Part shown: positions 1-64,000 of the stretch, in pieces
Layout of the letters: every line of letters begins with the position of its first letter
Position numbering within the stretch: position 1 is the stretch's first letter
The notes under the pieces: model-generated
The model's input: only the letters and a program-made list of their open reading frames with translations
Told to the model about the DNA's origin: nothing
The model's database searches: none
Made by a program: the position numbers and the translations under genes
Source: an uncultured virus (IMG/VR IMGVR_UViG_3300008050_000020)
Lineage: Duplodnaviria > Heunggongvirae > Uroviricota > Caudoviricetes
Direction: 5' to 3' (one strand)
Virus record (IMG/VR): IMGVR_UViG_3300008050_000020
Length of the DNA stretch: 64,000 nucleotides

Positions 1-1
1 T

Positions 2-346
2 AAGACGCTTGCCAAGCGATTTCCGCAACTCGCGTCAGAAGATGATGTCTCTGTTCGCGACATCATTGCAGACGCCCAGAGCCGAATCGATCCCAAGGGA
101 AAGGGTCCCAAGATCTACCAGCGCATTGTCGACGGAGAAGAGATTCTTCTTCGCAATTGGAAGCTGATGTATCTTGATACTCAAAACCTGTCGGGAAATC
201 AGATTAAGCGCATTGAGCACGCAATTGATAATTTCAGCCCTGTGCGCGATAAGATGGGCCTCATGAGGAAGCTGGTGAAGGAGGGCATCTCCTCCTTCGA
301 TGCTGATCGCTTTTTCACAGTCTGCAGGACCTACCTCAGAGACTAA
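2..346 (+). CDS. C-terminal part of a 5'-3' exonuclease/flap endonuclease-like protein (truncated by window edge)
   Basis: Open frame KTLAKRFPQL...EEILLRNWKLMYL...TYLRD*, resembling the end of the H3TH region and the RNxxLxxL motif of PolA-type 5'-3' nucleases; lies just upstream of the helicase. Confidence 0.55.
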   Translation, partial: KTLAKRFPQLASEDDVSVRDIIADAQSRIDPKGKGPKIYQRIVDGEEILLRNWKLMYLDTQNLSGNQIKRIEHAIDNFSPVRDKMGLMRKLVKEGISSFDADRFFTVCRTYLRD

Positions 347-361
347 TCCCAAGAGGAAAGA

Positions 362-1768
362 ATGACCGACACACCTGGTCAGGGCACAGTTGTCCCTCAC
401 TTCAACAGGTACGATAAGCCCTTTCAGGAGAAGATCCTTCAGGCTCTACTGACTGACCGCGACTGGTCAGCTCAAATGGTCGAAGTGATGACTCCAGAGT
501 ACTTTGAGCTCAAGTATCTACACTTCCTGACCGAAAAGTACTTCGAGCACTTTCAGCGTCACCGGACATTCCCGTCCATCTCGCTCATTGCGGCGATGGT
601 CAAGGATGAGCTCCGCGGAACCGATGAGCGAATTCTCAAGCAGCAGATCGTTGAGTATCTTCATCGCATCAAGTTCACGCCGGCACTTCAAGATCTTGCG
701 GAGGTAAAGGATAGGACCATTGAGTTCTGTCGAAAGCAGGCGATGAAGGAGGCACTCACGCAGTGTGTGGATCTCATTGAGGAGGGAAAGAACGAGCAGG
801 TCACGGAGGTCATGAAGACTGCGCTTTCTGTGGGCGTTCCCACCTCTACAGGGCACGATTTCTTCGAAGACTTCGAAGCTCGGTTCGCGGCACAAACTCG
901 AGTACCTTGTCCGACGGGAATCCCACAGCTTGACCGAGAAGATGTTTTGGCGGGAGGTCTAGCTCGAGGAGAGCTGGGTGTCATTACTGCTAATACTGGT
1001 GTCGGCAAGTCTCACATGCTTGTCAATTTCGGAGCTCACGCACTTCGACAGGGCAAGAACGTACTCCACTACACGTTTGAGCTTTCAGAAACAAAAGTTG
1101 GACTTCGCTACGACTCCAATCTGTGTGACATTCCAAGCAACGAAGTGATTGTGAACAAGGAAACTGTTCGCAAGGCTTATGAAGGGATGGAACTGGGCCG
1201 GCTCATCATCAAGGAGTACCCGACTGGATCAGCGTCAGTTGTCACTTTGCGCTCTCACATTGAGAAGCTGCAAATGAAGGGTTTCAAGCCGTCCCTCATA
1301 CTTATCGATTACGCGGACATCATGCGGTCCACGCGAAGCTACGATTCAATGAGGCACGAGCTCAAGCTGATCTACGTTGAAGTCCGAAACCTTTCGCAAG
1401 AGCTTGGTGTCCCCATCTGGACTGCTAGTCAGGCCAACCGGGATTCTGCAAACTCTGAGATTGTGGGTCTTGAGAACATGGCTGAGGCGTATGGCAAGGC
1501 CATGGTCGCCGATGTTGTCATCTCGATCTCTCGAAAGGCGTCCGAGAAGGCAACTGGCTTCGGTCGACTGTTCGTTGCTAAGAATCGTGCTGGTCGAGAC
1601 GGCTTGCTCTTTCACATCAAGTTGGATACTGCACGGTCGAAGGTGACTGCTGCAGATCCAGATGAGGAGCAGACGTTTGCTGAGGCAGCGGTGCAAGACG
1701 AGGCATACAAAAAGACTCGTCTGACTGAGGCCTACAATGAACTCAAGGCTGAAATCGCGGCTAAGTGA
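362..1768 (+). CDS. dnaB: Replicative DnaB/T4 gp41-like helicase
   Basis: Walker A ANTGVGKS, Walker B ILIDYAD, WTASQANR, KNRAGRDG motifs. Confidence 0.93.
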   Translation: MTDTPGQGTVVPHFNRYDKPFQEKILQALLTDRDWSAQMVEVMTPEYFELKYLHFLTEKYFEHFQRHRTFPSISLIAAMVKDELRGTDERILKQQIVEYLHRIKFTPALQDLAEVKDRTIEFCRKQAMKEALTQCVDLIEEGKNEQVTEVMKTALSVGVPTSTGHDFFEDFEARFAAQTRVPCPTGIPQLDREDVLAGGLARGELGVITANTGVGKSHMLVNFGAHALRQGKNVLHYTFELSETKVGLRYDSNLCDIPSNEVIVNKETVRKAYEGMELGRLIIKEYPTGSASVVTLRSHIEKLQMKGFKPSLILIDYADIMRSTRSYDSMRHELKLIYVEVRNLSQELGVPIWTASQANRDSANSEIVGLENMAEAYGKAMVADVVISISRKASEKATGFGRLFVAKNRAGRDGLLFHIKLDTARSKVTAADPDEEQTFAEAAVQDEAYKKTRLTEAYNELKAEIAAK

Positions 1769-1830
1769 ACTGAGTATAGTATCGTGCCTGTAAAGTTCGC
1801 ATTGAACAGCGTACGCTCTGGAGAGGCCTA

Positions 1831-4800
1831 ATGGCGACATTGCAAGAAGTGACAGCAGCGTCACTCGACTATTTCAACGGCGACAAGCTCGCGGCAAACG
1901 TTTTTGCGACAAAGTATCCGTTGATGTCACCAGACGGCGACATTCTAGAAGTGACGCCCGATGATATGCATCGCCGGATGGCTCGGGAGTTTGCGCGAGT
2001 TGAGTCAAAGTACGCCAATCCCATGTCGGAAGATGACATCTACGAGCTCCTAAAGGACTTCAGATACGTTATCCCTCAGGGCTCTCCCATGTCTGGGATC
2101 GGGAACTCCCACCAGATTCAGTCATTGTCAAACTGCTTTGTCGTCGAGTCGCCCTATGACTCGTATGGCGGCATTATGAAGACTGATCAAGAGCTGGTTC
2201 AGATCATGAAGCGGAGAGGTGGAGTCGGGACCGATGTCTCTTCACTCCGCCCCGAAGGGATGGGCACTAGCAATGCTGCCAAGACCTCTACCGGCATCGT
2301 GTCCTTTATGGGTCGCTACTCGAACACAACTCGAGAAGTAGCACAGAACGGCCGGCGAGGGGCGCTGATGATCTCAGTGTCCATTCATCACCCGCAGATT
2401 CTGGACTTCATTCGGTCCAAGCGCAACCGAGATAAGGTCACGGGTGCCAACATCTCTATTCGTCTTACAGACGAGTTCATGGAGGCTGTGCTCGCCGACG
2501 AGGACTACGAAGTCCGATTCCCAGTTGACAGTGACACGCCTCTGGTTTCCCAGCGTGTTAGTGCAAAGGAGATCTGGGACGAGATTGTTGAGTCAGCTCA
2601 CCAGTACGCTGAGCCCGGACTGCTGTTCTGGGACAATGTCACTAAGTACTCACCTGCTGACATTTACGCCGATCTGGGGTTTAAGACAATCTCGACGAAT
2701 CCTTGCGTGACAGGCGACACGCTCATCGCTGTTGCCGATGGTCGAAACGCTGTACCCATTTCACAGCTTGCCGCCGAAGGAGTTGATGTTCCTGTCTACT
2801 CTGTTGATCCGAAGTCCGGAAAGACTGTTATCAAGATGGGACGAAATCCTCGAGCAACCAAGACAAATCAGCCGATTTGGAAGGTCACTCTCGACGATGG
2901 CTCAGTGCTTCGAGGGACGTATGATCACCGAATCCTGGTGAAGACTTCGAACGGCCGAGAATACGTTGAGCTCTACAAGTTGCAACCAGACGACAGCATT
3001 GTGCCGTTTAACTCGTTCAACTCAAACGGTTATCGGCAGGTCTGCAACACGGGAGCACCTCTCAAGGGAGAGGGCTTCAGGAATCGTCGTCAGTATCGAC
3101 TAGTTCACGAATTCTATGAAGGTGAAACTAACGCAAAGACTCACGCGATTCATCACCGGAATTTTGACAGTCTCAATGACTCGATTGACAACCTGGAGAT
3201 CATGTTGCACGAGGATCATCGAGCACTCCATGCAGATCGGATTCGCGGTGATCAAAATCCGTATCACCAGATGTCGAATGAGTGGAAAGAATCATTTGCT
3301 TCTCACTCTGGAGAGACCAATGGTCACTACAGTGGGCTTACGAATGAGGAGCTGATTTCTCTTGGGCGAGACGTCTATGCTCGAGAGGGCCGATTCACAA
3401 AGTGCCTCTGGGCCGACGCAGCAAAGTCTTCGGGCGCTCCGATTCATGTCGCAAACGACTTTCGATTCGGATCTTTCTCGAACTTCAAGAGTAGTGTGAT
3501 CGGAAACCACAAGGTTGTCTCAGTAGAACACACAATGGAGCGAGAGGATGTCTATAACATCACAGTCGATGACAACCATAACTACTGTGTAATTACATCA
3601 ACTGAGGATGATCGGTTCGTCAAGTCCTCGGGTATCTGCATCAAGAATTGCGGAGAAATTCCACTCTGCGCATACGATTCGTGTCGTTTGATGGTCATCA
3701 ATTTGCTGTCGTTTGTGCGAAATCCTTTCACGGATTTGAGTGCTTTCGATTTTAATGCCTTTTCGCTTGTTGTTCAGCAGGCCCAGCGGTTGATGGATGA
3801 CCTTATCGATCTTGAGCTCGAGCAGGTTGAAAAGATCATTGCCAAGATCGAGGCTGATCCTGAGCCAGACGATGTCAAGTAGGCAGAGCTCGACCTCTGG
3901 TGCAAGATTCGTGAGAAGGCTGTCAATGGTCGCCGGACAGGCCTGGGTGTAACAGCTGTTGGTGACATGCTGGCAGCACTGGGAATTCGTTACGGCTCTG
4001 ACGAGAGTATCGACTTTGTCGAGCAGGTCTACAAAAACCTCAATTTGAATGCTTACCGGTCGTCATGCCAACTTGCTAAGGAGCGGGGAGCGTTCCCGAT
4101 CTTTGACTTTGAACGTGAGCAAGGTCACCCATTCATGGAGCGTATCTGGGAGGCAAATCCCGAGCTTCGCGAGATGATGCGCGAATTTGGCCGACGGAAC
4201 ATCGCACTTCTCACTACTGCACCAGCAGGGTCGGTGAGCTTGATGACCAAGTCGGTGGGTGATTACTTTGGTGTCACTTCGGGTATTGAGCAGTCGACAT
4301 ATTTGAAGCTCACACGACGCAAGAAGATCATGCCAGGTGAAGATGTCCCTGTCGACTTCATTGACCAGAACGGTGATAAGTGGACTGAGTTCGATGTCTC
4401 TCACGCAGGATTCAAGGCTTGGGCCGAGATTACTGGGAACAGCACTGATGACGTGGAGAAGAGCCCTTATTGCGGCGCAACTATCGATGACGTTGATTGG
4501 GTTGCTAAGGTCAAGATGCAGGCAGCAGCACAGAAGTGGGTCTGTCACGCCATCTCAAACACTACAAACTTGCCTGAAGATGTCTCTCGAGAGGTTGTCT
4601 CGCAAGTCTACTTGGCCGGCTGGCAGTCGGGATGCAAGGGTGTCACTGTCTACCGAGAGGGTTCACGGACGGGAGTCATTGTCAAGGAGTCCGCAGCTAC
4701 ACCCGAGGACGTTCACGTTCCGCATTCTGCTGTCAAGCGCCCCGAAGAGCTCCCGTGCGAGATCCATCAAGTCTCCATCAAGGGTGAGAAGTGGACTATT

Positions 4801-5268
4801 CTCGTGGGTATGATGTCTGGACTTCCGTACGAAGTCATGGGCGGACTCTCTGAGATGATTGAGATTCCACGCAAGTACAAGCAAGGAACGCTGATCAAGC
4901 GAGCTCGAAAGACGATGCCATCGATTTACGATCTCAAGGTGGGAGAGAACGGAGACGAGTTCAAGATCAAGGACATCGTCGACGCCTTCGACAATCCAGA
5001 GCACTCCACGCACACTCGCCTGCTGTCGCTTGGGTTGCGCCACGGCGCCAGCGTCAATTATGTTGCTGAGCAGCTTCACAAGGGCGACAAGGAATCTGAT
5101 CTCTTCAGCTTCTCCAAGGTTCTTGCTCGCGTGCTCAAGAAGTACATTGATGACGGAACAAAGCCTGGCGGGTCAGCTAACTGTCCCGACTGTGGAGCTG
5201 AAGATTCAATGCGCTACACCGAAGGCTGCGTTGCTTGTCTGTCATGTGGCAGCAGTAAGTGTTCATGA
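1831..5268 (+). CDS. nrdJ: Class II (B12-dependent) ribonucleotide reductase with an intein and one in-frame TAG at 3880-3882
   Basis: PQGSP, SLSNCFV, RRGGVG, NP/CGE, RRTGLG, TTAPAGS, AISNTTNLP, KGVTVYREGSR and C-terminal CPDCG..CxxC motifs; ORFs 1831-3882 and 3967-5268 are in one frame and conserved sequence runs across the TAG. Confidence 0.88.
2704..3648 (+). mobile_element. Cis-splicing intein (315 aa) with HNH-type endonuclease in nrdJ
   Basis: Starts CVTGDTLI after NP, block B RGTYDHRI, HNH-like HHRNFDSLNDSIDNLEIMLHEDH, ends VYNITVDDNHNY...CIKN followed by the active-site CGE. Confidence 0.92.
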
Positions 5269-5290
5269 TTAACAAACTCTAGGAGAGAGC

Positions 5291-5596
5291 GTGAGCCCGA
5301 TTGACAATTTTGAAACCGATGTCCTCAACTCCGGCGTGCCAGTCTTGGTAGACTTTTACGCTGATTGGTGTAGCCCTTGTCGTGCGCTTGCACCCAAGCT
5401 GGACGCACTTAGTGAGATTCACGGTGAAGCTTTGCGAGTTGTCAAGGTTGACATTGAAGAGTTTCCTGATCTTGCTTCGCAGTACAGCATTCGAGCCCTT
5501 CCTACTCTGATGACTTTCAAGTCAGGAGAAGTGGTAGGCACACACGTCGGAATGGCAAGCAACGATCAGCTTAATGCCCTGGTTGGTGTCCTGTAA
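5291..5596 (+). CDS. trxA: Thioredoxin
   Basis: VLVDFYADWCSPC and IRALPTL motifs; follows nrdJ. Confidence 0.93.
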   Translation: MSPIDNFETDVLNSGVPVLVDFYADWCSPCRALAPKLDALSEIHGEALRVVKVDIEEFPDLASQYSIRALPTLMTFKSGEVVGTHVGMASNDQLNALVGVL

Positions 5597-5653
5597 TCAG
5601 CGTGCATCTAAGGTTTGCTGTGTAGTAAAATACAGCAGCATGACGAGGTGAAC

Positions 5654-6871
5654 ATGAGTCTCTCTTTTCTGTTTGAGGCCGAGCGACGCGAGAAGTTCCA
5701 GATGGACCTTCCAGCTGATTTGCTGAGCCTTGCCAAGGTCATTCGTAGCAAGGGTGAGCTTTTCGTCGTTGGTGGCGCTGTCCGCGATGTCCTCCTGGGC
5801 AAGGAGCCTAAGGATTACGACCTTGCAACTGACTTGCCGCCCGACGAGATCATCGCGCTCTTTCAAGGGCAGCCGGATCTTAAGATCGACCTTACGGGCA
5901 AAGATTTTGGCGTTGTTCGAATCTGGACTCCTGAGGGTAGCGAGTACGAGATTGCGACCTTCCGAGAAGACTTGGGAGACGGCCGGCGACCTGACGCGGT
6001 CCGCTGGGCAACGATTGAAGATGACGTCAAGCGACGGGACCTTACCGTCAATGCACTGTTCTTCGACATTGACAAGGGCGAGATCGTTGACCTTGTCGGC
6101 GGCATTGACGACCTGCAGAACGGTGTCATCCGCGCCGTTGGAGAGCCCTCTCTGCGATTTGAAGAGGATCCCCTGCGGACGCTTCGTGCAATCCGCTTTG
6201 CGGCAAGGATGGGCTCTGAGCTTGATCCTGAGACTTCCCGAGCAGTTGCTGCTGTTGCATCGAAAGCGTTGTCAGGTGTCTCTGCTGACCGAATCCAGGA
6301 TGAATTCGTCAAGGGCATCAAGAGTGCAGTAGATCCCGCGCAGTACGTAGAGCTGGCGAAGACACACAATCTTTTGCCTCACATCTTTCCGGGATTGACC
6401 ATCGCAACGACTGCTGTCCCGCGCTCAAGCCTCGAAGTTCAGCTGGCTACGATGCTCCTGGGGAACAACCCCAAGGTCGTCCAGCAAGTCTTTGCAAAGA
6501 TGCGTTTCAAAAGTGCGGTGTCAAACCAGACTGCGTTCCTTCTCCGGTTCGTCGAGATTGATTCCACGTCGGGCCCCAGCTTCAAGAAGGAGGCTAAGCG
6601 GTACAAAGTCACTGATGAGCAGCTACGACAGTTCTCAGCTGCTGTGGGTGCACCAGAGTCGCGGGTTGTTGAAGCTTTCATTCAGTTCTCGAAGCAAGGC
6701 CCAGCAGCCAATCCTCGGGATCTGATGGCTCAAGGAATCCAGGGCGCGGCGCTCGGCAAGGCGCTCAATGCAGCTGAGACGGAAGCATTCGTTTCGCTAC
6801 TCGGAGAGGCACTAAGAGCAACTCGAGTCTCCCAGGTACTAAGGCGAAAGATTCTTTCGGAGCTTGTGTAA
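5654..6871 (+). CDS. cca: CCA-adding enzyme / tRNA nucleotidyltransferase (class II)
   Basis: VGGAVRD, KDYDLAT, EIATFR, RRDLTVNAL, FEEDPLRTLRAIRFA motifs; GAGG RBS before ATG 5654. Confidence 0.9.
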   Translation: MSLSFLFEAERREKFQMDLPADLLSLAKVIRSKGELFVVGGAVRDVLLGKEPKDYDLATDLPPDEIIALFQGQPDLKIDLTGKDFGVVRIWTPEGSEYEIATFREDLGDGRRPDAVRWATIEDDVKRRDLTVNALFFDIDKGEIVDLVGGIDDLQNGVIRAVGEPSLRFEEDPLRTLRAIRFAARMGSELDPETSRAVAAVASKALSGVSADRIQDEFVKGIKSAVDPAQYVELAKTHNLLPHIFPGLTIATTAVPRSSLEVQLATMLLGNNPKVVQQVFAKMRFKSAVSNQTAFLLRFVEIDSTSGPSFKKEAKRYKVTDEQLRQFSAAVGAPESRVVEAFIQFSKQGPAANPRDLMAQGIQGAALGKALNAAETEAFVSLLGEALRATRVSQVLRRKILSELV

Positions 6872-6912
6872 ACCCACCTCCTCCTGTTGTAAGATATTTG
6901 AAGAGGTGGCAC

Positions 6913-7200
6913 ATGGCAGAAACTTTCTATCTCGGTTCCTGGGCGGGTTGGCCCGCAGATCTCGCTCGTGAGCTGGGAGCGACAGAAGAAGTTGTCAAAA
7001 ACGCAAAGGGTGAAGACTCCACCGTTTTTCTCGTCACGCTCGAAGCCGAACAGATTTTCGAATTGTCTCACAAATACGACGTGATGATTACCACACGATC
7101 AGAACACCTCTCCAGGAAGCAGCTTCGCCAAGGCGTAAAGGCACAAACATGGAGAACTCTCTGGATCGATACGCAGGGCCGCCGCTTCTCGGTGCGCTAA
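6913..7200 (+). CDS. Hypothetical protein
   Basis: ORF with RBS behind a sigma70-like promoter. Confidence 0.6.
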   Translation: MAETFYLGSWAGWPADLARELGATEEVVKNAKGEDSTVFLVTLEAEQIFELSHKYDVMITTRSEHLSRKQLRQGVKAQTWRTLWIDTQGRRFSVR

Positions 7201-7280
7201 ACAATTCAGCCTAGTATCCACTCGGATTGAGTTCTTCTAGCTCTCTCTGATTGACCCATCTATCTCTAGCAGCATCCAGG

Positions 7281-7502
7281 ATGACCTTCATGAGCAACGA
7301 AAACACCAGCCCCGCTGCTACTAGCAAGCCCACGATTCTCTTGGTCTTTGACTCGGATGCAGATCGTCTGGAGTTCATCGGTCGCTACACGAATTCGGGG
7401 GAGCAGGAGATTGGCATCTATGCTTCGCCTATGGACAAGTCCGCGTCGTATCCCGAGAATTGGTACACGATGAAGATGGAAGTCGAAGAGCAGGAGTACT
7501 AA
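7281..7502 (+). CDS. Hypothetical protein
   Basis: Short ORF in gene string. Confidence 0.5.
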   Translation: MTFMSNENTSPAATSKPTILLVFDSDADRLEFIGRYTNSGEQEIGIYASPMDKSASYPENWYTMKMEVEEQEY

Positions 7503-7503
7503 G

Positions 7504-7749
7504 TTGGATAACGTTTTTTGGCAACATGAACTTCGTGAAGCTGCATGCTTTGGCAGTGTCGACGACATCGAACTAGACGCAACGCGCCCGACGCCCGAAA
7601 ATCCCACGCCATATGGCTACGATGTCAGTCATAGCATTCACGGTTCTTGGCAAGTTGCATCTGTGTCTGTGATTTTCAACAATACAGTTCTCATTGTCTG
7701 GAAGCGCCTCCTCATCGAGATTGACTCTCCGGAGAGGATGGAGCCGTGA
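7504..7749 (+). CDS. Hypothetical protein
   Basis: Abuts both neighbours. Confidence 0.5.
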   Translation: MDNVFWQHELREAACFGSVDDIELDATRPTPENPTPYGYDVSHSIHGSWQVASVSVIFNNTVLIVWKRLLIEIDSPERMEP

Positions 7750-8321
7750 ACAGCAAAGCTAAGCTTATCAAGGAAATTACGCAAGACGTCCATGAGAAGT
7801 GGAAGCCAGTTCTTGATGAAGAGATTCCCGACGATAGCTTAGCAGAGATCTATTCCAAAGTCCTGGGATCGATGAAGCCCAAGTGGAATGTCGACGATCT
7901 TGTTGAGATCTGGATCAAGAGTCCTGCGATTGGCTTGATCATTAGTCGAAGCTATCGAACTACTTCGATGACTTACGTGTACGAAGTTCTCGCTGATGGA
8001 GAACTCCACGAAAGACGAGAGTCTAAGGTTTATGACATTGGCAAATCAGAGCAGCCCTTCTCATTTCCGAAGATTACAAACCCACCACACCAACTGATCC
8101 CTCAAGACATCATCAAAGTGCAACCGATGACTGCACCCAAGGGAAACATTTTTTACCTTGACTACACCTACGGAGACAAAGACAATGAGCAAGTTGAGCC
8201 GACCCTCACAGCTGAGAGCAGTACAGAACGAATCGTTTCTGCTGTTCAAGAAGAAGAATCAGGACTATGGGGACGCATTTGCGGACTTTGGTCCCGTTGG
8301 CGTTCTGGTTCGCCTGGGTGA
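7746..8321 (+). CDS. Hypothetical protein with a segment resembling T4 gp23-type major capsid proteins
   Basis: LIPQDIIKVQPMTAPKGNIFYLDYTYG resembles the conserved VQPMxxPxGxIF segment of gp23. Confidence 0.55.
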   Translation: MNSKAKLIKEITQDVHEKWKPVLDEEIPDDSLAEIYSKVLGSMKPKWNVDDLVEIWIKSPAIGLIISRSYRTTSMTYVYEVLADGELHERRESKVYDIGKSEQPFSFPKITNPPHQLIPQDIIKVQPMTAPKGNIFYLDYTYGDKDNEQVEPTLTAESSTERIVSAVQEEESGLWGRICGLWSRWRSGSPG

Positions 8322-8616
8322 CAAGCTTCGTCGCTTCACTTCGATCACGCAGTCGGGTGTGGCACTTGTCGATGACGAGAGTCTACGCGATACCCTCATT
8401 GATCTTCACAACTACGCAGCAATGGCAGTCATTCTGATGGATGAGACTGCTGTCGACGCCGAAGACTTGGGTCCCGAATCAACGGACTTTGAAGATGCGT
8501 TTGACGATTTGCTTGACACGCTATCTTGTGAGACCTCTTCGCCAGTTGACGATCGCGATATGCTTTCGAAGACTTGTGACGCCTTTGATCAGATGATCCA
8601 GAATGGTGAGGACTGA
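8185..8616 (+). CDS. DUF1599 / nucleotide-modification-associated domain 1-like protein
   Basis: KKNQDYG, RLGDKLRR, ESLRDTLIDLHNYA motifs; GGAG before ATG 8185. Confidence 0.75.
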   Translation: MSKLSRPSQLRAVQNESFLLFKKKNQDYGDAFADFGPVGVLVRLGDKLRRFTSITQSGVALVDDESLRDTLIDLHNYAAMAVILMDETAVDAEDLGPESTDFEDAFDDLLDTLSCETSSPVDDRDMLSKTCDAFDQMIQNGED

Positions 8617-8639
8617 TGCCTGAAAGACCGATCCCTTAG
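8616..8639 (+). pseudogene. Probable orphaned original 5' end of fpg (ATG CCT GAA = MPE)
   Basis: TGATG-coupled start with GAGG RBS encoding MPE, the Fpg N-terminus; the same CCTGAA recurs at 9302-9307 after the endonuclease. Confidence 0.55.
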
Positions 8640-8666
8640 GCATAGTTACTTCTTGACGGAGTAACA

Positions 8667-9290
8667 ATGAAGCATGTCATTTATTTGACAACGAATTTGG
8701 CCAATGGAAAGAAGTACATCGGTCGTTGTTCAAAGATGGATCGATGGGAGGCTGGGTACTTAGGCTCTGGTACCCTCCTCAAGAAGGCAATTAAAAAGTA
8801 CGGAAGAGATTCTTTTGAGAGAGAGATTCTCGAAGTTGTTGAAGGTTCTCTTCGAGAAGCTATCGATTCTGAGTGTGCCTGGCTTGCTAAAATGAACGTT
8901 GTTGAGGATTCTACGTTCTACAATATGTCCAGCAATGCAGGTGGCTTCGGTGTCGGAGATACTCACAGTGTCGAGACTAAGAAGAGACTATCAGATGCCA
9001 TGAAGCATTATGCTATCGACGGTTTGCCATTGTCGCATCGTGAAAATGTTGTCAATGCTCTTAAAGGTCGAACACCCTGGAACAAGGGATATCGAATGAC
9101 TGTGGCTGAAAAGCAAGAGCTTCGCTTAAAGCGACGAAAGGGCATCAAACTGTCGATATCTGACGTTGAAGACATTAGAGAGCGATACGATTCGGGTGAA
9201 TCGGCATCTCGTATTGCAGCAAGCTATAACGCGTCACATCACACGATTTTGAAGGTCGTGAGAAAAATAGGAAAGTACAATGACATGTGA
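8667..9290 (+). CDS. Free-standing GIY-YIG (Seg-like) homing endonuclease
   Basis: VIYLTTNLANGKKYIG, YLGSG, FYN motifs; NUMOD3-like HSVETKKRLS; C-terminal HTH-like segment; AT-richer than flanks. Confidence 0.88.
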   Translation: MKHVIYLTTNLANGKKYIGRCSKMDRWEAGYLGSGTLLKKAIKKYGRDSFEREILEVVEGSLREAIDSECAWLAKMNVVEDSTFYNMSSNAGGFGVGDTHSVETKKRLSDAMKHYAIDGLPLSHRENVVNALKGRTPWNKGYRMTVAEKQELRLKRRKGIKLSISDVEDIRERYDSGESASRIAASYNASHHTILKVVRKIGKYNDM

Positions 9291-9298
9291 GGTGTATC

Positions 9299-10129
9299 AT
9301 TCCTGAAGCTCCAGAAGTTCGGACAATCGTGAATGGGCTTCAGAAGATCATCGAGGGCCGCGACCTCGTTCGAGTCCAGATTCTTGGAGGGCGTTTCACA
9401 AAGACACCACCAAAGGGCTGGACAGACTTCAAGAATGCTCTTGGCATCGGCCCTCTCAAGGTCGAGAAGGTCGGTTGCAAGGGGAAGTTCATTTACTGGG
9501 AGTTCGAAGAAGGCTGGTCGATGTGGTGCTCTCTTGCAATGACGGGGCGATGGACCCGGACAAGAGAGAAGCATGCCGCGATTCGTTTTTTGCACGTCAA
9601 AAATGGACCCACATCGACCCCTTCACCGGCACAGCGAGCGTTGTACTTTGACGACATGCGTCATCAGGGCAGCATTAGATTCGTTGAGGGCAAGGAGCTT
9701 CTAGAAAAGCGTCTGTCACAACTCGGCGTCGACATGCTCCAGGAAGACCCGGGACCCGAATTATTCAAGGCCCTCATTCAGAAGAAGCCTGATCAGCAAA
9801 TCACGAAGGTGCTGATGAATCAAAAGCTGATTGCTGGAGTGGGAAACTACATCAAGGCAGATGCTCTTTATCTTTCAAAGATCTCGCCGCACCGAACAGC
9901 AGGCAGTCTTACAGATAGCGAGCTTGTAGCTCTTCGAGAGTCAATTCGATCGGTCATGCTAGTCAGCTACGAAATGGGTGGTCATGCAATTCGTGACTAT
10001 GCTGCTGACGGTCTTGGGTACGAGTCACCTTGTTACGGTCGCAAGGCTGACGAACACGGTAATGCTATCGTCAAAGAGAAGACTGATGACGGGCGAACTA
10101 CTCACTGGTGCCCTAGCATTCAAGTCTGA
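9299..10129 (+). CDS. fpg: Formamidopyrimidine-DNA glycosylase / Nei family; probable ATT start
   Basis: PEAPEV N-terminus, GKFI, LAMTG, LMNQKLIAGVGNYIK (H2TH), GRTTHWCP; GAGGTG RBS precedes ATT-CCT-GAA. Confidence 0.88.
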   Translation: MPEAPEVRTIVNGLQKIIEGRDLVRVQILGGRFTKTPPKGWTDFKNALGIGPLKVEKVGCKGKFIYWEFEEGWSMWCSLAMTGRWTRTREKHAAIRFLHVKNGPTSTPSPAQRALYFDDMRHQGSIRFVEGKELLEKRLSQLGVDMLQEDPGPELFKALIQKKPDQQITKVLMNQKLIAGVGNYIKADALYLSKISPHRTAGSLTDSELVALRESIRSVMLVSYEMGGHAIRDYAADGLGYESPCYGRKADEHGNAIVKEKTDDGRTTHWCPSIQV

Positions 10130-10177
10130 AACACGCCCACAGAGGCGTAGTATGATAAAGCATTCACGGAGGACCTA

Positions 10178-10426
10178 ATGTCTCAGACCCCACTTACTCT
10201 CTCGGATGAAGCTATCGGCCAGGTGGCTCGGCTTCTGCAGCTTGCAATGCTGTCCGGCACCGACGTCATCGATCACATGCGAATGCTTCAGTTCGCCGAT
10301 GACGGTCATTCAAATCTCGTCATGACTGATGACTACAAGGAGATGTTCGAGCAGCAGCTTGCCACAATGGAAGCCCGACTCACCGAAGCTCTCCAGGCAT
10401 CTCTGCCCGTCGCTCCGGAAGCTTAA
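10178..10426 (+). CDS. Hypothetical protein
   Basis: GGAGG RBS; coupled to next gene. Confidence 0.65.
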   Translation: MSQTPLTLSDEAIGQVARLLQLAMLSGTDVIDHMRMLQFADDGHSNLVMTDDYKEMFEQQLATMEARLTEALQASLPVAPEA

Positions 10427-10788
10427 TGACCGATCGACTCCAGGAAATGTTCCAGCTTCGCAAAGAGTTTATGCGTGCCCTCGAGGGTCAGGACTCTGAG
10501 CTTGCACTGGACATGTCACAAAGGGAGAGTCAGCGTCATCTTCGCGACGTCTCCTTACGTGGAGTCGAGGAAGTCTTTGAAGCTTTGCAGCACCTGAAGA
10601 ACTGGAAGCCTCATCGCAAGACGGATCTTCCAGATTTCAATCGTGAAGAGTTCCTGGAGGAGTATGTTGACGCATTCAACTATTTCTTCGCGGTTCTCAT
10701 CAAGGCGGGATTCACTGCAGACGACCTTCACGCGATGTATGTCCACAAGGATCGGGTAATTCACGAGCGCCTGCAGAACGGCTATTGA
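10426..10788 (+). CDS. All-alpha (dimeric) dUTPase / NTP-PPase-like protein
   Basis: EEVFEAL..LKNWKPH and EEFLEEYVDAFNYF acidic helical motifs. Confidence 0.72.
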   Translation: MTDRLQEMFQLRKEFMRALEGQDSELALDMSQRESQRHLRDVSLRGVEEVFEALQHLKNWKPHRKTDLPDFNREEFLEEYVDAFNYFFAVLIKAGFTADDLHAMYVHKDRVIHERLQNGY

Positions 10789-11072
10789 TGTCGGATCTCA
10801 AGGATTATCGGACAGCAGAAGAAATTTCTCGTGAAGATGAGCTCATTGAGATGATAGCTCTCAAATCAGGCATTGACAAGAGCCGACTGGAAGTTGGGCC
10901 GTCATACCTCGATCCCAACGAGTGGCATGTTGATCGTCGCCTAAGGCTTGATAAACGAAAGATCAAAGCTCGCTGGTGGAGGCCAAATTCTCTGACCAAC
11001 GAAGATGCCATTGACGAATTCGTAAAAGATCTCCTTGAAGAGGTTGCTTGGCGTGAAGAATCAGTCTTGTAA
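10788..11072 (+). CDS. Hypothetical protein
   Basis: Translationally coupled ORF. Confidence 0.5.
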   Translation: MSDLKDYRTAEEISREDELIEMIALKSGIDKSRLEVGPSYLDPNEWHVDRRLRLDKRKIKARWWRPNSLTNEDAIDEFVKDLLEEVAWREESVL

Positions 11073-11114
11073 AAGCAGCTCTGTAGGCAGTAGAGTTACG
11101 CCAAAGGAGGCTGA

Positions 11115-12041
11115 ATGAGTAATGATCTTCAGCGAATGTTTGCGGCACAGTCCGACTTCAACAACAATTTTTTCGACAATGCTGAGCTCACCCAAGAAGA
11201 GCGTGAGCGGCTGACGATGGTTTTTGCTGCCTCTCTCCAGAAGGAAGTAGGAAGCTTGCTGGACGGAGTCAACTTCCGACAGCACCGACTTATCGACAAG
11301 AAGCCCGTCCTTAGCACTATTCTGCATGAAGGCGTCGATGCCTGGCGATACGTGCTGGCGATCATGAACTTGTGGGGCATCACACCAGAAGAGTTTGGTG
11401 AAGCTTTCGATGACAGAGATTTGTTTCTTCGAATGCGTCACGAGAAGGAGTCAGTAGCCTGGGACGGCCGACCTGTTTTGATTGTAGATCTGGACGATGT
11501 CGTCACACCTTTTCGACATGACTGCACTGAATGGGTGAAGGCTCATCACGCTGATGCAGTTGACGAAACGTCGACAGCGTACTACAGCATTCCAGCGCAT
11601 CTCTACGATGAGTACATCAAGGATCGCATGCTCAAGGTGCAAGGCGTTATCCCTGAGTACATTAAGGCTGTCAATGAGCTCCGAGAGATGGGCCTCTGGA
11701 TCCACCTCCTGACTGCTCGGCCCAAGGAGAATTTGACTGTCAAGTACGACACCTACGCATGGCTGAAGTCGTCAGGTCTTCAGTTTGATCGTGTGTCGTT
11801 TAGTCCCGAGAAGTACCTCTGGGTCGCTGGAACAGATTACTTCAAGCAGCGAGCCGTTGTTGCAGCTGTTGACGATTCTCCTAAGCATGCGATGGAGTAC
11901 GCGACTCACGGCCTCAAGTGCATCGTCCCAGGCACACCTTACAACGAAGACATCAGCACTCACCGAAACATTCTTCGTTGCGATGATGCAGAAGCTTTCA
12001 AGAGTCGAATTGAAGAACTTCTCGTTCGAGCACAGTTCTAA
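11115..12041 (+). CDS. dUTPase/MazG-like N-domain fused to HAD 5'(3')-nucleotidase-like domain
   Basis: N-terminal KEVGSL..HEGVDAWRY; C-terminal IVDLDDVV, LLTARP, VDDSPKH motifs. Confidence 0.72.
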   Translation: MSNDLQRMFAAQSDFNNNFFDNAELTQEERERLTMVFAASLQKEVGSLLDGVNFRQHRLIDKKPVLSTILHEGVDAWRYVLAIMNLWGITPEEFGEAFDDRDLFLRMRHEKESVAWDGRPVLIVDLDDVVTPFRHDCTEWVKAHHADAVDETSTAYYSIPAHLYDEYIKDRMLKVQGVIPEYIKAVNELREMGLWIHLLTARPKENLTVKYDTYAWLKSSGLQFDRVSFSPEKYLWVAGTDYFKQRAVVAAVDDSPKHAMEYATHGLKCIVPGTPYNEDISTHRNILRCDDAEAFKSRIEELLVRAQF

Positions 12042-12241
12042 TGAAATACGGTGTTTGGGTTGTTGATCTAGAGCCGTACTGGCTTGTCCGAGGAGCTGAG
12101 GGTGTCTCTCTCGTAGAGGCTATCAACTGCTTGAAGAGGCACAAAGAAAAGTGGCCAAATGACGAATGCATTGTCTACAATATTGTCAATGGTAGTTCAA
12201 CAGTTCCGTTAAATTTGAACACCTGCGCTCCTGCGCCTTAG
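12041..12241 (+). CDS. Hypothetical protein
   Basis: TAATG-coupled short ORF. Confidence 0.45.
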   Translation: MKYGVWVVDLEPYWLVRGAEGVSLVEAINCLKRHKEKWPNDECIVYNIVNGSSTVPLNLNTCAPAP

Positions 12242-12262
12242 ATTTCACTGGTAGAGGAATAC

Positions 12263-13252
12263 ATGCCACAGAATAATGACCTGGAACCGGTCACTTTTCC
12301 CATGGAGCTTCGTTTCAACGAGGCGCCAACCACAAGCTTCAAGAATGATCTGGAGGCCATCAACGTTGAGTTGCTAGACTTCCCTGATCCGGAACGAGCT
12401 CGTCGGATGGTTTATCAGTTCATCAACGCTACATGGGAAGATAAGCCAGGGCTTCATGATCCTGACGATGTTCCTGAGTGGAAGTGGTACGAAGCCCTCG
12501 AGCTGGCTCTGAACTTCAAGGCGCTTCCAACAGTCATGGAGACTTTGGACTTCACTTTCCGAATTGAGGGCATCGACCTCCAGGCTGTTACGCACCTGAT
12601 TCGACACCGGACCTTCTCTTTTAGTGCGCAATGCACTGGAGACCGTTGGCAGACGCATTCGAATGCCGTTGTCCCAGGGCCCGTCCAGAACAGCCCTGCG
12701 CTTTACGCGCGGTGGAAGAAGCATGTCGAGGATGCTAAGCAGCTCTACTGCGACATGATCGACACGCGCAAGATTTCCATCATGGATGCTCGGACGATTC
12801 TTCCGCGAGCCATCGAGACTCACTACTACGCTCGATGCAATCTCAAGGACATGCTCAACTTCCTTCGCCAGCGCTTTGACAAGCAGATTCAGCCTACGAC
12901 TGATAACGTCATTGCCTATCAGATGTTCCTAGCAGTTGCACGTCTCTTCCCTGAGATTGTGACTTGTATCAATCCCCATGCAGCATCTCGCCACTATGTT
13001 GCGACTGCACGGACGGGCAAGGCTACAAATCTCTACTGGCCCGATGCTGACAGCGACAAGTTCGAGTGGAACTCGGCGGATTTCATCTATCAGTGTGAGC
13101 GTGATGAGGTCAACGGAACAGATCCCGTCCTCGGTGCCCGAGAGAACTTCAAGTTCACTGAGCTGATGGAGAAGTACGATGCTGAGGTCACCGAAATCCG
13201 AGACAGTTACAACGGGTTCAAGGAGACCTCAGGCTGGACTGAGTCCAGCTGA
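12263..13252 (+). CDS. Divergent ThyX-like flavin-dependent enzyme
   Basis: FTFRIEGI..VTHLIRHRTFSFSAQC and DARTILP motifs; Cys at the position of the RHRx7S serine. Confidence 0.75.
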   Translation: MPQNNDLEPVTFPMELRFNEAPTTSFKNDLEAINVELLDFPDPERARRMVYQFINATWEDKPGLHDPDDVPEWKWYEALELALNFKALPTVMETLDFTFRIEGIDLQAVTHLIRHRTFSFSAQCTGDRWQTHSNAVVPGPVQNSPALYARWKKHVEDAKQLYCDMIDTRKISIMDARTILPRAIETHYYARCNLKDMLNFLRQRFDKQIQPTTDNVIAYQMFLAVARLFPEIVTCINPHAASRHYVATARTGKATNLYWPDADSDKFEWNSADFIYQCERDEVNGTDPVLGARENFKFTELMEKYDAEVTEIRDSYNGFKETSGWTESS

Positions 13253-13355
13253 GGCTTGGGACCCTGCGTTTTGCAAGCGGCATGACGAATGCTGGTGCCA
13301 GTCTTGCAAGTACACTGAGAAGTCACCGAAGAATTCGCCCTGATAGTTAGTCTGG

Positions 13356-14060
13356 ATGGGTGATCTCTACGCAGGTTTTAAGGTACACGATCAGCTCGAG
13401 CCTCGTGTTTGGGCCGATGGTGATATGCGCCCCGAAGTCAAGAAGCGACTCCTCAAGATTGCAGAGGAATTCCTTGATTCGATGGACGTCGATGTTTCCT
13501 GGGAGGACGTGATCCTTGTGGGAAGCATGGCCAACTTCAACTATTCTAGATTCAGCGACATCGATGTTCACATCATCGTTGACTTTGAGAAGATCAATGA
13601 CGACAAAGGCTTCGTTGAAGAGTTTATGGATGCCAAGAAGGTAATCTGGAATGACGAGCATCAAATTGTCGTCCGTGGTCATGAAGTCGAGATGTACGTG
13701 CAAGACATTGACGAAGAAGTCGAGTCCAGCGGCGTCTATAGCATTCTCAATGGAGAGTGGATCAAAGAACCAGATCAGACTAAGCCTGACTTTGATCTAA
13801 GCCTTGTTCGAAAGAAGGCACAGTGGATGATGGACCTCATCGATGACGCGATGGAGTCCTCTCAGCGGGAACACGAACTAGAGCGTCTCCTCGACAAGCT
13901 CAAGGCCATGCGAAAGCGAGGTCTTCAGGATGAGGGAGAATTCAGCGAAGAGAATCTAGCCTACAAGGTGCTCCGGCGAAGTGGTCACCTTCAGCGGATC
14001 TTCGATACACGCTCTGCTGACTTTGACAAGTCCCTGAGTCTCGAAAGCGCTTTGCGGTGA
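13356..14060 (+). CDS. Pol-beta-superfamily nucleotidyltransferase
   Basis: GSMANFNYSRFSDIDVH (GS..DxD) and VEMYVQD motifs. Confidence 0.78.
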   Translation: MGDLYAGFKVHDQLEPRVWADGDMRPEVKKRLLKIAEEFLDSMDVDVSWEDVILVGSMANFNYSRFSDIDVHIIVDFEKINDDKGFVEEFMDAKKVIWNDEHQIVVRGHEVEMYVQDIDEEVESSGVYSILNGEWIKEPDQTKPDFDLSLVRKKAQWMMDLIDDAMESSQREHELERLLDKLKAMRKRGLQDEGEFSEENLAYKVLRRSGHLQRIFDTRSADFDKSLSLESALR

Positions 14061-14109
14061 ACATCTTCGCCCGCCAGGGTAAGATAGCTTCACAAGCACT
14101 GGAGCGCAT

Positions 14110-14580
14110 GTGAAGACTTATGTAGCAAGTGGATGGTTCAGCCCCGAGTGGGATGCTGAATTGACACAGATTCGAGACGTCGTTGTAGCCAACGGTATTG
14201 AGGCTTTTGTGCCTCGTGACTTCTTCATCTGTCCGCCTGGCGCGTCGAAGGAAGTCCAGGACGCAACCTACGACGGAAATCTTGAACATCTCAAGACCTG
14301 TGATTTTTTGCTCGCGAATACGCGCAACAAGGACATGGGAACTATCTTCGAGTGTGGCTACTTCCGAGCTTGGAATGATGCCCTCGAACTTCTCGGTCTT
14401 CCTTCCAAGCCCATCGTCTACTACTGCGGTGGTCTTCCTGCTGGCGCCAAGTTCAACCTGATGCTCTCTCGAAGCGGCATTAAGGTATGCACCTCTCTTG
14501 AGGATCTGAACGATTACCTGAGTCGCTGTGTCGCCGCGGGTGAGATGCTTGTGGAAGAGTACGGTGGAAACATCGAGTGA
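14110..14580 (+). CDS. Nucleoside 2-deoxyribosyltransferase / nucleotide N-hydrolase family protein
   Basis: TYVASGWFS, FVPRD, DMGTIFECGY, FNLML motifs. Confidence 0.8.
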   Translation: MKTYVASGWFSPEWDAELTQIRDVVVANGIEAFVPRDFFICPPGASKEVQDATYDGNLEHLKTCDFLLANTRNKDMGTIFECGYFRAWNDALELLGLPSKPIVYYCGGLPAGAKFNLMLSRSGIKVCTSLEDLNDYLSRCVAAGEMLVEEYGGNIE

Positions 14581-14581
14581 A

Positions 14582-14845
14582 GTGAAGTACTCTCTTGAGT
14601 ATTTCCAAACTGACAAATGGCAAGACGAGTTAGCCGAGGCTCGTCGCAAGTATCGAGAAGCCATTGAGGCTGAGGCTGCTCTCAAGGCTGTTATCGAATC
14701 TGGCGACGTTCCTTACTATGTCGAGCTTGAGCTCGAAGATCGCTGTCGTGAAACACGAAAATGTAGCAGCTACCTGGATGCCTTGACTGAGCTTCCTGAA
14801 AGCGGCACGCCACTTATCATCTGGATGGATAAGTGGCAATCGTAA
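14582..14845 (+). CDS. Hypothetical protein
   Basis: ORF in gene string. Confidence 0.45.
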   Translation: MKYSLEYFQTDKWQDELAEARRKYREAIEAEAALKAVIESGDVPYYVELELEDRCRETRKCSSYLDALTELPESGTPLIIWMDKWQS

Positions 14846-14882
14846 ACAAGATTCGAATAGTGACTACCTCGAAGGATTCCTG

Positions 14883-15617
14883 ATGAGTGATCTGACTTTC
14901 GACCGCTTCCAAGAGATTCAGCAGGAATGGGCTGACGAGAACTTTGGCGAACAGCCTGCTGATTACGCACTGTTTGGGCTTACTGAAGAGCTCGGCGAGC
15001 TTTCTCGTGCACACCTCAAGGGACTCCAGGGAATCCGCGGTGGTGAAGAGAAGTGGGAGGCTGAAGCTCGCAAGGAGATTGGCGACATTGCTACGTTTTT
15101 GGCACAGTATGCGTCAGCCCGAGGCTGGAGTCTGGGTTCTTGTGTCGAAGAATCGTGGAAGATTACTAGCGACCGCAACTGGCAGGACTTCCCGGAAAAG
15201 GGAGCACCTGATCCTAACGCTGAAGTGAGCAATACGAACGCACTTAAGATGACGGGCTCTGAGGCATCAGTGCCATTGCCTACTTTGATCAGCACATCTG
15301 ACGCTGAGACACCCAAGACTCGAAAGAAGCGAAAGCCCAAGAAGCACAAGTATGCGGTTGATCCAGACAAGCAGAAGAATCTTGCGTTTCTCTTTCCTGG
15401 TAAGTGGGCTTCCGATCTTCCCAAGCCTGAGCAGCTTTCTGAGGGCACTGTCAAGATGATCAACGCTGCTGTTGCTGAGGCAAAGAAGGTAGATAAGCAA
15501 AAGGACTTGGGGGCACTGAGTGTGGTTCTTAACGTCCTGGGCAAGGCCATCGACGGAACGCTTATCATTGACAATCCTCCTACAGTCGATGAGCTCGACG
15601 CGGACGGTGAAGAGTGA
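14883..15617 (+). CDS. MazG-like nucleotide pyrophosphohydrolase with C-terminal extension
   Basis: LTEELGEL and RKEIGD motifs. Confidence 0.75.
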   Translation: MSDLTFDRFQEIQQEWADENFGEQPADYALFGLTEELGELSRAHLKGLQGIRGGEEKWEAEARKEIGDIATFLAQYASARGWSLGSCVEESWKITSDRNWQDFPEKGAPDPNAEVSNTNALKMTGSEASVPLPTLISTSDAETPKTRKKRKPKKHKYAVDPDKQKNLAFLFPGKWASDLPKPEQLSEGTVKMINAAVAEAKKVDKQKDLGALSVVLNVLGKAIDGTLIIDNPPTVDELDADGEE

Positions 15618-16684
15618 GATTTCTGATCACAGGCGAACAGGGTTTCATTGGACGAAACCTCGCACGTGTCATTCAAGAGATGGGACATGAGTTTGTCCCG
15701 ATTTGCACCTCTACAGATAATCCCAATCTCGAAGTTGTTCGACAGCATCTTCGTCGGTATCATCTACAGCCTGGAGAGCGTCCTGTCCCGTGCGTTCACC
15801 GGAATTCCAGCGAGGAGTGGTCTCAGCTGCTCGAGGCTCTCGATATTGACGTCGTGGTTCACAATGCCGCGGTGGTCGGAACCGATGTTGTAGGTCTCAA
15901 TCTTGACGAGGCAACGCTCACCAACGTGTTGGGAACCCGAAACATTGTTGAAGCTGTCAATGCAGCAGGAATTCCTGTTTGTTATCTGGGAACTTCAGTC
16001 ATCTATGACGTTGGCAGGTATCAGGAAGTAGCCATTGTCGAAGACGATGATCGCAAGCCTCCCACGTATTACGGTGCCCTTAAGTTGGCCGGCGAGCAGA
16101 TCGTACAGTCAGCCGCAAACCGATGGAATGTTCTCCGGCCCCTTTTCGCTTACGGCGGCGACGGCGACATGAACTCGCTTATTGCGAAGACATTTTACGC
16201 TCATCTGACTGGTCGAGAGTCACTGGACATGTTCCTGAACCCTGACAAGATCAAAGACTACATCTACGTTGATGACTTCTGTCGAGCTATCGTCATTTCT
16301 TGCGTCGATGGTCACTGGGGTACTGATTTCAATGTGGCAGCCGAAACTCCCGTGCCAGTAAATCAAATCGTCGAAGTGATGGAAGACGTCCTCACAGATG
16401 CGGGTCTTCTACCCGTCGACGTCCTGGGCCCAAACGGCCTTAGCCAGATGTTACAGTGGAAGCCTGAGACTGACTATCTGGGGAATCACAGAATGACGTC
16501 TCGGAAGTTCACAGAAGCATCTGGATGGTCACCAGAAGTCAACATGTATGAAGGCCTGGAGCGAGTTCTGAAAAGTATCCAGACAGCTGTAGCGACTTCC
16601 AATCGTTACAATCCGCTCCGATTCCTTGATCAAGCTGAGCGGGATGGTGTTGACCTCGAAGGGTTCTTTCCTGACAAGGTGTGA
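15614..16684 (+). CDS. NAD-dependent NDP-sugar epimerase/dehydratase
   Basis: LITGEQGFIG, HNAA, YGALK, DYIYVDD motifs. Confidence 0.88.
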   Translation: MRFLITGEQGFIGRNLARVIQEMGHEFVPICTSTDNPNLEVVRQHLRRYHLQPGERPVPCVHRNSSEEWSQLLEALDIDVVVHNAAVVGTDVVGLNLDEATLTNVLGTRNIVEAVNAAGIPVCYLGTSVIYDVGRYQEVAIVEDDDRKPPTYYGALKLAGEQIVQSAANRWNVLRPLFAYGGDGDMNSLIAKTFYAHLTGRESLDMFLNPDKIKDYIYVDDFCRAIVISCVDGHWGTDFNVAAETPVPVNQIVEVMEDVLTDAGLLPVDVLGPNGLSQMLQWKPETDYLGNHRMTSRKFTEASGWSPEVNMYEGLERVLKSIQTAVATSNRYNPLRFLDQAERDGVDLEGFFPDKV

Positions 16685-16690
16685 TACTTA
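16683..16690 (+). promoter_or_regulatory. Putative phage late-promoter motif GATACTTA
   Basis: Identical 8-mer upstream of genes at 43029, 46165, 54475; variants listed in findings. Confidence 0.55.
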
Positions 16691-16714
16691 CGATCACGTA
16701 ATCGTGAGGTCGCC

Positions 16715-16930
16715 ATGAAGCTTACCCGAAAAGCTCTTAAGAAGCTCATCCTTGAAGAGATTGATGCTGTAAGTTCGACACAGTCAGATGGTGTCGAAGA
16801 GTTTAAGCAGATGCTTGAGGCTCACTGTCCCGGTGCATGGGAACAAGTGAGTGAGCATCAGTTCTTCGTCTCGTCTGGTGAAGAGGGAGATCCAGGGCTA
16901 ACACTTCGGGTCATGAGGGCTGGTCGGTGA
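16715..16930 (+). CDS. Small protein with N-terminal MKLTRKALKKLILEE tag
   Basis: Shared tag; GATACTTA upstream. Confidence 0.65.
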   Translation: MKLTRKALKKLILEEIDAVSSTQSDGVEEFKQMLEAHCPGAWEQVSEHQFFVSSGEEGDPGLTLRVMRAGR

Positions 16931-17910
16931 AGATCACAAAGAACACGATTCAGAAGATCATCAAGGAAGAGTTGACACGAGCTTTGAAAGTGCGTGCGAC
17001 ACTTAATGAATCTGAGGTCGATGCATTTGAGCTTGGGTACGAGGATGCTACATCCGGTGTTCCCCCGCAGGGCGACAGTCAAGAGTACTACGACGGCTAC
17101 AATGATTCTCGGTTGACGATGGGAGAGCCTCCTGTTCCGTTTAAGCCTGAGCCTGCTGGTCCTGCTAAGCGTCTTGATCCCGATCTTTTGCAGTTCGCAA
17201 GGGCATACCCAAAGAGAAAGATGGGTGAGGCCAACGAATCGGGCCAGCGTGATCTTAGCAGCTATGAGTATGCTGGGTACATGTCAGTCCTTCGCCCTGA
17301 TCAATTCGGCGGCGCTGTGCCAAGGCGGGGAACTCCTGAGTACGATGCTTTCATGAAGGGCTGGGACGCCGCCAAGGCCGATCAGCAGAACAACCTTGAA
17401 GAAGATGATGGAGCTCTCGACGGCGCCGCCTTTGATGGCTGGACTGACGATCAGGCACAGCGAACATACCGAAGCATGGGTGGTGACTTCGACAAGGTGG
17501 TGGACAAGGCAGACGATTTTGCTGACGACCCGCATGCTTATGCCGCCACTCTCCAGAAGAAGGCAACGGGAAAGTGGCCGACTGAAGAAGCTGATGACTT
17601 TGGTGAAATGCCCGAACTCTCAGAAGAGGATGAGGCAGAGCCTCGTCACTTGCAACTCGTGCCCGATGAGCCGCAGGAGTCAGAGTCTGTTACCGCGCAG
17701 CTTAGTGGTGATCCTGACGGCGACATGGAGGGTTACGAGTCTCCTGAAGAACTGGCCTCTCTCTACGCTGACTTTGAAGAAGAAGGTCTGACGCCGGGCG
17801 AAGAAGCAGAAGACGCAGCACGCTATCAAGATAACTGGCGTGAGTTCACTCGACAGGGCAAGCACCTAAGTGTTGTCGAACAGCGCCTCCTCCGCTTCTT
17901 CCAGAGCTGA
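16927..17910 (+). CDS. Acidic protein with N-terminal MKITKNTIQKIIKEE tag
   Basis: Shared tag; several LxE sites. Confidence 0.7.
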   Translation: MKITKNTIQKIIKEELTRALKVRATLNESEVDAFELGYEDATSGVPPQGDSQEYYDGYNDSRLTMGEPPVPFKPEPAGPAKRLDPDLLQFARAYPKRKMGEANESGQRDLSSYEYAGYMSVLRPDQFGGAVPRRGTPEYDAFMKGWDAAKADQQNNLEEDDGALDGAAFDGWTDDQAQRTYRSMGGDFDKVVDKADDFADDPHAYAATLQKKATGKWPTEEADDFGEMPELSEEDEAEPRHLQLVPDEPQESESVTAQLSGDPDGDMEGYESPEELASLYADFEEEGLTPGEEAEDAARYQDNWREFTRQGKHLSVVEQRLLRFFQS

Positions 17911-18458
17911 TGGAGAAGATCGGGGCAGGCACATTCAGAATTGTCTATGCCTATCCTAGTGATCCTGAGAGCTTAGCAGTTAAGGTGCCAAGAGCCGAAG
18001 TCCGACGACACGGCCGCACAATGAACAGCGAAGAGATCAAGTCTCATCGTTTGTTTCCGGAGATCTTTCCCCGGACGCATAATGACAACTTAGATCAGTT
18101 GGTTGTCGACAGAGCTGACATTATCGCCACTCCCGATGATTTGATGCGAGCTGTTCCAGAGCTCACACGTCTTAGCACTATGCAGACACAGGGCTCTATC
18201 TGGGATCTCTTTCGAGCACTTATTGGTGTAGCCTTGAACCGCTTGAGCCCCGGGGACGTAGAGCAAGAATTTGGTATTCCCGGTCGATTGACAAAGTCTG
18301 TAGTTAAAAAGTCACGTCTTCTGAGCACAATAGCGTCAGCTGTTGACACTCTTAATATCGACGTAACTGATATTGACCGAGGTAACATCGGCGTATCCAG
18401 AAGTACAAAAAAGTTTGTTCTGGTTGATGCTAGTACGCTGGCTGGTTTTTCGGGCTAG
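17910..18458 (+). CDS. Minimal protein-kinase-like fold protein
   Basis: IGAGTFRIVY (Gly loop), AVKV, DIDRGNIG (catalytic-loop-like), VLVD. Confidence 0.6.
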   Translation: MEKIGAGTFRIVYAYPSDPESLAVKVPRAEVRRHGRTMNSEEIKSHRLFPEIFPRTHNDNLDQLVVDRADIIATPDDLMRAVPELTRLSTMQTQGSIWDLFRALIGVALNRLSPGDVEQEFGIPGRLTKSVVKKSRLLSTIASAVDTLNIDVTDIDRGNIGVSRSTKKFVLVDASTLAGFSG

Positions 18459-18523
18459 AGGTTCTAAGGGTCTCGAGACACCTATGTAAGAGTGATGACC
18501 CACCTACCTGGTCAAACAACCAA

Positions 18524-18895
18524 ATGGAACTTAATCTACGCCAGAGCTGCTTCTCTCAACAGGCCTACGCCCTAGAGAGTGTCGATTTTCAACTTGCGAG
18601 AGCGATCCGCAATCTGCGGGTTCTCGCAGGTGCGCACATTGAGCTTCTAAGCATCAAGCGACCGCCCGAAGAAGACTTCGAAGACGACGTTGCTTACATT
18701 ACAGTTGATGGAGAGCTCGATACGCTCTGGCGAGACTGGTCAGACTCTCGTGAAGACGTTTTCTGGCTCGAAAATCACAATTTCTCGGGTAAAATCGTCG
18801 AAATTGCTCGATTTTTGACTCCTGAGGCCGCGGAAGAGCCCACGGGTGATGATTTTTTACCCAAAGTTGTGAAAAAGAGACCTCAAAAGAGGTAA
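18524..18895 (+). CDS. Hypothetical protein
   Basis: ORF in gene string. Confidence 0.45.
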   Translation: MELNLRQSCFSQQAYALESVDFQLARAIRNLRVLAGAHIELLSIKRPPEEDFEDDVAYITVDGELDTLWRDWSDSREDVFWLENHNFSGKIVEIARFLTPEAAEEPTGDDFLPKVVKKRPQKR

Positions 18896-18904
18896 AATGA
18901 CAGC

Positions 18905-19348
18905 ATGGCAATGATTCTCTTCCTCCACGGCCTCGAAAGCTCTCCCACCAGCTCAAAAGTCCAGTTTTTGATCAATCAGGGGCATGAAGTTGTTGCCCCG
19001 GCGCTTCCGAAGGGCTCCTGGAGTCAATCTCTTGCAATTGCGCAGTCTGCGGTTGAAAAATCGTCACCCGATGTCATCGTCGGGTCGTCTAGAGGCGGCG
19101 CAGTAGCAATGAACATCAATCGAGGGCGAGCAAAGCTCATTCTCGTCGCTCCGGCCTTCAAAAAGTACGGAAATGCTCATCAGGTCCCTTCCGGAACAGT
19201 AATTGTTCACTCTCCGAACGACGAGGTCATTCCATTCGACGATAGTGTCAAGCTTGCCATGGATTCGGGTGCAATGCTCGTCGCAGGCGGAAAATCGCAT
19301 CGAATGTCTGATTCTGAAGCTCTAGCCAAGATTAATGCTGCGATCTGA
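18905..19348 (+). CDS. Alpha/beta hydrolase (YqiA-like esterase)
   Basis: FLHGLES, VGSSRGG nucleophile elbow, DEVIP, SHRM. Confidence 0.85.
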   Translation: MAMILFLHGLESSPTSSKVQFLINQGHEVVAPALPKGSWSQSLAIAQSAVEKSSPDVIVGSSRGGAVAMNINRGRAKLILVAPAFKKYGNAHQVPSGTVIVHSPNDEVIPFDDSVKLAMDSGAMLVAGGKSHRMSDSEALAKINAAI

Positions 19349-19373
19349 GGCTATTTAAGGCTACGGAGACTAA

Positions 19374-19985
19374 ATGCTTGATCTTGTACGCCAGTTTGTG
19401 CGACGGACGCTTCTAGAGTCGGGTTTGCCGCCCAATACGCCCGTTTTGCTTGGTCGAGACGACCCGCGTCGAGCGCAGCTCCAACAGCATGTCTACGGAA
19501 TGCTCGCACAGACATACGAGCCTATCGGTGGACATTTCAAGGTCTCTTCGGAAGACGACATCCAAAAGTTTGACTTCTGGGTTGTAGAAGACGTTGACAA
19601 TGACGATCAGGCTGATCTTTTCATCACCGGGAATCAAAAGTCCGCTGGTGTCAAGGTGAGTGCATCAGGGACTGATGGAACAGCTGCAGCGAAGAAGCGG
19701 GTCAAGTCTCTAAGTGCAGATCTTCGAAAGGGACAGTCAATCGACGGTGTCGGGAATTGGTACGGCGAAGTCTCAGGAAAGCCCGCATATGCTTTGCTCT
19801 CCCGTGGAGCACCAGCAGTCAACGACGAGTCAAAAGTCCAGAAGATCTTGGGCAAGGAAATCACGTGGCATGGTGAGTATCCTCGTGACCATGCTCCTCC
19901 CATCTTCAAGAACGCGGTAGGTTGGTACAGCCGGGACATCGGCGGGCACACAGCGCTCAAGATTATGATCGGGAATCCGAAGTAG
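19374..19985 (+). CDS. Hypothetical protein with N-terminal LVRQFVRRTLLE tag
   Basis: GGAG RBS; shared tag. Confidence 0.7.
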   Translation: MLDLVRQFVRRTLLESGLPPNTPVLLGRDDPRRAQLQQHVYGMLAQTYEPIGGHFKVSSEDDIQKFDFWVVEDVDNDDQADLFITGNQKSAGVKVSASGTDGTAAAKKRVKSLSADLRKGQSIDGVGNWYGEVSGKPAYALLSRGAPAVNDESKVQKILGKEITWHGEYPRDHAPPIFKNAVGWYSRDIGGHTALKIMIGNPK

Positions 19986-19986
19986 C

Positions 19987-20015
19987 GTGTAAAATCAGCA
20001 CCTTTGTGGTAAGAT
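19987..20015 (+). promoter_or_regulatory. Sigma70-type promoter of dnaE
   Basis: GTGTAA-17 nt-TAAGAT; same pattern at 6866, 11067, 12215, 14057, 38377, 55870, 57838, 61258. Confidence 0.6.
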
Positions 20016-20063
20016 GAGCATCTAAGGCCCAAGCAAGGGCCGAGCTCGCTTACTGAGGTGCAA

Positions 20064-21776
20064 ATGCTCGATATTCGTCCGCCGGAGAGATTCGTTGGTC
20101 TCCATGCCCATACCGGCTTCTCCGTGTTCGATGGAATCGGATATCCTGCTGATCACATTGACTTCGTGCTGGAAAACGGCATGGATGCCTGGACGATCAC
20201 AGATCACGGAAATGCCAATGGGCATGCTCACGCTCGCAAGCACTTCCAAAAGCTTGCGAGGAAAGGTCAGAAGTACCGTCAGTTGTATGGGGTTGAGTTC
20301 TACTTTGTCCCAGACCTTGAAGAGTGGGATTCTGCGAGAGCGGATCACAAGGCGGCAGTAGCTGCCGCGAAGAAGGGTAAGGCTGCCGCCGAAGAAGAGG
20401 ATCAGGGACACGTTGTTGAGAGCGAGGAAGATACACGTACTAACTCGGCTGCCCAGGATCACTGGAAGCGACGCTACCATCTGGTCGTCTTCGCCAAGAA
20501 CCAGACGGGCATGCACAACTTGTACACTCTCGTTAAGAAGTCTTACAAGTACGGATTCTATCGCTTTCCTCGCATTGACTTTAAGTGGCTCAAGGAGCAC
20601 GGTGAAGGACTTGTTGTCTCGACTGCATGCGTCGGCGGATATCCTTCAAGTCTTGTCTTTCGAGAGTTTCCCGACAAGAAGTTTGATGAGCTGACTCCTG
20701 GACTATTGGACGGTCCTGAGTCTGTCCGCATTATGGCCAACCTTGAGAACATGGTTGATCGTTTCGTTGACGCGGTAGGCGAAGAGAACTTCAATCTTGA
20801 GATGCAGTTCAACAAGTTGCCCGCTCAGCATCTCGTCAACAAGGCACTGATCAATCTGTCAAAGGCAACTGGCATTCCGCTCGTCGCCACTGCAGACTCC
20901 CACTACTACAGGCCGGATCTCTGGGAGGCTCGAGAGTTGTACAAGGGTCTCGGCTGGCGAGGCAAGAAGGACGACGGCCTGACCCTTCCTTCGCGTGAAG
21001 ATCTCAAGTGCGAGCTGTACCCAAAGAATGCTGGACAGATGTGGGAGGAGTATCTCCAGCATAAGGACTCGTTCCCGTTCTATGCAGGCACTGAGGAGAT
21101 TGTTCGAGACTCCATTGAGCGAACTCATGACATCGCTTGGCAGCAGTGCGAAGACACCTGGATCGACACATCCGTCAAGCTCCCCAATTTCTCGAAGGAA
21201 GGGAATACTGCATTCAATCAGCTTCTAACGCAAGTCAAGAAGGGAATGATTGACCTCGAGCTTGACAAGAAGCCCGAATACGTCGCGCGTATCAAGGAGG
21301 AGATGGCAGACATCAAGTTCCTTGGCTTCGAGAACTACTTCCTTGTCATGAACGAAGTCTTCCATATCGCCGCAGATGAGACGTTGTTTGGCTGCGGCCG
21401 CGGCTCAGCATCTGGAAGCTTGGTCAACTATGTCCTGGGGATCACGCAAGTTGATCCCATCCAGTACGGTCTACTGTGGGCACGATTCCTGGGTCGACAC
21501 CGGTGCTTGACGGGCGAGACTCTCGTGCAGACGAAGAGTGGTCCCAAGAGATTGGATGAGCTCGAAGTGGGTAACTTGGTCTTTACACACACAGGCGAGC
21601 TCAAGCCTGTCACTGACACTGTCAAGGCTGCTCACGATATTGCCTACAAGATCAAGGTTAATGGTGAGGAGATCGTCTGTGCTCCCAACCACAAGTGGAT
21701 TGTTGTTCGTGACGGGCAGCAAATTGAAGTCATGGCATGTGAACTTCGACAGGGCGACAGCCTAGTTACATGGTGA
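20064..21776 (+). CDS. dnaE: DNA polymerase III alpha, piece 1 (PHP plus start of palm) fused to split intein N-half 1
   Basis: LHAHTGFSVFDG, ITDHGN, ATADSHY, GRGSASGSLV, LLWARFL, then CLTGETLV intein block A. Confidence 0.93.
   Translation: MLDIRPPERFVGLHAHTGFSVFDGIGYPADHIDFVLENGMDAWTITDHGNANGHAHARKHFQKLARKGQKYRQLYGVEFYFVPDLEEWDSARADHKAAVAAAKKGKAAAEEEDQGHVVESEEDTRTNSAAQDHWKRRYHLVVFAKNQTGMHNLYTLVKKSYKYGFYRFPRIDFKWLKEHGEGLVVSTACVGGYPSSLVFREFPDKKFDELTPGLLDGPESVRIMANLENMVDRFVDAVGEENFNLEMQFNKLPAQHLVNKALINLSKATGIPLVATADSHYYRPDLWEARELYKGLGWRGKKDDGLTLPSREDLKCELYPKNAGQMWEEYLQHKDSFPFYAGTEEIVRDSIERTHDIAWQQCEDTWIDTSVKLPNFSKEGNTAFNQLLTQVKKGMIDLELDKKPEYVARIKEEMADIKFLGFENYFLVMNEVFHIAADETLFGCGRGSASGSLVNYVLGITQVDPIQYGLLWARFLGRHRCLTGETLVQTKSGPKRLDELEVGNLVFTHTGELKPVTDTVKAAHDIAYKIKVNGEEIVCAPNHKWIVVRDGQQIEVMACELRQGDSLVTW
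21504..21773 (+). mobile_element. Split intein 1, N-half (90 aa)
   Basis: CLTGETLVQT start, block B VCAPNHKW, ELRQGDSL then stop. Confidence 0.9.
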
Positions 21777-21795
21777 ATCGCCCTGCGAGGATTAA

Positions 21796-22305
21796 ATGAA
21801 AATCACACGAAGAAAACTTCGCCAGCTCATCAATGAAGAATTGAGGTCGTCAGGTTTGCTATCTGAGTCAAGAGAATATGAGAGTACACAGGCCGACGCT
21901 AAAATGGCAGCCTCTCAAAGTCAAAATCTGTTGCTGCATTTTGTCAGCTGGGCATTTCATGAAGGGCTCGATGAGAGCACTGCCTATGAGAGAAACACAA
22001 CGTCAGTCTATGACACTGCCGAAGCTGACATTCGTGACTTCGTAGAGTCATGGGGTGCTGAGGTAGGATATACAGTTCAACAGGTTAGAGACTGGCTTTT
22101 GCAGACTCATTTTGGTGACGATGGGCGTGATTGGTTTCCAGACGACGGAACAGAGTGGAATTTAGGCCCAGCTCATTTGTCCTCGGATAAGTCTCGGAAG
22201 ATTCGTCTTCCATCTAAGCCTGGTGATGTTAAGTCAATTCGCTATGCTGAGTTCTTCGGGATTCCTTCGACACTTCTTGACGAGCCAAGCGAAGCATCTG
22301 CTTAG
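21796..22305 (+). CDS. Hypothetical protein with MKITRRKLRQLINEE tag, lying between the halves of split intein 1
   Basis: GAGG RBS; shared tag; CCTAGTTA upstream. Confidence 0.7.
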   Translation: MKITRRKLRQLINEELRSSGLLSESREYESTQADAKMAASQSQNLLLHFVSWAFHEGLDESTAYERNTTSVYDTAEADIRDFVESWGAEVGYTVQQVRDWLLQTHFGDDGRDWFPDDGTEWNLGPAHLSSDKSRKIRLPSKPGDVKSIRYAEFFGIPSTLLDEPSEASA

Positions 22306-22381
22306 TCGTGATAGTGACGGCGAGGAGATGATCACTAAAGCGATTTGATATGTATTCCCGTAAAACAAAGCGGAGAATACG

Positions 22382-23275
22382 ATGCCAGTCAAAACAAAGA
22401 AGTGTAAGAACTGTCGAAAGTTGATTCGGATCGAGTACGACGGAAGCCAATCAGCTAACGCAGCTTGCAATCGGAAGTACTGCTGCACTGAGTGTGGTAG
22501 AGCGTATCGGAAGAAGCATCGAACGAGTCGCTCTGTTGAGTTGACGTGCATCCACTGTGCTACGATGTACCACAAGCCAAAATCGCAATCGAAGAACTCG
22601 AAGTTTTGCTCTCGCAAGTGCCAGAATACGAGCTATGCACAAGCTTCTTCGTTGAAAGAAGATCGACAGTGTAATCAGTGCGGAAAGACGTATAGAATTG
22701 CCTCTACTTCTCGACGAAAGTACTGCTCACAACAATGTTCAGCAAAAGGCAGACGAAAGAATCGTCCTAAACTTTGCTGTGTTGTGTGCAAAAAGACGAT
22801 CAAAGGCGAGGGCAAGAAGTTCTGCTCTCGAAGCTGTCAATACGAAGGGCAGTCTTTGGGAATCGTCAAGAGTCATAGCAGCGGGCGATCAGGCTATCGA
22901 CGAGACCTCCCAAAGGTGAGATTTCGGAGCTCTCTAGAGGCCGATTATATGCGGTATTGCCAGCATACCGGAATCAGAGTGGAATATGCACCCAGAGCAT
23001 TCACGATTGAAGTCGACGGAAGGACACGCAAATACACGCCAGACTTCTACTTGCCTGACGAAGATCGATATGTTGAAGTCAAGGCTCTCAGAAAAGATGG
23101 GTTGTACAATAGCAATCTAATTTGCGTGAAAAAGCTGGATGAGTTGGGGTACAATATAACTCTGGTGCCCATGCGTGAATTCTATCAGATGCTGCGTGAT
23201 CAAGGGCTTTACAAAACGATTCCCAATCTCGAAAATCGAGACTACAGAGGTACACTTGAGCTCATCTACAGTTGA
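22382..23275 (+). CDS. Free-standing homing endonuclease: CxxC..(Y/F)CSxxC zinc-finger repeats plus PD-(D/E)XK (TnsA-like) domain
   Basis: Four Cys-rich repeats; FRSSLEA, YTPDFYL, YVEVK. Confidence 0.82.
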   Translation: MPVKTKKCKNCRKLIRIEYDGSQSANAACNRKYCCTECGRAYRKKHRTSRSVELTCIHCATMYHKPKSQSKNSKFCSRKCQNTSYAQASSLKEDRQCNQCGKTYRIASTSRRKYCSQQCSAKGRRKNRPKLCCVVCKKTIKGEGKKFCSRSCQYEGQSLGIVKSHSSGRSGYRRDLPKVRFRSSLEADYMRYCQHTGIRVEYAPRAFTIEVDGRTRKYTPDFYLPDEDRYVEVKALRKDGLYNSNLICVKKLDELGYNITLVPMREFYQMLRDQGLYKTIPNLENRDYRGTLELIYS

Positions 23276-23390
23276 GATTGAAAGCATCGAGATCATCACA
23301 GCTCCCGACAATATGGTGGACATCACTGTTGAAGATGACCACACTTACTGGTGTTCTCCAACAGGTGAGAACTGGTACCTGACACACAAC
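23256..23390 (+). mobile_element. Split intein 1, C-half (45 aa)
   Basis: VEIESIE..MVDITVEDDHTY..LTHN followed by Thr. Confidence 0.88.
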
Positions 23391-24884
23391 ACGTCCTGGC
23401 CGGATATCGACTCTGATGCAGGCGATCGTGATGCGCTGATCAACGCAGCCCGGAAGCTTTACGGCGAGGACGCGGTCATTCCCGTGTCTAACTTCAACAC
23501 CCTGAAGCTGCTGTCTCTGGTCAAGGACATCTCAAAGTTCTATGGCATCAACTTCCAGGAAGTCAACAAGATGACCAGCGGCCTCCAGCGTGAGGTCGAG
23601 CCGATGGATCGTGATCCCAACGAGGAGAAGTCGGTCTACGTCCTTACTCACGAAGCCTGTATGGAGCACTCGTCGAAGTACTTGGCTTTCATGTCGAAGT
23701 ATCCTGAGGTCAAGGATCACATCGAAACGCTGTTTATGCAGAATCGCTCGATGGGTCGGCACGCTGGTGGCGTCATCATTGCTCCCCCTGAGGAGCTTGA
23801 AAAGACGATGCCGATCGTCAAGGTTCGAGGAGATTTGCAGACTCCTTGGACGGAGGGAATGAACTTCCGTAACCTTGAAGACAACGGATTCATCAAGTTC
23901 GACTTCCTTGGCTTGACACTGATGAAGGATGTCGAGAATTGTATTCGTCGAATCCTCCAGAAGAAGGGGAAGAAGAACCCGTCATTCGCGGATGTCCGGA
24001 ACTACTTCGACCGTCATCTCAACTGTCGTTACGTCTCGCCTGACGATCCCAAGGTCTTTGAGACCGCATTCCATCAGGGTCACTTTGCACCCGGAATCTT
24101 CCAATTCACACAGAAGGGTGCTCGTCAGTTCTGTAACGCTGCCAAGCCATACGACATCCCCGAGCTTGGTGCAATTACTGCTATCTACCGACCAGGACCG
24201 CTCAAGGCTGACGTGCACAAGAAGTACGTTGCCACTAAGAAGAAGGTCCTCGACGGTGACAAGATTCGCTATCCTCACCCGCTAGTTGAGGAGGTCCTTT
24301 CTGAGACTCTCGGATTCCAGGTCTTTCAGGAGCACTGGATGATTCTCGCTCAGAAGCTTTCGGGCTTCACTCCGGGCGAATCGGATAAGCTTCGCAAGAC
24401 GCTGGTCAAGAAGTCCTTGGACACTCTTGACAAGAAGGCGGATGAACGGGCAGCTGCAAAGAAGAAGTTCATTGAGGGCGGCGTCGAGCTTCATGACATC
24501 AACCGCGCCGACATGGAAGAGCTCTGGGAACAGATGCGCTTCTTCTCACTCTATGGGTTCAACAAAAGTTTACACTTTGACTCGACGATTGATACCTACA
24601 CTGGAGAGGGACAATTTGTTGAACAGAGGAAGATCCAAGACTTCAAGGGTGGCGAAATCGTCCGGTCCCGTGATGAGTCAACTGGTGAAGACATCTTTGT
24701 TGAAGTCAAGGCAAACCATCCGCATGGCAAGCTGCCTCTCGTCAAGATCACGCTAGATGATGGAAACACGATCCGCTGCACGATGGACCACAAATTCCGG
24801 ACGACAGACGGCCGGATGCTTCCGCTTCACCAGATCTTGCGGGATGAGTTGGAGATTGTGACATGCGATGCGAAAAGTGTGTAG
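23256..24884 (+). CDS. dnaE: DNA polymerase III alpha, piece 2 (IntC1 - catalytic palm/thumb/fingers - IntN2); probable TTG start
   Basis: GAGG then TTG at 23256; WYLTHN|TSWPDIDSD, GRHAGGVII, IKFDFLGL, GIFQF, IYRPGP, YGFNK|SLHFDS. Confidence 0.92.
   Translation: MSSSTVEIESIEIITAPDNMVDITVEDDHTYWCSPTGENWYLTHNTSWPDIDSDAGDRDALINAARKLYGEDAVIPVSNFNTLKLLSLVKDISKFYGINFQEVNKMTSGLQREVEPMDRDPNEEKSVYVLTHEACMEHSSKYLAFMSKYPEVKDHIETLFMQNRSMGRHAGGVIIAPPEELEKTMPIVKVRGDLQTPWTEGMNFRNLEDNGFIKFDFLGLTLMKDVENCIRRILQKKGKKNPSFADVRNYFDRHLNCRYVSPDDPKVFETAFHQGHFAPGIFQFTQKGARQFCNAAKPYDIPELGAITAIYRPGPLKADVHKKYVATKKKVLDGDKIRYPHPLVEEVLSETLGFQVFQEHWMILAQKLSGFTPGESDKLRKTLVKKSLDTLDKKADERAAAKKKFIEGGVELHDINRADMEELWEQMRFFSLYGFNKSLHFDSTIDTYTGEGQFVEQRKIQDFKGGEIVRSRDESTGEDIFVEVKANHPHGKLPLVKITLDDGNTIRCTMDHKFRTTDGRMLPLHQILRDELEIVTCDAKSV
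24567..24881 (+). mobile_element. Split intein 2, N-half (105 aa)
   Basis: SLHFDSTI start after GFNK; block B IRCTMDHKF; stop after CDAKSV. Confidence 0.88.
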
Positions 24885-25831
24885 CTGAGGAGGCTGCCAA
24901 GAAGACAACCTGGCGGCACCGACTCAAGTGTGAGAAGTGGTTCGAGACATCGATTCTCGGTGAGGACTATGTTAAGTGTGCTCTCTGCGAGTTTCGAGCA
25001 AGACAACTGACACAGCACACCAAACGTGAGCATGGGTTCACCAAGAAAGAGTACATTGAGAAGTTCGGTCCGATTTCCTGCTCTGCTGCTAGCAAGGTTC
25101 GTTCACAAACGAACAAGGTGAATGGGAACTGGTTCGGTCGAGCATCTGACGAGAGGCGTGAAGAGTGGCGACAAGGGCTGGGAGAGAAGATCTCTGCCGG
25201 GATTATGTCATCACCTTCTGCTCGCGAAGCACGACGTCAAAATATGACAAAGCGGAATCAATCAGAAGAGGGTCGAAAGCTTTCGTCAGAGACTGCAATT
25301 AGAACATCTGCACGACCTGATATTCAAAAGAAGCGCGCAGCAGCACTCCAGAAGTGGCGCGATGAGAATCGAGAGGAATTTTACGAGAAGTGTACGAGAG
25401 CGATGCATCGGACATGGCAATCTGTTCCTGAATGTCGCCTCTTTGAGCTTCTTATTGATCGATTTCCTGAGCACGGATTTAAACAGAATCAACAGATTCG
25501 TAGGACGGGGAAGTTTAGAACTGTCAAGTCTGGAACAAGGCAAATTGACATCTACTCACGAGATCACAAGGTTGTTGTTGAGTTCGATGGGATCTATCAT
25601 TTTGAACCTGTTCGAGGTGCTGATCATCTTTCGCATATCCAAGCAAAAGATCAAGAGCTTGGAGAGGTGCTCTCAGCAGAGGGCTTCCTCGTAATCCGTG
25701 TCTCTTATGACCAGTTCGACTACAAACAGGGTGGATACTTTCATGCAAATTGCGTCCAGCACATGGTAAAATTGGTGAGTAAAGGTGAGCCAGGACTTCA
25801 CCTGATCGGCGAGTCGTATGAAAATAGTTGA
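24863..25831 (+). CDS. Free-standing Vsr/DUF559-like endonuclease with C2H2-like zinc finger
   Basis: CALC..HTKREH; QIDIY..VVEFDGIYHF; KDQEL..GFLVIRV. Confidence 0.8.
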   Translation: MRCEKCVAEEAAKKTTWRHRLKCEKWFETSILGEDYVKCALCEFRARQLTQHTKREHGFTKKEYIEKFGPISCSAASKVRSQTNKVNGNWFGRASDERREEWRQGLGEKISAGIMSSPSAREARRQNMTKRNQSEEGRKLSSETAIRTSARPDIQKKRAAALQKWRDENREEFYEKCTRAMHRTWQSVPECRLFELLIDRFPEHGFKQNQQIRRTGKFRTVKSGTRQIDIYSRDHKVVVEFDGIYHFEPVRGADHLSHIQAKDQELGEVLSAEGFLVIRVSYDQFDYKQGGYFHANCVQHMVKLVSKGEPGLHLIGESYENS

Positions 25832-26015
25832 CAACAACGTTGTGATTTCGCCGAAGTCGCAACTGTTCAAGATTCTTAAGGCAATGGCCGAGGATGAGTA
25901 CTCTGAGCCTCTTATCGAGAGAACGTCAAAAGGCGAGATTGTTGTCTACACTGGTCTCGTGAAAAATGGTCACGCATATCAACCAGGCAAACCAGAGAAT
26001 CTAAAAGGGAAGTAA
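25818..26015 (+). CDS. Small hypothetical protein between the halves of split intein 2
   Basis: Overlaps the endonuclease end; TAATG-coupled to dnaE piece 3. Confidence 0.55.
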   Translation: MKIVDNNVVISPKSQLFKILKAMAEDEYSEPLIERTSKGEIVVYTGLVKNGHAYQPGKPENLKGK

Positions 26016-26125
26016 TGGCCAAGATCACATCAGTAAAGTTCATCGGTGAGCATGAGACGTTCGATCTCGAGATCGATCATCCTGATCACCAGTACTACAC
26101 GTCAGATGGCATCCTGACGTCAAAC
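26015..26125 (+). mobile_element. Split intein 2, C-half (37 aa)
   Basis: MAKITSVKFIGEHETFDLEIDHPDHQYYTSDGILTSN followed by Ser. Confidence 0.9.
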
Positions 26126-27085
26126 TCTCACGCCGTCGCATACGCTATCGACAGCTACTACGCGGCCTGGCTGTACACTTACTACCCTCACGAGTGGCTG
26201 GCTACGGTTCTGCAGTCTAAGACAGCAGATGCCGATAAGCTGACCAAGGCGATCTCTGAGATCAAGATGCTGGGCTACACCTTCATTCAGCCTGACGTCG
26301 ACTTCGCGGGTCTGGAATGGGTCTTCTCAGAAGAAGCTGATGGTTTCGTTCCGCCTCTTGCTGCCATCAAGGGCGTAGGCAAGACTGCTGCGAGAGAGAT
26401 CATCGCTCATCGCCCATACCAGACTCTGGATGATCTCTTCTACGACGAAGACGGCGAGTGGTATCACTCCAAGATGAACAAGACGTGCTTCGCCAACCTC
26501 TGTAAGATCGAGGCATTCAACTCGATTAAGGAAGTCTCAAACGGCACCATTGAGCATCATCGCCAGCTCCATGAGATCATCGTAGGAGGTTATGATCGGC
26601 TCCGCAAGGGACGAAAGGGTCTCAGTCGGACGCAGGTTAAGCGTCGTGAGAAGAAGGGCGAGCTCGTCCCGGACGTCCTTGACGTCTTGATCGAGGAGAA
26701 CCAGTACACTGAAGACTGGACTCGAATCGAGAAGATCCAGATGAGCTACGATCTCACCAAGACCGCGAGGCTGGAACTCATCTTCCCGGAGGGAATCCTC
26801 GAGAAGCTTGAAAAGAAGAACATCCCACCAGTGACAGAGATCGGTGCCAAGAAGAAGGCCATTTGTTGGTTCTTCATCGTCGACTGTCAGGTCAAGAAGA
26901 CCAAGAAGGGAAATTCTTTTGTTCGACTCAAGGTCTCGGACCACAACAACGAGACTTGCTGGCTCCGCATCTGGGGCCTTGGTAAGCCTCTCGAGCTCTA
27001 CACGCTCTGGATGTGCCAGGCTAAGGGTGATCTCGACTGGGGTCCTTCCACTTCTGTCCGGGACATTCGTCCCATCGAGCTTTGA
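26015..27085 (+). CDS. dnaE: DNA polymerase III alpha, piece 3 (IntC2 - HhH/OB C-terminal part)
   Basis: ILTSN|SHAVAYA..AWL..YYP; IKGVG HhH; OB-like KKTKKGNSF. Confidence 0.92.
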   Translation: MAKITSVKFIGEHETFDLEIDHPDHQYYTSDGILTSNSHAVAYAIDSYYAAWLYTYYPHEWLATVLQSKTADADKLTKAISEIKMLGYTFIQPDVDFAGLEWVFSEEADGFVPPLAAIKGVGKTAAREIIAHRPYQTLDDLFYDEDGEWYHSKMNKTCFANLCKIEAFNSIKEVSNGTIEHHRQLHEIIVGGYDRLRKGRKGLSRTQVKRREKKGELVPDVLDVLIEENQYTEDWTRIEKIQMSYDLTKTARLELIFPEGILEKLEKKNIPPVTEIGAKKKAICWFFIVDCQVKKTKKGNSFVRLKVSDHNNETCWLRIWGLGKPLELYTLWMCQAKGDLDWGPSTSVRDIRPIEL

Positions 27086-27086
27086 G

Positions 27087-27869
27087 ATGACTGTAAAATA
27101 CACAGGTAGCAAGAAGTGGCTGACGAAGGTCTTGCGTCCCATTGACGAAGTCTACGAGCCTTTCTGCGGATCGGGAGTAGTCTCTTTCGAGAAGAGCAAG
27201 GTTTGTCACTTGAATGACCAGCTCGAGCCTCTCATTGCGGTTTACAAGCGTCTGCAGATTGACAAGGAGAGCTTCATCAAGGAGCTTCTCGCAGAGGTTG
27301 AGGGAATCAAGTCAGCCTCGAATTCGTCAGCTGCGTATTACGACGCACGTGCCAGATACAATGCTGGCGGGATGTCAGATCCCGTTCTCTTCTGCGTCAT
27401 CATCTACTTGGGATTCAATGGACTCTATCGAGTCGGTCCCAACGGGTGCAACGTTCCTTACGGTGGAGACTCTCGACGATTCAATCCTAAGGGCTTGATG
27501 GAGATTCCCGTCGAGAAGATTGCAACGCTGACTTGCGGATCTTGGGATGCCACAGCAGTCCCAAATGAAGACTGCACCATCTACGTTGATCCGCCCTACG
27601 CAACGACCTTCACGGGGTACACGAGAAAGGGGTGGGCGCATGCAGACAACGTGCAGCTCTTTGGTTGGCTAGCTGAGCAGCCCAATCCCGTTTTGATCTC
27701 ATGTCTAAGAACTGAAGACAACGAGCAGCTGCTGACCGACTTGAACTTCGACTTCGTCTCGATGGACAAGGTCTTCAGCAATGGTGCGAAGTCTGTCAAG
27801 AAGGGCGAGATTCTGGCATTCAACGACCGAGCTGTTCCTCATATTCTCTTTCGTCAGGTTCGACGATGA
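27087..27869 (+). CDS. dam: DNA adenine methyltransferase (Dam/D12 class)
   Basis: KYTGSK, YEPFCGSG, LND, GFNGLYR, YVDPPY. Confidence 0.88.
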   Translation: MTVKYTGSKKWLTKVLRPIDEVYEPFCGSGVVSFEKSKVCHLNDQLEPLIAVYKRLQIDKESFIKELLAEVEGIKSASNSSAAYYDARARYNAGGMSDPVLFCVIIYLGFNGLYRVGPNGCNVPYGGDSRRFNPKGLMEIPVEKIATLTCGSWDATAVPNEDCTIYVDPPYATTFTGYTRKGWAHADNVQLFGWLAEQPNPVLISCLRTEDNEQLLTDLNFDFVSMDKVFSNGAKSVKKGEILAFNDRAVPHILFRQVRR

Positions 27870-28066
27870 GAATTGAGCCCAACGTTCGAGACAAAGTGAT
27901 TTGGCGGAAAGACTATGATCATCCGCACTTCAGTCATTGGCTGCCCGGCGTTGTAATTGCACGAATCGGTTATGATCTGCTTGTCAGGTGTGCTGATGAT
28001 AAACTCCGAGACATTCCCGATTCGTGGCTGGCAGTGAAGAATGATTCATCTGAGAATAATCGATGA
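27866..28066 (+). CDS. Hypothetical protein
   Basis: ATGA-coupled ORF. Confidence 0.5.
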   Translation: MRIEPNVRDKVIWRKDYDHPHFSHWLPGVVIARIGYDLLVRCADDKLRDIPDSWLAVKNDSSENNR

Positions 28067-28293
28067 AGGCGGGCGGCATAGTCACCCTAGACGATCATGA
28101 CTGGTTCCCTGCTTTGATCATTGAGCTGAAAGCCGAGACAGCATTCCCTTCAAGTTCCCAGATTGTTCACTTCGACGTCTTGACTGTCTTGTGCCCAGAT
28201 CAGGAGATTCGCACCATTAACTCAGTAGAATATCACGGCATGAGATACCATCCACCCGCAGATCATCTGTACACTGGCAGCCAAAATGAGTAA
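28063..28293 (+). CDS. Hypothetical protein
   Basis: ATGA-coupled ORF. Confidence 0.5.
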   Translation: MKAGGIVTLDDHDWFPALIIELKAETAFPSSSQIVHFDVLTVLCPDQEIRTINSVEYHGMRYHPPADHLYTGSQNE

Positions 28294-28302
28294 GGTTGCA
28301 GC

Positions 28303-28728
28303 ATGAACGAGATTAAGGGCTTTTTCGAAGACTTTCGCTTCCTCAGCAACTTCTGGTATGCTGATGTTGTCTTCGAGGGCGTAACATACCGAAGCACTGA
28401 GGTTGCTTACCAAGCAGCCAAGTCTTTGGATCTTGACGAGCGCAAGAAGTTCGTCGGCCTAACGTCAGGTCAGGCAAAGCGCCTGGGGCAGAAGATTCAG
28501 CTTCGTGAAGACTGGGACTTCATTCGTCTGCAAGTTATGTACGACATTTGCAAAGACAAGTTTACCCGACATGCAGATCTCAAGGAGTTGCTGCTCTTGA
28601 CTGGTGACGCTTATCTCGAAGAAACAAACACCTGGAATGACACGTTCTGGGGAGTATGTGCAGCCGCCGGGGAAAACAATCTGGGCAAGACCCTCATGAA
28701 GATTCGAGAGGAAATTCTGAATGCATGA
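28303..28728 (+). CDS. NADAR (YbiA-like) family protein
   Basis: FLSNFW, STEVAYQAAK, KF..H.DL, DTFWG, GENNLGKTLMKIR. Confidence 0.9.
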   Translation: MNEIKGFFEDFRFLSNFWYADVVFEGVTYRSTEVAYQAAKSLDLDERKKFVGLTSGQAKRLGQKIQLREDWDFIRLQVMYDICKDKFTRHADLKELLLLTGDAYLEETNTWNDTFWGVCAAAGENNLGKTLMKIREEILNA

Positions 28729-29002
28729 TTTCGCTGAAGCGATGGCTGTCGAAAAGTTTATGATCGACCCTGGCACATGGGTTGAGCATCTCGACAAGAT
28801 CCCGCCCCGTGGCCGACAAATCATTGAGCAAGAAATGGCTGAGCCATCTGGCCCGACAGGGCTTGCTCTCGTTCCCGACAAGGGCTACGCTGTCCTCATG
28901 TCTGGGCAAGGTCCATTCATTTGCTGGGCAGAGTGGCGTGACAGCCACGACATTGTGACATTTCCAGTGTCTGAGCCCTCCAACGATCCTATCAATTGGT
29001 GA
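28721..29002 (+). CDS. Hypothetical protein
   Basis: Overlapping ORF with RBS. Confidence 0.5.
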   Translation: MHDFAEAMAVEKFMIDPGTWVEHLDKIPPRGRQIIEQEMAEPSGPTGLALVPDKGYAVLMSGQGPFICWAEWRDSHDIVTFPVSEPSNDPINW

Positions 29003-29006
29003 CCCG

Positions 29007-29519
29007 ATGATCACATACGTTCAGGGTGATTTGATTACGTCCGACTGCGACGTCATTGCCCACGGGTGTAACTGCTTCAACACTTGGGGCGCAGGTATTG
29101 CTCGCCAGCTTCGCACAGTTCACACTGAGGCCTTCGAAGCTGACTGGAAGACTCTGCGCGGCGACAAGGACAAGTTGGGCACATATACTGACGCTGTCTC
29201 GCATGGTCGACGAGTATTCAATCTGTATACGCAGTATGCCTACGGAAACAATACACGCCACTGTGACTACGATGCAATCAAATCGTCTCTCGAGTCAATG
29301 CGAGATGCTCTCAGAGTCACGGACGAAATCGAAGGAGCTAAGATCGGTCTTCCCAAGATTGGGTGCGGACTAGCAGGTGGAGATTGGAACGTCGTTGAAG
29401 GCATCATCGAAGAAGTCTTTTCGGGCATTGACATCTACGTCTATGTTCTAGACGACGGATCCATTGAAGCAGCACGCGCAGCAGGCGCACGAATCCAGGC
29501 GGCAATCCAGAATGCCTGA
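29007..29519 (+). CDS. Macrodomain protein (DarG/TARG1-like class)
   Basis: GDL..IAHGCNC..GAGIA, FNLYTQ, PKIGCGLAGGDW. Confidence 0.9.
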   Translation: MITYVQGDLITSDCDVIAHGCNCFNTWGAGIARQLRTVHTEAFEADWKTLRGDKDKLGTYTDAVSHGRRVFNLYTQYAYGNNTRHCDYDAIKSSLESMRDALRVTDEIEGAKIGLPKIGCGLAGGDWNVVEGIIEEVFSGIDIYVYVLDDGSIEAARAAGARIQAAIQNA

Positions 29520-29733
29520 TGGATCAGAAATCATTCGGGAAGTCACGTATTCCCGAGAAGAGCATTCCCGAGGCTCTGCCTGGATGTTCACATTGGGTGA
29601 CAATTCCGACATCCCTCAGTCTCATTGGCGAAAAGAGCATGACTCTACCGTTTGGCGATGGGTTGCATTGAAAACGTGTCATTACCGGGGCTGTTCAACA
29701 TGCCATCCCGAGGTCAAAAGTGAAAGTATCTAG
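29512..29733 (+). CDS. Hypothetical protein with C-terminal Cys motif
   Basis: CHYRGCSTCH. Confidence 0.45.
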   Translation: MPDGSEIIREVTYSREEHSRGSAWMFTLGDNSDIPQSHWRKEHDSTVWRWVALKTCHYRGCSTCHPEVKSESI

Positions 29734-30151
29734 TCTTCGAAAGATTCTCAAGCGGACAGGAGCCTCGATCATCGAGATTGATGATGTTGCGACTACAGTC
29801 CCACGACATCAGTTTCGCCTCTGTACTCGAGGAGAGATTATGTCAGCTGTCGCAAAGACAATGAAGTCTTTCCTCGTCGATGCTTACGGCAATGAGAACA
29901 AGGCGGATGAAAAAGAGTCCAAGTTCTCTGCCGTCATCCTGGGCTCTGAGTATTTTGACGACGCAGCAGACATCAAAGTGCGATTCGCGCGAAAGAAGAT
30001 TCTGGTCTGTGAATGTGAGGATCCATCTGCTGACAGTAGAACAACCAGACGCTTTAAGCTGCGAGTAGCTGTTTTTGGTGAATCACCCAATTGGGGACCC
30101 CGTAGAATGTGGAAAGACGCAGATTGCGACAATGACGAGATTCCGTTCTAA
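29720..30151 (+). CDS. Hypothetical protein, paralogue of 37388-37798
   Basis: LRKILKRTGASIIEID vs LRRVLGGTGAEVIEID. Confidence 0.6.
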   Translation: MKVSSLRKILKRTGASIIEIDDVATTVPRHQFRLCTRGEIMSAVAKTMKSFLVDAYGNENKADEKESKFSAVILGSEYFDDAADIKVRFARKKILVCECEDPSADSRTTRRFKLRVAVFGESPNWGPRRMWKDADCDNDEIPF

Positions 30152-30157
30152 GGCAGT

Positions 30158-30208
30158 ATGATTACATTCCCCACAAACCATCTGATCCTTGAGGGTCCTG
30201 ATCTCTCT
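30158..30208 (+). pseudogene. Orphaned original 5' end of the dNMP kinase gene
   Basis: MITFPTNHLILEGPD vs MITFPTNHLVIEGPD at 31088: 13/15 aa and 36/45 nt identical. Confidence 0.88.
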
Positions 30209-30242
30209 GAATCTTGCTTGATATGTACAACTAGGAGATATT

Positions 30243-31091
30243 ATGTTCTACCGAGAGTACGTGTGTGAGCACTGCGGAAAAGCGGGCAAGAAATCGGTAA
30301 GACATCGGTACCAGACAAAGCGAACTCAGAGATTTTGTGACCGTGCTTGCAGTAACAAGTGGATGCATAAGAATGGAGTCCTCAAGTCTGCGGGCAGAGA
30401 CAATCCGATGTATGGAAAATCAGTCAAAGAGCACTGGATAGAGAGGCACGGTAAAGAAAAAGCTCAAAAGCTTATCGCTCAACGTCGTGCTAGACAAGAG
30501 GCAGGAAGCGCTGGCGCAAACAACGGAATGTATGGTAAGGAGCATAGCGAGAAATCCAAACGTGCAATCTCTGAGTTTCGTGCAGGAAAAACGCTTGAAG
30601 AGCTCTGGGGCGAGGAGAGAGCAAAAGAATACAAATCTGAGTTGTCTGTTCGAATGTCTGGTTCTGGTAATCATATGTTTGGTAAAACTTCGACGGGCGG
30701 TCGCTCGATCAAAGGCACATACAAAGGCTTCTTTTTTAGAAGCCTTCTCGAGTATTCTTTCATGCGGCATCTCGAAGAGCAAGGTCATCCGCTAGACACT
30801 GTCGATTACGAGACAGTTCGCATTCGTGTCAGCGACAACATGACATACAAGCCCGACTTCTTCGTTCCTGCGACGCAGATTCTTTATGAGGTCAAGCCCG
30901 CGTACGCCGTCGCCCGAGAGGAGAATGTGATCAAGTTCACAGCAGCGAAGCATTATTGCAAAGAGCAAGGATGGACGTTCAAGGTGGTAACCGAGAATGA
31001 TTTCCGGAAGATTTCGTTTGCTGAAGCTGAGGAAGACGACGGCGTCGTCTTCGATGAACGAACGCTAAGCTATTTTAAGAGGACATCATGA
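30243..31091 (+). CDS. Free-standing homing endonuclease: Zn finger, NUMOD3-like repeats, TnsA-like PD-(D/E)XK domain
   Basis: CEHC..FCDRAC; NPMYGK/NGMYGK/NHMFGK; FRSLLE, YKPDF, LYEVK. Confidence 0.85.
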   Translation: MFYREYVCEHCGKAGKKSVRHRYQTKRTQRFCDRACSNKWMHKNGVLKSAGRDNPMYGKSVKEHWIERHGKEKAQKLIAQRRARQEAGSAGANNGMYGKEHSEKSKRAISEFRAGKTLEELWGEERAKEYKSELSVRMSGSGNHMFGKTSTGGRSIKGTYKGFFFRSLLEYSFMRHLEEQGHPLDTVDYETVRIRVSDNMTYKPDFFVPATQILYEVKPAYAVAREENVIKFTAAKHYCKEQGWTFKVVTENDFRKISFAEAEEDDGVVFDERTLSYFKRTS

Positions 31092-32038
31092 TTACGTTTC
31101 CGACAAACCATCTTGTCATTGAAGGGCCAGATTGTGCGGGGAAGACTACGCTCTACAGAGGCCTTCATAAGGCATCAGGATTCAGGTGGAACATCCTGGA
31201 CAGATCATTTCTGTCCATGCTTGTCTACGCCAAGATGTACAGTCGCGACACTGGCCTCCACGCCCAGGGTCTCTGGTCCGAGCTAACCAACATGAACAAC
31301 CGATTCGTGCTAATGCTCCCGAGCTATGCAGCAGTTGTTGAGCGATACAAGGTTCGAGGCGACGACATTCAGAACGAGCATACCCTCGAGAAGGTTGTAG
31401 ACCTCTTCGGCGACCACGACTGGCTTAGCTCGTTTCCCAACGTTACGCTGCTGGACAATTCTGATGTGGGACTCTCTGCGCTTGAAGACGATGTTGACCA
31501 GATTGTAGGCTGGCTTAAGACAAAGGAAGAGTACTCCATCGACGACATCGCAAGTGAGGTCGCTCGTTTCGTCTCTGTCATGCCCAACGGTTCAGTGGAC
31601 GACATGCGCGGGTACGAGACACCCATCAGCCTCACCTTCTACGACGACGGCGCCTTCGATGAAGGGCAAGACGCTTCCGAGATTTTTGCAGACGAAGAAG
31701 AGGGTGCTTACTATCAAGGCATCTACAACAGACTCATTGACAAGATTGGTGCTGAGCTGGAGGGAGACAATCCTTACAACGAAAAGCAGACTGTGAAGTC
31801 TCGACGCTTCGTTTATACAGACGACTCTTGCATCTCGTTCATCCAGATTCTCAATCGTGATGGCATCATGGACTTTCACGCAGTCCTCAGATCAACGAAC
31901 GTGGCCAAGACTTTCCGCAAGGACCTCAACTTTCTCTACTGGCTCGCTGAGTCTGTCCAGAAGAAGTTTCCCGAGCTTTCGTCTGTTAGGTCCACGCGAT
32001 TTCGGGTGCAAATGAACTCTGCTCACCTGGTGCGGTAG
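31088..32038 (+). CDS. dNMP (thymidylate-like) kinase fused to a thymidylate-synthase-like domain
   Basis: EGPDCAGKTT P-loop, LDR..S..VY; C-terminal SRR..SCISFIQ..HAVLRSTN..NSAH resembles a ThyA-fold core. Confidence 0.72.
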   Translation: MITFPTNHLVIEGPDCAGKTTLYRGLHKASGFRWNILDRSFLSMLVYAKMYSRDTGLHAQGLWSELTNMNNRFVLMLPSYAAVVERYKVRGDDIQNEHTLEKVVDLFGDHDWLSSFPNVTLLDNSDVGLSALEDDVDQIVGWLKTKEEYSIDDIASEVARFVSVMPNGSVDDMRGYETPISLTFYDDGAFDEGQDASEIFADEEEGAYYQGIYNRLIDKIGAELEGDNPYNEKQTVKSRRFVYTDDSCISFIQILNRDGIMDFHAVLRSTNVAKTFRKDLNFLYWLAESVQKKFPELSSVRSTRFRVQMNSAHLVR

Positions 32039-32167
32039 AGTTAAGCACAACGATTGAAGAGATTAAGGGATACGAAGAGACTTCTCGTGTAGCAGGCAAA
32101 AAGCTGGCACTTGCCCAATACTGTGAGTCTCGAGACTATCAGTGGAAGTGGTGGCCAGCAGAAGAGT

Positions 32168-32196
32168 TTGAACGGGAAGTCCGAGAGCAGTATAAT
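32168..32196 (+). promoter_or_regulatory. Sigma70-type promoter
   Basis: TTGAAC-17 nt-TATAAT upstream of the epimerase gene. Confidence 0.75.
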
Positions 32197-32227
32197 GCTT
32201 CTATCGCAACCCTCAGGAGACGAGAAT

Positions 32228-33244
32228 ATGAGTAGACGCTGTTTGGTCACGGGAGGCGCTGGGTTCATCGGTTCAAATCTGGTCAAGCGACTAGTTGCCG
32301 AAGGCTGGGATGTCGATGTCGTAGATGATCTGTCCTCTGGGCGACTTGATCTGTTGAGTGGCGTGACAGTCGCAGACGGCTTCATCAACGGAGCGGGTGA
32401 AGATGCAGATGTTCTGTTTCTACAGGTCGACTTTACTAATCAGCATGTTCTGAATCGCGTTCGTGCCAGTCGCTATGACGTCATTTTCCATCAGGCTGCT
32501 GTCCCTCGAGTTTCTTACTCTGTTGAAGAGCCCATTGAGACGATGGAGACGAATCTTCTGGGAACTGTCAAGCTCTTCAAAGCCGCTGCTGATGGGAATA
32601 CTCCCGTCGTCTGGGCGTCATCAAGCTCAGTTTACGGAGGGGCTCTCCTTCGTCCCACGTCAGAACAGATGAGAGGCGAGATTCTTCCCAAGTCGCCATA
32701 CGCGATGCAGAAGTACCACTGCGAGGACTATGCTGCTCTCTTCGGAAGTCTCTACGGGCTCAGGAGCATCGGCCTCAGATACTTCAATGTTTTCGGCCCA
32801 GGACAGTACGGTGACTCAGCCTACGCAACCGCCGTCTCTGCTTGGTGCCATGCTATCAAGGAGGGCGATGAGTGTCGCAGCGACGGGGATGGCGAACAGA
32901 CTCGTGACATGTGTTACATCGACAACGTCGTTCAGGCTAATCTCAAGGCAGCTAATGCACTTTTGAATGAGCTCGACTGGCAAGTTTATGGCACTCATGG
33001 ACTTTGTCTCAACGTAGCATGCGGTGATTTCGTTTCAAACAACGAGATTCTAGAGTTTCTCAAGACTCGATTTGGCGATCGAGTCAAGGTTAAGCATGCG
33101 CCTGAGCGAGCAGGAGACGTTAAGCATACACTGGCTGATCTCAGCGAAATCGAAACTCTGCTTGGCTATGCAGTCGAAGTTCGATTTTGGGATGGCCTTG
33201 AGAAGACTCTCGCTTGGTGGGGATTGATGAATGACGAAGACTAA
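32228..33244 (+). CDS. NAD-dependent NDP-sugar epimerase (GalE/WbpP-like)
   Basis: LVTGGAGFIGS, HQAA, ASSSSVYG, SPYAMQK, LRYFNVFGP, GEQTRD. Confidence 0.92.
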   Translation: MSRRCLVTGGAGFIGSNLVKRLVAEGWDVDVVDDLSSGRLDLLSGVTVADGFINGAGEDADVLFLQVDFTNQHVLNRVRASRYDVIFHQAAVPRVSYSVEEPIETMETNLLGTVKLFKAAADGNTPVVWASSSSVYGGALLRPTSEQMRGEILPKSPYAMQKYHCEDYAALFGSLYGLRSIGLRYFNVFGPGQYGDSAYATAVSAWCHAIKEGDECRSDGDGEQTRDMCYIDNVVQANLKAANALLNELDWQVYGTHGLCLNVACGDFVSNNEILEFLKTRFGDRVKVKHAPERAGDVKHTLADLSEIETLLGYAVEVRFWDGLEKTLAWWGLMNDED

Positions 33245-33788
33245 CACCGACAAGGCGGCTCAAGATATTCTTGACCTTCTTCGCGGTGCGCCTGGTCCCT
33301 ATTTTGAGACAGAAAGCTCATTCTTCGGTAAGAAGAGAGTTGACTCATCGATGAAGGAGTCTCCCATGGAAACAGACATGGGAGGTATGATCATCACAAA
33401 AGCATCGATGACATACGGTGAAGCTGACAGTCTTGCTTCTAGCGTTGACTTAACGGGCTACCCTGCATTTGTAAGACGGCACACGCAGAGTGTGTATTGG
33501 AATTCACCCTACAACAAAAATCCGCCCCCACCTGGTCTCTTCTTCAAGGGAGACGCGTGGTGGTCGATTTACAGCTATTTGGTAACGCAAGGCGTCATCG
33601 AGGGCGATCCTAAGTCGTACAAGAATCAAATGGAGTATCTGTACAATCAGATTCTACATCGACTCGTTGAAGCAGGAGTTTGGCTCGAGGCTGTCAATGA
33701 AGACGAAAACGCGCGATGGATTGCTGAGTTTGGTGAGGTTCTGGTTGACGGCAAGTGGCGTTGGTTCAAGCTCGGTGTTTGGCCGTGA
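33231..33788 (+). CDS. Hypothetical protein
   Basis: ORF in gene string. Confidence 0.55.
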   Translation: MTKTNTDKAAQDILDLLRGAPGPYFETESSFFGKKRVDSSMKESPMETDMGGMIITKASMTYGEADSLASSVDLTGYPAFVRRHTQSVYWNSPYNKNPPPPGLFFKGDAWWSIYSYLVTQGVIEGDPKSYKNQMEYLYNQILHRLVEAGVWLEAVNEDENARWIAEFGEVLVDGKWRWFKLGVWP

Positions 33789-34096
33789 GCGAGACTCGTG
33801 TTGTCAATCTCTATAAAGAGCCTTACGACATTTACATCGGTCGACCCGGTCGAGGAGTTGACGGCTACCTCGGGAACCCGATCCTTCTCAACGAAGTCTG
33901 TCCTGTATGTTACAAGCAGCATACTGAGAAGGGTGACACGCTGCCCTGCTACAAGGTCTATCTGGAGGCCAGAGTGGCCGCAGATGAGACTTTCAGAACT
34001 CGTTTGATTAACCTCAAAGGACAAGTTCTTGGTTGCTTCTGTAAGCCCAAGAGATGTCACGGGGACATTATCGTGGAGTGGTTAAAGAATGGATAG
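33785..34096 (+). CDS. DUF4326 family protein
   Basis: YDIYIGRP..GNP, LKGQVLGCFCKPKRCHGD. Confidence 0.85.
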   Translation: MSETRVVNLYKEPYDIYIGRPGRGVDGYLGNPILLNEVCPVCYKQHTEKGDTLPCYKVYLEARVAADETFRTRLINLKGQVLGCFCKPKRCHGDIIVEWLKNG

Positions 34097-34580
34097 AGTT
34101 CAGCAGCTCATTGAGAACAATTTCTGGGATCTCATGATGATCTGGGATGAGTCTAAATCAGAAGAGCGAGATGCACTGCTCACACAGGCAGTTCATGCAT
34201 CAGGCCCCATTATCACGAAGATTTGCAAGCGGCTCACGTTCGATTGGGAAGCATCAGACAGTCCCGTGTATGTTGACGATGATGGTCGAAAGTTCACATG
34301 CCAGACGAGGAAGCTGGCCTCAGCGGTTGATACGACTCTTTTGGGTGACACAGACAATTTCGATGAGATTGCTGACGCTATCGCTGCTGAACTTAACGAG
34401 ATGTTTGCTGGCAAGGACGGACCGAGGAAGCCAGCATTTTTCAATATCGTCAAGGTAAACGGAATGAGAATCGTGGGTACTGGGCCGAAAAGCTCTGACT
34501 ATGAAGTGTCAAAGCTTTGCTCACTGGCAACACGATATGCTGACACAAACCCTGATTCTTGGTTGCTAAGTGACGAATAG
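34089..34580 (+). CDS. Hypothetical protein
   Basis: ORF in gene string. Confidence 0.55.
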   Translation: MDRVQQLIENNFWDLMMIWDESKSEERDALLTQAVHASGPIITKICKRLTFDWEASDSPVYVDDDGRKFTCQTRKLASAVDTTLLGDTDNFDEIADAIAAELNEMFAGKDGPRKPAFFNIVKVNGMRIVGTGPKSSDYEVSKLCSLATRYADTNPDSWLLSDE

Positions 34581-34881
34581 ACGAACATCGTGCACTGCTG
34601 CTCCTGAACGCTACGAGATCTACAACATCTTCCTGGAAACACTTGATGGCTGGAACTCTCCGGCACCACCGCTCTCTCCTAATGACGGAGCCTGGGCCGA
34701 CTGGGCGCACCCCGACGGGCATCGAGTCTGGTGGGATGGAATCAACGGACGATTTGGGTTTGTCAGAGTAGATGAATTCAATGCTGACCTTCATCATTAT
34801 GCCTCAACAGGTAGAGGATGGAAGGACAGGCTCAGACACGATCTTAAGCGAGTCATGGAAAGCAACATGAGCATGAACTAA
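34570..34881 (+). CDS. Hypothetical protein
   Basis: Overlapping ORF. Confidence 0.45.
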   Translation: MTNRRTSCTAAPERYEIYNIFLETLDGWNSPAPPLSPNDGAWADWAHPDGHRVWWDGINGRFGFVRVDEFNADLHHYASTGRGWKDRLRHDLKRVMESNMSMN

Positions 34882-35075
34882 TGAAGAAAGTTACTGTCAC
34901 GCTGCAGATCAAAGCCACAATGTGGGCTGCTGATTGGAACCCACAAGAGATGATTCAGTACTTGAAGGCATACCACGACGGCCAACATCCTGCTGGCTGG
35001 GTTCGTGATGGAATTGCTGATCAGGGATCTGATATCACTGTAACAGATACAAAAATCGAGGAAGTCGAACAATGA
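34881..35075 (+). CDS. Hypothetical protein
   Basis: TAATG-coupled ORF. Confidence 0.55.
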   Translation: MKKVTVTLQIKATMWAADWNPQEMIQYLKAYHDGQHPAGWVRDGIADQGSDITVTDTKIEEVEQ

Positions 35076-35845
35076 GTTACGAAAAGCATATTGAGCTATA
35101 CGGCGACGGCATCGGCAAGGTCGAGTACGTCGAACACATGGGCTCAGACCTCACAATCGTGAACAGTGCTCGGGTGTCGTTTGGAAGTCACAAAGACGTC
35201 CTCGACGAAAAGGACGCAAAGCTCATCAACTACCTCGTGAATCCACCTGACGGAAAGATGCATACCTCAGTCTTCGAGCACTGTGCCGTTACCTTCCGTT
35301 TCAAGGTTCCGCTCTTCATCCGTTCTCAGCATCACCGTCATCGGACCTGGTCATACAACGAGATCAGCAGGCGCTACACAGCATCAGACATTGAGTTCTA
35401 TGAGCCCGAGACTTTCCGGACGCAAGCCAAGCGCAACCGACAGGCGAGCAATGCTGAGGATCTGATTGACCCGATGATCAATGTCGAGGACGCTGATCAT
35501 CCCAAGTTTGGCGAGTGGATCCATCCGCATCCTGCTTCTCAAGCTGTTCGAGAGCATCACCAAGCTTCTCTAGATCTGTATCATCGTCTCATGGAAGTTG
35601 GTGTTTGTCGAGAGCAGGCACGAGGTGTTCTTCCGCAAAACATGTACACGACGTACTACGGCACAGTGTCGCTACTGAATGCATTGAAGTTCTGCTCTTT
35701 GCGTTTGCCCAAGGGAGCCCAGTGGGAAATTCGTCGAGTTGCTGAAGCAATGGTGACGATTCTCAAGGATCTCTATCCGATTGCTGTCGAAGCATGGATT
35801 AGCAATCTTGATGACGACGTGAAAGAACTCTTTACCGACACTTGA
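35072..35845 (+). CDS. thyX: Flavin-dependent thymidylate synthase
   Basis: ARVS, HTSVFEH, RHRTWSYNEISRRY (RHRx7S), EQARGVLP, AQWEIR. Confidence 0.95.
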   Translation: MSYEKHIELYGDGIGKVEYVEHMGSDLTIVNSARVSFGSHKDVLDEKDAKLINYLVNPPDGKMHTSVFEHCAVTFRFKVPLFIRSQHHRHRTWSYNEISRRYTASDIEFYEPETFRTQAKRNRQASNAEDLIDPMINVEDADHPKFGEWIHPHPASQAVREHHQASLDLYHRLMEVGVCREQARGVLPQNMYTTYYGTVSLLNALKFCSLRLPKGAQWEIRRVAEAMVTILKDLYPIAVEAWISNLDDDVKELFTDT

Positions 35846-35879
35846 CAGTGACATAGTTATATGTGTACACGAGGTGCAC

Positions 35880-36647
35880 GTGATTGTCGGAATTTACAAA
35901 GTTGTCATTGGGAATCAAGAGTACGTTGGTCAGTCTCGTCAAATGTCTATTCGGTGGCATCAACATCAACGACAGCTCGAAAAAGGTTCTCACGGAAACA
36001 AGTTGATGCAAGCGCAATTCGACAAAATCGGTGATGTATCATTTGCTCTTCTCGAAGAATGTAGTCTGGACAACCTGTACGAGCGAGAGATGCACTGGAT
36101 TGATGAGCTTGACACTCTTCGAAATGGTATGAATCAATCCTGGCCAGGAAATCGATGGAATTTCGAGTGGACTGACGAGATGCGTGCCAAGATGTCTGAG
36201 TCTGCAAAGCAACGCGGACGAAATGGTGGAACGTTTACATCGAACGAAGCTCTCGAGATTCGCAAAGCTTGGATGGCCGGAGAACGAGTGCTGCAGATCT
36301 CAGAGAGACTTAAGTGTCATCGAAAAGTTGTCGGGAATCTGGTCAATTTTAGATCTTATCAAGAGGACACAGCAATTCCTGCGGGATACACTGAGCACCT
36401 TAACAAGGTACAATTAGAACGAAAGCGTGGCAATCGCATCGCACAGAGAGGCTGGAAGCATTCAGCAGAATTTATTGAGAAGTTTCGTGTAGCAGTGTCA
36501 GGTCCTTGCCTTTCAAGACGTAAGCTTGATGATGTTCAGCGATGTGAGATTCGACAGAGACTTAGCAAGGGTGAGACAGGTTCGAGTCTCGCTCGAGAGT
36601 TCGGTGTGTCAAAGCAATTAATCAGCAAAATCAAGAGACTTAAGTGA
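35880..36647 (+). CDS. Free-standing GIY-YIG homing endonuclease
   Basis: GIYKV..YVGQS..RW..H, REMHWI, C-terminal HTH-like LAREFGVS. Confidence 0.85.
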   Translation: MIVGIYKVVIGNQEYVGQSRQMSIRWHQHQRQLEKGSHGNKLMQAQFDKIGDVSFALLEECSLDNLYEREMHWIDELDTLRNGMNQSWPGNRWNFEWTDEMRAKMSESAKQRGRNGGTFTSNEALEIRKAWMAGERVLQISERLKCHRKVVGNLVNFRSYQEDTAIPAGYTEHLNKVQLERKRGNRIAQRGWKHSAEFIEKFRVAVSGPCLSRRKLDDVQRCEIRQRLSKGETGSSLAREFGVSKQLISKIKRLK

Positions 36648-37042
36648 ACCGCTCCTACATCTATCAGATGATCGATGAGATCATCATTGAAGCTGAAAGC
36701 CCGAATGTGTGGGAAGAGTATGAGATCAAAGATCAGCGTGGCATGGTCGAGGTTCACTTTCCGTACTTTGACGACTTTTGTGAGTTTGTCAAGGCAGTTG
36801 AGTGTCGAGGATGGGTTGCGACTATCACGCAAGATGCTCGTCGGCTTTTGTTTGGTGTGCGTTTTGATATTCCAGCTAGTGATGATCACGAAGGCTTGAG
36901 CTTGTTCGTACCTGTCCGAAAGATGAACGCAACACTTCAAGCATTGAAAAACTCATACCCTGACGTAATCAATGAGATGAACAACTTTACTGGCGGAAAC
37001 GGAAAGCTGTGGAGAAACGTTGTTCCTCCGCGCTGGAGCTAG
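36644..37042 (+). CDS. Hypothetical protein inside the thyX endonuclease cassette
   Basis: GTGA-coupled to the endonuclease; lies before the thyX remnant. Confidence 0.55.
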   Translation: MNRSYIYQMIDEIIIEAESPNVWEEYEIKDQRGMVEVHFPYFDDFCEFVKAVECRGWVATITQDARRLLFGVRFDIPASDDHEGLSLFVPVRKMNATLQALKNSYPDVINEMNNFTGGNGKLWRNVVPPRWS

Positions 37043-37045
37043 AGC

Positions 37046-37180
37046 ATGAAGTTCATCTCGTTGCGGATCGCTCCGGGTGCACAGTGGGAAGCTCAGCAGG
37101 TCGGACTGGCCTGTCTCGAGATTGCGAAGGACCTCTGGCCCGTCGCCGTCGAAGCTTATCTCGAAGGAAAGAGCAAGTGA
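37046..37180 (+). pseudogene. Orphaned original 3' end of thyX (44 codons)
   Basis: MKFISLRIAPGAQWEAQQVGLACLEIAKDLWPVAVEAY aligns ungapped (21/38 identical) with the ThyX C-terminus LKFCSLRLPKGAQWEIRRVAEAMVTILKDLYPIAVEAW. Confidence 0.88.
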
Positions 37181-37395
37181 TTCGCCCGGAAGACAAGCAT
37201 GACTTCCTGGGTGGTATGACTCTAGCGGAAGTATCCAAAGCTCTTCATGAAGATCGGCTTGTTCTTGATTTTGGCGGACCAGCATTGACCCTGGGTGACA
37301 AGCTCTCTCGGAGTCTGTACGTTGATCAGCTTAACAGAGAGCTTGAGAAGATGGGCTCACCCTGTCGAATTGAATCGAGAGAGAAGAATGATTGA
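37177..37395 (+). CDS. Hypothetical protein
   Basis: GTG start overlaps the stop of the thyX remnant. Confidence 0.5.
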   Translation: MIRPEDKHDFLGGMTLAEVSKALHEDRLVLDFGGPALTLGDKLSRSLYVDQLNRELEKMGSPCRIESREKND

Positions 37396-37798
37396 ATCAG
37401 CCGCAGATTTGCGCCGTGTCTTGGGAGGCACAGGCGCAGAAGTCATCGAAATCGATGCTCCCGTCGCAAGCGTTCACAGAAGCAAATTCGCTTTGTGGAC
37501 CGAAGAAGACGATGCTGCCTATGAAGCAGGTGGAGCTCGTCACATCTGGGATGTAACACATCCTGACTTTGACAAACCTTGTCCCTACTTGGCTGTCACG
37601 GTTCAGACGAGTACCTTCGAGACAGTCAAGGAGTTGCGAGAGCTACTTGGTGGGAAGAAGATCTTCTACTACGCCTATGGGACGTTTATTGCGAATCACA
37701 AGCCCCCGACAATTCGCTACACAAGTGACTACACACAGTGGGTTCCCGTCAACGATGGTAAGAATCGTCTTCGTTACGCAATCTGGGTGAACGAGTGA
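37388..37798 (+). CDS. Hypothetical protein, paralogue of 29720-30151
   Basis: Shared TGAxxIEID and KKI motifs. Confidence 0.6.
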   Translation: MIESAADLRRVLGGTGAEVIEIDAPVASVHRSKFALWTEEDDAAYEAGGARHIWDVTHPDFDKPCPYLAVTVQTSTFETVKELRELLGGKKIFYYAYGTFIANHKPPTIRYTSDYTQWVPVNDGKNRLRYAIWVNE

Positions 37799-38367
37799 AT
37801 CAGAATCCTGAACTTATCGTCTTTGTGGGGCCCATGTTCTCAGGAAAGACCACGCGTCTTCTTGCTGCGCTTGATCGCTACCATTACCAAGACAAGAAGA
37901 TTCTCGCATTCAAGCCGATGCTAGATGACCGATACTCCCTCATGGACATCAAGTCCCACAATGGAGCAGGTATTCCGGCGCGCTCAATCCGAAGCGGCCA
38001 GGAGCTATTTGACATCGTTTACAGTGAGAGTGATCTTAGCCGACCTGACGTGATTGCAGTTGACGAGGTCTTCATGATCGATGGTGTCGCAGAGGTTCTC
38101 ATCAATCTCTTCCGCGACGGCTTCACCGTGATTGTCTCTAGTCTGGAAATGTCTGCTGCTTGCAATCCGTTCACTGAGGTTTCGAAGTTGATGCCCTGGG
38201 CGACCAGAATTGAAAAGTGTCCGGCTGTCTGCGCCCACTGTCATCAGGATGCGTACTTTACGCATCGAAAGGTCGAAAACGAGAATGATGACATCCAGGT
38301 TGGGGGATCAGAGCTGTACGAGCCGCGCTGCTGGTCGTGTCATAGTTACATCAACATCAACCAGTGA
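37795..38367 (+). CDS. tdk: Thymidine kinase
   Basis: GPMFSGKTT, IAVDE, CAHC, VGGSELYEPRCWSC. Confidence 0.93.
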   Translation: MNQNPELIVFVGPMFSGKTTRLLAALDRYHYQDKKILAFKPMLDDRYSLMDIKSHNGAGIPARSIRSGQELFDIVYSESDLSRPDVIAVDEVFMIDGVAEVLINLFRDGFTVIVSSLEMSAACNPFTEVSKLMPWATRIEKCPAVCAHCHQDAYFTHRKVENENDDIQVGGSELYEPRCWSCHSYININQ

Positions 38368-38427
38368 TTCAAGTGCGTGTAAATTCGCATGCGCTTGATG
38401 TACAATTGGTTTTTGGAGAGGAGCTAA

Positions 38428-39306
38428 ATGATTGATCCTAGCAAGGTAACCCTCGTCATCTACCATGCAGACTGCTCTGATGGATTTGGCGCAGCATGGT
38501 CAGCTTGGAGTCACCTCGGCAGCCGAGCCGAGTACTATCCTGCCAAGCACGGTACTCCGCCCCCCGACTGTACGGGAAAGGTTGTCGTCTGTCTCGACTT
38601 CGCATTCCCTCGGGAGCAGACGCTAAAGATGATCGAAGAAGCAGATGAGTTTCTGATCATCGATCATCACAAGACAGCAATGGTCGAGCTTGCAGACGTC
38701 AGCCAGACGCTATTCGACATGACGAAGTCAGGAGCAGTTCTGGCGTGGGAGTTCTTCCACCCAGGCAAGGAAGCACCCAAGTTTATCCAGTACATTCAGG
38801 ATCGCGACTTGTGGCGCTGGCAGCTGTCATACTCGAAGGAGTTCTCTGCTGCATTCGACATGGTTCCGTTTGAATTCGAGGAGTACGACAAGCATCTCGA
38901 CGACTCAGTCTTTGACGAAGCATGTAAGCGAGGAAGTTACATCCTCGCGTACTCACGCACCTTTATCGACAAGGCTTGCAAGAACGCAGTCCATCGAACG
39001 TTGAAGGGCAGGTCTTGCCTCGTTGTCAACAGTGCCCATTGGGCTTCTGAAATCGGCGGTCGACTTGCCAAGAGCGCAGACGTCGCGCTTGTCTGGTTCT
39101 TTGATCACCAGCAAGGAAAGATCATCTGCGGCCTCAGGTCAGCGCATGATGACATCGACGTCGCCATTCTGGCCAAGGCGTTCGGCGGCGGCGGGCACCG
39201 AAGGGCAGCTGGCATGCAGCTCACCCTGGGTAACATCGAGGATATCTTTGATGAGCCCGAAGAGGAAGTGCAGACCGCACTCTTCACATCTGGATCGGTT
39301 GAATGA
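38428..39306 (+). CDS. DHH/DHHA1 phosphoesterase
   Basis: YHADCSDG, LDF, IDHH, GLRS, FGGGGHRRAAG. Confidence 0.9.
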   Translation: MIDPSKVTLVIYHADCSDGFGAAWSAWSHLGSRAEYYPAKHGTPPPDCTGKVVVCLDFAFPREQTLKMIEEADEFLIIDHHKTAMVELADVSQTLFDMTKSGAVLAWEFFHPGKEAPKFIQYIQDRDLWRWQLSYSKEFSAAFDMVPFEFEEYDKHLDDSVFDEACKRGSYILAYSRTFIDKACKNAVHRTLKGRSCLVVNSAHWASEIGGRLAKSADVALVWFFDHQQGKIICGLRSAHDDIDVAILAKAFGGGGHRRAAGMQLTLGNIEDIFDEPEEEVQTALFTSGSVE

Positions 39307-39728
39307 GCCGACCAACTTGGGGCTACATCTGGATGCAGTTTGCTCGGACAATCGCTGAGCGTTCTGTAGATCCCAAGTGTCAAGTCGGCTGTGCTGTTGT
39401 GTCAGATGACAATACGCAGGTGTTCGCGGTCGGATACAACGGTGACCACGCTGGCGGTCCCAACAAGCGTGACAGTTTGGAAGTCGGACGTGCAGGCTTT
39501 ATTCACGCCGAGATCAACGCTCTCATCAAGTGTGACTACAACTCAACAAAGACGAAGATTATGTACGTCACACTGTCTCCGTGTCGAATGTGCGCGAAAG
39601 CAATCATCAACGCCGGGATTAGCGAAGTGGTTTACGATCGGGAGTACGCTCCCGATCTTTCTGGTCTGACACTTCTTGAAAATGCCGGCATTCGGGTGCG
39701 GAAGTTCGAAGAATCAGGGAATAGTTAG
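39303..39728 (+). CDS. dCMP deaminase
   Basis: GYNG, IHAEINAL, TLSPCRMCAK. Confidence 0.92.
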   Translation: MSRPTWGYIWMQFARTIAERSVDPKCQVGCAVVSDDNTQVFAVGYNGDHAGGPNKRDSLEVGRAGFIHAEINALIKCDYNSTKTKIMYVTLSPCRMCAKAIINAGISEVVYDREYAPDLSGLTLLENAGIRVRKFEESGNS

Positions 39729-39757
39729 TAGTCGCCGCTACTGTAGCGTAGGACGAC

Positions 39758-40063
39758 ATGAACAGCCCTGACGACAATACACACCAGAAGTTGATGGAGT
39801 CGGTTGACGCTCTCATTCAAGAGCAGTCTGATCAGACACCCTCACTTATGGATATCTTCGAGAGTCCTGATGAGGCTTCGCAGATTATCACACACACGAA
39901 GCTTCAAGAGGCTCTCGGTGATGATGTTGATCTTGTCTTGAAGGTCGCAGATCTTCTTGTCGAATCGGGTGTCGAAGTTCAGAACGATCTCTTGACAGAA
40001 GAAGATCATCAAGCGCTCGAAGCATGGCGGAAGCTTGCTGGCATCGCAGGAGACGTAGCATGA
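39758..40063 (+). CDS. Acidic hypothetical protein ending in WRKLAGI
   Basis: AATAGTTA upstream; first gene of the tagged block. Confidence 0.6.
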   Translation: MNSPDDNTHQKLMESVDALIQEQSDQTPSLMDIFESPDEASQIITHTKLQEALGDDVDLVLKVADLLVESGVEVQNDLLTEEDHQALEAWRKLAGIAGDVA

Positions 40064-40341
40064 AGGCTCTCAATGAAGGTGACATTCTTCGCATGCTTCG
40101 CGAAGAATATGATCTAAAGCTAGAGAGGGTGCTGTCTGAGATCAACACGGCACCTTTTCCCGGGCAGGAAGATGATCGAGCACCTGTCGTCTCTCCGGAT
40201 CTCAAGATTCGACACAAGAAGACGAATCTGCTGTATACTGTTGACAGTGTAAGTCCTAACGACGTGACGCTTCGCTCTCCTGAGGGAGATCGGTTCACCG
40301 TGGCTGCTGACGAGTTCGAGAAGGAGTATGACCTTGACTGA
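40060..40341 (+). CDS. Hypothetical protein (ILRMLREE tag)
   Basis: GGAG RBS; ATGA coupling. Confidence 0.6.
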   Translation: MKALNEGDILRMLREEYDLKLERVLSEINTAPFPGQEDDRAPVVSPDLKIRHKKTNLLYTVDSVSPNDVTLRSPEGDRFTVAADEFEKEYDLD

Positions 40342-41041
40342 CAAGACAACCATTGAAACCCCCGATATTGTGAGCCTCATTCGCCGAGATCTCAAGATCG
40401 AAGGGAAGACAGGTGATCAGCTCAGTGAAGCTTACGTGGCTCTTCCGAAGAAGTTCACGCTGAACACGGAGCTCCTCGGGCCTAAGACAAAGCATGCTCA
40501 CGAAGAGAAGTATGAGTCGTACATCAAGGCACTCAACAATGTAAGCGCCAAGCTTGATGTCGCAGACCGCAAGAACGTGTCAGCCAACACTTCGCCCTAT
40601 CGAGCGCTGAAGGGTGACGAAGTTCGCAACATGAATGCTGTGTATCTTCACGAGCTCTACTTTGCAAACATTAGCGACGTCCACAGCCAGATTGACATGG
40701 ACACGCTTTCGTACATGCGCCTGGAGAGAGACTTCGGTACGTTCGATGATTGGCAGTTCGACATGATTGCCGCGTCGATGGCATCGCGAGACGGCTGGGC
40801 GGTTACCGCTTACAGCACATTCCTTCAGCGCTACATCACGTTCTTCATTGATGAGCACGACCAAGGAATTCCGGTCGGTTGCTATCCCATCGTTGTTATC
40901 GACGTATGGGAGCACGCCTACTTCCGCGACTACCTCAATGATCGCAAGGCTTACGTCTACGCAATGTTGAAGGAACTTCGCTGGGATGTCATTGAAGAGC
41001 GAGTCAAGCGCGCCGAGAAGATTGCTCTGGCCGTGAGATAA
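40328..41041 (+). CDS. Fe/Mn superoxide dismutase family protein
   Basis: H..KY..Y, LHELYF, DFG, GWAV, IDVWEHAYF. Confidence 0.85.
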   Translation: MTLTDKTTIETPDIVSLIRRDLKIEGKTGDQLSEAYVALPKKFTLNTELLGPKTKHAHEEKYESYIKALNNVSAKLDVADRKNVSANTSPYRALKGDEVRNMNAVYLHELYFANISDVHSQIDMDTLSYMRLERDFGTFDDWQFDMIAASMASRDGWAVTAYSTFLQRYITFFIDEHDQGIPVGCYPIVVIDVWEHAYFRDYLNDRKAYVYAMLKELRWDVIEERVKRAEKIALAVR

Positions 41042-41042
41042 G

Positions 41043-41648
41043 ATGCGAACTTCGGTCGCTAAGATTAGGACACTGGTGCGTGAGGCTCTGATGCTAGAGT
41101 CTTTTGGCGCCGGTGATCTCGTTGTGATGGCCGATGATGAAGTGCCCGGAATCAAGTTCGAGCCGGGCGACGACGGCCACGGTGCGACGTTCAATCTTCC
41201 GCGAGTGTCTGCACGGTCCGGCCAGGAAATCGTAGTTCAGGCACTCGGTCCCCCACAGAGAACAGATTGGGGAATCAAGATTCCGCTCAAGGGATTTCAG
41301 GGCATTTTCTTCGTAGATCCTGGTGCGCTTTCTCGCGCTCCCGAAGATGCTGATGGACCACAGGACTCTGTTGATGCATTCTGGTGGTCCCGCCGGCGCG
41401 AAGAGATGGAAGACGCCGGTCGCATGAAGAATCTGGGCGTCAAGCGTGGCACAGGCCGCTATAAGTCTACGCACTGGGAACTCTGGGAAGCTCCTGACGA
41501 GCACAAGACCGAAGACGCTGTAATGGGCGCATTTAGGCAAATGTCTCAGGACTGGCCGGTGTGGTCAGCAAAAGCAGTTCGTGATCCTGACGCCGGAAAG
41601 TGGTACGTCAATTACGAGCTAGATACCAGCGAGCAGGAGCCTACGTAA
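41043..41648 (+). CDS. Hypothetical protein with KIRTLVREALMLE tag
   Basis: Shared tag. Confidence 0.65.
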   Translation: MRTSVAKIRTLVREALMLESFGAGDLVVMADDEVPGIKFEPGDDGHGATFNLPRVSARSGQEIVVQALGPPQRTDWGIKIPLKGFQGIFFVDPGALSRAPEDADGPQDSVDAFWWSRRREEMEDAGRMKNLGVKRGTGRYKSTHWELWEAPDEHKTEDAVMGAFRQMSQDWPVWSAKAVRDPDAGKWYVNYELDTSEQEPT

Positions 41649-41652
41649 GACT

Positions 41653-41859
41653 ATGCAGATCACTGTTAGAAAGCTGAAGGGTCTCGTTCGTGAGGCCGTC
41701 CGCCGAGGAAAGCTACAGGAATGTGGCGATGCACCTTGCGGTCCGTGCGATGCAAAGAAGAAGGCTGTTCGAGATCCATACGGTGAAGACGCTTTCGCTT
41801 ATGACATGCTTATGGCCGGTGAGGCCGACTTTATCGAAGAAGATCCCGGCCCTGGCTGA
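41653..41859 (+). CDS. Small protein with MQITVRKLKGLVREA tag
   Basis: Shared tag; CCTACGTA upstream. Confidence 0.6.
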   Translation: MQITVRKLKGLVREAVRRGKLQECGDAPCGPCDAKKKAVRDPYGEDAFAYDMLMAGEADFIEEDPGPG

Positions 41860-41873
41860 GGAATGGAGGTACA

Positions 41874-42455
41874 GTGAGGTTCACTGCAAATCAGATTAGA
41901 AAGATCATTCGCGAGGAAATGACGGGCCACCAGGAGCCGTCGCTTGGTCGCAAGTCTCGTCTGTCTTCCGATTCTTTGGACGACCAGATTGATTCGCTTT
42001 TCATTAAGTTTGAGTCAGAGAGTGTCAAGACTGAGTCTGTTAGAAGTCTTTTCAACTTGATGTTTGAGGCGCCTGAAGATGAAGAAGAGGAGGATGCGCT
42101 CGACCCAGGCGAAGAGGAAGCGCCGCAAGAAGAGGAGCCTGCTGAGCCGCCTTCTTCGGTTGGCTCTGAGGAGCGCGACGAGGAAGTCTCGGGCGAGCCG
42201 GGCAAGCCGCCTCTTGACATGGATCAGTTCACGCATCGAGTAGTTCGTCTAATCGAGAACTACGATTCTTTGCTTGACATTCGCACGGTAATTTTGAACC
42301 GTGCTGCGAACTACGTCCTGGAGAACTACGACGAAGCCGCCGTGGGTGACTTTGAAGATACTCTCGAGATTGACCACGGCTTGTCGCTTGATCCTAAGGA
42401 CAGCGACGAAGAGACTCCAATGGCAATTGGAGCAGGTCCCGCCGGGGGCGCTTGA
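41874..42455 (+). CDS. Acidic protein with QIRKIIREE tag
   Basis: GGAGG RBS; shared tag. Confidence 0.7.
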   Translation: MRFTANQIRKIIREEMTGHQEPSLGRKSRLSSDSLDDQIDSLFIKFESESVKTESVRSLFNLMFEAPEDEEEEDALDPGEEEAPQEEEPAEPPSSVGSEERDEEVSGEPGKPPLDMDQFTHRVVRLIENYDSLLDIRTVILNRAANYVLENYDEAAVGDFEDTLEIDHGLSLDPKDSDEETPMAIGAGPAGGA

Positions 42456-42754
42456 TGGCAGAGAAGGATCGTTTTGATTTTCAGCGCAAGAAGTCGCTGC
42501 ATATCAATCTGAAGACCGAGACTCACGCAGCATTTCGGATTGAGCTTTTCAAGCGCGGTCTGTCGATGCAAGAGACCCTCGAAGATTTCGCAATGCTCGT
42601 CGGTATTGAGAACGCTCCCGCGATGAGAATTCTTGACAACCTTGTCGAAAAGAAGAAGAACAAGGAAGTTGAGGGCCTGACCGAAACAGAGGCCGACGAG
42701 ATCTATAGAATGCTTGAGGAGGATGGGCCGCTCGCTCAGCACTCCGGGAGATGA
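42455..42754 (+). CDS. Possible ribbon-helix-helix DNA-binding protein
   Basis: KSLHINLKTETHAAFR..RGLSMQE pattern. Confidence 0.5.
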   Translation: MAEKDRFDFQRKKSLHINLKTETHAAFRIELFKRGLSMQETLEDFAMLVGIENAPAMRILDNLVEKKKNKEVEGLTETEADEIYRMLEEDGPLAQHSGR

Positions 42755-42755
42755 T

Positions 42756-43022
42756 TTGGAACTTCTCGACTTCCTGCTTGACCAGCAAAAGGAACGAGAG
42801 CTATCAGATCTTGTTCTCGCGCTAAGCAAAGCGCTCCAGGAACGCGACGCAACGATTCGAGCGCTTACTGAGAAGGTAAGAGAGAATCGAGAAGCACTTC
42901 AGGCTCTGGCAAACTCTCAAGCAGTTCTCAACCAGAATCAGCATGACCTTGCAGCTAGACAAGTGTCGTCTACAGTGTTTCCCGTTTACCGCTCTTCGAC
43001 AGATGATGACACCTGGAACTGA
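42756..43022 (+). CDS. Coiled-coil hypothetical protein
   Basis: GGAG then TTG; heptad-like sequence. Confidence 0.5.
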   Translation: MELLDFLLDQQKERELSDLVLALSKALQERDATIRALTEKVRENREALQALANSQAVLNQNQHDLAARQVSSTVFPVYRSSTDDDTWN

Positions 43023-43058
43023 GTTGGGGATACTTACTCTCGACACTTGGAGGATAAG

Positions 43059-43283
43059 ATGTCTGAAGGAACTGAGCTTGAAGTCAAGCCTCCCGTAGCC
43101 AAGGGATTCTTGGATCGCTGCCTTGAGAAGGCAATTAGTCGAAAGCTGCTTGTTTTTGCAGTTGCCACAAGCTTGCTGCTTGCCAACACATCTCTGGACT
43201 CAGAGACTTGGGGCTGGGTTGCACTCGTGTACATTGGCGGGCAGTCTGCTGTTGACACTATGAAGGCTTACAGAGGACTCTGA
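43059..43283 (+). CDS. Small membrane protein, holin-like
   Basis: Two hydrophobic helices (SRKLLVFAVATSLLL; WGWVALVYIGGQ); GGAGG RBS. Confidence 0.55.
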   Translation: MSEGTELEVKPPVAKGFLDRCLEKAISRKLLVFAVATSLLLANTSLDSETWGWVALVYIGGQSAVDTMKAYRGL

Positions 43284-43696
43284 TGAACTGGCTGGCAATC
43301 AAAGCTTGGTTGTCAAAGGCCATGGTCTGGTGCAAGGTTCACTGGGAGCTTCTCCTGGGACTTGCAGTAGGACTGGTCGTCCTGGTTGTATTCCGCCGAG
43401 GCAGTCCAGATTTTTCTAACCTCTATCGTCAGATGATGGAGAGGCAAAAGGAAGAAGTGGATGCCATTGACGCATTGCACCAGAAGGAGATCAAGCTACA
43501 AGAAGAGGCAGCTCAACGAGCCCTTGAAGCGATGAAGCAGGTCGAAGAAGACTATGCTAGTCGTAGTGAAGCTCTAGACAAGAAGAAGCGCCGAGAGGTA
43601 GAGAAGGTCATCGAAGCGTCTAAGAACGATCCAGATGATCTCGCTCGTCGTCTTGCTGAGCTAACAGGTGCTACTTTCGTACCTCGAGGTGAATGA
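43283..43696 (+). CDS. N-terminal TM plus coiled coil, inner-spanin-like
   Basis: LLLGLAVGLVVLVVF followed by charged helical region. Confidence 0.5.
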   Translation: MNWLAIKAWLSKAMVWCKVHWELLLGLAVGLVVLVVFRRGSPDFSNLYRQMMERQKEEVDAIDALHQKEIKLQEEAAQRALEAMKQVEEDYASRSEALDKKKRREVEKVIEASKNDPDDLARRLAELTGATFVPRGE

Positions 43697-44175
43697 TGGA
43701 GAAGTTGATTGCTTGGTTTCTGGCGCTGGCACTCATTCTTGTTCCTGTCACAGCAAACGCACAAGAAGATCTTGATCCCGCGCCAGGTGGTCAGGTAACT
43801 TTCATTGAAGAGGGCGAACCAGCTCCCTTTGATGGGACGCTGTATGATCGACTTGCATCAGCTGAGCTTATCGTCCGGCTAGAGACTGAAGACGAAGCTT
43901 GCGAGATTGAGATTGACCGAGCTGTCGGTGAAAATGATGTCACTTGGCAGCTCCGTTACGACCAGCTCGATGCGCGGTACAAGATCTCCACGGAGACCTA
44001 CGAAGCTAAGGTCTCTACTCGAGATGATATGCTTGAATTGCAGGACGAGCAGCTAGAGAAGCTAAGAAATCCGAGGACTGAGCTTGTCTTCGCAGGTGGC
44101 GTAGTAGCTGGCATCGGACTTACCGTTCTTGCGGGCTGGGCGATTGGTCAGGCTGCCAACGCTCCGAGCAACTGA
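43696..44175 (+). CDS. Signal peptide, coiled coil and C-terminal TM; spanin-like
   Basis: ANA|Q signal site; C-terminal LVFAGGVVAGIGLTVLAGW. Confidence 0.5.
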   Translation: MEKLIAWFLALALILVPVTANAQEDLDPAPGGQVTFIEEGEPAPFDGTLYDRLASAELIVRLETEDEACEIEIDRAVGENDVTWQLRYDQLDARYKISTETYEAKVSTRDDMLELQDEQLEKLRNPRTELVFAGGVVAGIGLTVLAGWAIGQAANAPSN

Positions 44176-44219
44176 TCTTTGACCCCAGATTCGATACGTA
44201 GAAGGGTAGGAGAGCACAC

Positions 44220-45326
44220 GTGCAAGTAGCAGTCTCAGAAGAAGCTGTTCGAGGTATGCTTCGCAACCTTCTTGAAAGCGGCCCAGAAGAGGGTGCGCCA
44301 TCTCTTGAAGGCGAAAGCGAAAAAGCACCTCCCGCTCCAGTTGTCGTTGTAGAGCCTCCCGTTGAGGAGCTACCCGTTGATCCCAATCCTGAGATCGGCA
44401 CTGAGGGTGTGTTCGAGCTACCACCAATTGAAGACCCGGAATACGTTCCAGGGACACAGCAGGAACTCGCGAAGGCAGCATTTGCTGTTGGCAAGAGCAT
44501 TCCTTCACAGAATGTTGAGCAGTTTTGGAAGGAACTGGACCGACTGGCAGCTCAGGCTGAGACCTGGCAGGAGAAAGAGACCATGAAGACCCAGCAGGCC
44601 GAGCACGTGCTACGGCGCAAGATTCGGACAATGATTCGCGAAGCAGCGGGTGATCCCATGTCCGGCTTTTACAACGACGAGGACGATTCTCACGAAGACT
44701 TCGAGTTCTCTGACGAGGAAATTGCTTCTGCACGTGCAGATGCGAAGGCGTCGGCGATGGCCGGTGCGAAGAAGTCCTGGTCAGATATCCAGACTAGCAA
44801 GCCCAAGAAGCCTAAGGGTAAGACCACGACAGCGTGGGATCTTGCTGCAGCCGGAAAGCTAGGCAAGCCCGACCAGGTTCGCAGTGCAGACCTCGATCTT
44901 CCTGTGGGTGAGCGACACCGCGAAACTTCGTGGGAAGAGATTGCAACTGACCAGGGATTCAAGTCTCCCTCAGGTGCTAAGCAGTTCGTTGACGATCCTG
45001 GTCGTCTCATGGATCGAACTCGCTTTCTCATGACGATGTACCAGAACGAGCCCGAGAAGTTCCAGGCAATGGTGGGTGATGCCACCATCGCATACGCTGA
45101 TGCTCTGCTCGACGCTGGCTCTATCGAAGCAGAAGATGCTGACTATCTCAAGTCCAACCCCGAGCACACTCAGACTCTCGAGTCCTTCCGCGTCTTCCTC
45201 AAGAAGTACGTCATGAAGCTTATGCGTAAGGATCCAGACATTCAGAAGCATATCAAGGGCCGCAAGGACTCTCGAGCTGCTGATCGGGCCGCGCGCAAGA
45301 AGAGGAAGCTCGGGTCGATGATCTGA
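44220..45326 (+). CDS. Hypothetical protein with N-terminal and internal tags
   Basis: AVRGMLRNLLE; VLRRKIRTMIRE; GATACGTA upstream. Confidence 0.7.
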   Translation: MQVAVSEEAVRGMLRNLLESGPEEGAPSLEGESEKAPPAPVVVVEPPVEELPVDPNPEIGTEGVFELPPIEDPEYVPGTQQELAKAAFAVGKSIPSQNVEQFWKELDRLAAQAETWQEKETMKTQQAEHVLRRKIRTMIREAAGDPMSGFYNDEDDSHEDFEFSDEEIASARADAKASAMAGAKKSWSDIQTSKPKKPKGKTTTAWDLAAAGKLGKPDQVRSADLDLPVGERHRETSWEEIATDQGFKSPSGAKQFVDDPGRLMDRTRFLMTMYQNEPEKFQAMVGDATIAYADALLDAGSIEAEDADYLKSNPEHTQTLESFRVFLKKYVMKLMRKDPDIQKHIKGRKDSRAADRAARKKRKLGSMI

Positions 45327-45335
45327 GGAGGACTT

Positions 45336-45746
45336 ATGCGTCTCCTCAAGGAGCTTCGAGCCAACATTACGCCCGACGAGATGGAGAAGGTCTCTCTCCC
45401 TTCGTCGGTCTTGCGTATTTTGCCGCAAGCCGAAGCAATGGTCGACGACGACCATCGCCCTGTCCGAGTAAACAAAACCAAGTGGGAACGACGACAGAAT
45501 CCTGAACGTCTCGTTCGAACATACGACTTCGAGGATTATGACTATCTTCGAATGTTCGTGTCAGATCTTCTTGATTACCAGCAGGTCCTGGGACATCATG
45601 CTGACATCAAGGTCACGAAGGAAGAAGTGACTGTTGCTGTCTGGACGCACGGCGTGTCAGCTATCACAGAAATTGATGTCGAGTTTGCTCGCGAAGCCGA
45701 GGCGATCTACCAGGACGTTCGATTTAAGATTCGAGGCATGCACTGA
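45336..45746 (+). CDS. Pterin-4a-carbinolamine dehydratase-like protein
   Basis: LVRTYDFEDY, HHADI, WTH..AITEID. Confidence 0.75.
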   Translation: MRLLKELRANITPDEMEKVSLPSSVLRILPQAEAMVDDDHRPVRVNKTKWERRQNPERLVRTYDFEDYDYLRMFVSDLLDYQQVLGHHADIKVTKEEVTVAVWTHGVSAITEIDVEFAREAEAIYQDVRFKIRGMH

Positions 45747-46156
45747 TGAGTGATGATGCATACTCGGGCTTGCTGATGAGTGAAGCTCTAGATGATCGAC
45801 TAAACGAAGACGTGCTTTTGAACGGCCCACCGAAGAGTTCAGATCCCCAACCTCGTATTCGGGTAATGACAACAGCTGTTGTCAAGACTCGACAGACAGA
45901 TCTCGTGCGCGAAAGCACAATTTGTGAAGGTGATCTCGCTTCGATTACTCGACAGAAGGGTGAACCCACCGAGGTCACTATCAGAGTAGATGCAGAAGGT
46001 TGCAGAGCCTTGCTGGTTGGATTCAAAGAACTCGCCCTACAGGTTAACCTGCTCAAGGACGAAGAACTCACCTGGACCTCCCTGGGAACTTTCCGCAAGG
46101 AGATCACACTTTCGTCAGTAACCACCGATGGTGCATTGCTGACTGTAACCAAGTAG
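45746..46156 (+). CDS. Hypothetical protein
   Basis: TGATG-coupled ORF. Confidence 0.55.
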   Translation: MSDDAYSGLLMSEALDDRLNEDVLLNGPPKSSDPQPRIRVMTTAVVKTRQTDLVRESTICEGDLASITRQKGEPTEVTIRVDAEGCRALLVGFKELALQVNLLKDEELTWTSLGTFRKEITLSSVTTDGALLTVTK

Positions 46157-46202
46157 CGGACGAAGATACTTAGCGACAGGTACTTTCGTTCCGGAGGATC
46201 CA

Positions 46203-46373
46203 ATGAGCGGTTTTGATAAGTTCATGGACGACATTGTTAAGCGCGAAGAAGTGGCGAAGAAGCGCGCCAAGATTCTGGCCGAGCGCGAGAATGATGAAGT
46301 GCACCCGCAGCGCCAGAAGCAGAAGCTCTATCAAGAGCGTCCGCAGAACAGCATTCGCTGGAGGCGAAAGTGA
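46203..46373 (+). CDS. Small basic protein (56 aa, below ORF-track cutoff)
   Basis: GGAGG RBS; MSGFDKFMDDIVKREE...IRWRRK; stop overlaps next GTG. Confidence 0.65.
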   Translation: MSGFDKFMDDIVKREEVAKKRAKILAERENDEVHPQRQKQKLYQERPQNSIRWRRK

Positions 46374-47212
46374 GCAAGAATGTCAAGATCAGAACGGCAC
46401 CCGGACTTGATGCATTCCTGACACTTCTGGCTGAGGAAAGCGTAGTCAAGGCTCGAAGTGATCTAAGAAATGGAACGTATGCCTCAGAAGAAGAGATTCT
46501 CCAGCGAGCTGCTGGCGACGAGAAGAAGGCGCAGGGTGCTCTAAGCAAGAATCTTGATCGTCTCGGTGGAAGCTGGGGTTCTGAGTACAAGCCGCAGCAG
46601 GCACACGAAGAAGCTGATGATGACATCTTCAAGTCAATCGCTTCAAGCGGAAGTGGCGGTGCCAAGGAAGATGAAAAGAAGCCTTCGAAGAAGAAGGCTG
46701 CACCTGAAGAGAAGCCCGAGACTGAGCCCGAAGAGCCTGCTGAGGATGAAGCAGGTGATGAGGAGACAAGCGACTCTGGTCGAGTAGGTGGCGAGGAGCG
46801 AATCTCTTTCACAATGATTCGTGATGAGCTCAACACAATCCGCTCTGGTCGTTCGCTAAGAGATAAGGAAATCCGAGCTGAGCTCAAGGATTACGTCACC
46901 GGGCTAGACACCGACGAGCGAATCGCACTGCATGCATTCCTCAAGGGCATCGGCCAGATTCTTACCGCGGGAATCGATAGTGAGCAGGCAGATGAACCGA
47001 GCGAAGAACCTCACGATATTAAAATGAGTCGTGACTCCGATGGGGATTCAGGTGGTTCAACTCCGCGCCCGAAGAAGAAGCAGGGCGCCGTCAAGAAGCC
47101 CGTTAATCGCGCCAAGCAGCGTGGTCTCGAAGATACGTCAGCTCCCATCCAGGTCGGTCGGAAGCAGGCAACCGAGAGCATTCGGCGCAGAATCCGCGAC
47201 CTGATGGGATAA
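46370..47212 (+). CDS. Acidic/low-complexity protein with C-terminal ESIRRRIRDLM tag
   Basis: ORF; tag at C-terminus. Confidence 0.7.
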   Translation: MSKNVKIRTAPGLDAFLTLLAEESVVKARSDLRNGTYASEEEILQRAAGDEKKAQGALSKNLDRLGGSWGSEYKPQQAHEEADDDIFKSIASSGSGGAKEDEKKPSKKKAAPEEKPETEPEEPAEDEAGDEETSDSGRVGGEERISFTMIRDELNTIRSGRSLRDKEIRAELKDYVTGLDTDERIALHAFLKGIGQILTAGIDSEQADEPSEEPHDIKMSRDSDGDSGGSTPRPKKKQGAVKKPVNRAKQRGLEDTSAPIQVGRKQATESIRRRIRDLMG

Positions 47213-47215
47213 TAC

Positions 47216-47590
47216 ATGGCACTCGACAATCCAAAGATTACGGCCAACATGGTCACAGAGTACCAGGCATCTGGTATTCCTTACGTCACTGAGTCTGTTG
47301 TTGCGTCGGGAGTGACAAAGTTTCAATTCCCGTTTGTTACACGTGAGTTCACTGTTCGCAACAACGGTGTCGCTGACGTTTTCGTAGGCTTCTCTGAAAA
47401 CGGTGCGCTGGGAACAAACGGGTTTACGTTGTCAACTGATGCAAGCTATTCGGGTCCACTACGAATCAAGAATCTATTCGTATCAGCATCAGCAGCCACA
47501 AGCGTAACGGTTATCGGTGCTCTCACTCGAATCCCTTGGCACATGTTTCCAGTTTTGACGGGCTCAGACGGGTTCGAAGGCATCGGCTAA
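47216..47590 (+). CDS. Small beta-rich protein, possibly virion-associated
   Basis: EYQASGIPYVT..FPFVT; Thr/Ser/Val-rich. Confidence 0.55.
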   Translation: MALDNPKITANMVTEYQASGIPYVTESVVASGVTKFQFPFVTREFTVRNNGVADVFVGFSENGALGTNGFTLSTDASYSGPLRIKNLFVSASAATSVTVIGALTRIPWHMFPVLTGSDGFEGIG

Positions 47591-47594
47591 GCCA

Positions 47595-48293
47595 ATGGGA
47601 TTCTCAGGATTTGCAGGAAGCTTTAAGGCTTCTTCGTCCGGTGGGAGCACCGGCGGTGGCGGCGGCAACGACTGGAACACCGTTGACCTGTCCACGGGCA
47701 CGGAGACGAACACCGGGCAGCGTGGAGCCGGCAACTCGCTCGGCACCTCGAGCACCATCGTGTGTGCCGCTGTCCACGGTGGCCTCGATGCTGGACTCGA
47801 CGGCTACCACATCATGGTCGATCTGAGCGAGGACCCGACGAGCACGAGCCACAAGGGTATTGAACTCGAGCTGGCGTGCGACTACCAGTCCACGGCTCCG
47901 AGCAACGGCAACTCCGGTCTCTACATGGTGATCGGTGGCGTTGCTGTCGCTGCGTCGAATGAGATGTACTACGGCGGTGTTCGCAAGGCTGCCGGTGGTG
48001 ACCTCGACCAGGCGACGGTGTCTCGTACGGGAGCCAATAACGGCGGTGGTCAGGCGGTGACGGGCGCGGTCACCATGCGGATGGTGTCGTGGTTCGATGG
48101 CCTTCGGGTCAACCAGGGCTCGATGTACGTCGCAGGTGCTACCACTGGCATCGGCACGGACTCCGAGACGGCTGCGCTGGTGGGCACGCCTTCGACGACC
48201 TGGATCGGTGTCGGCGTCAACCAGTCCACGGGGTCGCCCTCGCAGGCACTCACGTGGACGAACGTCATCCTCCGATACCGCTGGATCGACTAA
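47595..48293 (+). CDS. Gly/Thr/Ser-rich protein with GC-rich C-terminal module; possible fibre/adhesin
   Basis: GGSTGGGGG linker; sampled 60-nt lines 67-70% GC vs about 53% in the upstream gene. Confidence 0.55.
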   Translation: MGFSGFAGSFKASSSGGSTGGGGGNDWNTVDLSTGTETNTGQRGAGNSLGTSSTIVCAAVHGGLDAGLDGYHIMVDLSEDPTSTSHKGIELELACDYQSTAPSNGNSGLYMVIGGVAVAASNEMYYGGVRKAAGGDLDQATVSRTGANNGGGQAVTGAVTMRMVSWFDGLRVNQGSMYVAGATTGIGTDSETAALVGTPSTTWIGVGVNQSTGSPSQALTWTNVILRYRWID

Positions 48294-48333
48294 TTTACGT
48301 GCATTCTACTTGCAGGCATGGTAAAATGCTTTC

Positions 48334-48540
48334 ATGATAGAACGAATCGCGATATTCCCAGATGGGTCTAAGCTAGTTGTAGAGATCCCTGATGACTCTC
48401 CTATGCTGGCTCTGGTAGCAGAATACGTCGGGAAAACTGAGGCGGAAGTGACAGATGGTGACATCGGAATCTTTATCGCGCGGTCGACAACAGAAGCCCT
48501 TGACAAGCATCTGGAAGAGATGTCCCAGACTGAATCGTAA
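48334..48540 (+). CDS. Hypothetical protein
   Basis: Short ORF. Confidence 0.5.
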   Translation: MIERIAIFPDGSKLVVEIPDDSPMLALVAEYVGKTEAEVTDGDIGIFIARSTTEALDKHLEEMSQTES

Positions 48541-48552
48541 GTTAGCTCTCGC

Positions 48553-48882
48553 TTGCCATACTTACGATGTGTGGAGGAGCAGCCCTTGCTGATCTCAGAA
48601 GGAACACTTGATGGTCTTGTGCGAGAAGCCTTGCTGCTAGAGAAGCACAAAGCTCCTGGCAAGGTGATGACTCGTCGAGGCTATGAGGTTGAGTGGGGCT
48701 CTAAGAGGCATGTTGCTGATCTGGAAGCTTCTCTTGACGAGCTTGTTCGAATTCGTAATGCGCAAAAGCGTGGGTCACGAACTCGATATGTTTATGCCCG
48801 AGCAGTTGAGCAGATGAGAAGTCAGTATCGATCTGCGCGCCGTTACGGAATCAAGAACGGCCTCATCGAGGAGGAGCTGTGA
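48553..48882 (+). CDS. Basic hypothetical protein with LVREALLLE tag (start uncertain)
   Basis: Tag; CATACTTA at 48557. Confidence 0.55.
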   Translation: MPYLRCVEEQPLLISEGTLDGLVREALLLEKHKAPGKVMTRRGYEVEWGSKRHVADLEASLDELVRIRNAQKRGSRTRYVYARAVEQMRSQYRSARRYGIKNGLIEEEL

Positions 48883-49619
48883 AGCTCGGTCTTATCGGCG
48901 GCGGCTTTAAGCCGTTCACGTCAGGTCACTTTACGCTTCTCGCGACAGCGATGGCGAACAGCGACAAGGTCATTCTTTACTACGGCCTCGCGGGCCGCAA
49001 GAAGGGCAGCGGCTACAACTACTCTCGAGAAATGTCGCAGGAAGTCTTCAACATCATGAAGGCAGCCATTGAGCGCACGTACTCAGGGCGCGTTTTTGTT
49101 GAGCTCGGAAAACCAACACCCATCGTCAAGATCTTTCAGGCAATCAGTGCTGTCAAGGATAGCGAAGATTCCAATGCAGCTCTCAGTCCTGCCGGCATCG
49201 ATCCCGCACAGGTCGAGACAATCTCCGTATTTTCAGGTCCTGAGGATCTCGACAAGTACACGAAGTACTTTGGTACTGACAAGGAAGAGCGCTACTACGG
49301 AGACCTCAACCAGACGGGTCGTCTTAGCTTTGTCCCGGTTGAATCAGCCGACGGCGAGGGTGACCTCTCGGCGATTCTTGACATCGTTCGTGACTCCTAC
49401 CCTGATCTAAGCGACGAAGAGATGACTGATCGCGTCAAGATGCGCGGCTCTGTTTTCCGGTCTCTGATTGCTTCTCGAGACGGCGCTAAGATTAGTCAAT
49501 ACCTCCCTCCTTTTCTGACAAATGAAGAGAAAGCACAAATCGTCGAGATCCTTTTCCAGGGCTTGACTGAGAACGTCTTTCGCTCGTATGTCCAGCAGAT
49601 TTTGAAGAGCAGCCGATGA
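48879..49619 (+). CDS. Cytidylyltransferase-like (HxGH-type) nucleotidyltransferase
   Basis: GGGFKPFTSGH; C-terminal RGSVFR..YLP; C-terminal tag ENVFRSYVQQIL. Confidence 0.72.
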   Translation: MKLGLIGGGFKPFTSGHFTLLATAMANSDKVILYYGLAGRKKGSGYNYSREMSQEVFNIMKAAIERTYSGRVFVELGKPTPIVKIFQAISAVKDSEDSNAALSPAGIDPAQVETISVFSGPEDLDKYTKYFGTDKEERYYGDLNQTGRLSFVPVESADGEGDLSAILDIVRDSYPDLSDEEMTDRVKMRGSVFRSLIASRDGAKISQYLPPFLTNEEKAQIVEILFQGLTENVFRSYVQQILKSSR

Positions 49620-51709
49620 TTCTTCGCGAATACGTCCAGACCGTGCTTCGCAAGCCTCTCATGAATGAGGCTTTGGCAGCACACATCCTCAACTTCTATG
49701 AAGATCTTGACATGTCTCTCGGAGAGCTCTACGAAGTAGTAGACGCTATTCGTGACGGGTCACTCGATGAAGTTACTGAAAAGATGGACGGACAGAACGT
49801 CACCTTCACCATTTTCAACGAGCAGCTGCAGCTCTACAGCAAGGGCGCATCGTGGAAGAGAATCTTGAAGGGTGGGCTGACGCGAGAGACCATCAATTCA
49901 CAGTACGCTGATCGACCAACAGTTCGAGAAGCTTTCCTCGAAGCGCTAGACGCTATTCAGGCCGTCATCAGCGCAGATCCCGAGAACGCTGCTCGACTCT
50001 TTCAGCAGGGCCAGGTGGTCGTTGAGTCGTCGATTCAGATGCCCGGGAACCCGAACACCATCATCTACGATGATCCAAGCATTCAGTTCATTCAGGCTGT
50101 TGCGCTGGGCCCTGACGTAGAAGAGGTTGATCAGGCAGCTTATCGAGAGTTCATCTCAGCAGCACAGAGAGTCTCCAAGCAAGGCCACAAGGTCGACATG
50201 GGGCTGGTTCCATACTTGAAGCTCCAGAAGTCTCTCGAAAACGATGATGCTCTCGCTGACAAGATCAAGGGACAGCTTGACGCTTTGCTCTCTAAGACGA
50301 GCATGAAGAAGTCGAACACCATCGGCGACATGGCAGTGCATCTTGTACGCCAGCAATTGGACTTTCTTGGCACAGTGCCTCCAGAGCTAATGGACAAGGC
50401 GGCTCAGCGTATCGGCACGGGCGTAAAGTCAGTTCTGACGAAGAAAGAATACGTTTCACTGTCTTCGCCGCAGGCATGGGCAGACTTTCAGGCTCTTGAC
50501 AAGCGTCGAAATGACATCGTAGCTGAGGCACTTGTCCCTCTCGAGCAAATCATCCAGCTAATGGGTGTCTACGCCTTCCGAAATCTTGAGTTTGCCATCG
50601 CGGCTAACTCTCACGAGTCTGGCGAGGACTTGCGACAGTGGGTGTCTACTGTCAAGGCAGCTTTTTCGCAAGGCAACGTCATTGCAGACCCCAAAACAAC
50701 GGATCGCATCCGAATTGCATTGCAGCGTATCGGAGATCAGGAGCCGTACTTCGAAAAGGCAGTTGAAGGCATCGTTTTCAAGTGGAAGGGCAAGACAAGG
50801 AAGCTCACAGGGCTCTTCACGCCTATCAACAAGCTCCGCGGGTTCTTTGCGTACGGTGCAAACCCTGCGCAAGTCCGTCAAGCTGAAGGTGTGGCCTTAC
50901 GAGAAGGCGGAAATGCTTTCAAGGGTCCCAATGGCGAGCTTTTGACGACTTCCATTGAGCGAGAGCGCGTAAAGTCAACTTTGGATCACTTTGCGAAGCA
51001 TGTACTCGAGCCTGCGGGCGTCCAAGAGTACACGATGATTGGAAGTACTGGAAAGAAGGCTCGATCGGGCGATCTTGACATCGCAGTTCCTGTGCCAGCT
51101 CATATTGACAACAAGGCATTCAAAAAGAAGCTTCTGGGCAACATTCAGAGCATTCTGAGCAAGGCAGAGGCAAAGGCAGTCGGTTCGAACCTCGCGGTTG
51201 CCTATCCCATCATCGGTTCGCCCAACATGATGGTCCAGATTGATCTCATGCTCGCCAGAGACCTTCCTGGGACAACCTGGCTCATGACCGGCCACGGAGA
51301 GGAGAAGGTCAAGGGCGTTTACCGGAACATGCTGTTAGCTTACCTTGCCAAGATGATGGGTGAGGAGATGTCGACCCCCGAAGAGACTGTCAAGGCGACA
51401 TTGTCTTTTCCGGGAGGCTTGATGATCAAGAAGAACGGCGTTGTTGCAATGGAGCGGACATCAGACCCGTCCATGATCCTCAGCGTACTAGGCTTGGACG
51501 TTACACCAGACCAGGTTAGAGGGTTTGAAGAACTCGTAGACGTGGTTCGCAAAAGCCCCAGATACAAGAAGTATCTGGGTGGCTTTATGGACTACATTGG
51601 GCACCTGGTGCGCTCAGACCCGGACAACGCCAAGCGCGCGGGCGACTACATTCAGGGCACAAACGAAGCTGTTCTGCGAGCGTTTATCCGTCAGTCTTTG
51701 AGAGGTTGA
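49616..51709 (+). CDS. Two-domain protein: ligase-like (EKMDG) domain plus Pol-beta nucleotidyltransferase
   Basis: TEKMDGQN, EGIVF, KLTG; GSTGKK..SGDLDIAV, VQIDLM; tags at both termini. Confidence 0.72.
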   Translation: MILREYVQTVLRKPLMNEALAAHILNFYEDLDMSLGELYEVVDAIRDGSLDEVTEKMDGQNVTFTIFNEQLQLYSKGASWKRILKGGLTRETINSQYADRPTVREAFLEALDAIQAVISADPENAARLFQQGQVVVESSIQMPGNPNTIIYDDPSIQFIQAVALGPDVEEVDQAAYREFISAAQRVSKQGHKVDMGLVPYLKLQKSLENDDALADKIKGQLDALLSKTSMKKSNTIGDMAVHLVRQQLDFLGTVPPELMDKAAQRIGTGVKSVLTKKEYVSLSSPQAWADFQALDKRRNDIVAEALVPLEQIIQLMGVYAFRNLEFAIAANSHESGEDLRQWVSTVKAAFSQGNVIADPKTTDRIRIALQRIGDQEPYFEKAVEGIVFKWKGKTRKLTGLFTPINKLRGFFAYGANPAQVRQAEGVALREGGNAFKGPNGELLTTSIERERVKSTLDHFAKHVLEPAGVQEYTMIGSTGKKARSGDLDIAVPVPAHIDNKAFKKKLLGNIQSILSKAEAKAVGSNLAVAYPIIGSPNMMVQIDLMLARDLPGTTWLMTGHGEEKVKGVYRNMLLAYLAKMMGEEMSTPEETVKATLSFPGGLMIKKNGVVAMERTSDPSMILSVLGLDVTPDQVRGFEELVDVVRKSPRYKKYLGGFMDYIGHLVRSDPDNAKRAGDYIQGTNEAVLRAFIRQSLRG

Positions 51710-51710
51710 C

Positions 51711-52757
51711 ATGGGTGGTTGGAAGTCCGTCCGGACTGTTGGCGTCAAGCTTGATCCCAGTACAGTCCAGGCAGCAATCAATGTCTTTCTCGACGTAGTA
51801 ACGGGCTTCAATGCCCACTTGGCTGCGAATGAGAAAATGCCTATCGAGCCGCAGCGTCCAGTCGGCTCTGTCAGCTATCACCAAGATGATGTGACAGAGA
51901 ATCCCGACAAGGTCTATGGCGACATTGACTACCTCGTGTCTTTTCCGTGCGCGCAAGAAGACGATGCGACTGCTCGTCGAAAGATTGAGAATGCTGCAAA
52001 GCGAGAATATCAAGGACTGTGGATCGAGTATTTGCAGACAAAGACTCCTCCCGAAGTCGATGTGGGTGCAACAACCAGTTCATCTCCCTGGCTTGTCATC
52101 ATCAATCTTCCTGACGGTCGGGCAGTCCAGGTTGACATCATCATCACCTTTCCAAAGTATTGTAAGTGGATGGGTGGACGTTATGAGCCCGAGAGAGACA
52201 AGAAGGGCCTCATCATGGGACACCTCTACAAGGCCCTGGGTGATGCGTTGACATTGTCTATCGGCACTGAGGGCGTCATTGCTCGAACGAGAGCAGGTGA
52301 GCGCGTCCCGTCAAAGTACAGAAAAGGCGTAACGCTCGAGACAGTCTCTACCGATATTGACAATTTCCTGATCGACATTGCTCGATATCTTACGGGTGTC
52401 AGCGAGCCACAGCTCCATCCAGATCTCCAGCAGAACCCGGGCGTCTCCGCGGGCAGTGTTACGCTGGATGGTCTAGCAACTGGTATCCGAGGTCTCGGTC
52501 ACACTTTGGCAGCAACGGGAGCAGTATCGTCCGCTCAGTCCTTTGCAGACGAAGTGCTTTCAAACTATCGAGCTAGCATGACCAAAGAGCTCGAGAATCC
52601 AAAGTACAAGAAGGCTGAGACGCCCGAGCAGTTCGCTGTCATTGAGAAAATTGCGAAGCAGATTAAGTTTTCTATCGAACAAGTCGAAGGAATCCTGCAA
52701 GGGCGAAGGACGGAGTCAGTCCTCCGCCTTTTCGTCCGAGAGTCTCTTCGCTCTTAA
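51711..52757 (+). CDS. Pol-beta-type nucleotidyltransferase
   Basis: VGSVSY..YGDIDYL, VQVDII; C-terminal tag ESVLRLFVRESL. Confidence 0.7.
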   Translation: MGGWKSVRTVGVKLDPSTVQAAINVFLDVVTGFNAHLAANEKMPIEPQRPVGSVSYHQDDVTENPDKVYGDIDYLVSFPCAQEDDATARRKIENAAKREYQGLWIEYLQTKTPPEVDVGATTSSSPWLVIINLPDGRAVQVDIIITFPKYCKWMGGRYEPERDKKGLIMGHLYKALGDALTLSIGTEGVIARTRAGERVPSKYRKGVTLETVSTDIDNFLIDIARYLTGVSEPQLHPDLQQNPGVSAGSVTLDGLATGIRGLGHTLAATGAVSSAQSFADEVLSNYRASMTKELENPKYKKAETPEQFAVIEKIAKQIKFSIEQVEGILQGRRTESVLRLFVRESLRS

Positions 52758-53650
52758 ACGTCTAAGACGTCGTAACCAACTGCAATCACCTGGCCATGAT
52801 CGGGTGCAGTTAGGAAATGAACAGTGTTCGTCTCTTCATCGTAATCCCACTCGGTACCGTATGAGACAACTTCGAAGTCTACGTAGACAACAAGAGATGA
52901 GATGATGGGCGTTTGTGAGAGCTGAAATGTGTCTTCCTTGGAAGTAAGGAAGGACGAGTCCGACAGCCACTGACTCCACTCATTGGCACAAAGTCCTAGA
53001 GGATCTTTTCCGAAGTAGGTTTCGACCAGATCAATGTACTTGTCACCGACTTCGCCGCATGACGTGTCAATTGCAACGATGCTCACGACGTCAACTTGCC
53101 GGCCGCTCTTGAGATCAAACAGCCACTCAGCATAAAGCTCACTTGAGATAGAGCTCTGCTCTTCTTCGTCTGAGATGTGAAAAACGAGCAGATCAGCATC
53201 TTCTCGTGAAAAGTCCGGGTAGACTTCATCAGGGTCAGATTCGAAAATGTAATGGGCAGCGTAGCCGCCCTCGATGCCAGTATTCCTCAGGAATCCAGGC
53301 GCGAGCTGAATGTCAATCGACGATGAGTCGCTATCAAAGGGACCCACGAAGTCAGGACCTTTTGTGTCGTTCGTAATGAACATGATCTCAAAGTCAACAG
53401 CAACATCCCCGACATCCTCAGCCAGTGTTGCGAGGCCTTCACCCACAGCCTCAAAGTTGTCAGCCATGCTGCATGATGTGTCTAGCACAACCAGCACATC
53501 GAGGTTGTCAATCATGTCAGCTTGAACAAAGCTGTCCACGACGACGTGGGTGTCTGTCAAATCCTCCATGTAGATGTCTTGTCCGCAGCCCTGAGCAAAG
53601 ACAGCAAAGAAAACGAGGAGAAATGCCATGATGTTGCGTGCTGAGATCAT
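52754..53650 (-). CDS. vWA-domain lipoprotein
   Basis: Signal with FAQG|C lipobox; MIDAS VLDTSCSM; ISDEEE. Confidence 0.75.
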   Translation of the reverse strand: MISARNIMAFLLVFFAVFAQGCGQDIYMEDLTDTHVVVDSFVQADMIDNLDVLVVLDTSCSMADNFEAVGEGLATLAEDVGDVAVDFEIMFITNDTKGPDFVGPFDSDSSSIDIQLAPGFLRNTGIEGGYAAHYIFESDPDEVYPDFSREDADLLVFHISDEEEQSSISSELYAEWLFDLKSGRQVDVVSIVAIDTSCGEVGDKYIDLVETYFGKDPLGLCANEWSQWLSDSSFLTSKEDTFQLSQTPIISSLVVYVDFEVVSYGTEWDYDEETNTVHFLTAPDHGQVIAVGYDVLDV

Positions 53651-54354
53651 CAGTCTTCCTTGACCTGGAGTGAGTCGTCGATTGCCTCTGCGACTTCGGG
53701 TGTAATGACGGCGACGTACGCCAGTCCGGGTAGCGCTTGAGGTGTAACGAATTCTTGCACCTCGATAGCAGACACGATGCCCACCAGACGACCCTTCTTG
53801 TCAAAGAAGCAAGAGCCTGACGAACCGAACCAAATAAAGGAATTGACGAGAAGATATCCCCTCTCGTAGCCAACAGTCGAACCATTGAATGTCAGCGTGC
53901 TCAAGTGACCAGCTGGATGGCCCGAGTAAGTCACCTCAGTTCCAGATTCAACCGGCTGCCTGGCGGGACGGTAGCGCATCGGCTGCCGTGAGGTCATTCC
54001 CTCAATTCGAATGACTGCAATGTCAGGCACAGTAGAAGCATATACGACTTCACCACGAACCCGCTCGCCAGAAGGTGAGAGCACCCATACGAAAGAAGAG
54101 CTGTCTACAACATGCTGTGCTGTAATGACGAAGTGGTCCTTTCCACGCTTGAAATACGATCCTGAGCCGTAGCCGTCAGCGAAAGGACGTTCAACTCGAA
54201 CGGCTGCAAGTGCCGAGGCCTGGTCAGACTTCTTGAGAGACTCGTGAACGAGCTCTCTGCTCGTTGTATCTGTGACATCAACCGACGGAAGATTAGCTGC
54301 TTGTGTAGGTACGAGCAGGCAAAATGCCATTGACAAAAGAAGGGTACGAGTCAC
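53650..54354 (-). CDS. Secreted trypsin-like serine protease
   Basis: Signal peptide; GSG, ITAQHVV, DIAVI, GSSGS, LVGI. Confidence 0.85.
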   Translation of the reverse strand: MTRTLLLSMAFCLLVPTQAANLPSVDVTDTTSRELVHESLKKSDQASALAAVRVERPFADGYGSGSYFKRGKDHFVITAQHVVDSSSFVWVLSPSGERVRGEVVYASTVPDIAVIRIEGMTSRQPMRYRPARQPVESGTEVTYSGHPAGHLSTLTFNGSTVGYERGYLLVNSFIWFGSSGSCFFDKKGRLVGIVSAIEVQEFVTPQALPGLAYVAVITPEVAEAIDDSLQVKED

Positions 54355-54414
54355 AGTTCACGTCCGTCGTCTAGTTGTTTACGATGAGCCTCTGGAGATC
54401 AAGGAGCACTAATG

Positions 54415-54482
54415 TACGTATCGACGGCAGAACAGATCAACTGTTTTCTCATCGAGATGAACTGAGTAGGATTGGATACTTA
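54415..54482. promoter_or_regulatory. Divergent pair of putative late-promoter motifs
   Basis: GATACGTA on minus strand (54415-54422) facing the protease gene; GATACTTA on plus strand (54475-54482) facing the gene at 54500. Confidence 0.5.
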
Positions 54483-54499
54483 CATTCTGGAGATACAGC

Positions 54500-55447
54500 A
54501 TGAGCAATTCTGAGACATTGCTGAGGGAAGCCGTTCGAGGCATGCTTCAGGAAATCGGACCTGAGATCGATTACGGTCCTAGCTTCTCCGACGTTTTTGC
54601 TGCACCAGCAGAAGATTCGCTCAAGGTGATCGGTTCAGAGCTTGCGAAGCTGTCCAGCAAGGCACAGGCTGCTGCTGCTATCTTGATCAAGGGAACAGTC
54701 GGTCTTTTCCTGCCAGGCCTCGAGGCAGATTACGACCGCATTTTCGAGGCAGAAGAGAAGCGTCATGCTGATATCATGGCGCGCTATCCTGATGCGTATC
54801 GAAACGTCGAAGGGGCGATGGAAAAGGCCTGGCGCCTTCCTTTTCTAATCGATCCTGCAAAGACACTGTCAACGCAAATTGCTGTCAAGGCTCCGCGAGC
54901 CGCTATTGCAACAGCTCGGGTAATCGCAGGTCGAGATCTCATCAGTCCGCAAATGCGGAAGAAGGTTAAGCAGGACCGCGAGCTAGCGAGTCTATGGCGA
55001 CAGATTTCAGAGACTCGTCACCGACGCAACGGCCGAATTCTCGTAGAAGAGGCAACTCCCGAGATTGTGCAGGCATTTCTTTCGCATGAGACGATTGCTG
55101 AGGCCATCAACAACAGTCAGATGGCTCAGAGAATGCATCGTGACGGTATTTCCAGTACTCGCCAGACAGCACAGGAGCTCGTCAAGAAGACTAAGGACTA
55201 CCTACAAGTCGATAGCATTGATGACATCGAGCAGAAGATGGGCCAGTCCGTAGACCTCGCACCAGCCGAAGAAGCACCAGAAGAAACTGACGCAATCCTC
55301 AATATTACAGTCTCCCAGGTTCGTGAAGAAGGCAAAAAGGAAGCTATCAAGGCGCTGCAGGAAAGACTTGATGCAATGGGTAAGGACAACGAGGGTCCCG
55401 TAAAGGACATCTACACGCAGGCAGTCACAGAGATCACCAAGCTCTGA
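54500..55447 (+). CDS. Helical protein with LLREAVRGMLQE tag
   Basis: GGAG RBS; GATACTTA upstream. Confidence 0.7.
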   Translation: MSNSETLLREAVRGMLQEIGPEIDYGPSFSDVFAAPAEDSLKVIGSELAKLSSKAQAAAAILIKGTVGLFLPGLEADYDRIFEAEEKRHADIMARYPDAYRNVEGAMEKAWRLPFLIDPAKTLSTQIAVKAPRAAIATARVIAGRDLISPQMRKKVKQDRELASLWRQISETRHRRNGRILVEEATPEIVQAFLSHETIAEAINNSQMAQRMHRDGISSTRQTAQELVKKTKDYLQVDSIDDIEQKMGQSVDLAPAEEAPEETDAILNITVSQVREEGKKEAIKALQERLDAMGKDNEGPVKDIYTQAVTEITKL

Positions 55448-55498
55448 TTTACAAATCGATGCCTGCTTTGGATGATCACCGCATGGAGGTCATCACCT

Positions 55499-55870
55499 AT
55501 GTCGATGCCGAGCACCTGGCTGCCTGAGATCATGTATGAAGAGGATATCCCGGGTCAGTCCGCGACTCTTCCTTTCATTCTCGTACCTGTTGAAGAAGAG
55601 ATGCCTACGTTCTTGATGCTCTGGGAGCACAAGGAGACTGGTGACGTTGAGCCAGGGCCAGACGGTGAGGATTTGCCTATCGTCCAGCCTGATTTGCGAC
55701 AGTATGCTCGAATGGACGTGCTCAAGGACGAGCTAAGCCCTGATGCTTACGATGACGTTCGTGTGGCACTTGGCCTGGCTCCGCTGCAGGCAGCAACTAA
55801 GCTGGGACAGCAGATCACGAATCGGGCGAGTGCAGCGGCAGCTCTGGGGTCGCAAACCTCCGACGAGTGA
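55499..55870 (+). CDS. Hypothetical protein
   Basis: GGAGG RBS. Confidence 0.65.
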   Translation: MSMPSTWLPEIMYEEDIPGQSATLPFILVPVEEEMPTFLMLWEHKETGDVEPGPDGEDLPIVQPDLRQYARMDVLKDELSPDAYDDVRVALGLAPLQAATKLGQQITNRASAAAALGSQTSDE

Positions 55871-55921
55871 TGCAAGTGTAGCTGAAATTGAGGTATGATA
55901 GGCATCTACTGGAGGTGTCTA

Positions 55922-56764
55922 ATGCTTCACGAAAGCTATATCACTCGAGAGATGGTTAGTCGTGCGATCAAGAGCATGCAAGCGTTTCACGAAGCGCAGA
56001 TTGCTCTTCACAGTCAGTTCGGAATGGACTTTCTCGGCAATCGCGGTCGGCGGAACATCATCATGTCAGCGTCGCAGGAGAAGTTCTTCGCTGATGAGAT
56101 CGGGCGAACTTACAAGGACGTAATCGAAGACGGCCGGACGGGCCAGGCCGATATCTACATTGGCGAGCTTGCGAGAGAGCTCGAGTGCAAGATGACCAGC
56201 CCGATGTCTTCAACGGGCGCCATCCAGCTTCAGACTGATTTTGAGACTCTCTCCCAGAAGGGTGAGCTCGATTACCTCTACGTCATCGCGGGACCTGATT
56301 TCAAGACATTCTGTGTCTTGCATTTCTCTGACCTGACGACTGCTGACTTCCGCCTTCCGCATGCGACTGCTCGTGGCAAGGTAGCGATGGTCAAGCACAA
56401 GGGAATGAAGAAGTGTGCTGTCTTGTGGGGGTCTGTTGAAACGCAGATTGAGAGGACAGTTGCTCGCCTGGAAGCTGAGAAGTCCGAGGTTGACAGCCTT
56501 CTCGGCGTAGAAATGAGAGGCATCGTTTCGCGCAAGCCCGCTCTTCTGGCAGCACTTGCGGAAGACGTGCATCCCGAGACAGGTGAGAAGCTCAAGGCTC
56601 GAACTCGTCGCGGTGTCCGTGAAATGCTCAAGCGACTCGAGGCACGGCCCGAGTACATCACGAATCTGGCACTTGCTAAGCTTGAAAGCCTCGACAAGAA
56701 GATTGCAACAGCTCGGCTGAAGGACGCCAGGTACTCTTTTATCCTCGAGCCCGGTGAGGAATGA
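55922..56764 (+). CDS. Possible PD-(D/E)XK restriction-endonuclease-like protein
   Basis: QEKFF..GQADIYI..ELECK..LDYLY pattern. Confidence 0.5.
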   Translation: MLHESYITREMVSRAIKSMQAFHEAQIALHSQFGMDFLGNRGRRNIIMSASQEKFFADEIGRTYKDVIEDGRTGQADIYIGELARELECKMTSPMSSTGAIQLQTDFETLSQKGELDYLYVIAGPDFKTFCVLHFSDLTTADFRLPHATARGKVAMVKHKGMKKCAVLWGSVETQIERTVARLEAEKSEVDSLLGVEMRGIVSRKPALLAALAEDVHPETGEKLKARTRRGVREMLKRLEARPEYITNLALAKLESLDKKIATARLKDARYSFILEPGEE

Positions 56765-56809
56765 ATCAGCTCTGACTGCATACGTACTATCCGCATAAGG
56801 AGTACTGAC

Positions 56810-57112
56810 ATGCAGTTCGATATGACCCGCCTCCTGGAACTTGCTGGCGTCCCCGTCGAAGAGGGCCAGGGCGTTCTGTCTGAAGGCAAGAAGGCAACTT
56901 CTGGCAAGAAGGCTGTAAACGAAGCCGCCGCTCGCGATACACTGGTAGAGACCAAGCTTCGTGCAGCCATTCGCAAGGAGATCTCCGCTATCCTCGAAGA
57001 CCTCGAGGCGAGTGGTGGTGATTCCAAGTGGATGCACAAAAGCATGGGCCAGCCCCAGAACAGTCAGAAGGGTCGTGTGACCCGCGGCTTCATGGGGCTC
57101 GGTTTCAAGTAA
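56810..57112 (+). CDS. Small protein with RLLELAGV and KLRAAIRKEI tags
   Basis: AAGGAG RBS; CATACGTA upstream. Confidence 0.7.
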   Translation: MQFDMTRLLELAGVPVEEGQGVLSEGKKATSGKKAVNEAAARDTLVETKLRAAIRKEISAILEDLEASGGDSKWMHKSMGQPQNSQKGRVTRGFMGLGFK

Positions 57113-57131
57113 GCCACCCCTGGAGAATTCC

Positions 57132-57317
57132 GTGAAGATCCACGACTCGCTCATCGAGCGCATCACTTCCCTTGCCGAAACTTACGGCGGCCACCGCGAT
57201 GAATGGCGGCTCAAGCAGGAGCTGAAGCGTCTCAACGTCGCCGTATACACCCGCGAGAGCGGCGAGCAGATTCTCGTCGACCAGAACGAGCTCGACAAGC
57301 ACACCCAGAAGCGATAA
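57132..57317 (+). CDS. Hypothetical protein
   Basis: GGAG RBS. Confidence 0.5.
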   Translation: MKIHDSLIERITSLAETYGGHRDEWRLKQELKRLNVAVYTRESGEQILVDQNELDKHTQKR

Positions 57318-57357
57318 GCATTCGGCTATCCGAATCCTTTAGCAACAGGGTGATGAT

Positions 57358-57864
57358 GTGAATGAAACGTACCAAGCCGGTGATGTTCTCTTTGTCCTTG
57401 ACGAGGAGCAACACCGCATCATTCCTGTGCAGGTCTTCTCCGTAACAGTTCGGAAGACCTTGCGCGGAGAAGAGCAGTTCTACGAGGTTGTCACGCCTGC
57501 AAAGCCTGACCGCCCTGTTTCTCTCGAAAAGATCAAGAGTCCCATCTATTCATCGCTTGATGTTTTGCATCAGGAGCTGCTTTCGAATGCGCAGACCGCG
57601 ATTGGAAAGATGGTCAGTCATGCTGCTGCAGTTACGCAGAAGGCCTTCAGTGTCGATGTAGTTGATTCTGATCCGCTCGACCCCATTGCTGCAGAGCCGG
57701 ATACGCTGCAGGCCGAAGCACCACAAACGCCGAAGCCAGTGATCAACGGAAGCACTATCACGCTGCCGGACGGCACAAAGCAGAGGATTGATCTGCCGGC
57801 TGTGGCGCTACTCGAGAAGCCAGTTTTGCCTGAAAGCGTGCAAAAAGCCGCAGCCGCAGGGTAG
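57358..57864 (+). CDS. Hypothetical protein
   Basis: ORF. Confidence 0.6.
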   Translation: MNETYQAGDVLFVLDEEQHRIIPVQVFSVTVRKTLRGEEQFYEVVTPAKPDRPVSLEKIKSPIYSSLDVLHQELLSNAQTAIGKMVSHAAAVTQKAFSVDVVDSDPLDPIAAEPDTLQAEAPQTPKPVINGSTITLPDGTKQRIDLPAVALLEKPVLPESVQKAAAAG

Positions 57865-58071
57865 AATATAGTTCTGGAGGCCCAGTGGGCTGCTTTGAAC
57901 TAGTGCTTATCGTCGTAGGCTTGGGAGCCTTTGCTTTGGCAAGGCGTCACCGATGACCCTCAGTGATCTCATTGCTGGGGGCTTCGTAGTATTTGGAATG
58001 GGCTACATCGGTGGAGTTCTCAGTCGACCCCTCCAGGGAAAGCTTCGCGACCTCTACATCAAGGTGTTCCT

Positions 58072-58932
58072 TTGAAAGTTCTGATTCTTGACGCCTATAA
58101 TCTGATGCACCGAGCTCGGTCCGGATTCCAGAAGGGCGACTGGCCCGTAGTTTACAATTTCTTCCGGAGTCTTCGACCCCTGGTTGGCAAGTTCAATCCA
58201 GACGTCATCTACTTCGTCCTCGAAGGTACACCCAAGCGCAACCTTGAACTCCTGCCGAACTACAAGGGCAGTCGAGCAGTTGATCCCGTCGTTGATCCCA
58301 AGAAGCATGAAGCCTTGGTCAACTTCCACCGACAGAAGGATGTCATTATCGAGCTGATGGAGAACTACCTTCCGGTGGTCTGCGTTCAGCACCCTGACTA
58401 CGAGGCAGATGATGTGATGGCTGAGCTCGCACATCAGCACGAGGGCGACAAGGTGGCTCTCGTGTCAGGTGACTCAGATATGCTCCAGGTACTCCAGGAG
58501 ACTTCTTGGGTTAAGCTTTGGCATCCCATCAAGAAGGAGTTCTTGAAGGCTCCAGATTACAACTACGTGACCTGGAAGGCCCTTCGTGGTGACTCCACGG
58601 ATGATATCCCTGGCATTCCTGGTGTGGGTGACGTTACGGCTACGAAGCTTGTCACTGAGCCGACTCTTATGGAAGCCCGATTTGCTCGGAGCCCCGGAGA
58701 CCGTGACATCTTCAAGCGAAACCTTGATCTTGTCCAGCTGCACCGGCTTGGCGACGACATGCTCACTCTGAACGTTCGACCAGGAATGATTGACTGGGAT
58801 GAGCTCAAGGAGGCATTTGCAAGCTTCGGCTTCAGGTCGATGCTTAAGGAGAAGACTTGGGAGAAGTACATTGCCACTTTCGAATGCGTTACTCAGATGC
58901 CGACCAAGGAAGAGTTGTTGAGCAATGAGTAG
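58072..58932 (+). CDS. 5'-3' exonuclease / flap endonuclease
   Basis: ILDAYNL, YK..R, YEADD, SGDSD..Q, LRGDSTDDIPGIPGVG. Confidence 0.92.
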   Translation: MKVLILDAYNLMHRARSGFQKGDWPVVYNFFRSLRPLVGKFNPDVIYFVLEGTPKRNLELLPNYKGSRAVDPVVDPKKHEALVNFHRQKDVIIELMENYLPVVCVQHPDYEADDVMAELAHQHEGDKVALVSGDSDMLQVLQETSWVKLWHPIKKEFLKAPDYNYVTWKALRGDSTDDIPGIPGVGDVTATKLVTEPTLMEARFARSPGDRDIFKRNLDLVQLHRLGDDMLTLNVRPGMIDWDELKEAFASFGFRSMLKEKTWEKYIATFECVTQMPTKEELLSNE

Positions 58933-59137
58933 TCTGATCGTCAAAAACCTGACTAAGTGTCCCGAGTGCAGCTGTGCCCCAGTCCGAGCAGTAGAATTTG
59001 CAAATGCATGGACAGAGTACGTGATTGAAGGAGACACCCTTCATCTAGCTGACGAGGGCGAAGAGTTTGTATTGACGCAGTTGACTTGCAAAGACGGCCA
59101 CAGCTGGCCTCTTCGTGTGTTGCAACATGAGCACTGA
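58925..59137 (+). CDS. Small Zn-ribbon-like protein
   Basis: CPEC..CKDGH. Confidence 0.5.
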   Translation: MSSLIVKNLTKCPECSCAPVRAVEFANAWTEYVIEGDTLHLADEGEEFVLTQLTCKDGHSWPLRVLQHEH

Positions 59138-59426
59138 GCTGACACCTGAGCTGCTGGCTAAGCTTCGTACAATCGGAGAGTCAACGCATCCCGACGACTG
59201 GTCGCTGGTCGAGGACGATGTTCTCCTAGCTTTGCTCAATGAGATCAAGCGTTTGCGTGAGCGGCCGCCTCTCCAGGTCATTGCATCAATGGCTCCCTCT
59301 CCTGAGCTTGATCAGTTCTACGGCCCTCCGTACACACCCAGCGAGCCCGAGTGCGATTATAGAGGTGCCCTAGCAGAATGTCACTCGCTGTACTGCCCTA
59401 AGCATGGAATTCCAAAGCCTGTGTAG
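59127..59426 (+). CDS. Hypothetical protein
   Basis: Overlapping ORF; C-terminal C..CH..YCPKH. Confidence 0.5.
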   Translation: MSTELTPELLAKLRTIGESTHPDDWSLVEDDVLLALLNEIKRLRERPPLQVIASMAPSPELDQFYGPPYTPSEPECDYRGALAECHSLYCPKHGIPKPV

Positions 59427-59488
59427 AGCAGCTGAGTCGTTTACAGCGCTGCTACTGAGAGTACGATTCGGGCATTGGAGGCATTGCC

Positions 59489-61281
<1,793 letters not shown>

Positions 61282-61293
61282 TAGAATAGCAAC

Positions 61294-62025
61294 ATGAAGC
61301 ATACGGTAATCTTCGGGGACGTCCACGGCGACGCCATTGAGCTTCGTAAATTCATTGATCGGGTCAAGTCGGTCTATGAAGATGTAACATTTCGAACGCT
61401 GGGCGACCTCATTGATCGAGGGCCTGACAGCAAAGAGGTGATCCAGATTTGCATCGACGAAGGCGTTCAGGGCGTCTTTGGTAATCACGAACTCTGGATG
61501 CGTGAGCTGATCAAGACTGGGAGACTGGACGAGTTTCCTCTGAGCTCGATTATGGGCGGCAAAGCCACGATGATCAGCTATGGAATCGACAAAGACATGT
61601 TTCACGGTCGTACTGGCGGGCACATCACCCGCAAGATCGGTGCAGTGTTGATGCAGGTTATGCCTGACTCTCATAAGGAGTTCTTTCTGAGTCTCAAGCG
61701 ATGGGACAAGGTTGCTGTTGATGATGAGGTGGCCTGGTTGACGCACAACTCGATCAAGCGCAACCAGATGATGTCAATGCTTTCGATGACTAAGTCTGAG
61801 GAGCTTGCACTCGACATGATTCCAGACTCTTCTCTGTGGCCCCCGACTAACCATTGGATGCCCGAGACACTTTACAAGCTCCCCGATGGATTTCAGGTGT
61901 TTGGCCATTCGCCTCAGGATGAAGCTGAGATTACCCCGGACTTTGTCTCGCTAGACACAGGTTGCGGAACATGCTTCCCATACAAGCTCTCAGGTCTGGT
62001 GCTCCCAGATTTGACGCTGGTATGA
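61294..62025 (+). CDS. PPP-family metallophosphoesterase (Ser/Thr phosphatase-like)
   Basis: GDVHG, GDLIDRGPDS, GNHE, FGH, LDTGC. Confidence 0.88.
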   Translation: MKHTVIFGDVHGDAIELRKFIDRVKSVYEDVTFRTLGDLIDRGPDSKEVIQICIDEGVQGVFGNHELWMRELIKTGRLDEFPLSSIMGGKATMISYGIDKDMFHGRTGGHITRKIGAVLMQVMPDSHKEFFLSLKRWDKVAVDDEVAWLTHNSIKRNQMMSMLSMTKSEELALDMIPDSSLWPPTNHWMPETLYKLPDGFQVFGHSPQDEAEITPDFVSLDTGCGTCFPYKLSGLVLPDLTLV

Positions 62026-62237
62026 GCGGCGCGAAGACACAAACTCGCAGCGAAGAAGAGCTAAGGGAGTTTGTTGAGGGCGTCATTAAGTCTGAATGGA
62101 CTAGCGAACAATTTCAAACGCTTTTTAGAGAATTCTTCTTTGGTGGCTACAGCACCTACGAAGACTACGTCAAGTACGGCGAAGCATTTGTCAACATTGA
62201 GATGAAGGAGGCACGGAGTGATGTTATGAATACCTGA
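62022..62237 (+). CDS. Hypothetical protein
   Basis: ATGA-coupled ORF. Confidence 0.5.
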   Translation: MSGAKTQTRSEEELREFVEGVIKSEWTSEQFQTLFREFFFGGYSTYEDYVKYGEAFVNIEMKEARSDVMNT

Positions 62238-62249
62238 CAAGGACATAAC

Positions 62250-62498
62250 ATGCCGCACGTTAACCACTCTCGTGGTGAGACGACTTCTTTTGTATTCCGC
62301 CGTGAACATGGTCGAATCACCCACAACACCTACCACAAGGGCAAGCGCGATTCCCACAAGGAGTGGAAGAGCCGCGGAAACCGATCCTACCGAACCCGCG
62401 TTCGGGCCTGGATGCACCGCGTAATAACGCTCGATGCTTGGTGGGACGAAATGCCTCCCATCGATCATGAAGTCCGAGATCTATGGGATCTCTCGTAA
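62250..62498 (+). CDS. Small basic hypothetical protein
   Basis: AAGGA RBS. Confidence 0.5.
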   Translation: MPHVNHSRGETTSFVFRREHGRITHNTYHKGKRDSHKEWKSRGNRSYRTRVRAWMHRVITLDAWWDEMPPIDHEVRDLWDLS

Positions 62499-62538
62499 TT
62501 CGGACAGACTGCTTGCAATCGCATAGTTAATCTTTGCT

Positions 62539-63435
62539 ATGAGCCTACTCCGAGAATACATTCAGAGCGTTTTGCTAGAAGCTCCGAAGTACAAGCCGTA
62601 TGCTTGGACTCCTTGGAGCGCCGAAGCGCAAGCCCACGAATACACGCCAGCTAGACCTGGCGTTGGCCCAGGTGAAGATCGACTCGCAGTCGAACTGAAC
62701 GGGACAGTGCAGGGAGGTTCGACTCCTTACGACATTGTCGACGACAAGGGCAACAAGTGGGAAGTCAAAGAGCCCACCAAGTCCTGGATGGTCCGAGTCG
62801 GCACCGAAGGTCGAACAGCAGTTGCCCAGACTCGAGCTGCCTTTGATCGTGTAAATCGCAAGCTGGTTGATGGTCTGTCTCGAATTTCGAAGGAAGGTCT
62901 CAGCTTAAGTGAGATTCTTTCTGACGAAGCTCTAACATTCATCGGGGCCTACGTCGAGAAAGACGTTCCCATGATCGCTAAGGGCGAGATTTCAAAGGGG
63001 CGACTCGCGCGCATGCATCAGGTGATGTCAATCATCCACGAGCTGATCAAAGACGAAAAGCCTGAGCCCATGCAAAAGTCGGTTGAGATGGGCGATGAAG
63101 ATCACAAGGTTAACGCGACAATCGACCTCAAGACTTACATCAAGCTTGGAAGCATTCTCAAGATCTCTCGAGACGAGCTGCAGGTCGACGACGGTGCAGT
63201 TCTAGCAGCCGCATTCACTGATCGGATCTTCCAGTCTGACCCTGACGAGTTCATGCGAAAGTACTGGTATGATGCCATCAAGGCATCAGATGTCTTCGGG
63301 CACACATCGGGTGTCGTCTTCGTCAATCCCGCAGGGTACAAGGTCGTGCCCATTGCAAACATTGACAAGGAACTCTCGTTCCAGCTCATTACGCAAGCCG
63401 TTCCGCAGTTCAAGGTCACTCGGGAGGCACAATGA
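62539..63435 (+). CDS. PD-(D/E)XK nuclease-like protein with MSLLREYIQSVLLE tag
   Basis: GPGE..PYDIV..KWEVK; CATAGTTA upstream. Confidence 0.6.
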   Translation: MSLLREYIQSVLLEAPKYKPYAWTPWSAEAQAHEYTPARPGVGPGEDRLAVELNGTVQGGSTPYDIVDDKGNKWEVKEPTKSWMVRVGTEGRTAVAQTRAAFDRVNRKLVDGLSRISKEGLSLSEILSDEALTFIGAYVEKDVPMIAKGEISKGRLARMHQVMSIIHELIKDEKPEPMQKSVEMGDEDHKVNATIDLKTYIKLGSILKISRDELQVDDGAVLAAAFTDRIFQSDPDEFMRKYWYDAIKASDVFGHTSGVVFVNPAGYKVVPIANIDKELSFQLITQAVPQFKVTREAQ

Positions 63436-63818
63436 GCGCTGAGACTCTTATCCGAGAAACTGTCAGAGTCCATCTTGCTGAGTTCAAGAGGATGAGTGAT
63501 CTGGTATCAGTGGTCGGCCGTCTAGAAGTTCGGACCGTCGGTGACAATTTGCCGACAGTTCCCGACATTTTGACTAACATGCGAGCTGAGCCCGGAATCG
63601 TTGTCGTCAAGCAGCTTGGTGCAATTCGGCGTGTCAAGCGAGGGCGAGAGCACCTTGACGTCGAGATCAAGTTCATGCCTGACAATGCAAATGCCAACGT
63701 GTTTTTGCAGAAGCTCGGCAAAACAGTAAAGGCGACACCAGGCATCGAGATCGTTGTCTTCTTGACAATGGACGGTCACCGCACGACCCAGGAAAGCGGT
63801 AAGCCCTGGGTGTTCTGA
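63432..63818 (+). CDS. Hypothetical protein with LIRETVRVHLAE tag
   Basis: GGAGG RBS; tag. Confidence 0.65.
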   Translation: MSAETLIRETVRVHLAEFKRMSDLVSVVGRLEVRTVGDNLPTVPDILTNMRAEPGIVVVKQLGAIRRVKRGREHLDVEIKFMPDNANANVFLQKLGKTVKATPGIEIVVFLTMDGHRTTQESGKPWVF

Positions 63819-64000
63819 TGGATCTTCTTCGTGCAACGGTGCGAGGTGTTCTTCAGGAGGCTCGTACGATTGTTCTGTACTCTCAGAATCGCAGCGATCT
63901 TGCGCTGGCACTCCAGTGGGTTCAGAACAATGGAAAGCTCCGATCTGCAGGCGAGATCGAGCAGCTCGACGATAAGACCTACCTGGTCCGGCTCCGCGCG
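63818..64000 (+). CDS. Partial protein with MDLLRATVRGVLQE tag (runs off window)
   Basis: TGATG-coupled start; open to window end. Confidence 0.65.
   Translation, partial: MDLLRATVRGVLQEARTIVLYSQNRSDLALALQWVQNNGKLRSAGEIEQLDDKTYLVRLRA

Follow-up and report, generated by a model that had tools for sequence, protein, structure and literature searches.

Endonuclease inserts with duplicated, probably replaced gene ends in an uncultured marine giant phage

Duplicated gene ends beside three endonuclease genes

An uncultured marine giant phage, analyzed here over a stretch of 64,000 nt (the window), carries three endonuclease genes within conserved genes: fpg, a P-loop nucleotide kinase gene and thyX (Table 1). 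Each insert is probably a free-standing homing endonuclease cassette that brings along a diverged version of the gene segment it severs. At the window's sites the diverged copy of the terminus completes the ORF and the native terminus stays beside its old neighbour. All three gene-end duplications had been reported in a preliminary description of this DNA and were found at the positions given there; each insert encodes an endonuclease domain (Pfam, PHROG). A six-frame, all-against-all self-comparison of the whole window (2861 stop-to-stop fragments), which that description had suggested as a check, ranked the kinase and thyX duplicates as the two best non-overlapping internal protein similarities (E-values of 5e-10 and 2.8e-6).

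Table 1. Genes and gene fragments at the three interrupted loci of the window
Feature	Position	Strand	Remarks
DUF1599 gene, old upstream neighbour of fpg	8185..8616	+	Pfam DUF1599 9.6e-10; TGA overlaps orphan ATG
Orphan fpg/nei 5' end, MPERPIP*	8616..8639	+	fpg-start likeness limited to 8616-8629
HEG1, free-standing GIY-YIG endonuclease (SegE-like, NUMOD3, HTH)	8667..9290	+	Pfam; PHROG 'homing endonuclease' 6.6e-31
fpg/nei glycosylase	9299..10129	+	Pfam Fapy_DNA_glyco, H2TH
orf143, old upstream neighbour of kinase	29720..30151	+	tblastn: directly upstream of kinase in empty-site L032, L033, L036, L037, L039
Orphan kinase 5' end	30158..30209	+	codons 1-15 certain; possibly on through CTCTCTG (Leu-Ser-Gly)
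HEG2, free-standing endonuclease	30243..31091	+	Pfam; PHROG endonuclease
P-loop nucleotide kinase (thymidylate-kinase-like), intact	31088..32038	+	169 homologues
thyX, intact	35072..35845	+	Pfam Thy1 1e-45; 3' part 35684-35845 duplicates orphan
HEG3, free-standing GIY-YIG endonuclease, C-terminal HTH	35874..36647	+	Pfam, PHROG and tblastn matches to phage GIY-YIG HEGs
orf132, within insert	36644..37042	+	4-nt overlap with HEG3 stop; ends 3 nt before orphan
Orphan thyX 3' end, 44 codons	37046..37180	+	ATG at junction; GGAG 7 nt upstream
orf72, old downstream neighbour of thyX	37177..37395	+	GTG overlaps orphan stop

The kinase site and its occupied and empty relatives

The two copies of the kinase 5' end, the orphan at 30158-30202 (MITFPTNHLILEGPD) and the functional one at 31088-31132 (MITFPTNHLVIEGPD), share 13 of 15 residues and differ at 9 of 45 nt; seven of the 13 identical residues use different codons. 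The orphan begins 7 nt past the stop of orf143; the functional start and the HEG2 stop overlap as ATGA. HEG2 combines an N-terminal Cys-rich module, NUMOD3 (3.5e-9) and a TnsA-N (4.1e-10)/T7 endonuclease I-like nuclease domain (Pfam); its match to T7 endonuclease I in PDB is weak (E 0.039).

HEG2 homologues with 65-68% identity were found at the kinase P-loop site in three other metagenomic phages (L040, L038 and L034). These are the three loci, among 69 kinase loci with a 5' end, that have a HEG2 homologue directly upstream, the other 66 being without one; among the 55 loci with at least 900 nt of upstream sequence, three are occupied. The gene is present or absent at one identical site among close relatives, including two near-identical pairs of occupied and empty alleles: L038 versus L036/L037, and L034 versus L035. 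HEG1 and HEG3 had no informative relatives for such a comparison.

L038 is 98.3% and 99.4% identical to L037 and L036, respectively, up to its position 3768 (...GACTTATCTGG, codon 18), and 96.0% and 96.7% identical past position 4901. Between these flanks lie 30 nt, an endonuclease gene of 348 aa and codons 1-20 of the kinase. The L038 orphan equals the empty alleles of L036 and L037 at all 45 compared nt, and at 53 of 53 nt in the run-up to the junction; the new kinase end agrees with these alleles at 26 of the 45. Immediately to the right of the L038 junction lie three mismatches, which favour a gain in L038 over a loss in L036. In the second pair, L034 and L035 are 99.8% identical on the left and 97.2% on the right. 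Here the transfer included upstream genes of the donor, and the kinase 5' end of the recipient was lost. Flanking sequence was co-converted in both pairs, with foreign tracts stopping inside the kinase gene at codon 20 (L038) and codon 23 (L034); by analogy, the cassette-borne kinase 5' end of the window would run from 31088 to about 31150.

The occupied alleles have further traits in common. The endonuclease stop overlaps the kinase start in all four, counting the window, and the junction lies at the same codon in the three where it can be placed (window, L038 and L034); the L040 orphan either stops about three codons earlier or contains a 26-nt insert. Kinase codon 17 is GCG in 4/4 occupied alleles versus 2/66 empty ones, loci not having been de-replicated. 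Pairwise identity is 64-68% among the HEG2 copies but 89-91% among the kinases found in the window, in L040 and in the empty-site L032, which points to turnover rather than one old inheritance.

Cassette homing at the kinase site is thus well supported, and directly so by the allele pairs. In the preliminary description the elements were proposed to home without splicing by means of a recoded terminus, and empty-site relatives were expected to match the orphan. The occupied/empty pairs sustain the proposal at the kinase site; the thyX evidence leans the other way, and fpg is without a close relative in the collections searched. As to the expected match, it holds in L038; the window's kinase orphan and functional copy tie against the nearest empty sister, L032 (34/45 nt each), and the nearest thyX relatives, which may themselves be occupied alleles, favour the functional end. 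A protein without known gene context, P0002, agrees with the window's kinase orphan at 15/15 residues and with the functional copy at 13/15; it is the sole comparison that favours the orphan over the functional copy in the window.

A separate observation concerns L034: a second GIY-YIG gene immediately precedes a D12 methyltransferase gene, with 11 recoded codons and no orphan.

The thyX and fpg sites

The thyX orphan (37046-37180) and the corresponding part of thyX (35684-35800) share 21 of 39 residues and differ at 48 of 117 nt. The orphan matches Pfam Thy1 positions 159-191 of 191 with E 9.6e-5 and 22.7 bits, under the 24.8-bit cut-off. HEG3 scores 22.3 bits for Pfam GIY-YIG, just below the 22.6-bit cut-off, and matches the PHROG homing endonuclease family with 5.2e-16. 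No Pfam or PHROG match and no usable Atlas match was obtained for orf132, and no PHROG family match for orf72. The anatomy is that of the kinase site, but the sequence comparisons bearing on which end is native (see below) lean towards the functional one. Among the relatives compared, none combined a window-like thyX body with an orphan-like end, and other thyX loci yielded no relative of HEG3.

At fpg, HEG1 matches SegE_GIY-YIG (Pfam, 1.4e-7) and occurs with 99.5% identity in an independent viral contig (L021). Likeness of the orphan to an fpg/nei start is confined to its first 14 nt (ATGCCTGAAAGACC). The consensus ATGCCTGAARGNCC, derived from the fpg starts of four relatives, has a single match in the window with at most one mismatch on both strands, at 8616; 0.13 matches would be expected, and at least one turned up in 13 of 100 shuffled sequences. 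The relatives' fpg starts read (M/L)PEGPEV and the cassette-linked start in the window reads IPEAPEV from ATT 9299, which lies 8 nt past the HEG1 stop behind GAGGTG; no ATG, GTG or TTG directly precedes the Pro-Glu of the functional fpg. The ORF is intact over 276 codons with both Pfam domains. The collections searched held no close or empty-site relative of this locus. Terminus replacement at fpg is plausible and would require ATT as the start codon. Were the orphan genuine, the DUF1599 stop of an empty-site relative should overlap the ATGCCTGAA... stretch of a complete fpg.

A similar layout at thyA

In the viral contigs L202 and L203 an orphan thyA 5' end of 26 codons overlaps the stop of an SmpB gene. 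Next come, in this order, an ORF of 86 aa, a GIY-YIG gene and a complete thyA, the start of which overlaps the endonuclease stop. This example from outside the window's relatives suggests that the design recurs.

Alternative explanations

Removal of the inserts by splicing, as group I or II introns or as inteins, is extremely improbable and finds no support at these sites. Rfam searches gave no match in the whole window at gathering thresholds, and no intron family even at E<=1 in 29600-37500 and 8000-10200 (one weak match in these regions is to an unrelated sRNA model). Around the inserts, no junction has more than about 40 nt of non-coding sequence. The Pfam scan detected no Hint or Intein_splicing domain in fpg, kinase, thyX or HEG1-3, and true inteins occur only elsewhere in the window, in the RNR and DnaE genes, where the same scans did find them. 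Splicing would also leave two copies of one terminus unexplained. The earlier statement that the three sites have no room for a group I ribozyme and no intein motif is thereby borne out. Pfam and PHROG likewise revealed no tyrosine or serine recombinase domain in any insert ORF. Contigs of independent sequencing runs span 31071-31529, 35596-35898 and 36983-37295; they bridge the HEG2-kinase, thyX-HEG3 and orf132-orphan junctions, which are therefore not artefacts of one assembly. Another reading, which we regard as distinctly unlikely, makes the orphans incidental scars of mosaic recombination: the nucleases would merely lie at exchange boundaries, and the terminus copies would not be part of the mobile unit. 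Passages of PMC10448857 do place nuclease genes at exchange boundaries in ICP1 phages, and the second GIY-YIG gene of L034, with its recoded codons, shows that an orphan is not required. Incidental scars are, however, hard to reconcile with the shared junction codon in the window, L038 and L034, the stop/start overlap kept in every occupied allele, the GCG codon typical of cassette-borne ends and rare in empty alleles, and the same layout at thyA in an unrelated contig.

Two further alternatives apply to single sites. At thyX a whole foreign module (thyX, HEG3 and orf132) may have displaced the resident thyX and left its last 44 codons; the endonuclease would then have brought more than a recoded end, and the left junction would lie at or upstream of the thyX start. 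This is possible, though we hold it to be the less probable course. By BLAST the window's thyX body is closest to P0122 (77%) and P0123 (73%), and the C-termini of these two proteins are 72-74% identical to the functional thyX end versus 54% to the orphan, so that body and functional end share their nearest relatives. The orphan is of another thyX lineage: in the proteins nearest to it (70-76% over 38-43 residues) the body shares only 58-65% identity with that of the window's thyX. Long donor tracts, whole genes included, were moreover co-converted with HEG2 in L034. Yet the similarity breaks exactly at the right edge of the insert, inside coding sequence, and the layout mirrors that of the kinase site; just 38-53 residues underlie the identity figures, and P0122 and P0123, proteins without known gene context, may themselves be occupied alleles. 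At fpg the 14-nt match may be due to chance. HEG1 would then be an ordinary free-standing gene between genes, and fpg would either be decaying or carry an inactive N-terminal extension from a start at GTG 9287. We consider this unlikely, although the match is very short, the shuffles produce its equal now and then, and the catalytic Pro has no canonical start codon before it. The match is correctly oriented, less than 700 nt away from fpg, and overlaps the DUF1599 stop; the two-domain fpg ORF is intact.

Proposed mechanism of cassette homing

We propose that the insertion point of a cassette lies inside conserved coding sequence near a gene end: at P-loop codon 17-18 in the kinase, at about codon 205 of 257 in thyX and at about codon 5 in fpg. 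The cassette would comprise an endonuclease gene with its own ribosome-binding site and a diverged copy of the short severed segment. In the 5' form an ATGA or GTGA overlap would fuse the new segment to the endonuclease stop, and the last endonuclease codons would contain a Shine-Dalgarno sequence, so that the target gene gains a new start and its first 15-23 codons. In the 3' form the new segment would finish the target ORF ahead of the endonuclease gene. The resident terminus would be left as an orphan beside its old neighbour; since the cassette supplies its own copy of the gene end, the gene would stay whole and the old end go unused.

We infer that the enzyme cleaves, that the carrier is immune and that the orphan serves as a homology arm, as follows. 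During co-infection the enzyme would cut the uninterrupted allele near the insertion point, one broken end would pair with the orphan of the donor and the other with the gene body, and repair would copy the endonuclease gene and the new terminus lying between the paired arms. The carrier's own target would be disrupted, with a half site at the orphan and a recoded site in the new end, and homology would begin right at the break. Divergence of the two terminus copies should slow loss through direct-repeat recombination. With its disrupted target and with homology at the break, such a cassette would have the two advantages of an intron or intein, but no splicing.

Comparison with known systems

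Genomic islands that integrate at tRNA or tmRNA genes resemble the window's inserts in that the element carries a duplicate of the gene end and the target stays functional. These islands have an integrase and att repeats of near-identical sequence. The window's inserts, in contrast, have no integrase, and their two terminus copies are strongly diverged.

The Aeh1 nrdA/mobE locus, the split gene 43 and the split-intein 'fractured genes' also have an endonuclease inside a conserved phage gene and no intron, but are described as keeping both pieces, which must reassemble or trans-splice. In the window a replacement copy makes the small piece redundant, with one polypeptide as the product. The window's Pol III alpha gene is itself the split-intein form of an endonuclease-interrupted gene, comparable to the 'fractured genes' in passages of PMC2677866.

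The seg and mob genes of T4 share with the window's inserts their nuclease families (GIY-YIG and others), free-standing organization, sporadic distribution among relatives and co-conversion of flanks; the second endonuclease gene of L034, beside its methyltransferase gene, is arranged in exactly this classical way. Genes of the T4 type are intergenic, whereas the insertion point in the window is inside coding sequence and coincides with the presumed target. A term search of the 2010 review PMC2988022 (for 'duplicat') and the other literature searched gave no mention of a duplicated terminus for T4-type genes, and that literature yielded no description of terminus replacement by an endonuclease in phages.

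The seg/mob genes and integrative elements, named as analogues in the preliminary description, fit more loosely than the C-terminal replacements by mobile ORFs (mORFs) in fungal mitochondria. Such hybrids are described for atp6 of Allomyces macrogynus and for atp6, atp9, cox2 and nad3 of Glomus in passages of PMC3630166 (citing Paquin et al. 1994): an endonuclease ORF lies in the 3' part of the gene, a foreign, diverged C-terminal segment completes the gene, and the native C-terminus stays downstream and matches close relatives. The mORFs are organellar, with LAGLIDADG or GIY-YIG ORFs often fused in frame, as opposed to separate ORFs in a phage, and at thyX of the window the nearest relatives resemble the functional end more than the orphan. 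Furthermore, two of the three window cases replace the 5' end; the new start overlaps the endonuclease stop at the kinase and lies shortly after it at fpg. This 5'-end, translationally coupled form of terminus replacement appears to be new; the replacement principle is already known from the fungal mitochondrial mORFs.

Anatomy of the three end duplications

The window, a single stretch with strand bias, belongs to a large marine phage that is uncultured (its kinase and thyX are encoded on recorded contigs of up to 212 kb), and it is rich in nucleotide-metabolism genes and selfish elements. Three free-standing endonuclease genes, HEG1, HEG2 and HEG3, are located at the fpg, kinase and thyX sites, respectively, each between two versions of the same gene end: a functional (new) end that completes an intact gene and an orphan, presumably the leftover resident end, still beside its old neighbour. 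The coordinates that the preliminary description had assigned to these duplications were correct at all three sites. The self-comparison proposed there (six-frame, whole window, 2861 fragments) returned the kinase and thyX pairs as the two best matches (E 5e-10 and 2.8e-6). The HEG2–kinase, thyX–HEG3 and orf132–orphan junctions (orf132 is an ORF inside the thyX insert) were each spanned by contigs of other sequencing runs.

Coordinates of duplicated gene ends and endonuclease genes in the window
Feature	Position	Description
HEG1	8667-9290	SegE-like GIY-YIG protein, NUMOD3 + HTH
ORF, Pol III alpha region	21796-22305	169 aa, unassigned
Endonuclease gene, Pol III alpha region	22382-23275	endonuclease I-like
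Endonuclease gene, Pol III alpha region	24863-25831	DUF559/Vsr-like
Orphan kinase 5′ end	30158-30202	encodes MITFPTNHLILEGPD, directly 3′ of upstream gene
HEG2	30243-31091	Cys-rich N-terminal module, NUMOD3, TnsA-N / T7 endonuclease I-like domain
Functional kinase 5′ end	31088-31132	encodes MITFPTNHLVIEGPD, runs into intact 316-aa P-loop kinase
HEG3	35874-36647	GIY-YIG protein with HTH
Orphan thyX 3′ end	37046-37180	44 codons, aligns with 35684-35800 of intact thyX

The view that neither a ribozyme nor an intein is involved held as well. Non-coding space does not exceed about 40 nt per junction; Rfam gave 0 matches at gathering thresholds, with intron families absent even at E ≤ 1; and no Hint domain was found in the target genes or the endonucleases by scans that do find inteins elsewhere in the window. 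Contigs of four sequencing runs (17501-37500, 85% likeness) contained no joint skipping any insert; these contigs were short and of low depth and speak neither for nor against empty alleles in the population.

Inteins occur in two other genes. The ribonucleotide reductase large subunit is encoded in two ORFs, 1831-3882 (with an intein; Intein_splicing, residues 302-587) and 3967-5268, separated by an 85-nt gap that holds no endonuclease gene. The Pol III alpha coding sequence (20058-27085) is divided into three parts that carry intein halves where they are broken, with endonuclease genes in between, the ‘fractured gene’ layout as outlined in Dassa et al. 2009. The sequence CATAGTTA is present four times, on the + strand only (8641, 35852, 38341 and 62522; 0.41 expected), 18–20 nt upstream of HEG1 and HEG3 and 9 nt upstream of an ORF at 62539; one possibility is a phage promoter element from which the endonuclease genes are transcribed as well.

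Occupied and empty alleles of the kinase gene

The two kinase 5′ ends in the window agree in 13 of 15 residues and use different codons at 7 of these 13 (9 of 45 nt differ); since residues were kept while codons changed, both copies evolved as coding sequence, in separate lineages. We collected 66 kinase loci in a metagenome scan with the kinase alignment and 10 in a viral-contig scan. The kinase 5′ end is present in 69 loci, of which 3 (L034, L038 and L040) have a HEG2 homologue, 65–68% identical to that of the window, directly upstream and 66 have none; occupancy is 3 of 55 among loci with at least 900 nt upstream. Five of the empty loci (L032, L033, L036, L037 and L039) have a homologue of orf143, the old upstream neighbour of the kinase, followed by the kinase within about 10–20 nt. 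Locus L040 has the layout of the window (orf143, orphan kinase start, HEG2, kinase) and a kinase 88% identical to the window's. No relative was found for 29000-33300 among GenBank phages at the DNA level, nor for the kinase in a single-protein scan of viral contigs or in a GTDB genome scan with the kinase alignment.

Two pairs of closely related loci delimit the insertions. Occupied L038 is 98.3% identical to empty L037 and 99.4% identical to empty L036 up to its position 3768, where the junction (...GACTTATCTGG) falls at the P-loop Gly codon; similarity resumes just past 4901 (96.0% and 96.7%, respectively). The inserted block of 1.13 kb consists of 30 nt, a gene for a 348-aa HEG2 homologue and new kinase codons 1–20. 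Three mismatches are located directly right of the junction, so L036 is not derivable from L038 by simple recombination between the copies, and the event was a gain. In the second pair, L034 and empty L035 share 99.8% identity left of the insertion and 97.2% right of it, and foreign sequence extends as far as kinase codon 23. Here a NADAR gene and another ORF arrived with the endonuclease on the left side, and the recipient's own kinase 5′ end was lost; a remnant of roughly 20 nt resembling ...Leu-Ser-Gly precedes the endonuclease gene.

All four occupied alleles (window, L040, L038 and L034) have an ATGA or GTGA overlap of endonuclease stop and kinase start, with a purine-rich stretch just 5′ of it. 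The P-loop codon 17 is GCG in all four versus 2 of the 66 empty alleles (loci not de-replicated), which indicates that the new end is either transferred together with the endonuclease or co-selected with it. The HEG2 copies are 64–68% identical to each other and the kinases of the window, L040 and empty L032 89–91%, a difference in divergence more easily explained by repeated invasion than by a single old insertion.

The preliminary description had also predicted that empty-site relatives would match the orphan. This proved right for L038, where the orphan and the empty alleles agree in all 45 nt compared and the new 5′ end agrees with them in only 26 of 45. For the kinase of the window the comparison is tied, as empty L032 matches orphan and functional copy at 34 of 45 nt each. 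Among homologous proteins, whose sites may be occupied or empty, P0002 (80% identical overall) matches the orphan in 15 of 15 residues and the functional copy in 13, and P0003 is slightly nearer the functional copy (12 of 15 versus 11 of 15; all eye counts). At thyX, the closest proteins, whose sites likewise may be occupied or empty, match the functional end instead.

Several further features were seen at these loci. The HEG2 homologue of L038 (3799-4845) has 348 aa versus 282, with the N-terminal Cys-rich FYRE...C..C module twice in tandem. Positions 5895-6095 of L038, in an epimerase gene, have 40 mismatches to L036/L037 in a 200-nt patch, the contigs being otherwise 96–99% identical; this looks like a small recombination patch. 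In Campylobacter phage CPt10 (L098, record 57667-60642), a P-loop gene is annotated by the depositors as disrupted by an endonuclease gene, whose product shows distant similarity to HEG2 (28% over 173 residues).

The thyX site

The layout at thyX is the mirror image of that at the kinase: the intact gene is followed by 28 nt, HEG3, orf132, 3 nt and the orphan, whose stop overlaps the GTG of the next ORF. Orphan and functional end are identical in 21 of 39 residues and differ at 48 of 117 nt; in Pfam, the orphan matches the C-terminal 33 positions of Thy1 (E 9.6e-5, under the curated cut-off). The orphan reads GAQWEA where every relative displayed has GAQWEI, save one with GVQWEI, and it has substitutions at otherwise constant positions, a pattern that fits relaxed constraint.

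Among 119 thyX homologues, 100 are nearer the orphan and 14 nearer the functional end, with 5 ties. P0122 and P0123, the proteins nearest to thyX of the window (77% and 73% identical in the body by BLAST), have long, functional-type ends, 72–74% identical to the functional end and 54% to the orphan. A search with the orphan only retrieved full-length thyX proteins 63–76% identical to it (12 of 14 at 70–76%), with bodies just 58–65% identical to that of the window; a close body with an orphan-like end was not found in any of the thyX proteins. The similarity pattern does not show ‘body plus orphan’ to be the resident gene, and three readings stay open. The cassette may be old and common to sister phages; HEG3 may have brought in more of thyX, as much as the entire gene; or sampling may be too thin. 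In single-protein scans, neither HEG3 nor the ORF downstream of the orphan had a relative in viral contigs; orf132 belongs to no family and had no usable Atlas match. A second, divergent Thy1-domain gene (12263-13252; 329 aa, matching Thy1 positions 51–191) is located 22 kb upstream of thyX.

The fpg site

The fpg orphan is small: its ATG at 8616 shares bases with the stop codon of the DUF1599 gene, the old upstream neighbour of fpg, and it reads MPERPIP*. Only the first five fpg codons are duplicated. Four distant fpg/nei relatives begin (M/L)PEGPEV on ATGCCTGAAGGNCC; the only match to the fpg-start consensus in the window is at 8616 (0.13 expected; at least one match in 13 of 100 shuffles). 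Fpg/Nei enzymes require an N-terminal Pro. The only canonical in-frame start of the intact gene, GTG 9287, would put four residues ahead of the catalytic Pro. Because Pro must become the N-terminal residue, we take ATT 9299, at the required position, 8 nt past the HEG1 stop and behind GAGGTG, as the apparent start. This arrangement recurs, with 99.5–100% protein identity, in L021, an independent viral contig. Four points suggest that fpg is probably a third case of end replacement: where the orphan lies, its strand, its overlap with the upstream stop codon, and an ATT start that otherwise has no explanation. A scan with fpg found nothing beyond the same phage; among 62 loci found with DUF1599, fpg was adjacent in none except the same phage; and HEG1 had only distant N-terminal relatives (≤50% identity), none adjoining fpg.

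End duplications around other endonuclease genes

A survey for terminal fragments around endonuclease genes, suggested in the preliminary description, yielded a clear case. For 74 HEG1-like loci, the sequences to the left and to the right were compared with each other as protein, and 74 shuffled pairings served as control; 8 of the 74 loci scored above the best control (25.8 bits), and L203, L166 and L228 were inspected in detail. In L203 (2579-4994), a viral contig unrelated to the window, a 26-codon orphan of the thyA 5′ end overlaps the SmpB gene stop; downstream come an ORF for 86 aa, a GIY-YIG gene and intact thyA, the start of which overlaps the endonuclease stop; the near-duplicate L202 gave the identical match. 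In L228 (1906-4758), two minus-strand genes with C-terminal similarity (43% over 109 residues) flank a plus-strand GIY-YIG gene, an ambiguous case that could be a paralogue or an end duplication. The match in L166 was rejected as a repeated upstream region of two endonuclease copies, and those in L216, L183, L181 and L205, also above control, look weak or low-complexity.

Proposed mechanism

Non-spliced end replacement by endonucleases, as put forward in the preliminary description, is thus graded: strongly supported at the kinase, probable at thyX, where its extent is left open, and plausible at fpg. The steps proposed here go beyond this anatomy and are inferred. The endonuclease would cleave an allele that lacks the insert, at the point of insertion or close to it. 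In cells infected by both phages, the DNA end left of the break would pair with the donor orphan and the one right of it with the gene body past the new terminus, and repair synthesis would copy the endonuclease gene together with the new terminus. With little resection, the recipient terminus would be kept as the orphan, as in L038; with more, donor sequence would replace it, as in L034. The carrier would be protected because nothing remains of its target except half a site in the orphan and a recoded version in the new end. The diverged direct repeats offer a possible route to precise loss, which their divergence should slow.

In this way, the most conserved part of a gene, and hence the part shared most widely (the P-loop is an example), becomes available as a target to a selfish nuclease gene that uses neither a ribozyme nor protein splicing and leaves the protein in one piece. 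The model is concrete and testable, with natural substrates at hand in L036, L037 and L038 (empty allele, orphan junction and recoded end). It accounts for short orphan ORFs and odd start codons beside phage endonuclease genes, a matter relevant to annotation, and orphans may mark the recipient lineage in phage recombination studies.

A tentative generalization, which we regard as quite possible though slightly on the doubtful side, is that replacing the terminus gives homing endonucleases a third general means, in addition to introns and inteins, of occupying the best-conserved motifs in essential phage genes. The cut-off end would be duplicated and recoded; the orphan would serve as the homology arm at the break, so that cut and insertion sites coincide as in an intron; and the 5′ version would tie translation of the host gene to the endonuclease gene. 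If this is true, many ‘small hypothetical ORFs’ adjoining phage endonuclease genes are orphaned gene ends that record the recipient allele of past invasions.

Comparison with known systems

In the open-access full text searched, we did not find duplication of a gene end by phage endonuclease genes described. Term searches gave none in PMC2677866 (split genes, split-intein ‘fractured genes’), PMC2988022 (T4 mobile-element review), PMC10448857 (ICP1 nuclease-boundary paper) and PMC8351571 (phage pangenome tool paper). Within this literature, terminus replacement by homing endonucleases appears new for phages and for 5′ ends; the mechanism is not categorically new.

Unlike in the classical intergenic homing arrangement, cut and insertion sites would coincide here, as in introns and inteins. 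The classical arrangement is also present in L034: relative to L035 (4649-4674), this locus has a second insertion (1090-2236) with a minus-strand GIY-YIG/NUMOD1 gene just upstream of a D12 methyltransferase gene, the first 11 codons of which are recoded, without an orphan. The closest described system is a fungal mitochondrial mobile ORF, which, according to PMC3630166 (citing Paquin et al. 1994), inserts a foreign C-terminal segment together with an endonuclease ORF, while the native C-terminus stays downstream. The present cases differ in having a phage host and in affecting 5′ ends too, and they tie phage biology to a phenomenon hitherto described for fungal mitochondria.

Follow-up and report, generated by a model that had tools for sequence, protein, structure and literature searches.

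Results

A DnaE polymerase encoded in three pieces

An uncultured marine phage encodes a DnaE-type DNA polymerase in three collinear plus-strand open reading frames (ORFs; 20064-21776, ~23256-24884, and 26015-27085), which jointly make up one complete DnaE. Positions refer to the whole 64,000-nucleotide (nt) stretch of DNA that was analyzed, here called the window. The ORF ends at both dnaE breaks are halves of two unrelated split inteins; therefore, the DnaE is most likely joined posttranslationally from three proteins. The three-gene phage dnaE is real and is a doubled form of the fractured-gene layout known since 2009. We consider a doubly fractured dnaE, whose three polypeptides would be joined by two split inteins, to be the best explanation of the locus and a probable one. 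Direct observations are its anatomy and exact boundaries (Table 1), the conserved layout and catalytic residues, the HINT fold predicted for a contiguous relative, and the contiguity of the assembly. The junctions and the stops at 21776 and 24884 quoted in a preliminary description of this DNA were all located in the sequence where it had placed them.

Table 1. Coordinates of the dnaE pieces, intein halves, and intervening genes in the window
Feature	Position	Strand	Size	Remarks
N-extein of DnaE	20064..21503	+	480 aa	PHP domain and first part of palm
IntN1	21504..21776	+	90 aa	Starts CLTGET; block B CAPNH; then TGA stop
orf169	21796..22305	+		ORF in gap 1 without family
endo1 5' leader	22306..22381	+		Two predicted hairpins; the second covers GGAG ahead of ATG
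endo1	22382..23275	+	297 aa	Free-standing nuclease gene; gap 1
IntC1	23256..23390	+	45 aa	From TTG 23256; ends ..WYLTHN; overlaps endo1 3' end by 20 nt
Middle extein	23391..24566	+	392 aa	Catalytic PDIDSD palm and fingers
IntN2	24567..24884	+	105 aa	Starts SLHFDS; block B TMDH; then TAG stop
endo2	24863..25831	+	322 aa	Free-standing Vsr-like nuclease gene; overlaps IntN2 3' end by 22 nt
orf65	25818..26015	+		Small ORF in gap 2; stop overlaps piece 3 ATG
IntC2	26015..26125	+	37 aa	Ends ..GILTSN
C-extein	26126..27085	+	319 aa plus stop	SHAVAYA..; HhH and C-terminal domain

The boundaries between exteins and inteins were set by comparison with uninterrupted relatives rather than by visual inspection. 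Among 21 IMG/VR relatives, 14 have both sites empty, and their three extein parts follow one another directly in a single frame. One of these uninterrupted relatives, L001, reads ..RFLGRHRTSWPDIDSD.. over break 1 and ..YGFNKSHAVAYA.. over break 2. The predicted spliced products, RFLGRHR-TSWPDIDSD and YGFNK-SHAVAYA, are identical, letter for letter, to uninterrupted alleles of related phage contigs.

Piece 1 starts with ATG 20064, as described earlier, and is preceded by a Shine-Dalgarno sequence (GAGG at 20055-20058). It ends with ..LLWARFLGRHR/CLTGET.. (the slash marks the extein/intein boundary) and a stop at 21776. The N-extein can be aligned end to end with uninterrupted relatives and matches Pfam PHP (1.4e-27). 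Piece 2 contains ..WYLTHN/TSWPDIDSD.. and ..LYGFNK/SLHFDS.., followed by the stop at 24884. Its start is most likely TTG 23256, located behind AGAGG (5 nt upstream), and IntC1 therefore has 45 residues; the collection's own record of the piece 2 protein (P0001) has the same 542 residues that this start predicts. The middle extein aligns end to end with residues 460-815 of Taq Pol III alpha and 398-758 of E. coli alpha, and matches Pfam DNA_pol3_finger (3.5e-32). The start of piece 3 at 26015 reads MAKITS..ILTSN/SHAVAYA, and its stop is at 27085. Residues 1-319 of the C-extein all align with relatives, and Pfam HHH_6 was detected (1.8e-7).

A check against DnaE families showed that profile coordinates run continuously across both breaks: positions 42-439, 441-794, and 793-1034 of phrog_405 (1190 positions) are found in pieces 1, 2, and 3, and positions 16-98 and 99-260 of Pfam DNA_pol3_alpha in pieces 1 and 2. 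All three exteins are full length, without frameshift or stop, and are 53-68% identical to uninterrupted relatives.

A gp41-1-like split intein at break 1

The intein at break 1 is a gp41-1-like split intein with Cys1, His-Asn, and Thr+1. Thr+1, like Ser1 and Ser+1 (see below), is an accepted intein nucleophile. The nearest solved relative of IntN1 is the gp41-1 intein 6riz (phmmer, E 2.9e-6), and block F of IntC1 resembles that of the Mja KlbA intein 2jmz (E 1.5e-3). Among Pfam profiles, Intein_splicing (26.4 bits) and Hint_2 (25.8 bits) matched IntN1 below threshold, and no Hint/intein profile exceeded its curated cut-off on any of the halves or on the contiguous intein of the relative L022.

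The first Cys and the block B His are kept in the IntN1 homologues of 14/14 IMG/VR loci, and the block B His is present in 19/19 N-pieces of the site-1 family. All 14 IMG/VR site-1 loci also keep D..DH in block F and THN/T; the ending THN/TSWPDID of the IntC1 homologues (14/14) is a feature that the search pattern itself selected. Block B of IntN1 reads C-A-P-N-H in the window and C-S-P-N-H in 14/14 IMG/VR relatives. The six nearest clusters (P0123-P0128) have the Ala too, indicating that it is a clade trait; it could slow the first splicing step.

For the predicted IntN1 + IntC1 complex, an ipSAE of 0.68 was obtained (median of three runs), vs 0.00 for the best of three controls. The partner pLDDT is at least 75, and the runs share at least 97% of contacts. 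This ipSAE mark was attained by most solved complexes (51 of 78) and by few mismatched pairs (2 of 108); since split-intein complexes have already been solved, the pass of this model may reflect likeness to them. The contiguous site-1 intein of L022 was modeled with a pLDDT of 91.2 and a pTM of 0.86. In Foldseek, this model matched inteins, including gp41-1 6riz (TM 0.90, rmsd 1.7 Å, 25% identity), which was rank two and the top hit by target-normalized TM-score.

A cyanobacterial-DnaE-like split intein at break 2

The intein at break 2 (Ser1, Ser-Asn, Ser+1) groups with the cyanobacterial DnaE split inteins. IntN2 matched 7qil (1e-12) and Npu 4lx3 (5.1e-10) in phmmer, and 25 phage site-2 IntN and 13 cyanobacterial IntN sequences form one clade (support 98/99). 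IntC2 gave a full-length alignment with the Npu DnaE IntC 4lx3_B (E 0.082), which includes the ..SN end, and was also aligned with 7qil. The T-x-x-H motif and SN/S are kept in 6/6 site-2 loci. The preliminary description had placed break 2 four residues from the cyanobacterial site. On the N side, where 77 of 78 parsed cyanobacterial loci read ..FAEY/C, this distance was confirmed; the relationship goes beyond mere nearness, the intein being of the same clade.

Comparison of the two intein pairs

The best BLASTP E value between IntN1 and IntN2 was 0.09, and the sequence comparison of IntC1 with IntC2 gave no match. The nearest relatives also differ, gp41-1 for IntN1 (E 2.9e-6) and cyanobacterial DnaE inteins for IntN2 (E 1e-12). 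From this dissimilarity and the distinct relatives we infer, in agreement with the preliminary description, that the two pairs would be orthogonal. IntC1 should not react with IntN2, because the inteins are from different lineages (gp41-1-like and cyanobacterial-DnaE-like). The net charge of all halves is negative (IntN1 -3, IntC1 -9, IntN2 -5, IntC2 -5), and for them a simple opposite-charge capture as in the cyanobacterial pairs is not obvious.

Genes in the gaps and spread of the layout

As noted earlier, whole genes lie between each pair of halves; there are two ORFs per gap, orf169 and endo1 in gap 1, and endo2 and orf65 in gap 2. For orf169, we found no Pfam or PHROG family, no tblastn match in 35 IMG/VR loci, and no Atlas match of at least 0.9. 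The predicted fold of positions 22296-22400, around the endo1 leader, has a free energy of -27.1 kcal/mol (z -2.95), and 0 of 200 shuffles were equally stable. In the endo1 product, four zinc-ribbon repeats (CxxC..(F/Y)CSxxC) accompany a PD-(D/E)xK domain like that of T7 endonuclease I (..YTPDF..VEVKA..); the product gave a subthreshold match to Pfam Phage_endo_I (6.2e-5) and a match to PDB 1m0d (E 0.0048). Its homologues were found in the site-1 gap of 7/14 loci, and all 7 aligned sequences retain the cysteines and the PDF..E.K motif unchanged. The endo2 product matches Pfam DUF559 (25.0 bits; cut-off 20.6) and has an N-terminal Ros/MucR-like zinc finger (ROS_MUCR, 2.3e-4). Homologues are present in 8/8 split site-2 gaps, and the motif QID..E.DG..HF..D..IRV is invariant in six of six sequences. 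No Pfam or PHROG family was found for orf65, which has a homologue (53% identical) in the site-1 gap of L023.

The identical layout was detected in 3 of 35 IMG/VR relatives (L026, L031, and L033), at 42-66% amino-acid identity. Both nucleases are present in L031 and L033, and in L026 as far as its contig end. Among the best 120 protein clusters, 25 are IntC-extein-IntN middle pieces according to a strict rule, and 15, the window's own included, are site-1-to-site-2 middle pieces. Our literature search found no natural three-piece case described. The layout is not singular, given the three relatives and the many metagenomic middle pieces.

Alternative explanations

The window is metagenomic, and its layout could be an artefact: the assembly might be chimeric, or the intervening sequences might be cut out of the RNA or the DNA before translation takes place. 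We regard this as extremely improbable. Contigs from runs X1 and X2, which represent different samples and years and either of which may be the source sample, each cover positions 19500-27600 unbroken, with one base difference. Contigs of a third run bridge the stop codons at 21776 and 24884, and no joints or indels are listed for the contigs of four runs. Misassembly and RNA splicing had been named as risks; the locus proved contiguous, and the Rfam search gave no match to a group I/II intron or any other family at E up to 1. Moreover, the insert edges match intein blocks and not intron features, and independent IMG/VR contigs have the same layout. It is also very unlikely that dnaE is an unused gene under destruction by selfish nucleases, with replication performed by another polymerase. 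The window has many mobile nuclease genes and an RNR gene with an in-frame TAG, and two of four related records show a weak family A polymerase-like match; all of this would fit such decay. However, the three exteins are intact, and the layout persists in diverged contigs and many clusters. A search of the four related records revealed no family B polymerase, and no other polymerase family turned up among the Pfam-scanned window ORFs, which are a part of the total.

Somewhat less remote, though still unlikely, is that one or both intein pairs are splicing-dead and that the halves only dock the pieces, resulting in a non-covalent two- or three-chain polymerase, a mode of assembly that has been suggested for split genes with no intein or a dead one. 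The Ala in place of the usual Ser/Thr in IntN1 block B and the Pfam intein models under their cut-offs would agree with docking, as would a split RNR that assembled without splicing, as far as it is described in the part of Crona et al. 2011 (PMC3045599) used here. Dead relics, however, are expected to lose splicing residues, whereas both pairs have every residue that class 1 splicing requires: the nucleophiles Cys1 or Ser1 and Thr+1 or Ser+1, His in block B, Asp in block F, and a terminal Asn. These residues are conserved although the intein identity of relatives is only 36-57%, and full-size halves (90+45 and 105+37 aa) are kept. Complementary halves with all nucleophiles and the terminal Asn, at sites that are both empty in relatives, support the proposal of three polypeptides with two split inteins at the level of sequence, comparison, and modeling.

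Discussion

Proposed assembly of the polymerase

According to the trans-splicing model, the seven ORFs on one strand, probably in one transcript, would yield three polymerase precursors: N (480-aa extein and IntN1), M (IntC1, 392-aa extein, and IntN2), and C (IntC2 and 319-aa extein). We infer the splicing steps from what is established for the chemistry of class 1 inteins. IntN1 and IntC1 would form one HINT domain, in which a thioester at Cys1 would be attacked by Thr+1 and the terminal Asn would cyclize, joining ..RFLGRHR to TSWPDIDSD.. just ahead of the catalytic aspartates. Independently, IntN2 and IntC2 would use Ser1, Ser+1, and Ser-Asn to join ..YGFNK to SHAVAYA... The end product would be one DnaE chain of ~1,191 residues. 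A reaction of IntC1 with IntN2 would circularize the middle piece and is not expected. The products of endo1 (site 1) and endo2 (site 2) are site-associated and most likely homing endonucleases. They would have broken mini-inteins that were once contiguous, and would today carry each cassette into alleles with an empty site.

Comparison with known systems

The cyanobacterial split DnaE inteins (Npu, Ssp; 4lx3, 4kl5, 1zd7, 7qil) share with break 2 the host protein and a homologous intein. Break 2 follows ..YGFNK, four residues downstream of the cyanobacterial ..FAEY/C, and uses Ser1 and Ser+1, whereas Cys1 is observed in the cyanobacterial inteins, which have Cys+1. IntN2 and IntC2 are linked and lie on either side of a nuclease gene, whereas the cyanobacterial halves are encoded in distant loci. 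The gp41-1 intein (6riz, 6qaz), the nearest solved relative of intein 1, also comes from a phage-type fractured gene. However, its host is the gp41 helicase and not the DnaE palm, identity is only ~25-30%, and intein 1 differs in its block B Ala and in its +1 residue, Thr.

The fractured genes presented in the part of Dassa et al. 2009 (PMC2677866) considered here are of the same kind as the window locus: a host gene of DNA metabolism is divided among neighboring collinear ORFs, with split-intein halves at the break and a free-standing endonuclease gene between them. They likewise feature a Vsr-like nuclease (in the window, at site 2) and a nuclease 3' end that overlaps the IntC ORF (in the window, at site 1). 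Three DnaE loci are described there, in short reads; each has one split intein, and the sites differ. These are single fractured loci, one of which has part of a second intein. The DnaE-3 IntC in the supplement is of the same type as IntC2 of the window, L031, and L033. In comparison with the loci in this part of the paper, the window has two breaks in one gene, giving the IntC-extein-IntN middle piece, a site-1 nuclease that is T7 endonuclease I-like PD-(D/E)xK with four zinc ribbons, and two additional ORFs in the gaps (orf169 and orf65). In the same source, the cyanobacterial C-half is positive, whereas IntC2 is acidic.

The logic of the window resembles engineered tandem trans-splicing, as outlined in the parts of Pinto et al. 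2020 (PMC7090010) and Angew Chem 2025 (PMC12707363) cited here: three segments are used, the middle one has an IntC on one side and an IntN from a different pair on the other, and two pairs that do not cross-react are needed. Those systems are laboratory-built, whereas the window carries a natural arrangement that is kept in many phage contigs and in which two intein pairs have co-existed within one protein.

Three collinear dnaE pieces

The region comprises seven + strand ORFs, and DnaE domains were found on three of them (see the table). Their order, PHP, palm with the catalytic aspartates, fingers and HhH, is that of the C-family (Pol III alpha), and the PDIDSD of the window aligns with the PDID of Taq alpha. 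Pieces 1, 2 and 3 cover positions 42-439, 441-794 and 793-1034 of the 1190 positions of phrog_405. Profile coordinates thus run on across the breaks, indicating that one polymerase is encoded here in three successive parts. Over its whole length, the middle extein (the polymerase part of piece 2) aligned with Taq alpha 460-815 and E. coli alpha 398-758. By this alignment, break 1 immediately precedes the catalytic aspartates (PDxD), and break 2 immediately follows FNK of the fingers. The start of piece 1 is ATG 20064, preceded by GAGG. The start of piece 2 is most likely TTG 23256, with AGAGG upstream; the collection's record of this piece (protein cluster P0001) is identical over 542 residues.

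Features of the dnaE region and of other genes in the window
Feature	Position	Strand	Content
Piece 1	20064-21776	+	Pfam PHP; DNA_pol3_alpha profile positions 16-98
endo1	22382-23275		Nuclease gene, break 1
Piece 2	to 24884	+	Pfam DNA_pol3_alpha profile positions 99-260; finger domain (DNA_pol3_finger)
endo2	24863-25831		Nuclease gene, break 2
orf65	25818-26015		Small ORF, break 2
Piece 3	26015-27085	+	Pfam HHH_6
RNR large-subunit gene	1831-5268		Contiguous intein with HNH domain (Pfam Intein_splicing 302-587, HNH_3 423-463)
Homing-endonuclease-like genes	8667-9290, 30243-31091, 35874-36647		Free-standing
Nucleotide-pool genes	10426-13252, 31088-32038, 35072-35845, 37795-39728		Around dnaE

An IMG/VR scan with piece 2 as the query gave 21 loci. 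In 14 of these, all three extein parts abut in frame without inserts; five show break 2 alone, and two have an insert at a third site. One relative, L001, reads ..RFLGRHRTSWPDIDSD.. and ..YGFNKSHAVAYA.. across the break points, exactly the products predicted for inserts leaving as inteins. The preliminary description had proposed a DnaE encoded in three genes with two breaks. Collinear ORFs, continuous profiles and end-to-end alignment to uninterrupted relatives bear this out, and the product spliced in silico is identical to L001 at both junctions. Among cultured phages, all 1,380 INPHARED matches were <60% identical (best, 30.8%). The doubly fractured dnaE is real and conserved and, judging from sequence and modeling, would most likely need two independent trans-splicing reactions.

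Misassembly or RNA splicing could also make a gene appear in pieces. In each of two sequencing runs (X1 and X2, either of which may represent the source sample), contigs extend across 19500-27600 and differ from the window at a single base, G to A at 26300. Contigs from run X3 bridge both stop codons. The assembly is contiguous here. No joints or indels at the locus were listed for the runs compared. A permissive Rfam search for introns in 19500-27600 gave 0 matches. Promoter and terminator scans were at chance (5 promoter-like sites vs. 4.8 expected; 8 terminator-like sites vs. 6.1 expected, none of them on the + strand). Position 26300 is G in the window and A in contigs of all four runs compared. 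With A, the C-extein has Asn for Asp within ..IQPDVDFAG.., and Asn is also present in cluster P0002, which is 87% identical.

Intein halves at both breaks

At both breaks, an IntN is located at the C-end of the upstream ORF and an IntC at the N-end of the downstream ORF. The class 1 nucleophile, the terminal Asn and the following Cys/Ser/Thr are present in both inteins (Cys1 and ..HN before T; Ser1 and ..SN before S) and conserved in relatives. The halves were expected to match Hint HMMs. Such matches were found, with E-values of 1e-5 to 1e-3, but all of them lie under the curated Pfam cut-offs: IntN1 scored 25.8 bits vs. 28.4 (Hint_2) and 26.4 vs. 35.8 (Intein_splicing), IntN2 19.9 bits vs. 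35.8, and the contiguous intein of locus L022 24.3 bits vs. 28.4; halves and mini-inteins are short for such models. IntN1 and IntN2 showed no detectable similarity to each other (best E, 0.09), and a comparison of IntC1 with IntC2 gave no match.

Intein 1

IntN1 (90 aa, Cys1) has the gp41-1 intein as its nearest solved relative (E, 2.9e-6). IntC1 (45 aa) ends in ..THN followed by Thr, and its block F matches the Mja KlbA intein (E, 1.5e-3). The pattern HN followed by TSWPDID retrieved 14 further IMG/VR loci; Cys1, the His of block B, block F and THN before Thr are conserved in every one. Block B of class 1 inteins has the form T-x-x-H. That of IntN1 reads A-P-N-H vs. Ser in place of Ala in 14 of 14 IMG/VR relatives, with His present; this Ala is common to the six nearest of 19 N-piece clusters, and the His to all 19.

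The contiguous intein of L022 was modeled with the halves used as alignment (pLDDT, 91.2; pTM, 0.86) and resembled the solved gp41-1 intein 6riz (TM, 0.90; rmsd, 1.7 A). For the window, the predicted IntN1-IntC1 complex scored 0.68 (median of three runs; best of three controls, 0.00), with partner pLDDT of at least 75 and contact agreement between runs of at least 97%. Of 78 solved complexes, 51 reached the mark used for such scores, as did 2 of 108 mismatched pairs; the pass of IntN1-IntC1 may reflect likeness, because split inteins are already solved.

Site 1 exists in several states. Among the 14 pattern-found loci, the intein is contiguous in L022, split and nearly gapless in L028, L030 and L034, and split with an endo1 homologue in the gap in seven; three have other inserts. 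In L022 (6584-7006) it is a contiguous mini-intein, and in L028 and L030 (about 6572-7006) a stop and ~50 nt separate the halves, without a nuclease gene. These are candidates for the states before invasion and after nuclease loss, respectively. A low-depth contig of run X3 matches window 23397-23437 and has ..ERFLGRHR directly before TS. It represents an allele of a related phage from that sample in which site 1 has no intein.

Intein 2 and cyanobacterial DnaE inteins

IntN2 has 105 aa, Ser1 and T-M-D-H in block B; its matches to DnaE inteins of cyanobacteria have E-values of 1e-12 to 5e-10. The whole of IntC2 (37 aa, ending in ..SN before Ser) aligns with Npu IntC. The HINT fold of intein 2 is assigned by sequence homology to the solved Npu and Ssp DnaE inteins.

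Scanning GTDB genomes by motif yielded at least 120 stretches. Of 80 records listed, 79 have the name of a cyanobacterium in the title; the title of the remaining one is "uncultured bacterium." Among the matches listed, the N-extein ends in ..FAEY before Cys1 in 77 of 78 parsed loci. The Tyr of ..FAEY lies four residues upstream of site 2, as the preliminary description had stated. Both halves of the cyanobacterial inteins are akin to those of intein 2. In cyanobacteria, however, the intein follows ..FAEY, begins with Cys1 and has its halves at unlinked loci, whereas intein 2 follows ..YGFNK, begins with Ser1 and has its halves 1.1 kb apart.

In an IntN tree (49 rows, 104 columns) rooted on site-1 inteins, a distant outgroup, 25 phage site-2 rows and 13 cyanobacterial rows, motif-picked and thinned to under 80% identity, form one clade with support of 98/99. 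The cyanobacterial rows are a single group within it (100/100) on a long branch, and at 104 columns this group and the phage rows meet in a three-way fork.

A second, shorter IntN lineage (87-91 aa) was also observed. It follows ..SVY in clusters P0079 and P0084, which is the cyanobacterial position by the motif given in the preliminary description, and ..FN(K/A), i.e., site 2, in four related clusters (P0022, P0042, P0070 and P0074). Thus, one intein lineage occupies two sites four residues apart.

Nucleases and other ORFs in the gaps

At both breaks, a predicted free-standing endonuclease gene lies between the intein halves, with a putative homing role. Endo1 combines four CxxC..(F/Y)CSxxC repeats with a T7 endonuclease I-like domain (PDB 1m0d; E, 0.0048), and all seven sequences aligned share the motif YTPDF..E.K without variation. 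Endo2 matches DUF559 (Vsr-like) at 25.0 bits vs. a cut-off of 20.6 and carries a finger resembling that of Ros/MucR; its motif E.DG..HF..D does not vary among the six sequences aligned. A search of PDB sequences with endo2 gave no nuclease match, I-Bth0305I included. Endo2 has in common with the Vsr-like/EDxHD homing endonucleases (Dassa et al. 2009; Taylor et al. 2011, PMC3239194) the type of nuclease domain and conserved acidic/His residues. Endo2 homologues occupy all eight split site-2 gaps, and endo1 homologues 7 of the 14 site-1 gaps.

The 3' end of endo1 overlaps the IntC1 ORF by 20 nt. The endo1 leader gave a more stable fold than any of 200 shuffles (z, -2.95), and its second hairpin covers GGAG. 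The sequence before endo2 showed no gain in folding stability over shuffles (z, +1.77), and orf65 stands between endo2 and IntC2. Orf169, in the site-1 gap, gave no Pfam or PHROG family, no tblastn match in the 35 IMG/VR loci and no Atlas match of at least 0.9. A homologue of orf65 (53% identical) was observed in L023 at 4182-4355, within a 3.4-kb insert of the site-1 gap, showing that this type of small ORF recurs in intein gaps.

Distribution among relatives

The preliminary description named no natural three-piece case. The case is real, but it is not a single occurrence: all three pieces, the two intein pairs and the two nucleases recur in loci L031 and L033 (42-66% identity), L026 has the same layout up to the limit of its contig, and many clusters share it. 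We classed the best 120 clusters of a protein search with piece 2 by rule. The strict rule called for an N overhang of 25-90 aa ending in Asn before Cys/Ser/Thr and a C overhang of 70-145 aa starting with Cys/Ser/Thr/Ala. Middle pieces of the form IntC-extein-IntN made up 25 of these best 120 clusters by the strict rule and 34 by a looser one. Fifteen of the 25, that of the window included, run from site 1 to site 2; the rest combine other sites. Insertion sites in this family number about ten.

The closest relative found (clusters P0123 and P0020, 90-95% identical, on a 288-kb contig listed at 288,212 bp) has site 1 split as in the window plus a different second split. Its middle piece ends in another IntN, which follows ..FQFTQ; the window is unbroken at this site. 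A third fracture site with its own split intein was observed ~32 residues upstream of site 1, at ..GRG before S.., in L014 and L015 (about 4366-5656) and L034 (5138-6478). In L014, this site also has a 331-aa ORF with a YYPDF..VEVKG motif.

Other genes of the window

The RNR large-subunit gene has a contiguous intein. Its ORF stops at an in-frame TAG (3880-3882), and read-through would join ORF 3967-5268, the rest of the barrel, in the same frame. We rejected the TAG recoding that this suggested: TAG ends 14 of 69 ORFs, and read-through of the other 13 would add 0-45 aa. Two of the three further free-standing homing-endonuclease-like genes are GIY-YIG; one is TnsA/endonuclease I-like with NUMOD3, the same nuclease type as endo1. 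The nucleotide-pool genes include a dUTPase-like, two ThyX-like (one partial) and a weak thymidylate-kinase-like ORF, a thymidine kinase and a dCMP deaminase. Family B polymerase gave no match in four related records. A weak family A-like polymerase match in two of these four led us to drop the argument that DnaE is the only polymerase.

Comparison with known systems

Tandem trans-splicing with two orthogonal split inteins has been built by hand by protein engineers; in many related phages, it appears to serve naturally in the making of an essential enzyme. Such phages may hold ready-made intein pairs that selection has adapted to function together without cross-reacting; one of these pairs is predicted to use Ser/Thr chemistry only. 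Stepwise gene fracturing is visible in one family, from an empty site through a contiguous mini-intein (L022) and a split with nuclease to a split without nuclease (L028, L030). The kinship of the site-2 intein with cyanobacterial DnaE inteins is a concrete lead on the origin of the textbook split intein.

A bolder joint reading is that, in this uncultured phage group, DnaE is a natural system of trans-splicing at multiple sites, with about ten intein sites in varying combinations and at least three polypeptides joined by mutually orthogonal split inteins; that the site-2 intein is a phage-borne branch of the cyanobacterial DnaE split-intein family; and that the cyanobacterial split dnaE and the phage fractured gene are of one origin, the intein having moved four residues along the gene. 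Split inteins that co-exist in one protein would then have to be mutually orthogonal. We regard this reading as a whole as tentative and rather improbable.

In the literature searched (open-access papers and bioRxiv), we found no natural gene in which two split inteins occur or three pieces are joined by trans-splicing. Phage PolB genes with a pair of inteins are hinted at by the names "PolB1" and "PolB2" in PMC12707363. The paper of Dassa et al. 2009 (PMC2677866) defines fractured genes and reports, from short reads, three loci of DnaE, each with one split intein and each at a different site. It notes part of a second intein for DnaE-1 and describes its own inteins as not close kin of known ones; the IntC of its DnaE-3 is of the IntC2 type. 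As portrayed there, a fractured gene has collinear adjacent ORFs, terminal intein halves and a free-standing endonuclease gene, and all of these are present in the window. Two further traits in that paper are an endonuclease 3' end lying over the IntC ORF and a leader hairpin hiding the ribosome-binding site; site 1 of the window shows the overlap and the fold, whereas site 2 shows neither. The doubly fractured dnaE extends this known kind of gene and is not a separate kind.

Follow-up and report, generated by a model that had tools for sequence, protein, structure and literature searches.

Two diverged copies of a kinase gene start flank a putative free-standing homing endonuclease gene in an uncultured phage genome

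Free-standing phage endonucleases of the T4 SegF, SegG and MobE type spread by intronless homing. The endonuclease gene lies between genes and its product cuts a neighbouring gene of phages that lack the endonuclease, with the cut at a distance from the insertion point and short donor flank markers co-inherited. Belle et al. are said to have described such intronless homing in 2002. In Aeromonas phage Aeh1, nrdA is reportedly split by mobE, and the products of its two pieces assemble, as Friedrich et al. are understood to have found in 2007.

Two further systems are close to the locus described here. In the passages of Beaudet et al. 2013 (PMC3630166) that treat them, fungal mitochondrial mORFs carry a foreign gene C-terminus, as at atp6, atp9, cox2 and nad3 of Glomus, and the atp6 mORF of Allomyces macrogynus is cited there as another case. 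Fractured genes, phage replication genes whose split inteins harbour free-standing endonucleases, are treated in the sections of Dassa et al. 2009 (PMC2677866) on which we draw.

We analysed a locus in what is called here the window, the whole stretch of 64,000 nucleotides of uncultured virus DNA under study (IMG/VR record IMGVR_UViG_3300008050_000020). A putative endonuclease gene stands directly before a putative kinase gene, and the first 15 codons of the kinase recur, diverged, upstream of the endonuclease (Table 1). Non-coding sequence amounts to 40 nt between the upstream copy and the endonuclease and to 0 nt 3' of the endonuclease, whose stop codon overlaps the kinase start in the ATGA at 31088-31091, as the preliminary description of this DNA had it. 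The reading frame of the upstream copy stays open to 30268 as a 36-codon ORF with an unconserved tail, and a ribosome-binding site, AGGAG, is present in the leader at 30233-30237.

Table 1. Features of the locus in the window.
Feature	Coordinates	Strand	Basis
geneX, upstream neighbour and left flank of the site, 143 aa	29720..30151	+	ORF; no Pfam or PHROG match
Candidate relic of the resident kinase start, codons 1-15 (MITFPTNHLILEGPD), ending within Walker A	30158..30202	+	Position, alignment
Putative 5' leader of the endonuclease cassette	30203..30242	+	Common to L097 save a 26-nt indel beside GAT
Putative free-standing homing endonuclease gene, 282 aa	30243..31091	+	Pfam, profile, AF2/Foldseek, catalytic residues
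Recoded duplicate, candidate replacement start (codons 1-15) of the functional kinase	31088..31132	+	Alignment; ATG overlaps endonuclease stop
Walker A (GPDCAGKT) of the functional copy, codons G13-T20, with Ala (GCG) at codon 17	31124..31147	+	Alignment
Putative functional kinase gene, 316 aa	31088..32038	+	phrog_761, homologues, PDB profile

The locus is the 5' mirror image of the C-terminal duplications of the fungal mitochondrial mORFs. As in the mORFs of those passages, a free-standing endonuclease at the end of a conserved gene would have brought a diverged, now functional gene end; the native end is left alongside unused, the copies differ mostly synonymously, and the inserted copy groups with other lineages. 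Unlike in the mORFs, where a 3' end is exchanged, the replaced end is the 5' one with its start codon and ribosome-binding site, the host is a phage and no organelle, the enzyme combines PD-(D/E)xK and NUMOD3 modules and is not of the LAGLIDADG or GIY-YIG kind, and there is no in-frame fusion between it and the host gene. With T4 intronless homing the locus shares an endonuclease gene placed between genes and a short donor flank tract, seen as codons 2-23 in a pair of related loci (L096 and L092, below), but the T4 enzymes are GIY-YIG or HNH proteins that leave no duplicated gene fragment, whereas here and at a helicase locus a non-homologous left junction has left the resident gene start stranded. 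The free-standing endonuclease lies within a nucleotide-metabolism coding region with no intron or intein, as at Aeh1 nrdA; here, however, the 5' end that was carried in makes the gene complete again, and no more than 15 codons are left over. The fractured genes, as the sections cited present them, likewise come from uncultured marine phages in which endonucleases enter essential genes together with control elements of their own, and NUMOD3 modules recur. They differ in that the kinase here is unsplit and lacks an intein, the gene start being duplicated in place of protein trans-splicing, and in that the nuclease is TnsA/endonuclease-I-like and not of the Vsr-like family of PMC2677866. A fractured DnaE gene (split intein plus endonuclease) is present elsewhere in the same window, and its DnaE is at most 33% identical to that of any cultured phage. 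Our literature search, which took in few subscription journals and no supplements, returned no phage 5'-end duplication beside an endonuclease. As far as that literature goes, keeping a spare gene end had been described for the 3' ends of fungal mitochondrial genes.

The two copies of the kinase start (MITFPTNHLILEGPD upstream, MITFPTNHLVIEGPD downstream) are identical at 36 of 45 nucleotides and 13 of 15 residues. Seven of the nine differences are synonymous third-position changes (codons 3, 4, 5, 9, 12, 13 and 14); the remaining two are first-position changes, I10V and L11I. Recounting gave the duplication as it had been reported, far above the next match in the window: the runner-up for the upstream 45-mer was 27/45 on the plus strand and 25/45 on the minus strand, and when the window was shuffled 200 times the mean best match was 25.1, with none above 28. 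The probability that at least seven of nine random changes are synonymous was 0.0007 (20,000 simulations, transition:transversion 2), and this bias supports the earlier suggestion that coding selection once acted on both copies. Past Asp15 the likeness breaks off sharply, and the regions 5' of the two ATGs are dissimilar.

The upstream copy had also been said to end inside the P-loop, with 'LS' as its last kinase residues. An end at Asp15, within Walker A (G13-x4-G18-K19-T20), agrees with this, but the 'LS' after Asp15 is ambiguous: the string CTCTCTGAATCTT that follows Asp15 is common to the related locus L097, where it stands 26 nt farther from the GAT codon, so that 'LS' may be the 5' leader of the cassette and not kinase codons 16 and 17. 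A P-loop origin gained no support above shuffles for the tail of the relic in the window, where shuffles reached the observed match in 121 of 300 cases, for that in L097 (QLSRLTILN against LSGKTTLY; equalled in 27 of 300) and for the leader of L096 (213 of 300). The tails past codon 15 are therefore not demonstrably derived from the P-loop, and on the alignment the provable homology of the upstream copy stops at Asp15. Concerted evolution between the copies in the window was rejected as well, with 9 differences between them versus 7-14 to the copies of L097.

Preceded by a ribosome-binding site of its own, the downstream copy begins a complete kinase ORF that is collinear with 24 homologues. 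All 169 homologues at E ≤ 0.001 are full length and begin MI.FPT. The N-terminal part resembles P-loop kinases of the dNK/thymidylate-kinase type, and the C-terminal domain is weakly thymidylate-synthase/dCMP-hydroxymethylase-like. The protein matched the thymidylate kinase family phrog_761 (E 2.3e-8); its PDB profile matches were YorR (1.3e-7), thymidylate kinase (0.018) and dCMP hydroxymethylase (0.026), and Pfam returned AAA_28 alone at 22.2 bits, under the cut-off of 27, while many of the homologues carry PF02223 or PF01712. The label 'dNMP kinase' is plausible for this putative kinase. Among cultured-phage records, tblastn with the kinase gave no match, and blastn with 29000-33000 gave a lone, irrelevant match of 80 nt.

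The preliminary description had called the product of the intervening gene a TnsA-like endonuclease, and as a nuclease fold this holds. A Cys-rich, zinc-finger-like N-terminus is followed by NUMOD3-type DNA-binding repeats and a C-terminal TnsA-like PD-(D/E)xK nuclease domain (PF08722 at 40.5 bits against a cut-off of 26.5, NUMOD3 at 36.9 bits against 20.4). The catalytic residues E170, D205 and E216-x-K218 are invariant across 12 homologues. T7 endonuclease I was matched in a PDB profile search (E 1.8e-5), and the top Foldseek hit of the AF2 model (pLDDT 81.5) was TnsA 1t0f_B with probability 1.0 and an E-value of only 7e-3. Among the copies in the window, L097 and L096, pN is about 0.2 and pS about 0.8 (pN/pS about 0.25), which argues that these ORFs are under purifying selection. 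Judged by its sequence hallmarks, namely nuclease and DNA-binding modules, presence or absence at one site, flank co-conversion and no intron or intein, the gene is a free-standing homing endonuclease gene.

Kinase loci were collected by alignment-based scans, a single-sequence scan of viral contigs having given nothing. An endonuclease adjoined the kinase at 0 of 80 viral-contig loci and at 2 of 80 metagenome loci, L096 and L097. L097, from a different phage (about 78% nucleotide identity), has the same order as the window: geneX, a 15-codon relic, leader, endonuclease and kinase. The endonucleases are 68% identical between the window and L097 and 64-66% identical from each of these to L096, versus 88% (over 171 residues) and 61-66% for the kinases; the endonucleases are equidistant, and their tree is therefore discordant with that of the host gene.

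L096 and its endonuclease-free counterpart L092 form a near-isogenic pair. L096 has 1621 nt extra directly before the kinase ATG, an insert of 1.6 kb that holds a NADAR gene, a small ORF and the endonuclease. The left flank shows 3 mismatches in 1666 nt. All 29 mismatches in the kinase lie in codons 2-23 and the next 790 nt show none; beyond this the two loci differ by one unrelated 35-nt patch. This restriction of the mismatches to codons 2-23 indicates joint movement of the endonuclease and the kinase 5' end, although the difference is unpolarised, the two sequences fitting gain or loss. At the protein level L096 gives only a hint of co-conversion, 20/25 versus 18/25 residues. L096 carries no upstream relic, and a relic is therefore not an obligatory part of the element.

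The position of the upstream copy bears on which start is the resident one. In the window it begins 6 nt past the geneX stop, where the intact kinase start lies in the endonuclease-free loci L093, L094 and L095; geneX homologues are directly 5' of the intact start in these three loci and 5' of the relic in L097. The predicted DLSGK of empty alleles was found at all four loci from L092 to L095 (three distinct sequences). Searches for a near-identical endonuclease-free partner of the window genome found none, and it is on position and by analogy that the upstream copy of the window is taken as the probable resident. At codon 17, the 138 distinct N-termini among the loci have Ser in 114 and Ala in 20, with GCG in 3, two of these from endonuclease-bearing loci. 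GCG is found in 3 of 3 endonuclease-linked kinase alleles versus 1 of 136 other distinct alleles, a link that effectively comes from two independent lineages, and Ala17 itself is present in 18 of the 136 alleles without an endonuclease nearby.

A second locus shows the same arrangement. In L178, L195 and L196 a family member with 37% identity precedes an XPD/DinG-like helicase gene, with a 28-codon fragment of the gene upstream. Compared with the endonuclease-free L197, the upstream fragment matches at 78/87 nt and 27/29 residues and the endonuclease-linked start at 58/87 nt and 17/29 residues, which indicates that the upstream fragment is native and the linked start foreign. The non-synonymous differences in the helicase lie within the first 35 codons from the anchor and cease at the codon preceding the Walker A motif GTGVGKS.

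We consider it likely that the upstream copy is the resident start, that the downstream copy is a foreign start travelling with the endonuclease, and that homing explains the locus as a whole. That the cassette brought a homologous start from another lineage had been proposed before, and the proposal gains support from the position and P-loop of L092-L095, from the L096/L092 tract and from the helicase locus. The endonuclease, encoded directly 5' of the P-loop kinase gene, would cut endonuclease-free alleles in or beside the Walker A codons, and a genome that bears the endonuclease would serve as template for mending the break. Homologous repair on the 3' side would copy in the donor kinase start to about codon 17-23 along with the endonuclease, including a variant P-loop in which Ser17 is changed to Ala (GCG). 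On the 5' side, in this lineage, recipient codons 1-15 would be retained and joined to the endonuclease leader. The predicted product has the order of Table 1, from the resident relic through leader and endonuclease to the foreign start fused to the kinase, which would be kept intact without intron or intein. Cleavage is probably at the Walker A codons, as suggested by the tract ends and the GCG variant at codon 17, and Ser17Ala(GCG) may confer resistance. With a relic that lacks the target site and a functional copy with a variant site, the genome should resist its own enzyme.

Between the window and L097 the relics differ at 9 nt, 8 of them third positions (pS 0.77, pN 0.03), while the flanking genes are near synonymous saturation (pS 0.59-0.80). 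A relic divergence that is almost solely synonymous would need either repeated homing or selection on the relic. Under the latter, a single ancient insertion would have descended vertically in the window and L097, the 15 codons being kept as a leader peptide or a translation-coupling ORF that regulates the endonuclease. The near absence of other changes between such saturated flanks fits this, as do the ATG and native ribosome-binding context that the relic keeps and the 26-nt overlap of its ORF with the endonuclease start in the window. However, the tail of that ORF is unconserved (its stop falls 22 nt short of the endonuclease ATG in L097 and about 60 nt short in L178), L096 is without any relic, and the first 15 residues of a truncated kinase have no obvious function. 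Vertical descent is also at odds with endonucleases that have diverged as far between the window and L097 as from L096, though the kinases of the first two are 88% identical. Selection on a vertically inherited relic is unlikely, and its coding-like appearance may reflect repeated homing into functional alleles and not selection for a peptide.

The polarity could also be the reverse, with the downstream start resident and the upstream 15 codons having arrived with the endonuclease. A stretch of 45 nt with saturated synonymous sites leaves room for this: pairwise differences are 7-17 nt in every combination, and neither copy is measurably closer to any relative. Nevertheless, the upstream copy stands after geneX where the start natively lies, as in L093-L095. 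Between L096 and L092 the difference is in the start that adjoins the endonuclease 3' end, and of the two helicase starts it is the upstream fragment that is native. Reversed polarity is accordingly very unlikely.

Still less probable is a reading in which the 930 nt between are a group I intron or are skipped by translational bypass, with 30158 to about 30208 joined to Gly18 at about 31139. Such a join would place GAT CTC TCT before GGG AAG ACT in frame and read DLSGKT, and with a final T on the upstream piece and a final G on the skipped one the ends are like group I splice sites. Yet Rfam gave no group I or II intron match in 29000-33000 at E ≤ 10 (the sole match was unrelated and snoRNA-like, E 2.2), Pfam found no Hint/intein domain in kinase or endonuclease, and the endonuclease ORF fills all but 40 nt, with no space for a ribozyme core. 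The downstream copy, moreover, is a full-length ORF with its own ribosome-binding site, as in all homologues, and the upstream piece of L097 has 26 extra nt that put it out of frame for the join.

Scarcely credible, finally, are Tn7-like transposition with the repeat as target-site duplication, for which the Pfam name of the nuclease domain speaks but which is contradicted by neighbours consisting only of geneX and the kinase, with no TnsB/C/D-like genes, and by a coding repeat of 45 nt that is 20% diverged with a synonymous bias and not a short exact duplication, and a two-strain assembly chimera, the artefact of which the preliminary description had warned and which is ruled out by contigs crossing both junctions, the same layout being present in the distinct phage of L097. 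Run X2, possibly the source sample of the window, gave a single 34.5 kb contig (depth 30) over 28800-33200 with 2 differences, both distant from the repeat. In the independent run X3, the left junction is crossed by a contig at 30151-30629 and the right by one at 30640-31449, both with 0 differences. Across runs X2-X5 no contig joined the two flanks without the cassette, an absence of no weight either way, as contigs drop rare variants.

The family search gave 23 loci. L173 and L174, with the same match statistics as L172, were left out, as were L182-L193, partial matches of E 9e-11 or weaker in the NUMOD/linker region only. At all nine close family loci (L096, L172, L175-L178, L180, L181 and L194) a kinase or helicase gene starts within about 50 nt of the endonuclease stop, and in eight of the nine a clear Walker A motif lies within the first 50 or so codons. 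Flank duplication was found in 3 of 13 family loci by the nucleotide test and 3 of 12 by the protein test; these covered the nine close loci, the window, L097 and the distant L073, with L179, a 110-codon ORF only, added in the nucleotide test. A wider reading, put forward tentatively and as one that may well prove wrong, is that the family specialises in Walker A coding DNA. In marine phages it would settle 5' of P-loop NTPase genes that are unrelated to one another (nucleotide kinases and XPD/DinG-like helicases), cut naive alleles at the Walker A codons and move as a unit with a replacement start. Fossil starts would be left where the left junction is non-homologous, and would look coding-like since each homing captures a fresh one.

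For a selfish endonuclease in an essential gene, a spare copy of the destroyed gene end would be a third way besides introns and inteins or split genes. The near-isogenic pairs give exact tract boundaries, which suggest that the target is the Walker A codons. If this is true, a PD-(D/E)xK homing endonuclease family is directed against a motif that ranks among the most conserved in biology, and the specialist reading, if true, would mean splice-free invasion of essential genes. Relics of this kind give rise to false short ORFs and to 5' ends of chimeric origin, by which gene calling in phages and phylogenies built on single genes can be led astray.

Control signals for the cassette were also sought. 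No promoter or terminator signal stood above shuffles, and a hairpin hiding the endonuclease ribosome-binding site was no better than shuffles in the window (z +1.3), L097 (+0.15) or L096 (+0.19). A convincing leader RNA hairpin was found in L178 only (z -4.4).

Realignment bore out the preliminary description of a recoded duplicate of the kinase start. The two copies (table) are identical at 36 of 45 nt and 13 of 15 residues, and seven of their nine differences are synonymous third-position changes, the other two being conservative first-position changes (I10V, L11I). The probability of at least 7 synonymous changes among 9 random ones is 0.0007. The likeness stops abruptly after Asp15 and is absent 5' of the ATGs. 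The runner-up match of the upstream 45-mer within the 64 kb window was 27/45, and the best match in shuffled windows (n=200) never exceeded 28. The endonuclease stop TGA overlaps the downstream ATG as ATGA (31088-31091), as had been described. The upstream copy, hereafter the relic, was said to end in the P-loop. Its provable homology does stop at Asp15, within the Walker A motif G13-x4-GKT, but the following 'LS' may not be kinase codons, because CTCTCTGAATCTT recurs in the metagenome locus L097, 26 nt farther from the GAT codon. The tails beyond codon 15 were no more P-loop-like than shuffles. An assembly artefact is refuted, since run contigs bridged both junctions: a 34.5 kb contig (depth 30) of run X2, possibly the source sample, covers 28800-33200, and contigs 30151-30629 and 30640-31449 of the independent run X3 cross the left and right junctions with 0 differences. 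No endonuclease-free form was seen among the contigs of four runs, which is uninformative either way.

Features of the duplicated kinase start and of the polymerase gaps, in window coordinates
Feature	Coordinates	Strand	Remarks
Endonuclease, polymerase gap 1	22382-23275		Cys-rich repeat region and endonuclease-I/TnsA-like domain
Endonuclease, polymerase gap 2	24863-25831		DUF559/Vsr-like
geneX, hypothetical, 143 aa	29720-30151	+	Adjoins kinase-start relic
Upstream copy (relic)	30158-30202	+	ATG ATT ACA TTC CCC ACA AAC CAT CTG ATC CTT GAG GGT CCT GAT
Endonuclease, 282 aa	30243-31091	+	Pfam, PHROG, alignment, AlphaFold/Foldseek
Downstream copy	31088-31132	+	ATG ATT ACG TTT CCG ACA AAC CAT CTT GTC ATT GAA GGG CCA GAT
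Kinase gene, 316 aa	31088-32038	+	Homologues, PHROG, PDB profile

Of 822 candidates, 169 were homologues of the kinase at E <= 0.001, and the 24 that were aligned proved collinear starting at the N-terminus MI.FPT...EGPD[CL][SA]GK[TS]. Its N-terminal half, which matched phrog_761 (E 2.3e-8), is by sequence a P-loop kinase of the dNK/thymidylate-kinase type; the PDB profile match was SPbeta YorR (E 1.3e-7). Because the window's own protein fell under the Pfam thresholds, 'dNMP kinase' is only a plausible label for the downstream ORF. The C-terminal half (residues about 190-316) carries an invariant RRF.Y..D.CIS...RS...D..F...SAH and gave a weak profile match (E 0.026) to the active-site region of T4 dCMP hydroxymethylase; this half could be a thymidylate-synthase-like domain joined to the kinase, perhaps serving base modification. 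Directly 3' of the kinase, most relatives have an NAD-dependent epimerase gene.

The endonuclease ORF matched Pfam Tn7_TnsA-like_N (40.5 bits, cut-off 26.5; residues 198-251), NUMOD3 (36.9 bits, cut-off 20.4) and several PHROG 'endonuclease' families, and its N-terminus has a CxxC...CxxxC pattern. The PD-(D/E)xK residues E170, D205, E216 and K218 were invariant in an alignment of 12 homologues; used as a profile, this alignment matched T7 endonuclease I among PDB structures (E 1.8e-5). The AlphaFold model (mean pLDDT 81.5) had TnsA as its top Foldseek match (E 7e-3, probability 1.0); the I-Bth0305I catalytic domain, Vsr and T7 endonuclease I ranked next. The 'TnsA-like' label thus stands for the nuclease fold but not for a Tn7 transposase set, which was rejected because the only neighbours are geneX and the kinase. 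An intron was likewise rejected: an Rfam search of 29000-33000 taken as far as E <= 10 gave only an unrelated snoRNA-like match (E 2.2), and the gap between the relic and the endonuclease ATG is just 40 nt. In P0122, a 348-aa homologue (67% identical), the N-terminal Cys-rich module is duplicated in tandem, which suggests that DNA-binding modules are reshuffled within the family.

No close relative was found among cultured phages. Alignment-based scans yielded 80 viral-contig and 80 metagenome loci encoding the kinase; the endonuclease adjoined it in none of the former and in two of the latter, L096 and L097. L097 has the layout of the window, in the order macro-domain gene, geneX, 15-codon kinase start MITFPTNHLVLEGPD, leader, endonuclease (68% identical) and kinase, of which 171 residues are present and 88% identical. 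In three other loci (L093, L094, L095) an intact kinase gene directly follows geneX, so the window's upstream copy lies exactly at the position of the resident kinase start. The DLSGK predicted for the P-loop of the empty allele was seen in these three and in L092.

L096, with the endonuclease, and L092, without it, are nearly the same genome. Across 1666 nt of left flank they show 3 mismatches. Immediately ahead of the kinase ATG, L096 carries an additional 1621 nt, in which a NADAR gene is accompanied by a small ORF and the endonuclease. A further 29 mismatches lie in kinase codons 2-23, and from codon 24 there are 0 mismatches over 790 nt. The endonuclease is therefore linked to the 5' part of the kinase gene, up to and including Walker A codons 13-20. 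No upstream relic was present in L096, the left junction of which is an ATGA coupling the preceding ORF to the next gene. The three kinase alleles linked to the endonuclease (window, L097, L096) all had Ala-GCG at codon 17; among 138 distinct N-termini of loci this codon was Ser in 114 and Ala in 20, and GCG occurred in only three, two of them L096 and L097. The pattern, seen in about two independent lineages, hints at a resistance polymorphism. Since the segment of L096 that differs from L092 (1879-3501) includes the NADAR-domain gene and the small ORF, endonuclease-linked exchange may move neighbouring cargo genes; the window has NADAR (28303-28728) and macro-domain (29007-29519) genes just upstream of geneX. 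A second mosaic patch lies near the kinase 3' end at 4359-4393 of both loci (26 mismatches in 35 nt, 12 codons), reading SVHENYSELGPT versus FVHGTHQSVFDV with perfect identity on either side; an inversion was ruled out as its origin.

Other members of the endonuclease family were sought in viral contigs. At L178, and at L195 and L196 from a further scan, an endonuclease 37% identical to that of the window precedes an XPD/DinG-like helicase (Pfam), and a 28-codon ORF (GTG-DISKHFPY...LKNDKK-stop) 5' of it repeats the helicase N-terminus. In L197, a relative lacking the endonuclease, the upstream context is the same and the helicase is 90% identical. The upstream fragment matched the native L197 start at 78/87 nt and 27/29 aa, as against only 58/87 nt and 17/29 aa for the start linked to the endonuclease. 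Over the remaining helicase 24-30 of 30 residues were identical per stretch (26-30 in all but one), and the non-synonymous differences end at the codon just before the Walker A GTGVGKS. At this locus the asymmetry is direct proof of the polarity, with a native upstream piece and a foreign downstream start. Together with the resident position of the relic and the L096/L092 tract, it supports the earlier proposal that the cassette brought a homologous start from another lineage.

At all nine close family loci examined (L096, L172, L175, L176, L177, L178, L180, L181, L194), the start of a kinase or helicase gene lies no more than about 50 nt from the endonuclease stop. The count leaves out L173 and L174 (same statistics as L172), L179 (only a 110-codon ORF) and L182-L193 (weak partial matches). 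Helicases are found at L175-L178, a thymidylate kinase over the Pfam threshold at L181, a window-type kinase at L096 and weaker kinase or AAA matches at L172 and L180; L194 has no Pfam match and only a degenerate GQDRCAKSS motif. The Pfam scan of these genes left out L176. Flank duplications occurred at 3/13 family loci at the nucleotide level and 3/12 at the protein level, namely the window, L097 and L178. L178 also has a perfect 16-bp hairpin (2359-2405; z -4.4 versus shuffles), the 3' arm of which overlaps the endonuclease ribosome-binding site; it resembles translational control hairpins of other phage endonucleases, and the window has none comparable.

The kinase boundaries fall at codon 15 (relic end) and codon 23 (donor tract end); at the helicase the relic ends 6 codons before Walker A and the foreign tract at the codon preceding it. 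Because of these boundaries, we consider it most likely that the endonuclease cuts endonuclease-free alleles in or beside the Walker A codons. On the 3' side, homologous repair would then bring in the donor start and the variant P-loop sequence that goes with it. At the 5' end a donor without a relic of its own would share nothing with the recipient past the endonuclease, so the left end would either be resected as far as the previous gene (L096) or keep the first codons of the recipient and be joined to the endonuclease leader (the window, L097 and L178).

The flanking genes of the window and L097 are near synonymous saturation (pS 0.59-0.80), yet of the 9 nucleotide differences between their relics 8 are third-position (pS 0.77, pN 0.03; probability of at least 8/9 synonymous by chance, 5e-5). 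This pattern is not expected of a neutral relic inherited from a common ancestor. The endonucleases of the window, L097 and L096 are all equally far apart (64-68% aa, pN/pS about 0.25), but the kinases of the same genomes are not (88% versus 61-66% identical); thus the endonuclease has moved between lineages. We prefer repeated capture as the explanation: a donor with relic and endonuclease would offer geneX and codons 1-15 as a left homology arm, and each homing event would install the recipient's own, previously functional, codons 1-15 as the new relic. Alternatively, the relic peptide or its translation could be under selection, but the tails of the relic ORFs are unconserved and L096 lacks a relic.

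Intronless homing with co-conversion occurs in T-even phages, and the arrangement described here resembles it in logic. It also resembles the mobile ORFs of fungal mitochondria that introduce a foreign C-terminus while the native one stays behind as a duplicate, the two differing largely at synonymous sites (PMC3630166). In setting it is like the 'fractured genes' of marine phages (PMC2677866), and the window itself has a DnaE example. Unlike these systems, it replaces a 5' end, in a phage host, with a PD-(D/E)xK nuclease carrying NUMOD3, and the endonuclease family sits consistently at the starts of P-loop genes. The literature searched, which took in few subscription journals, held no description of a phage 5'-end duplication beside an endonuclease.

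The DNA polymerase III alpha gene (20058-27085) is in three pieces (20058-21776, about 23175-24884 and 26015-27085), with a free-standing gene for an endonuclease in each gap. The Pfam DNA_pol3_alpha model is split 98|99 between pieces 1 and 2; these two end with sub-threshold Hint/intein matches, and pieces 2 and 3 begin intein-C-like. The layout is that of the 'fractured genes' in Dassa et al. 2009 (PMC2677866), and L073 shares it at the first site. The ORF at 26844-27869, kept beside the polymerase in the relative L012, has a DPPY motif and looks like a putative adenine DNA methyltransferase.
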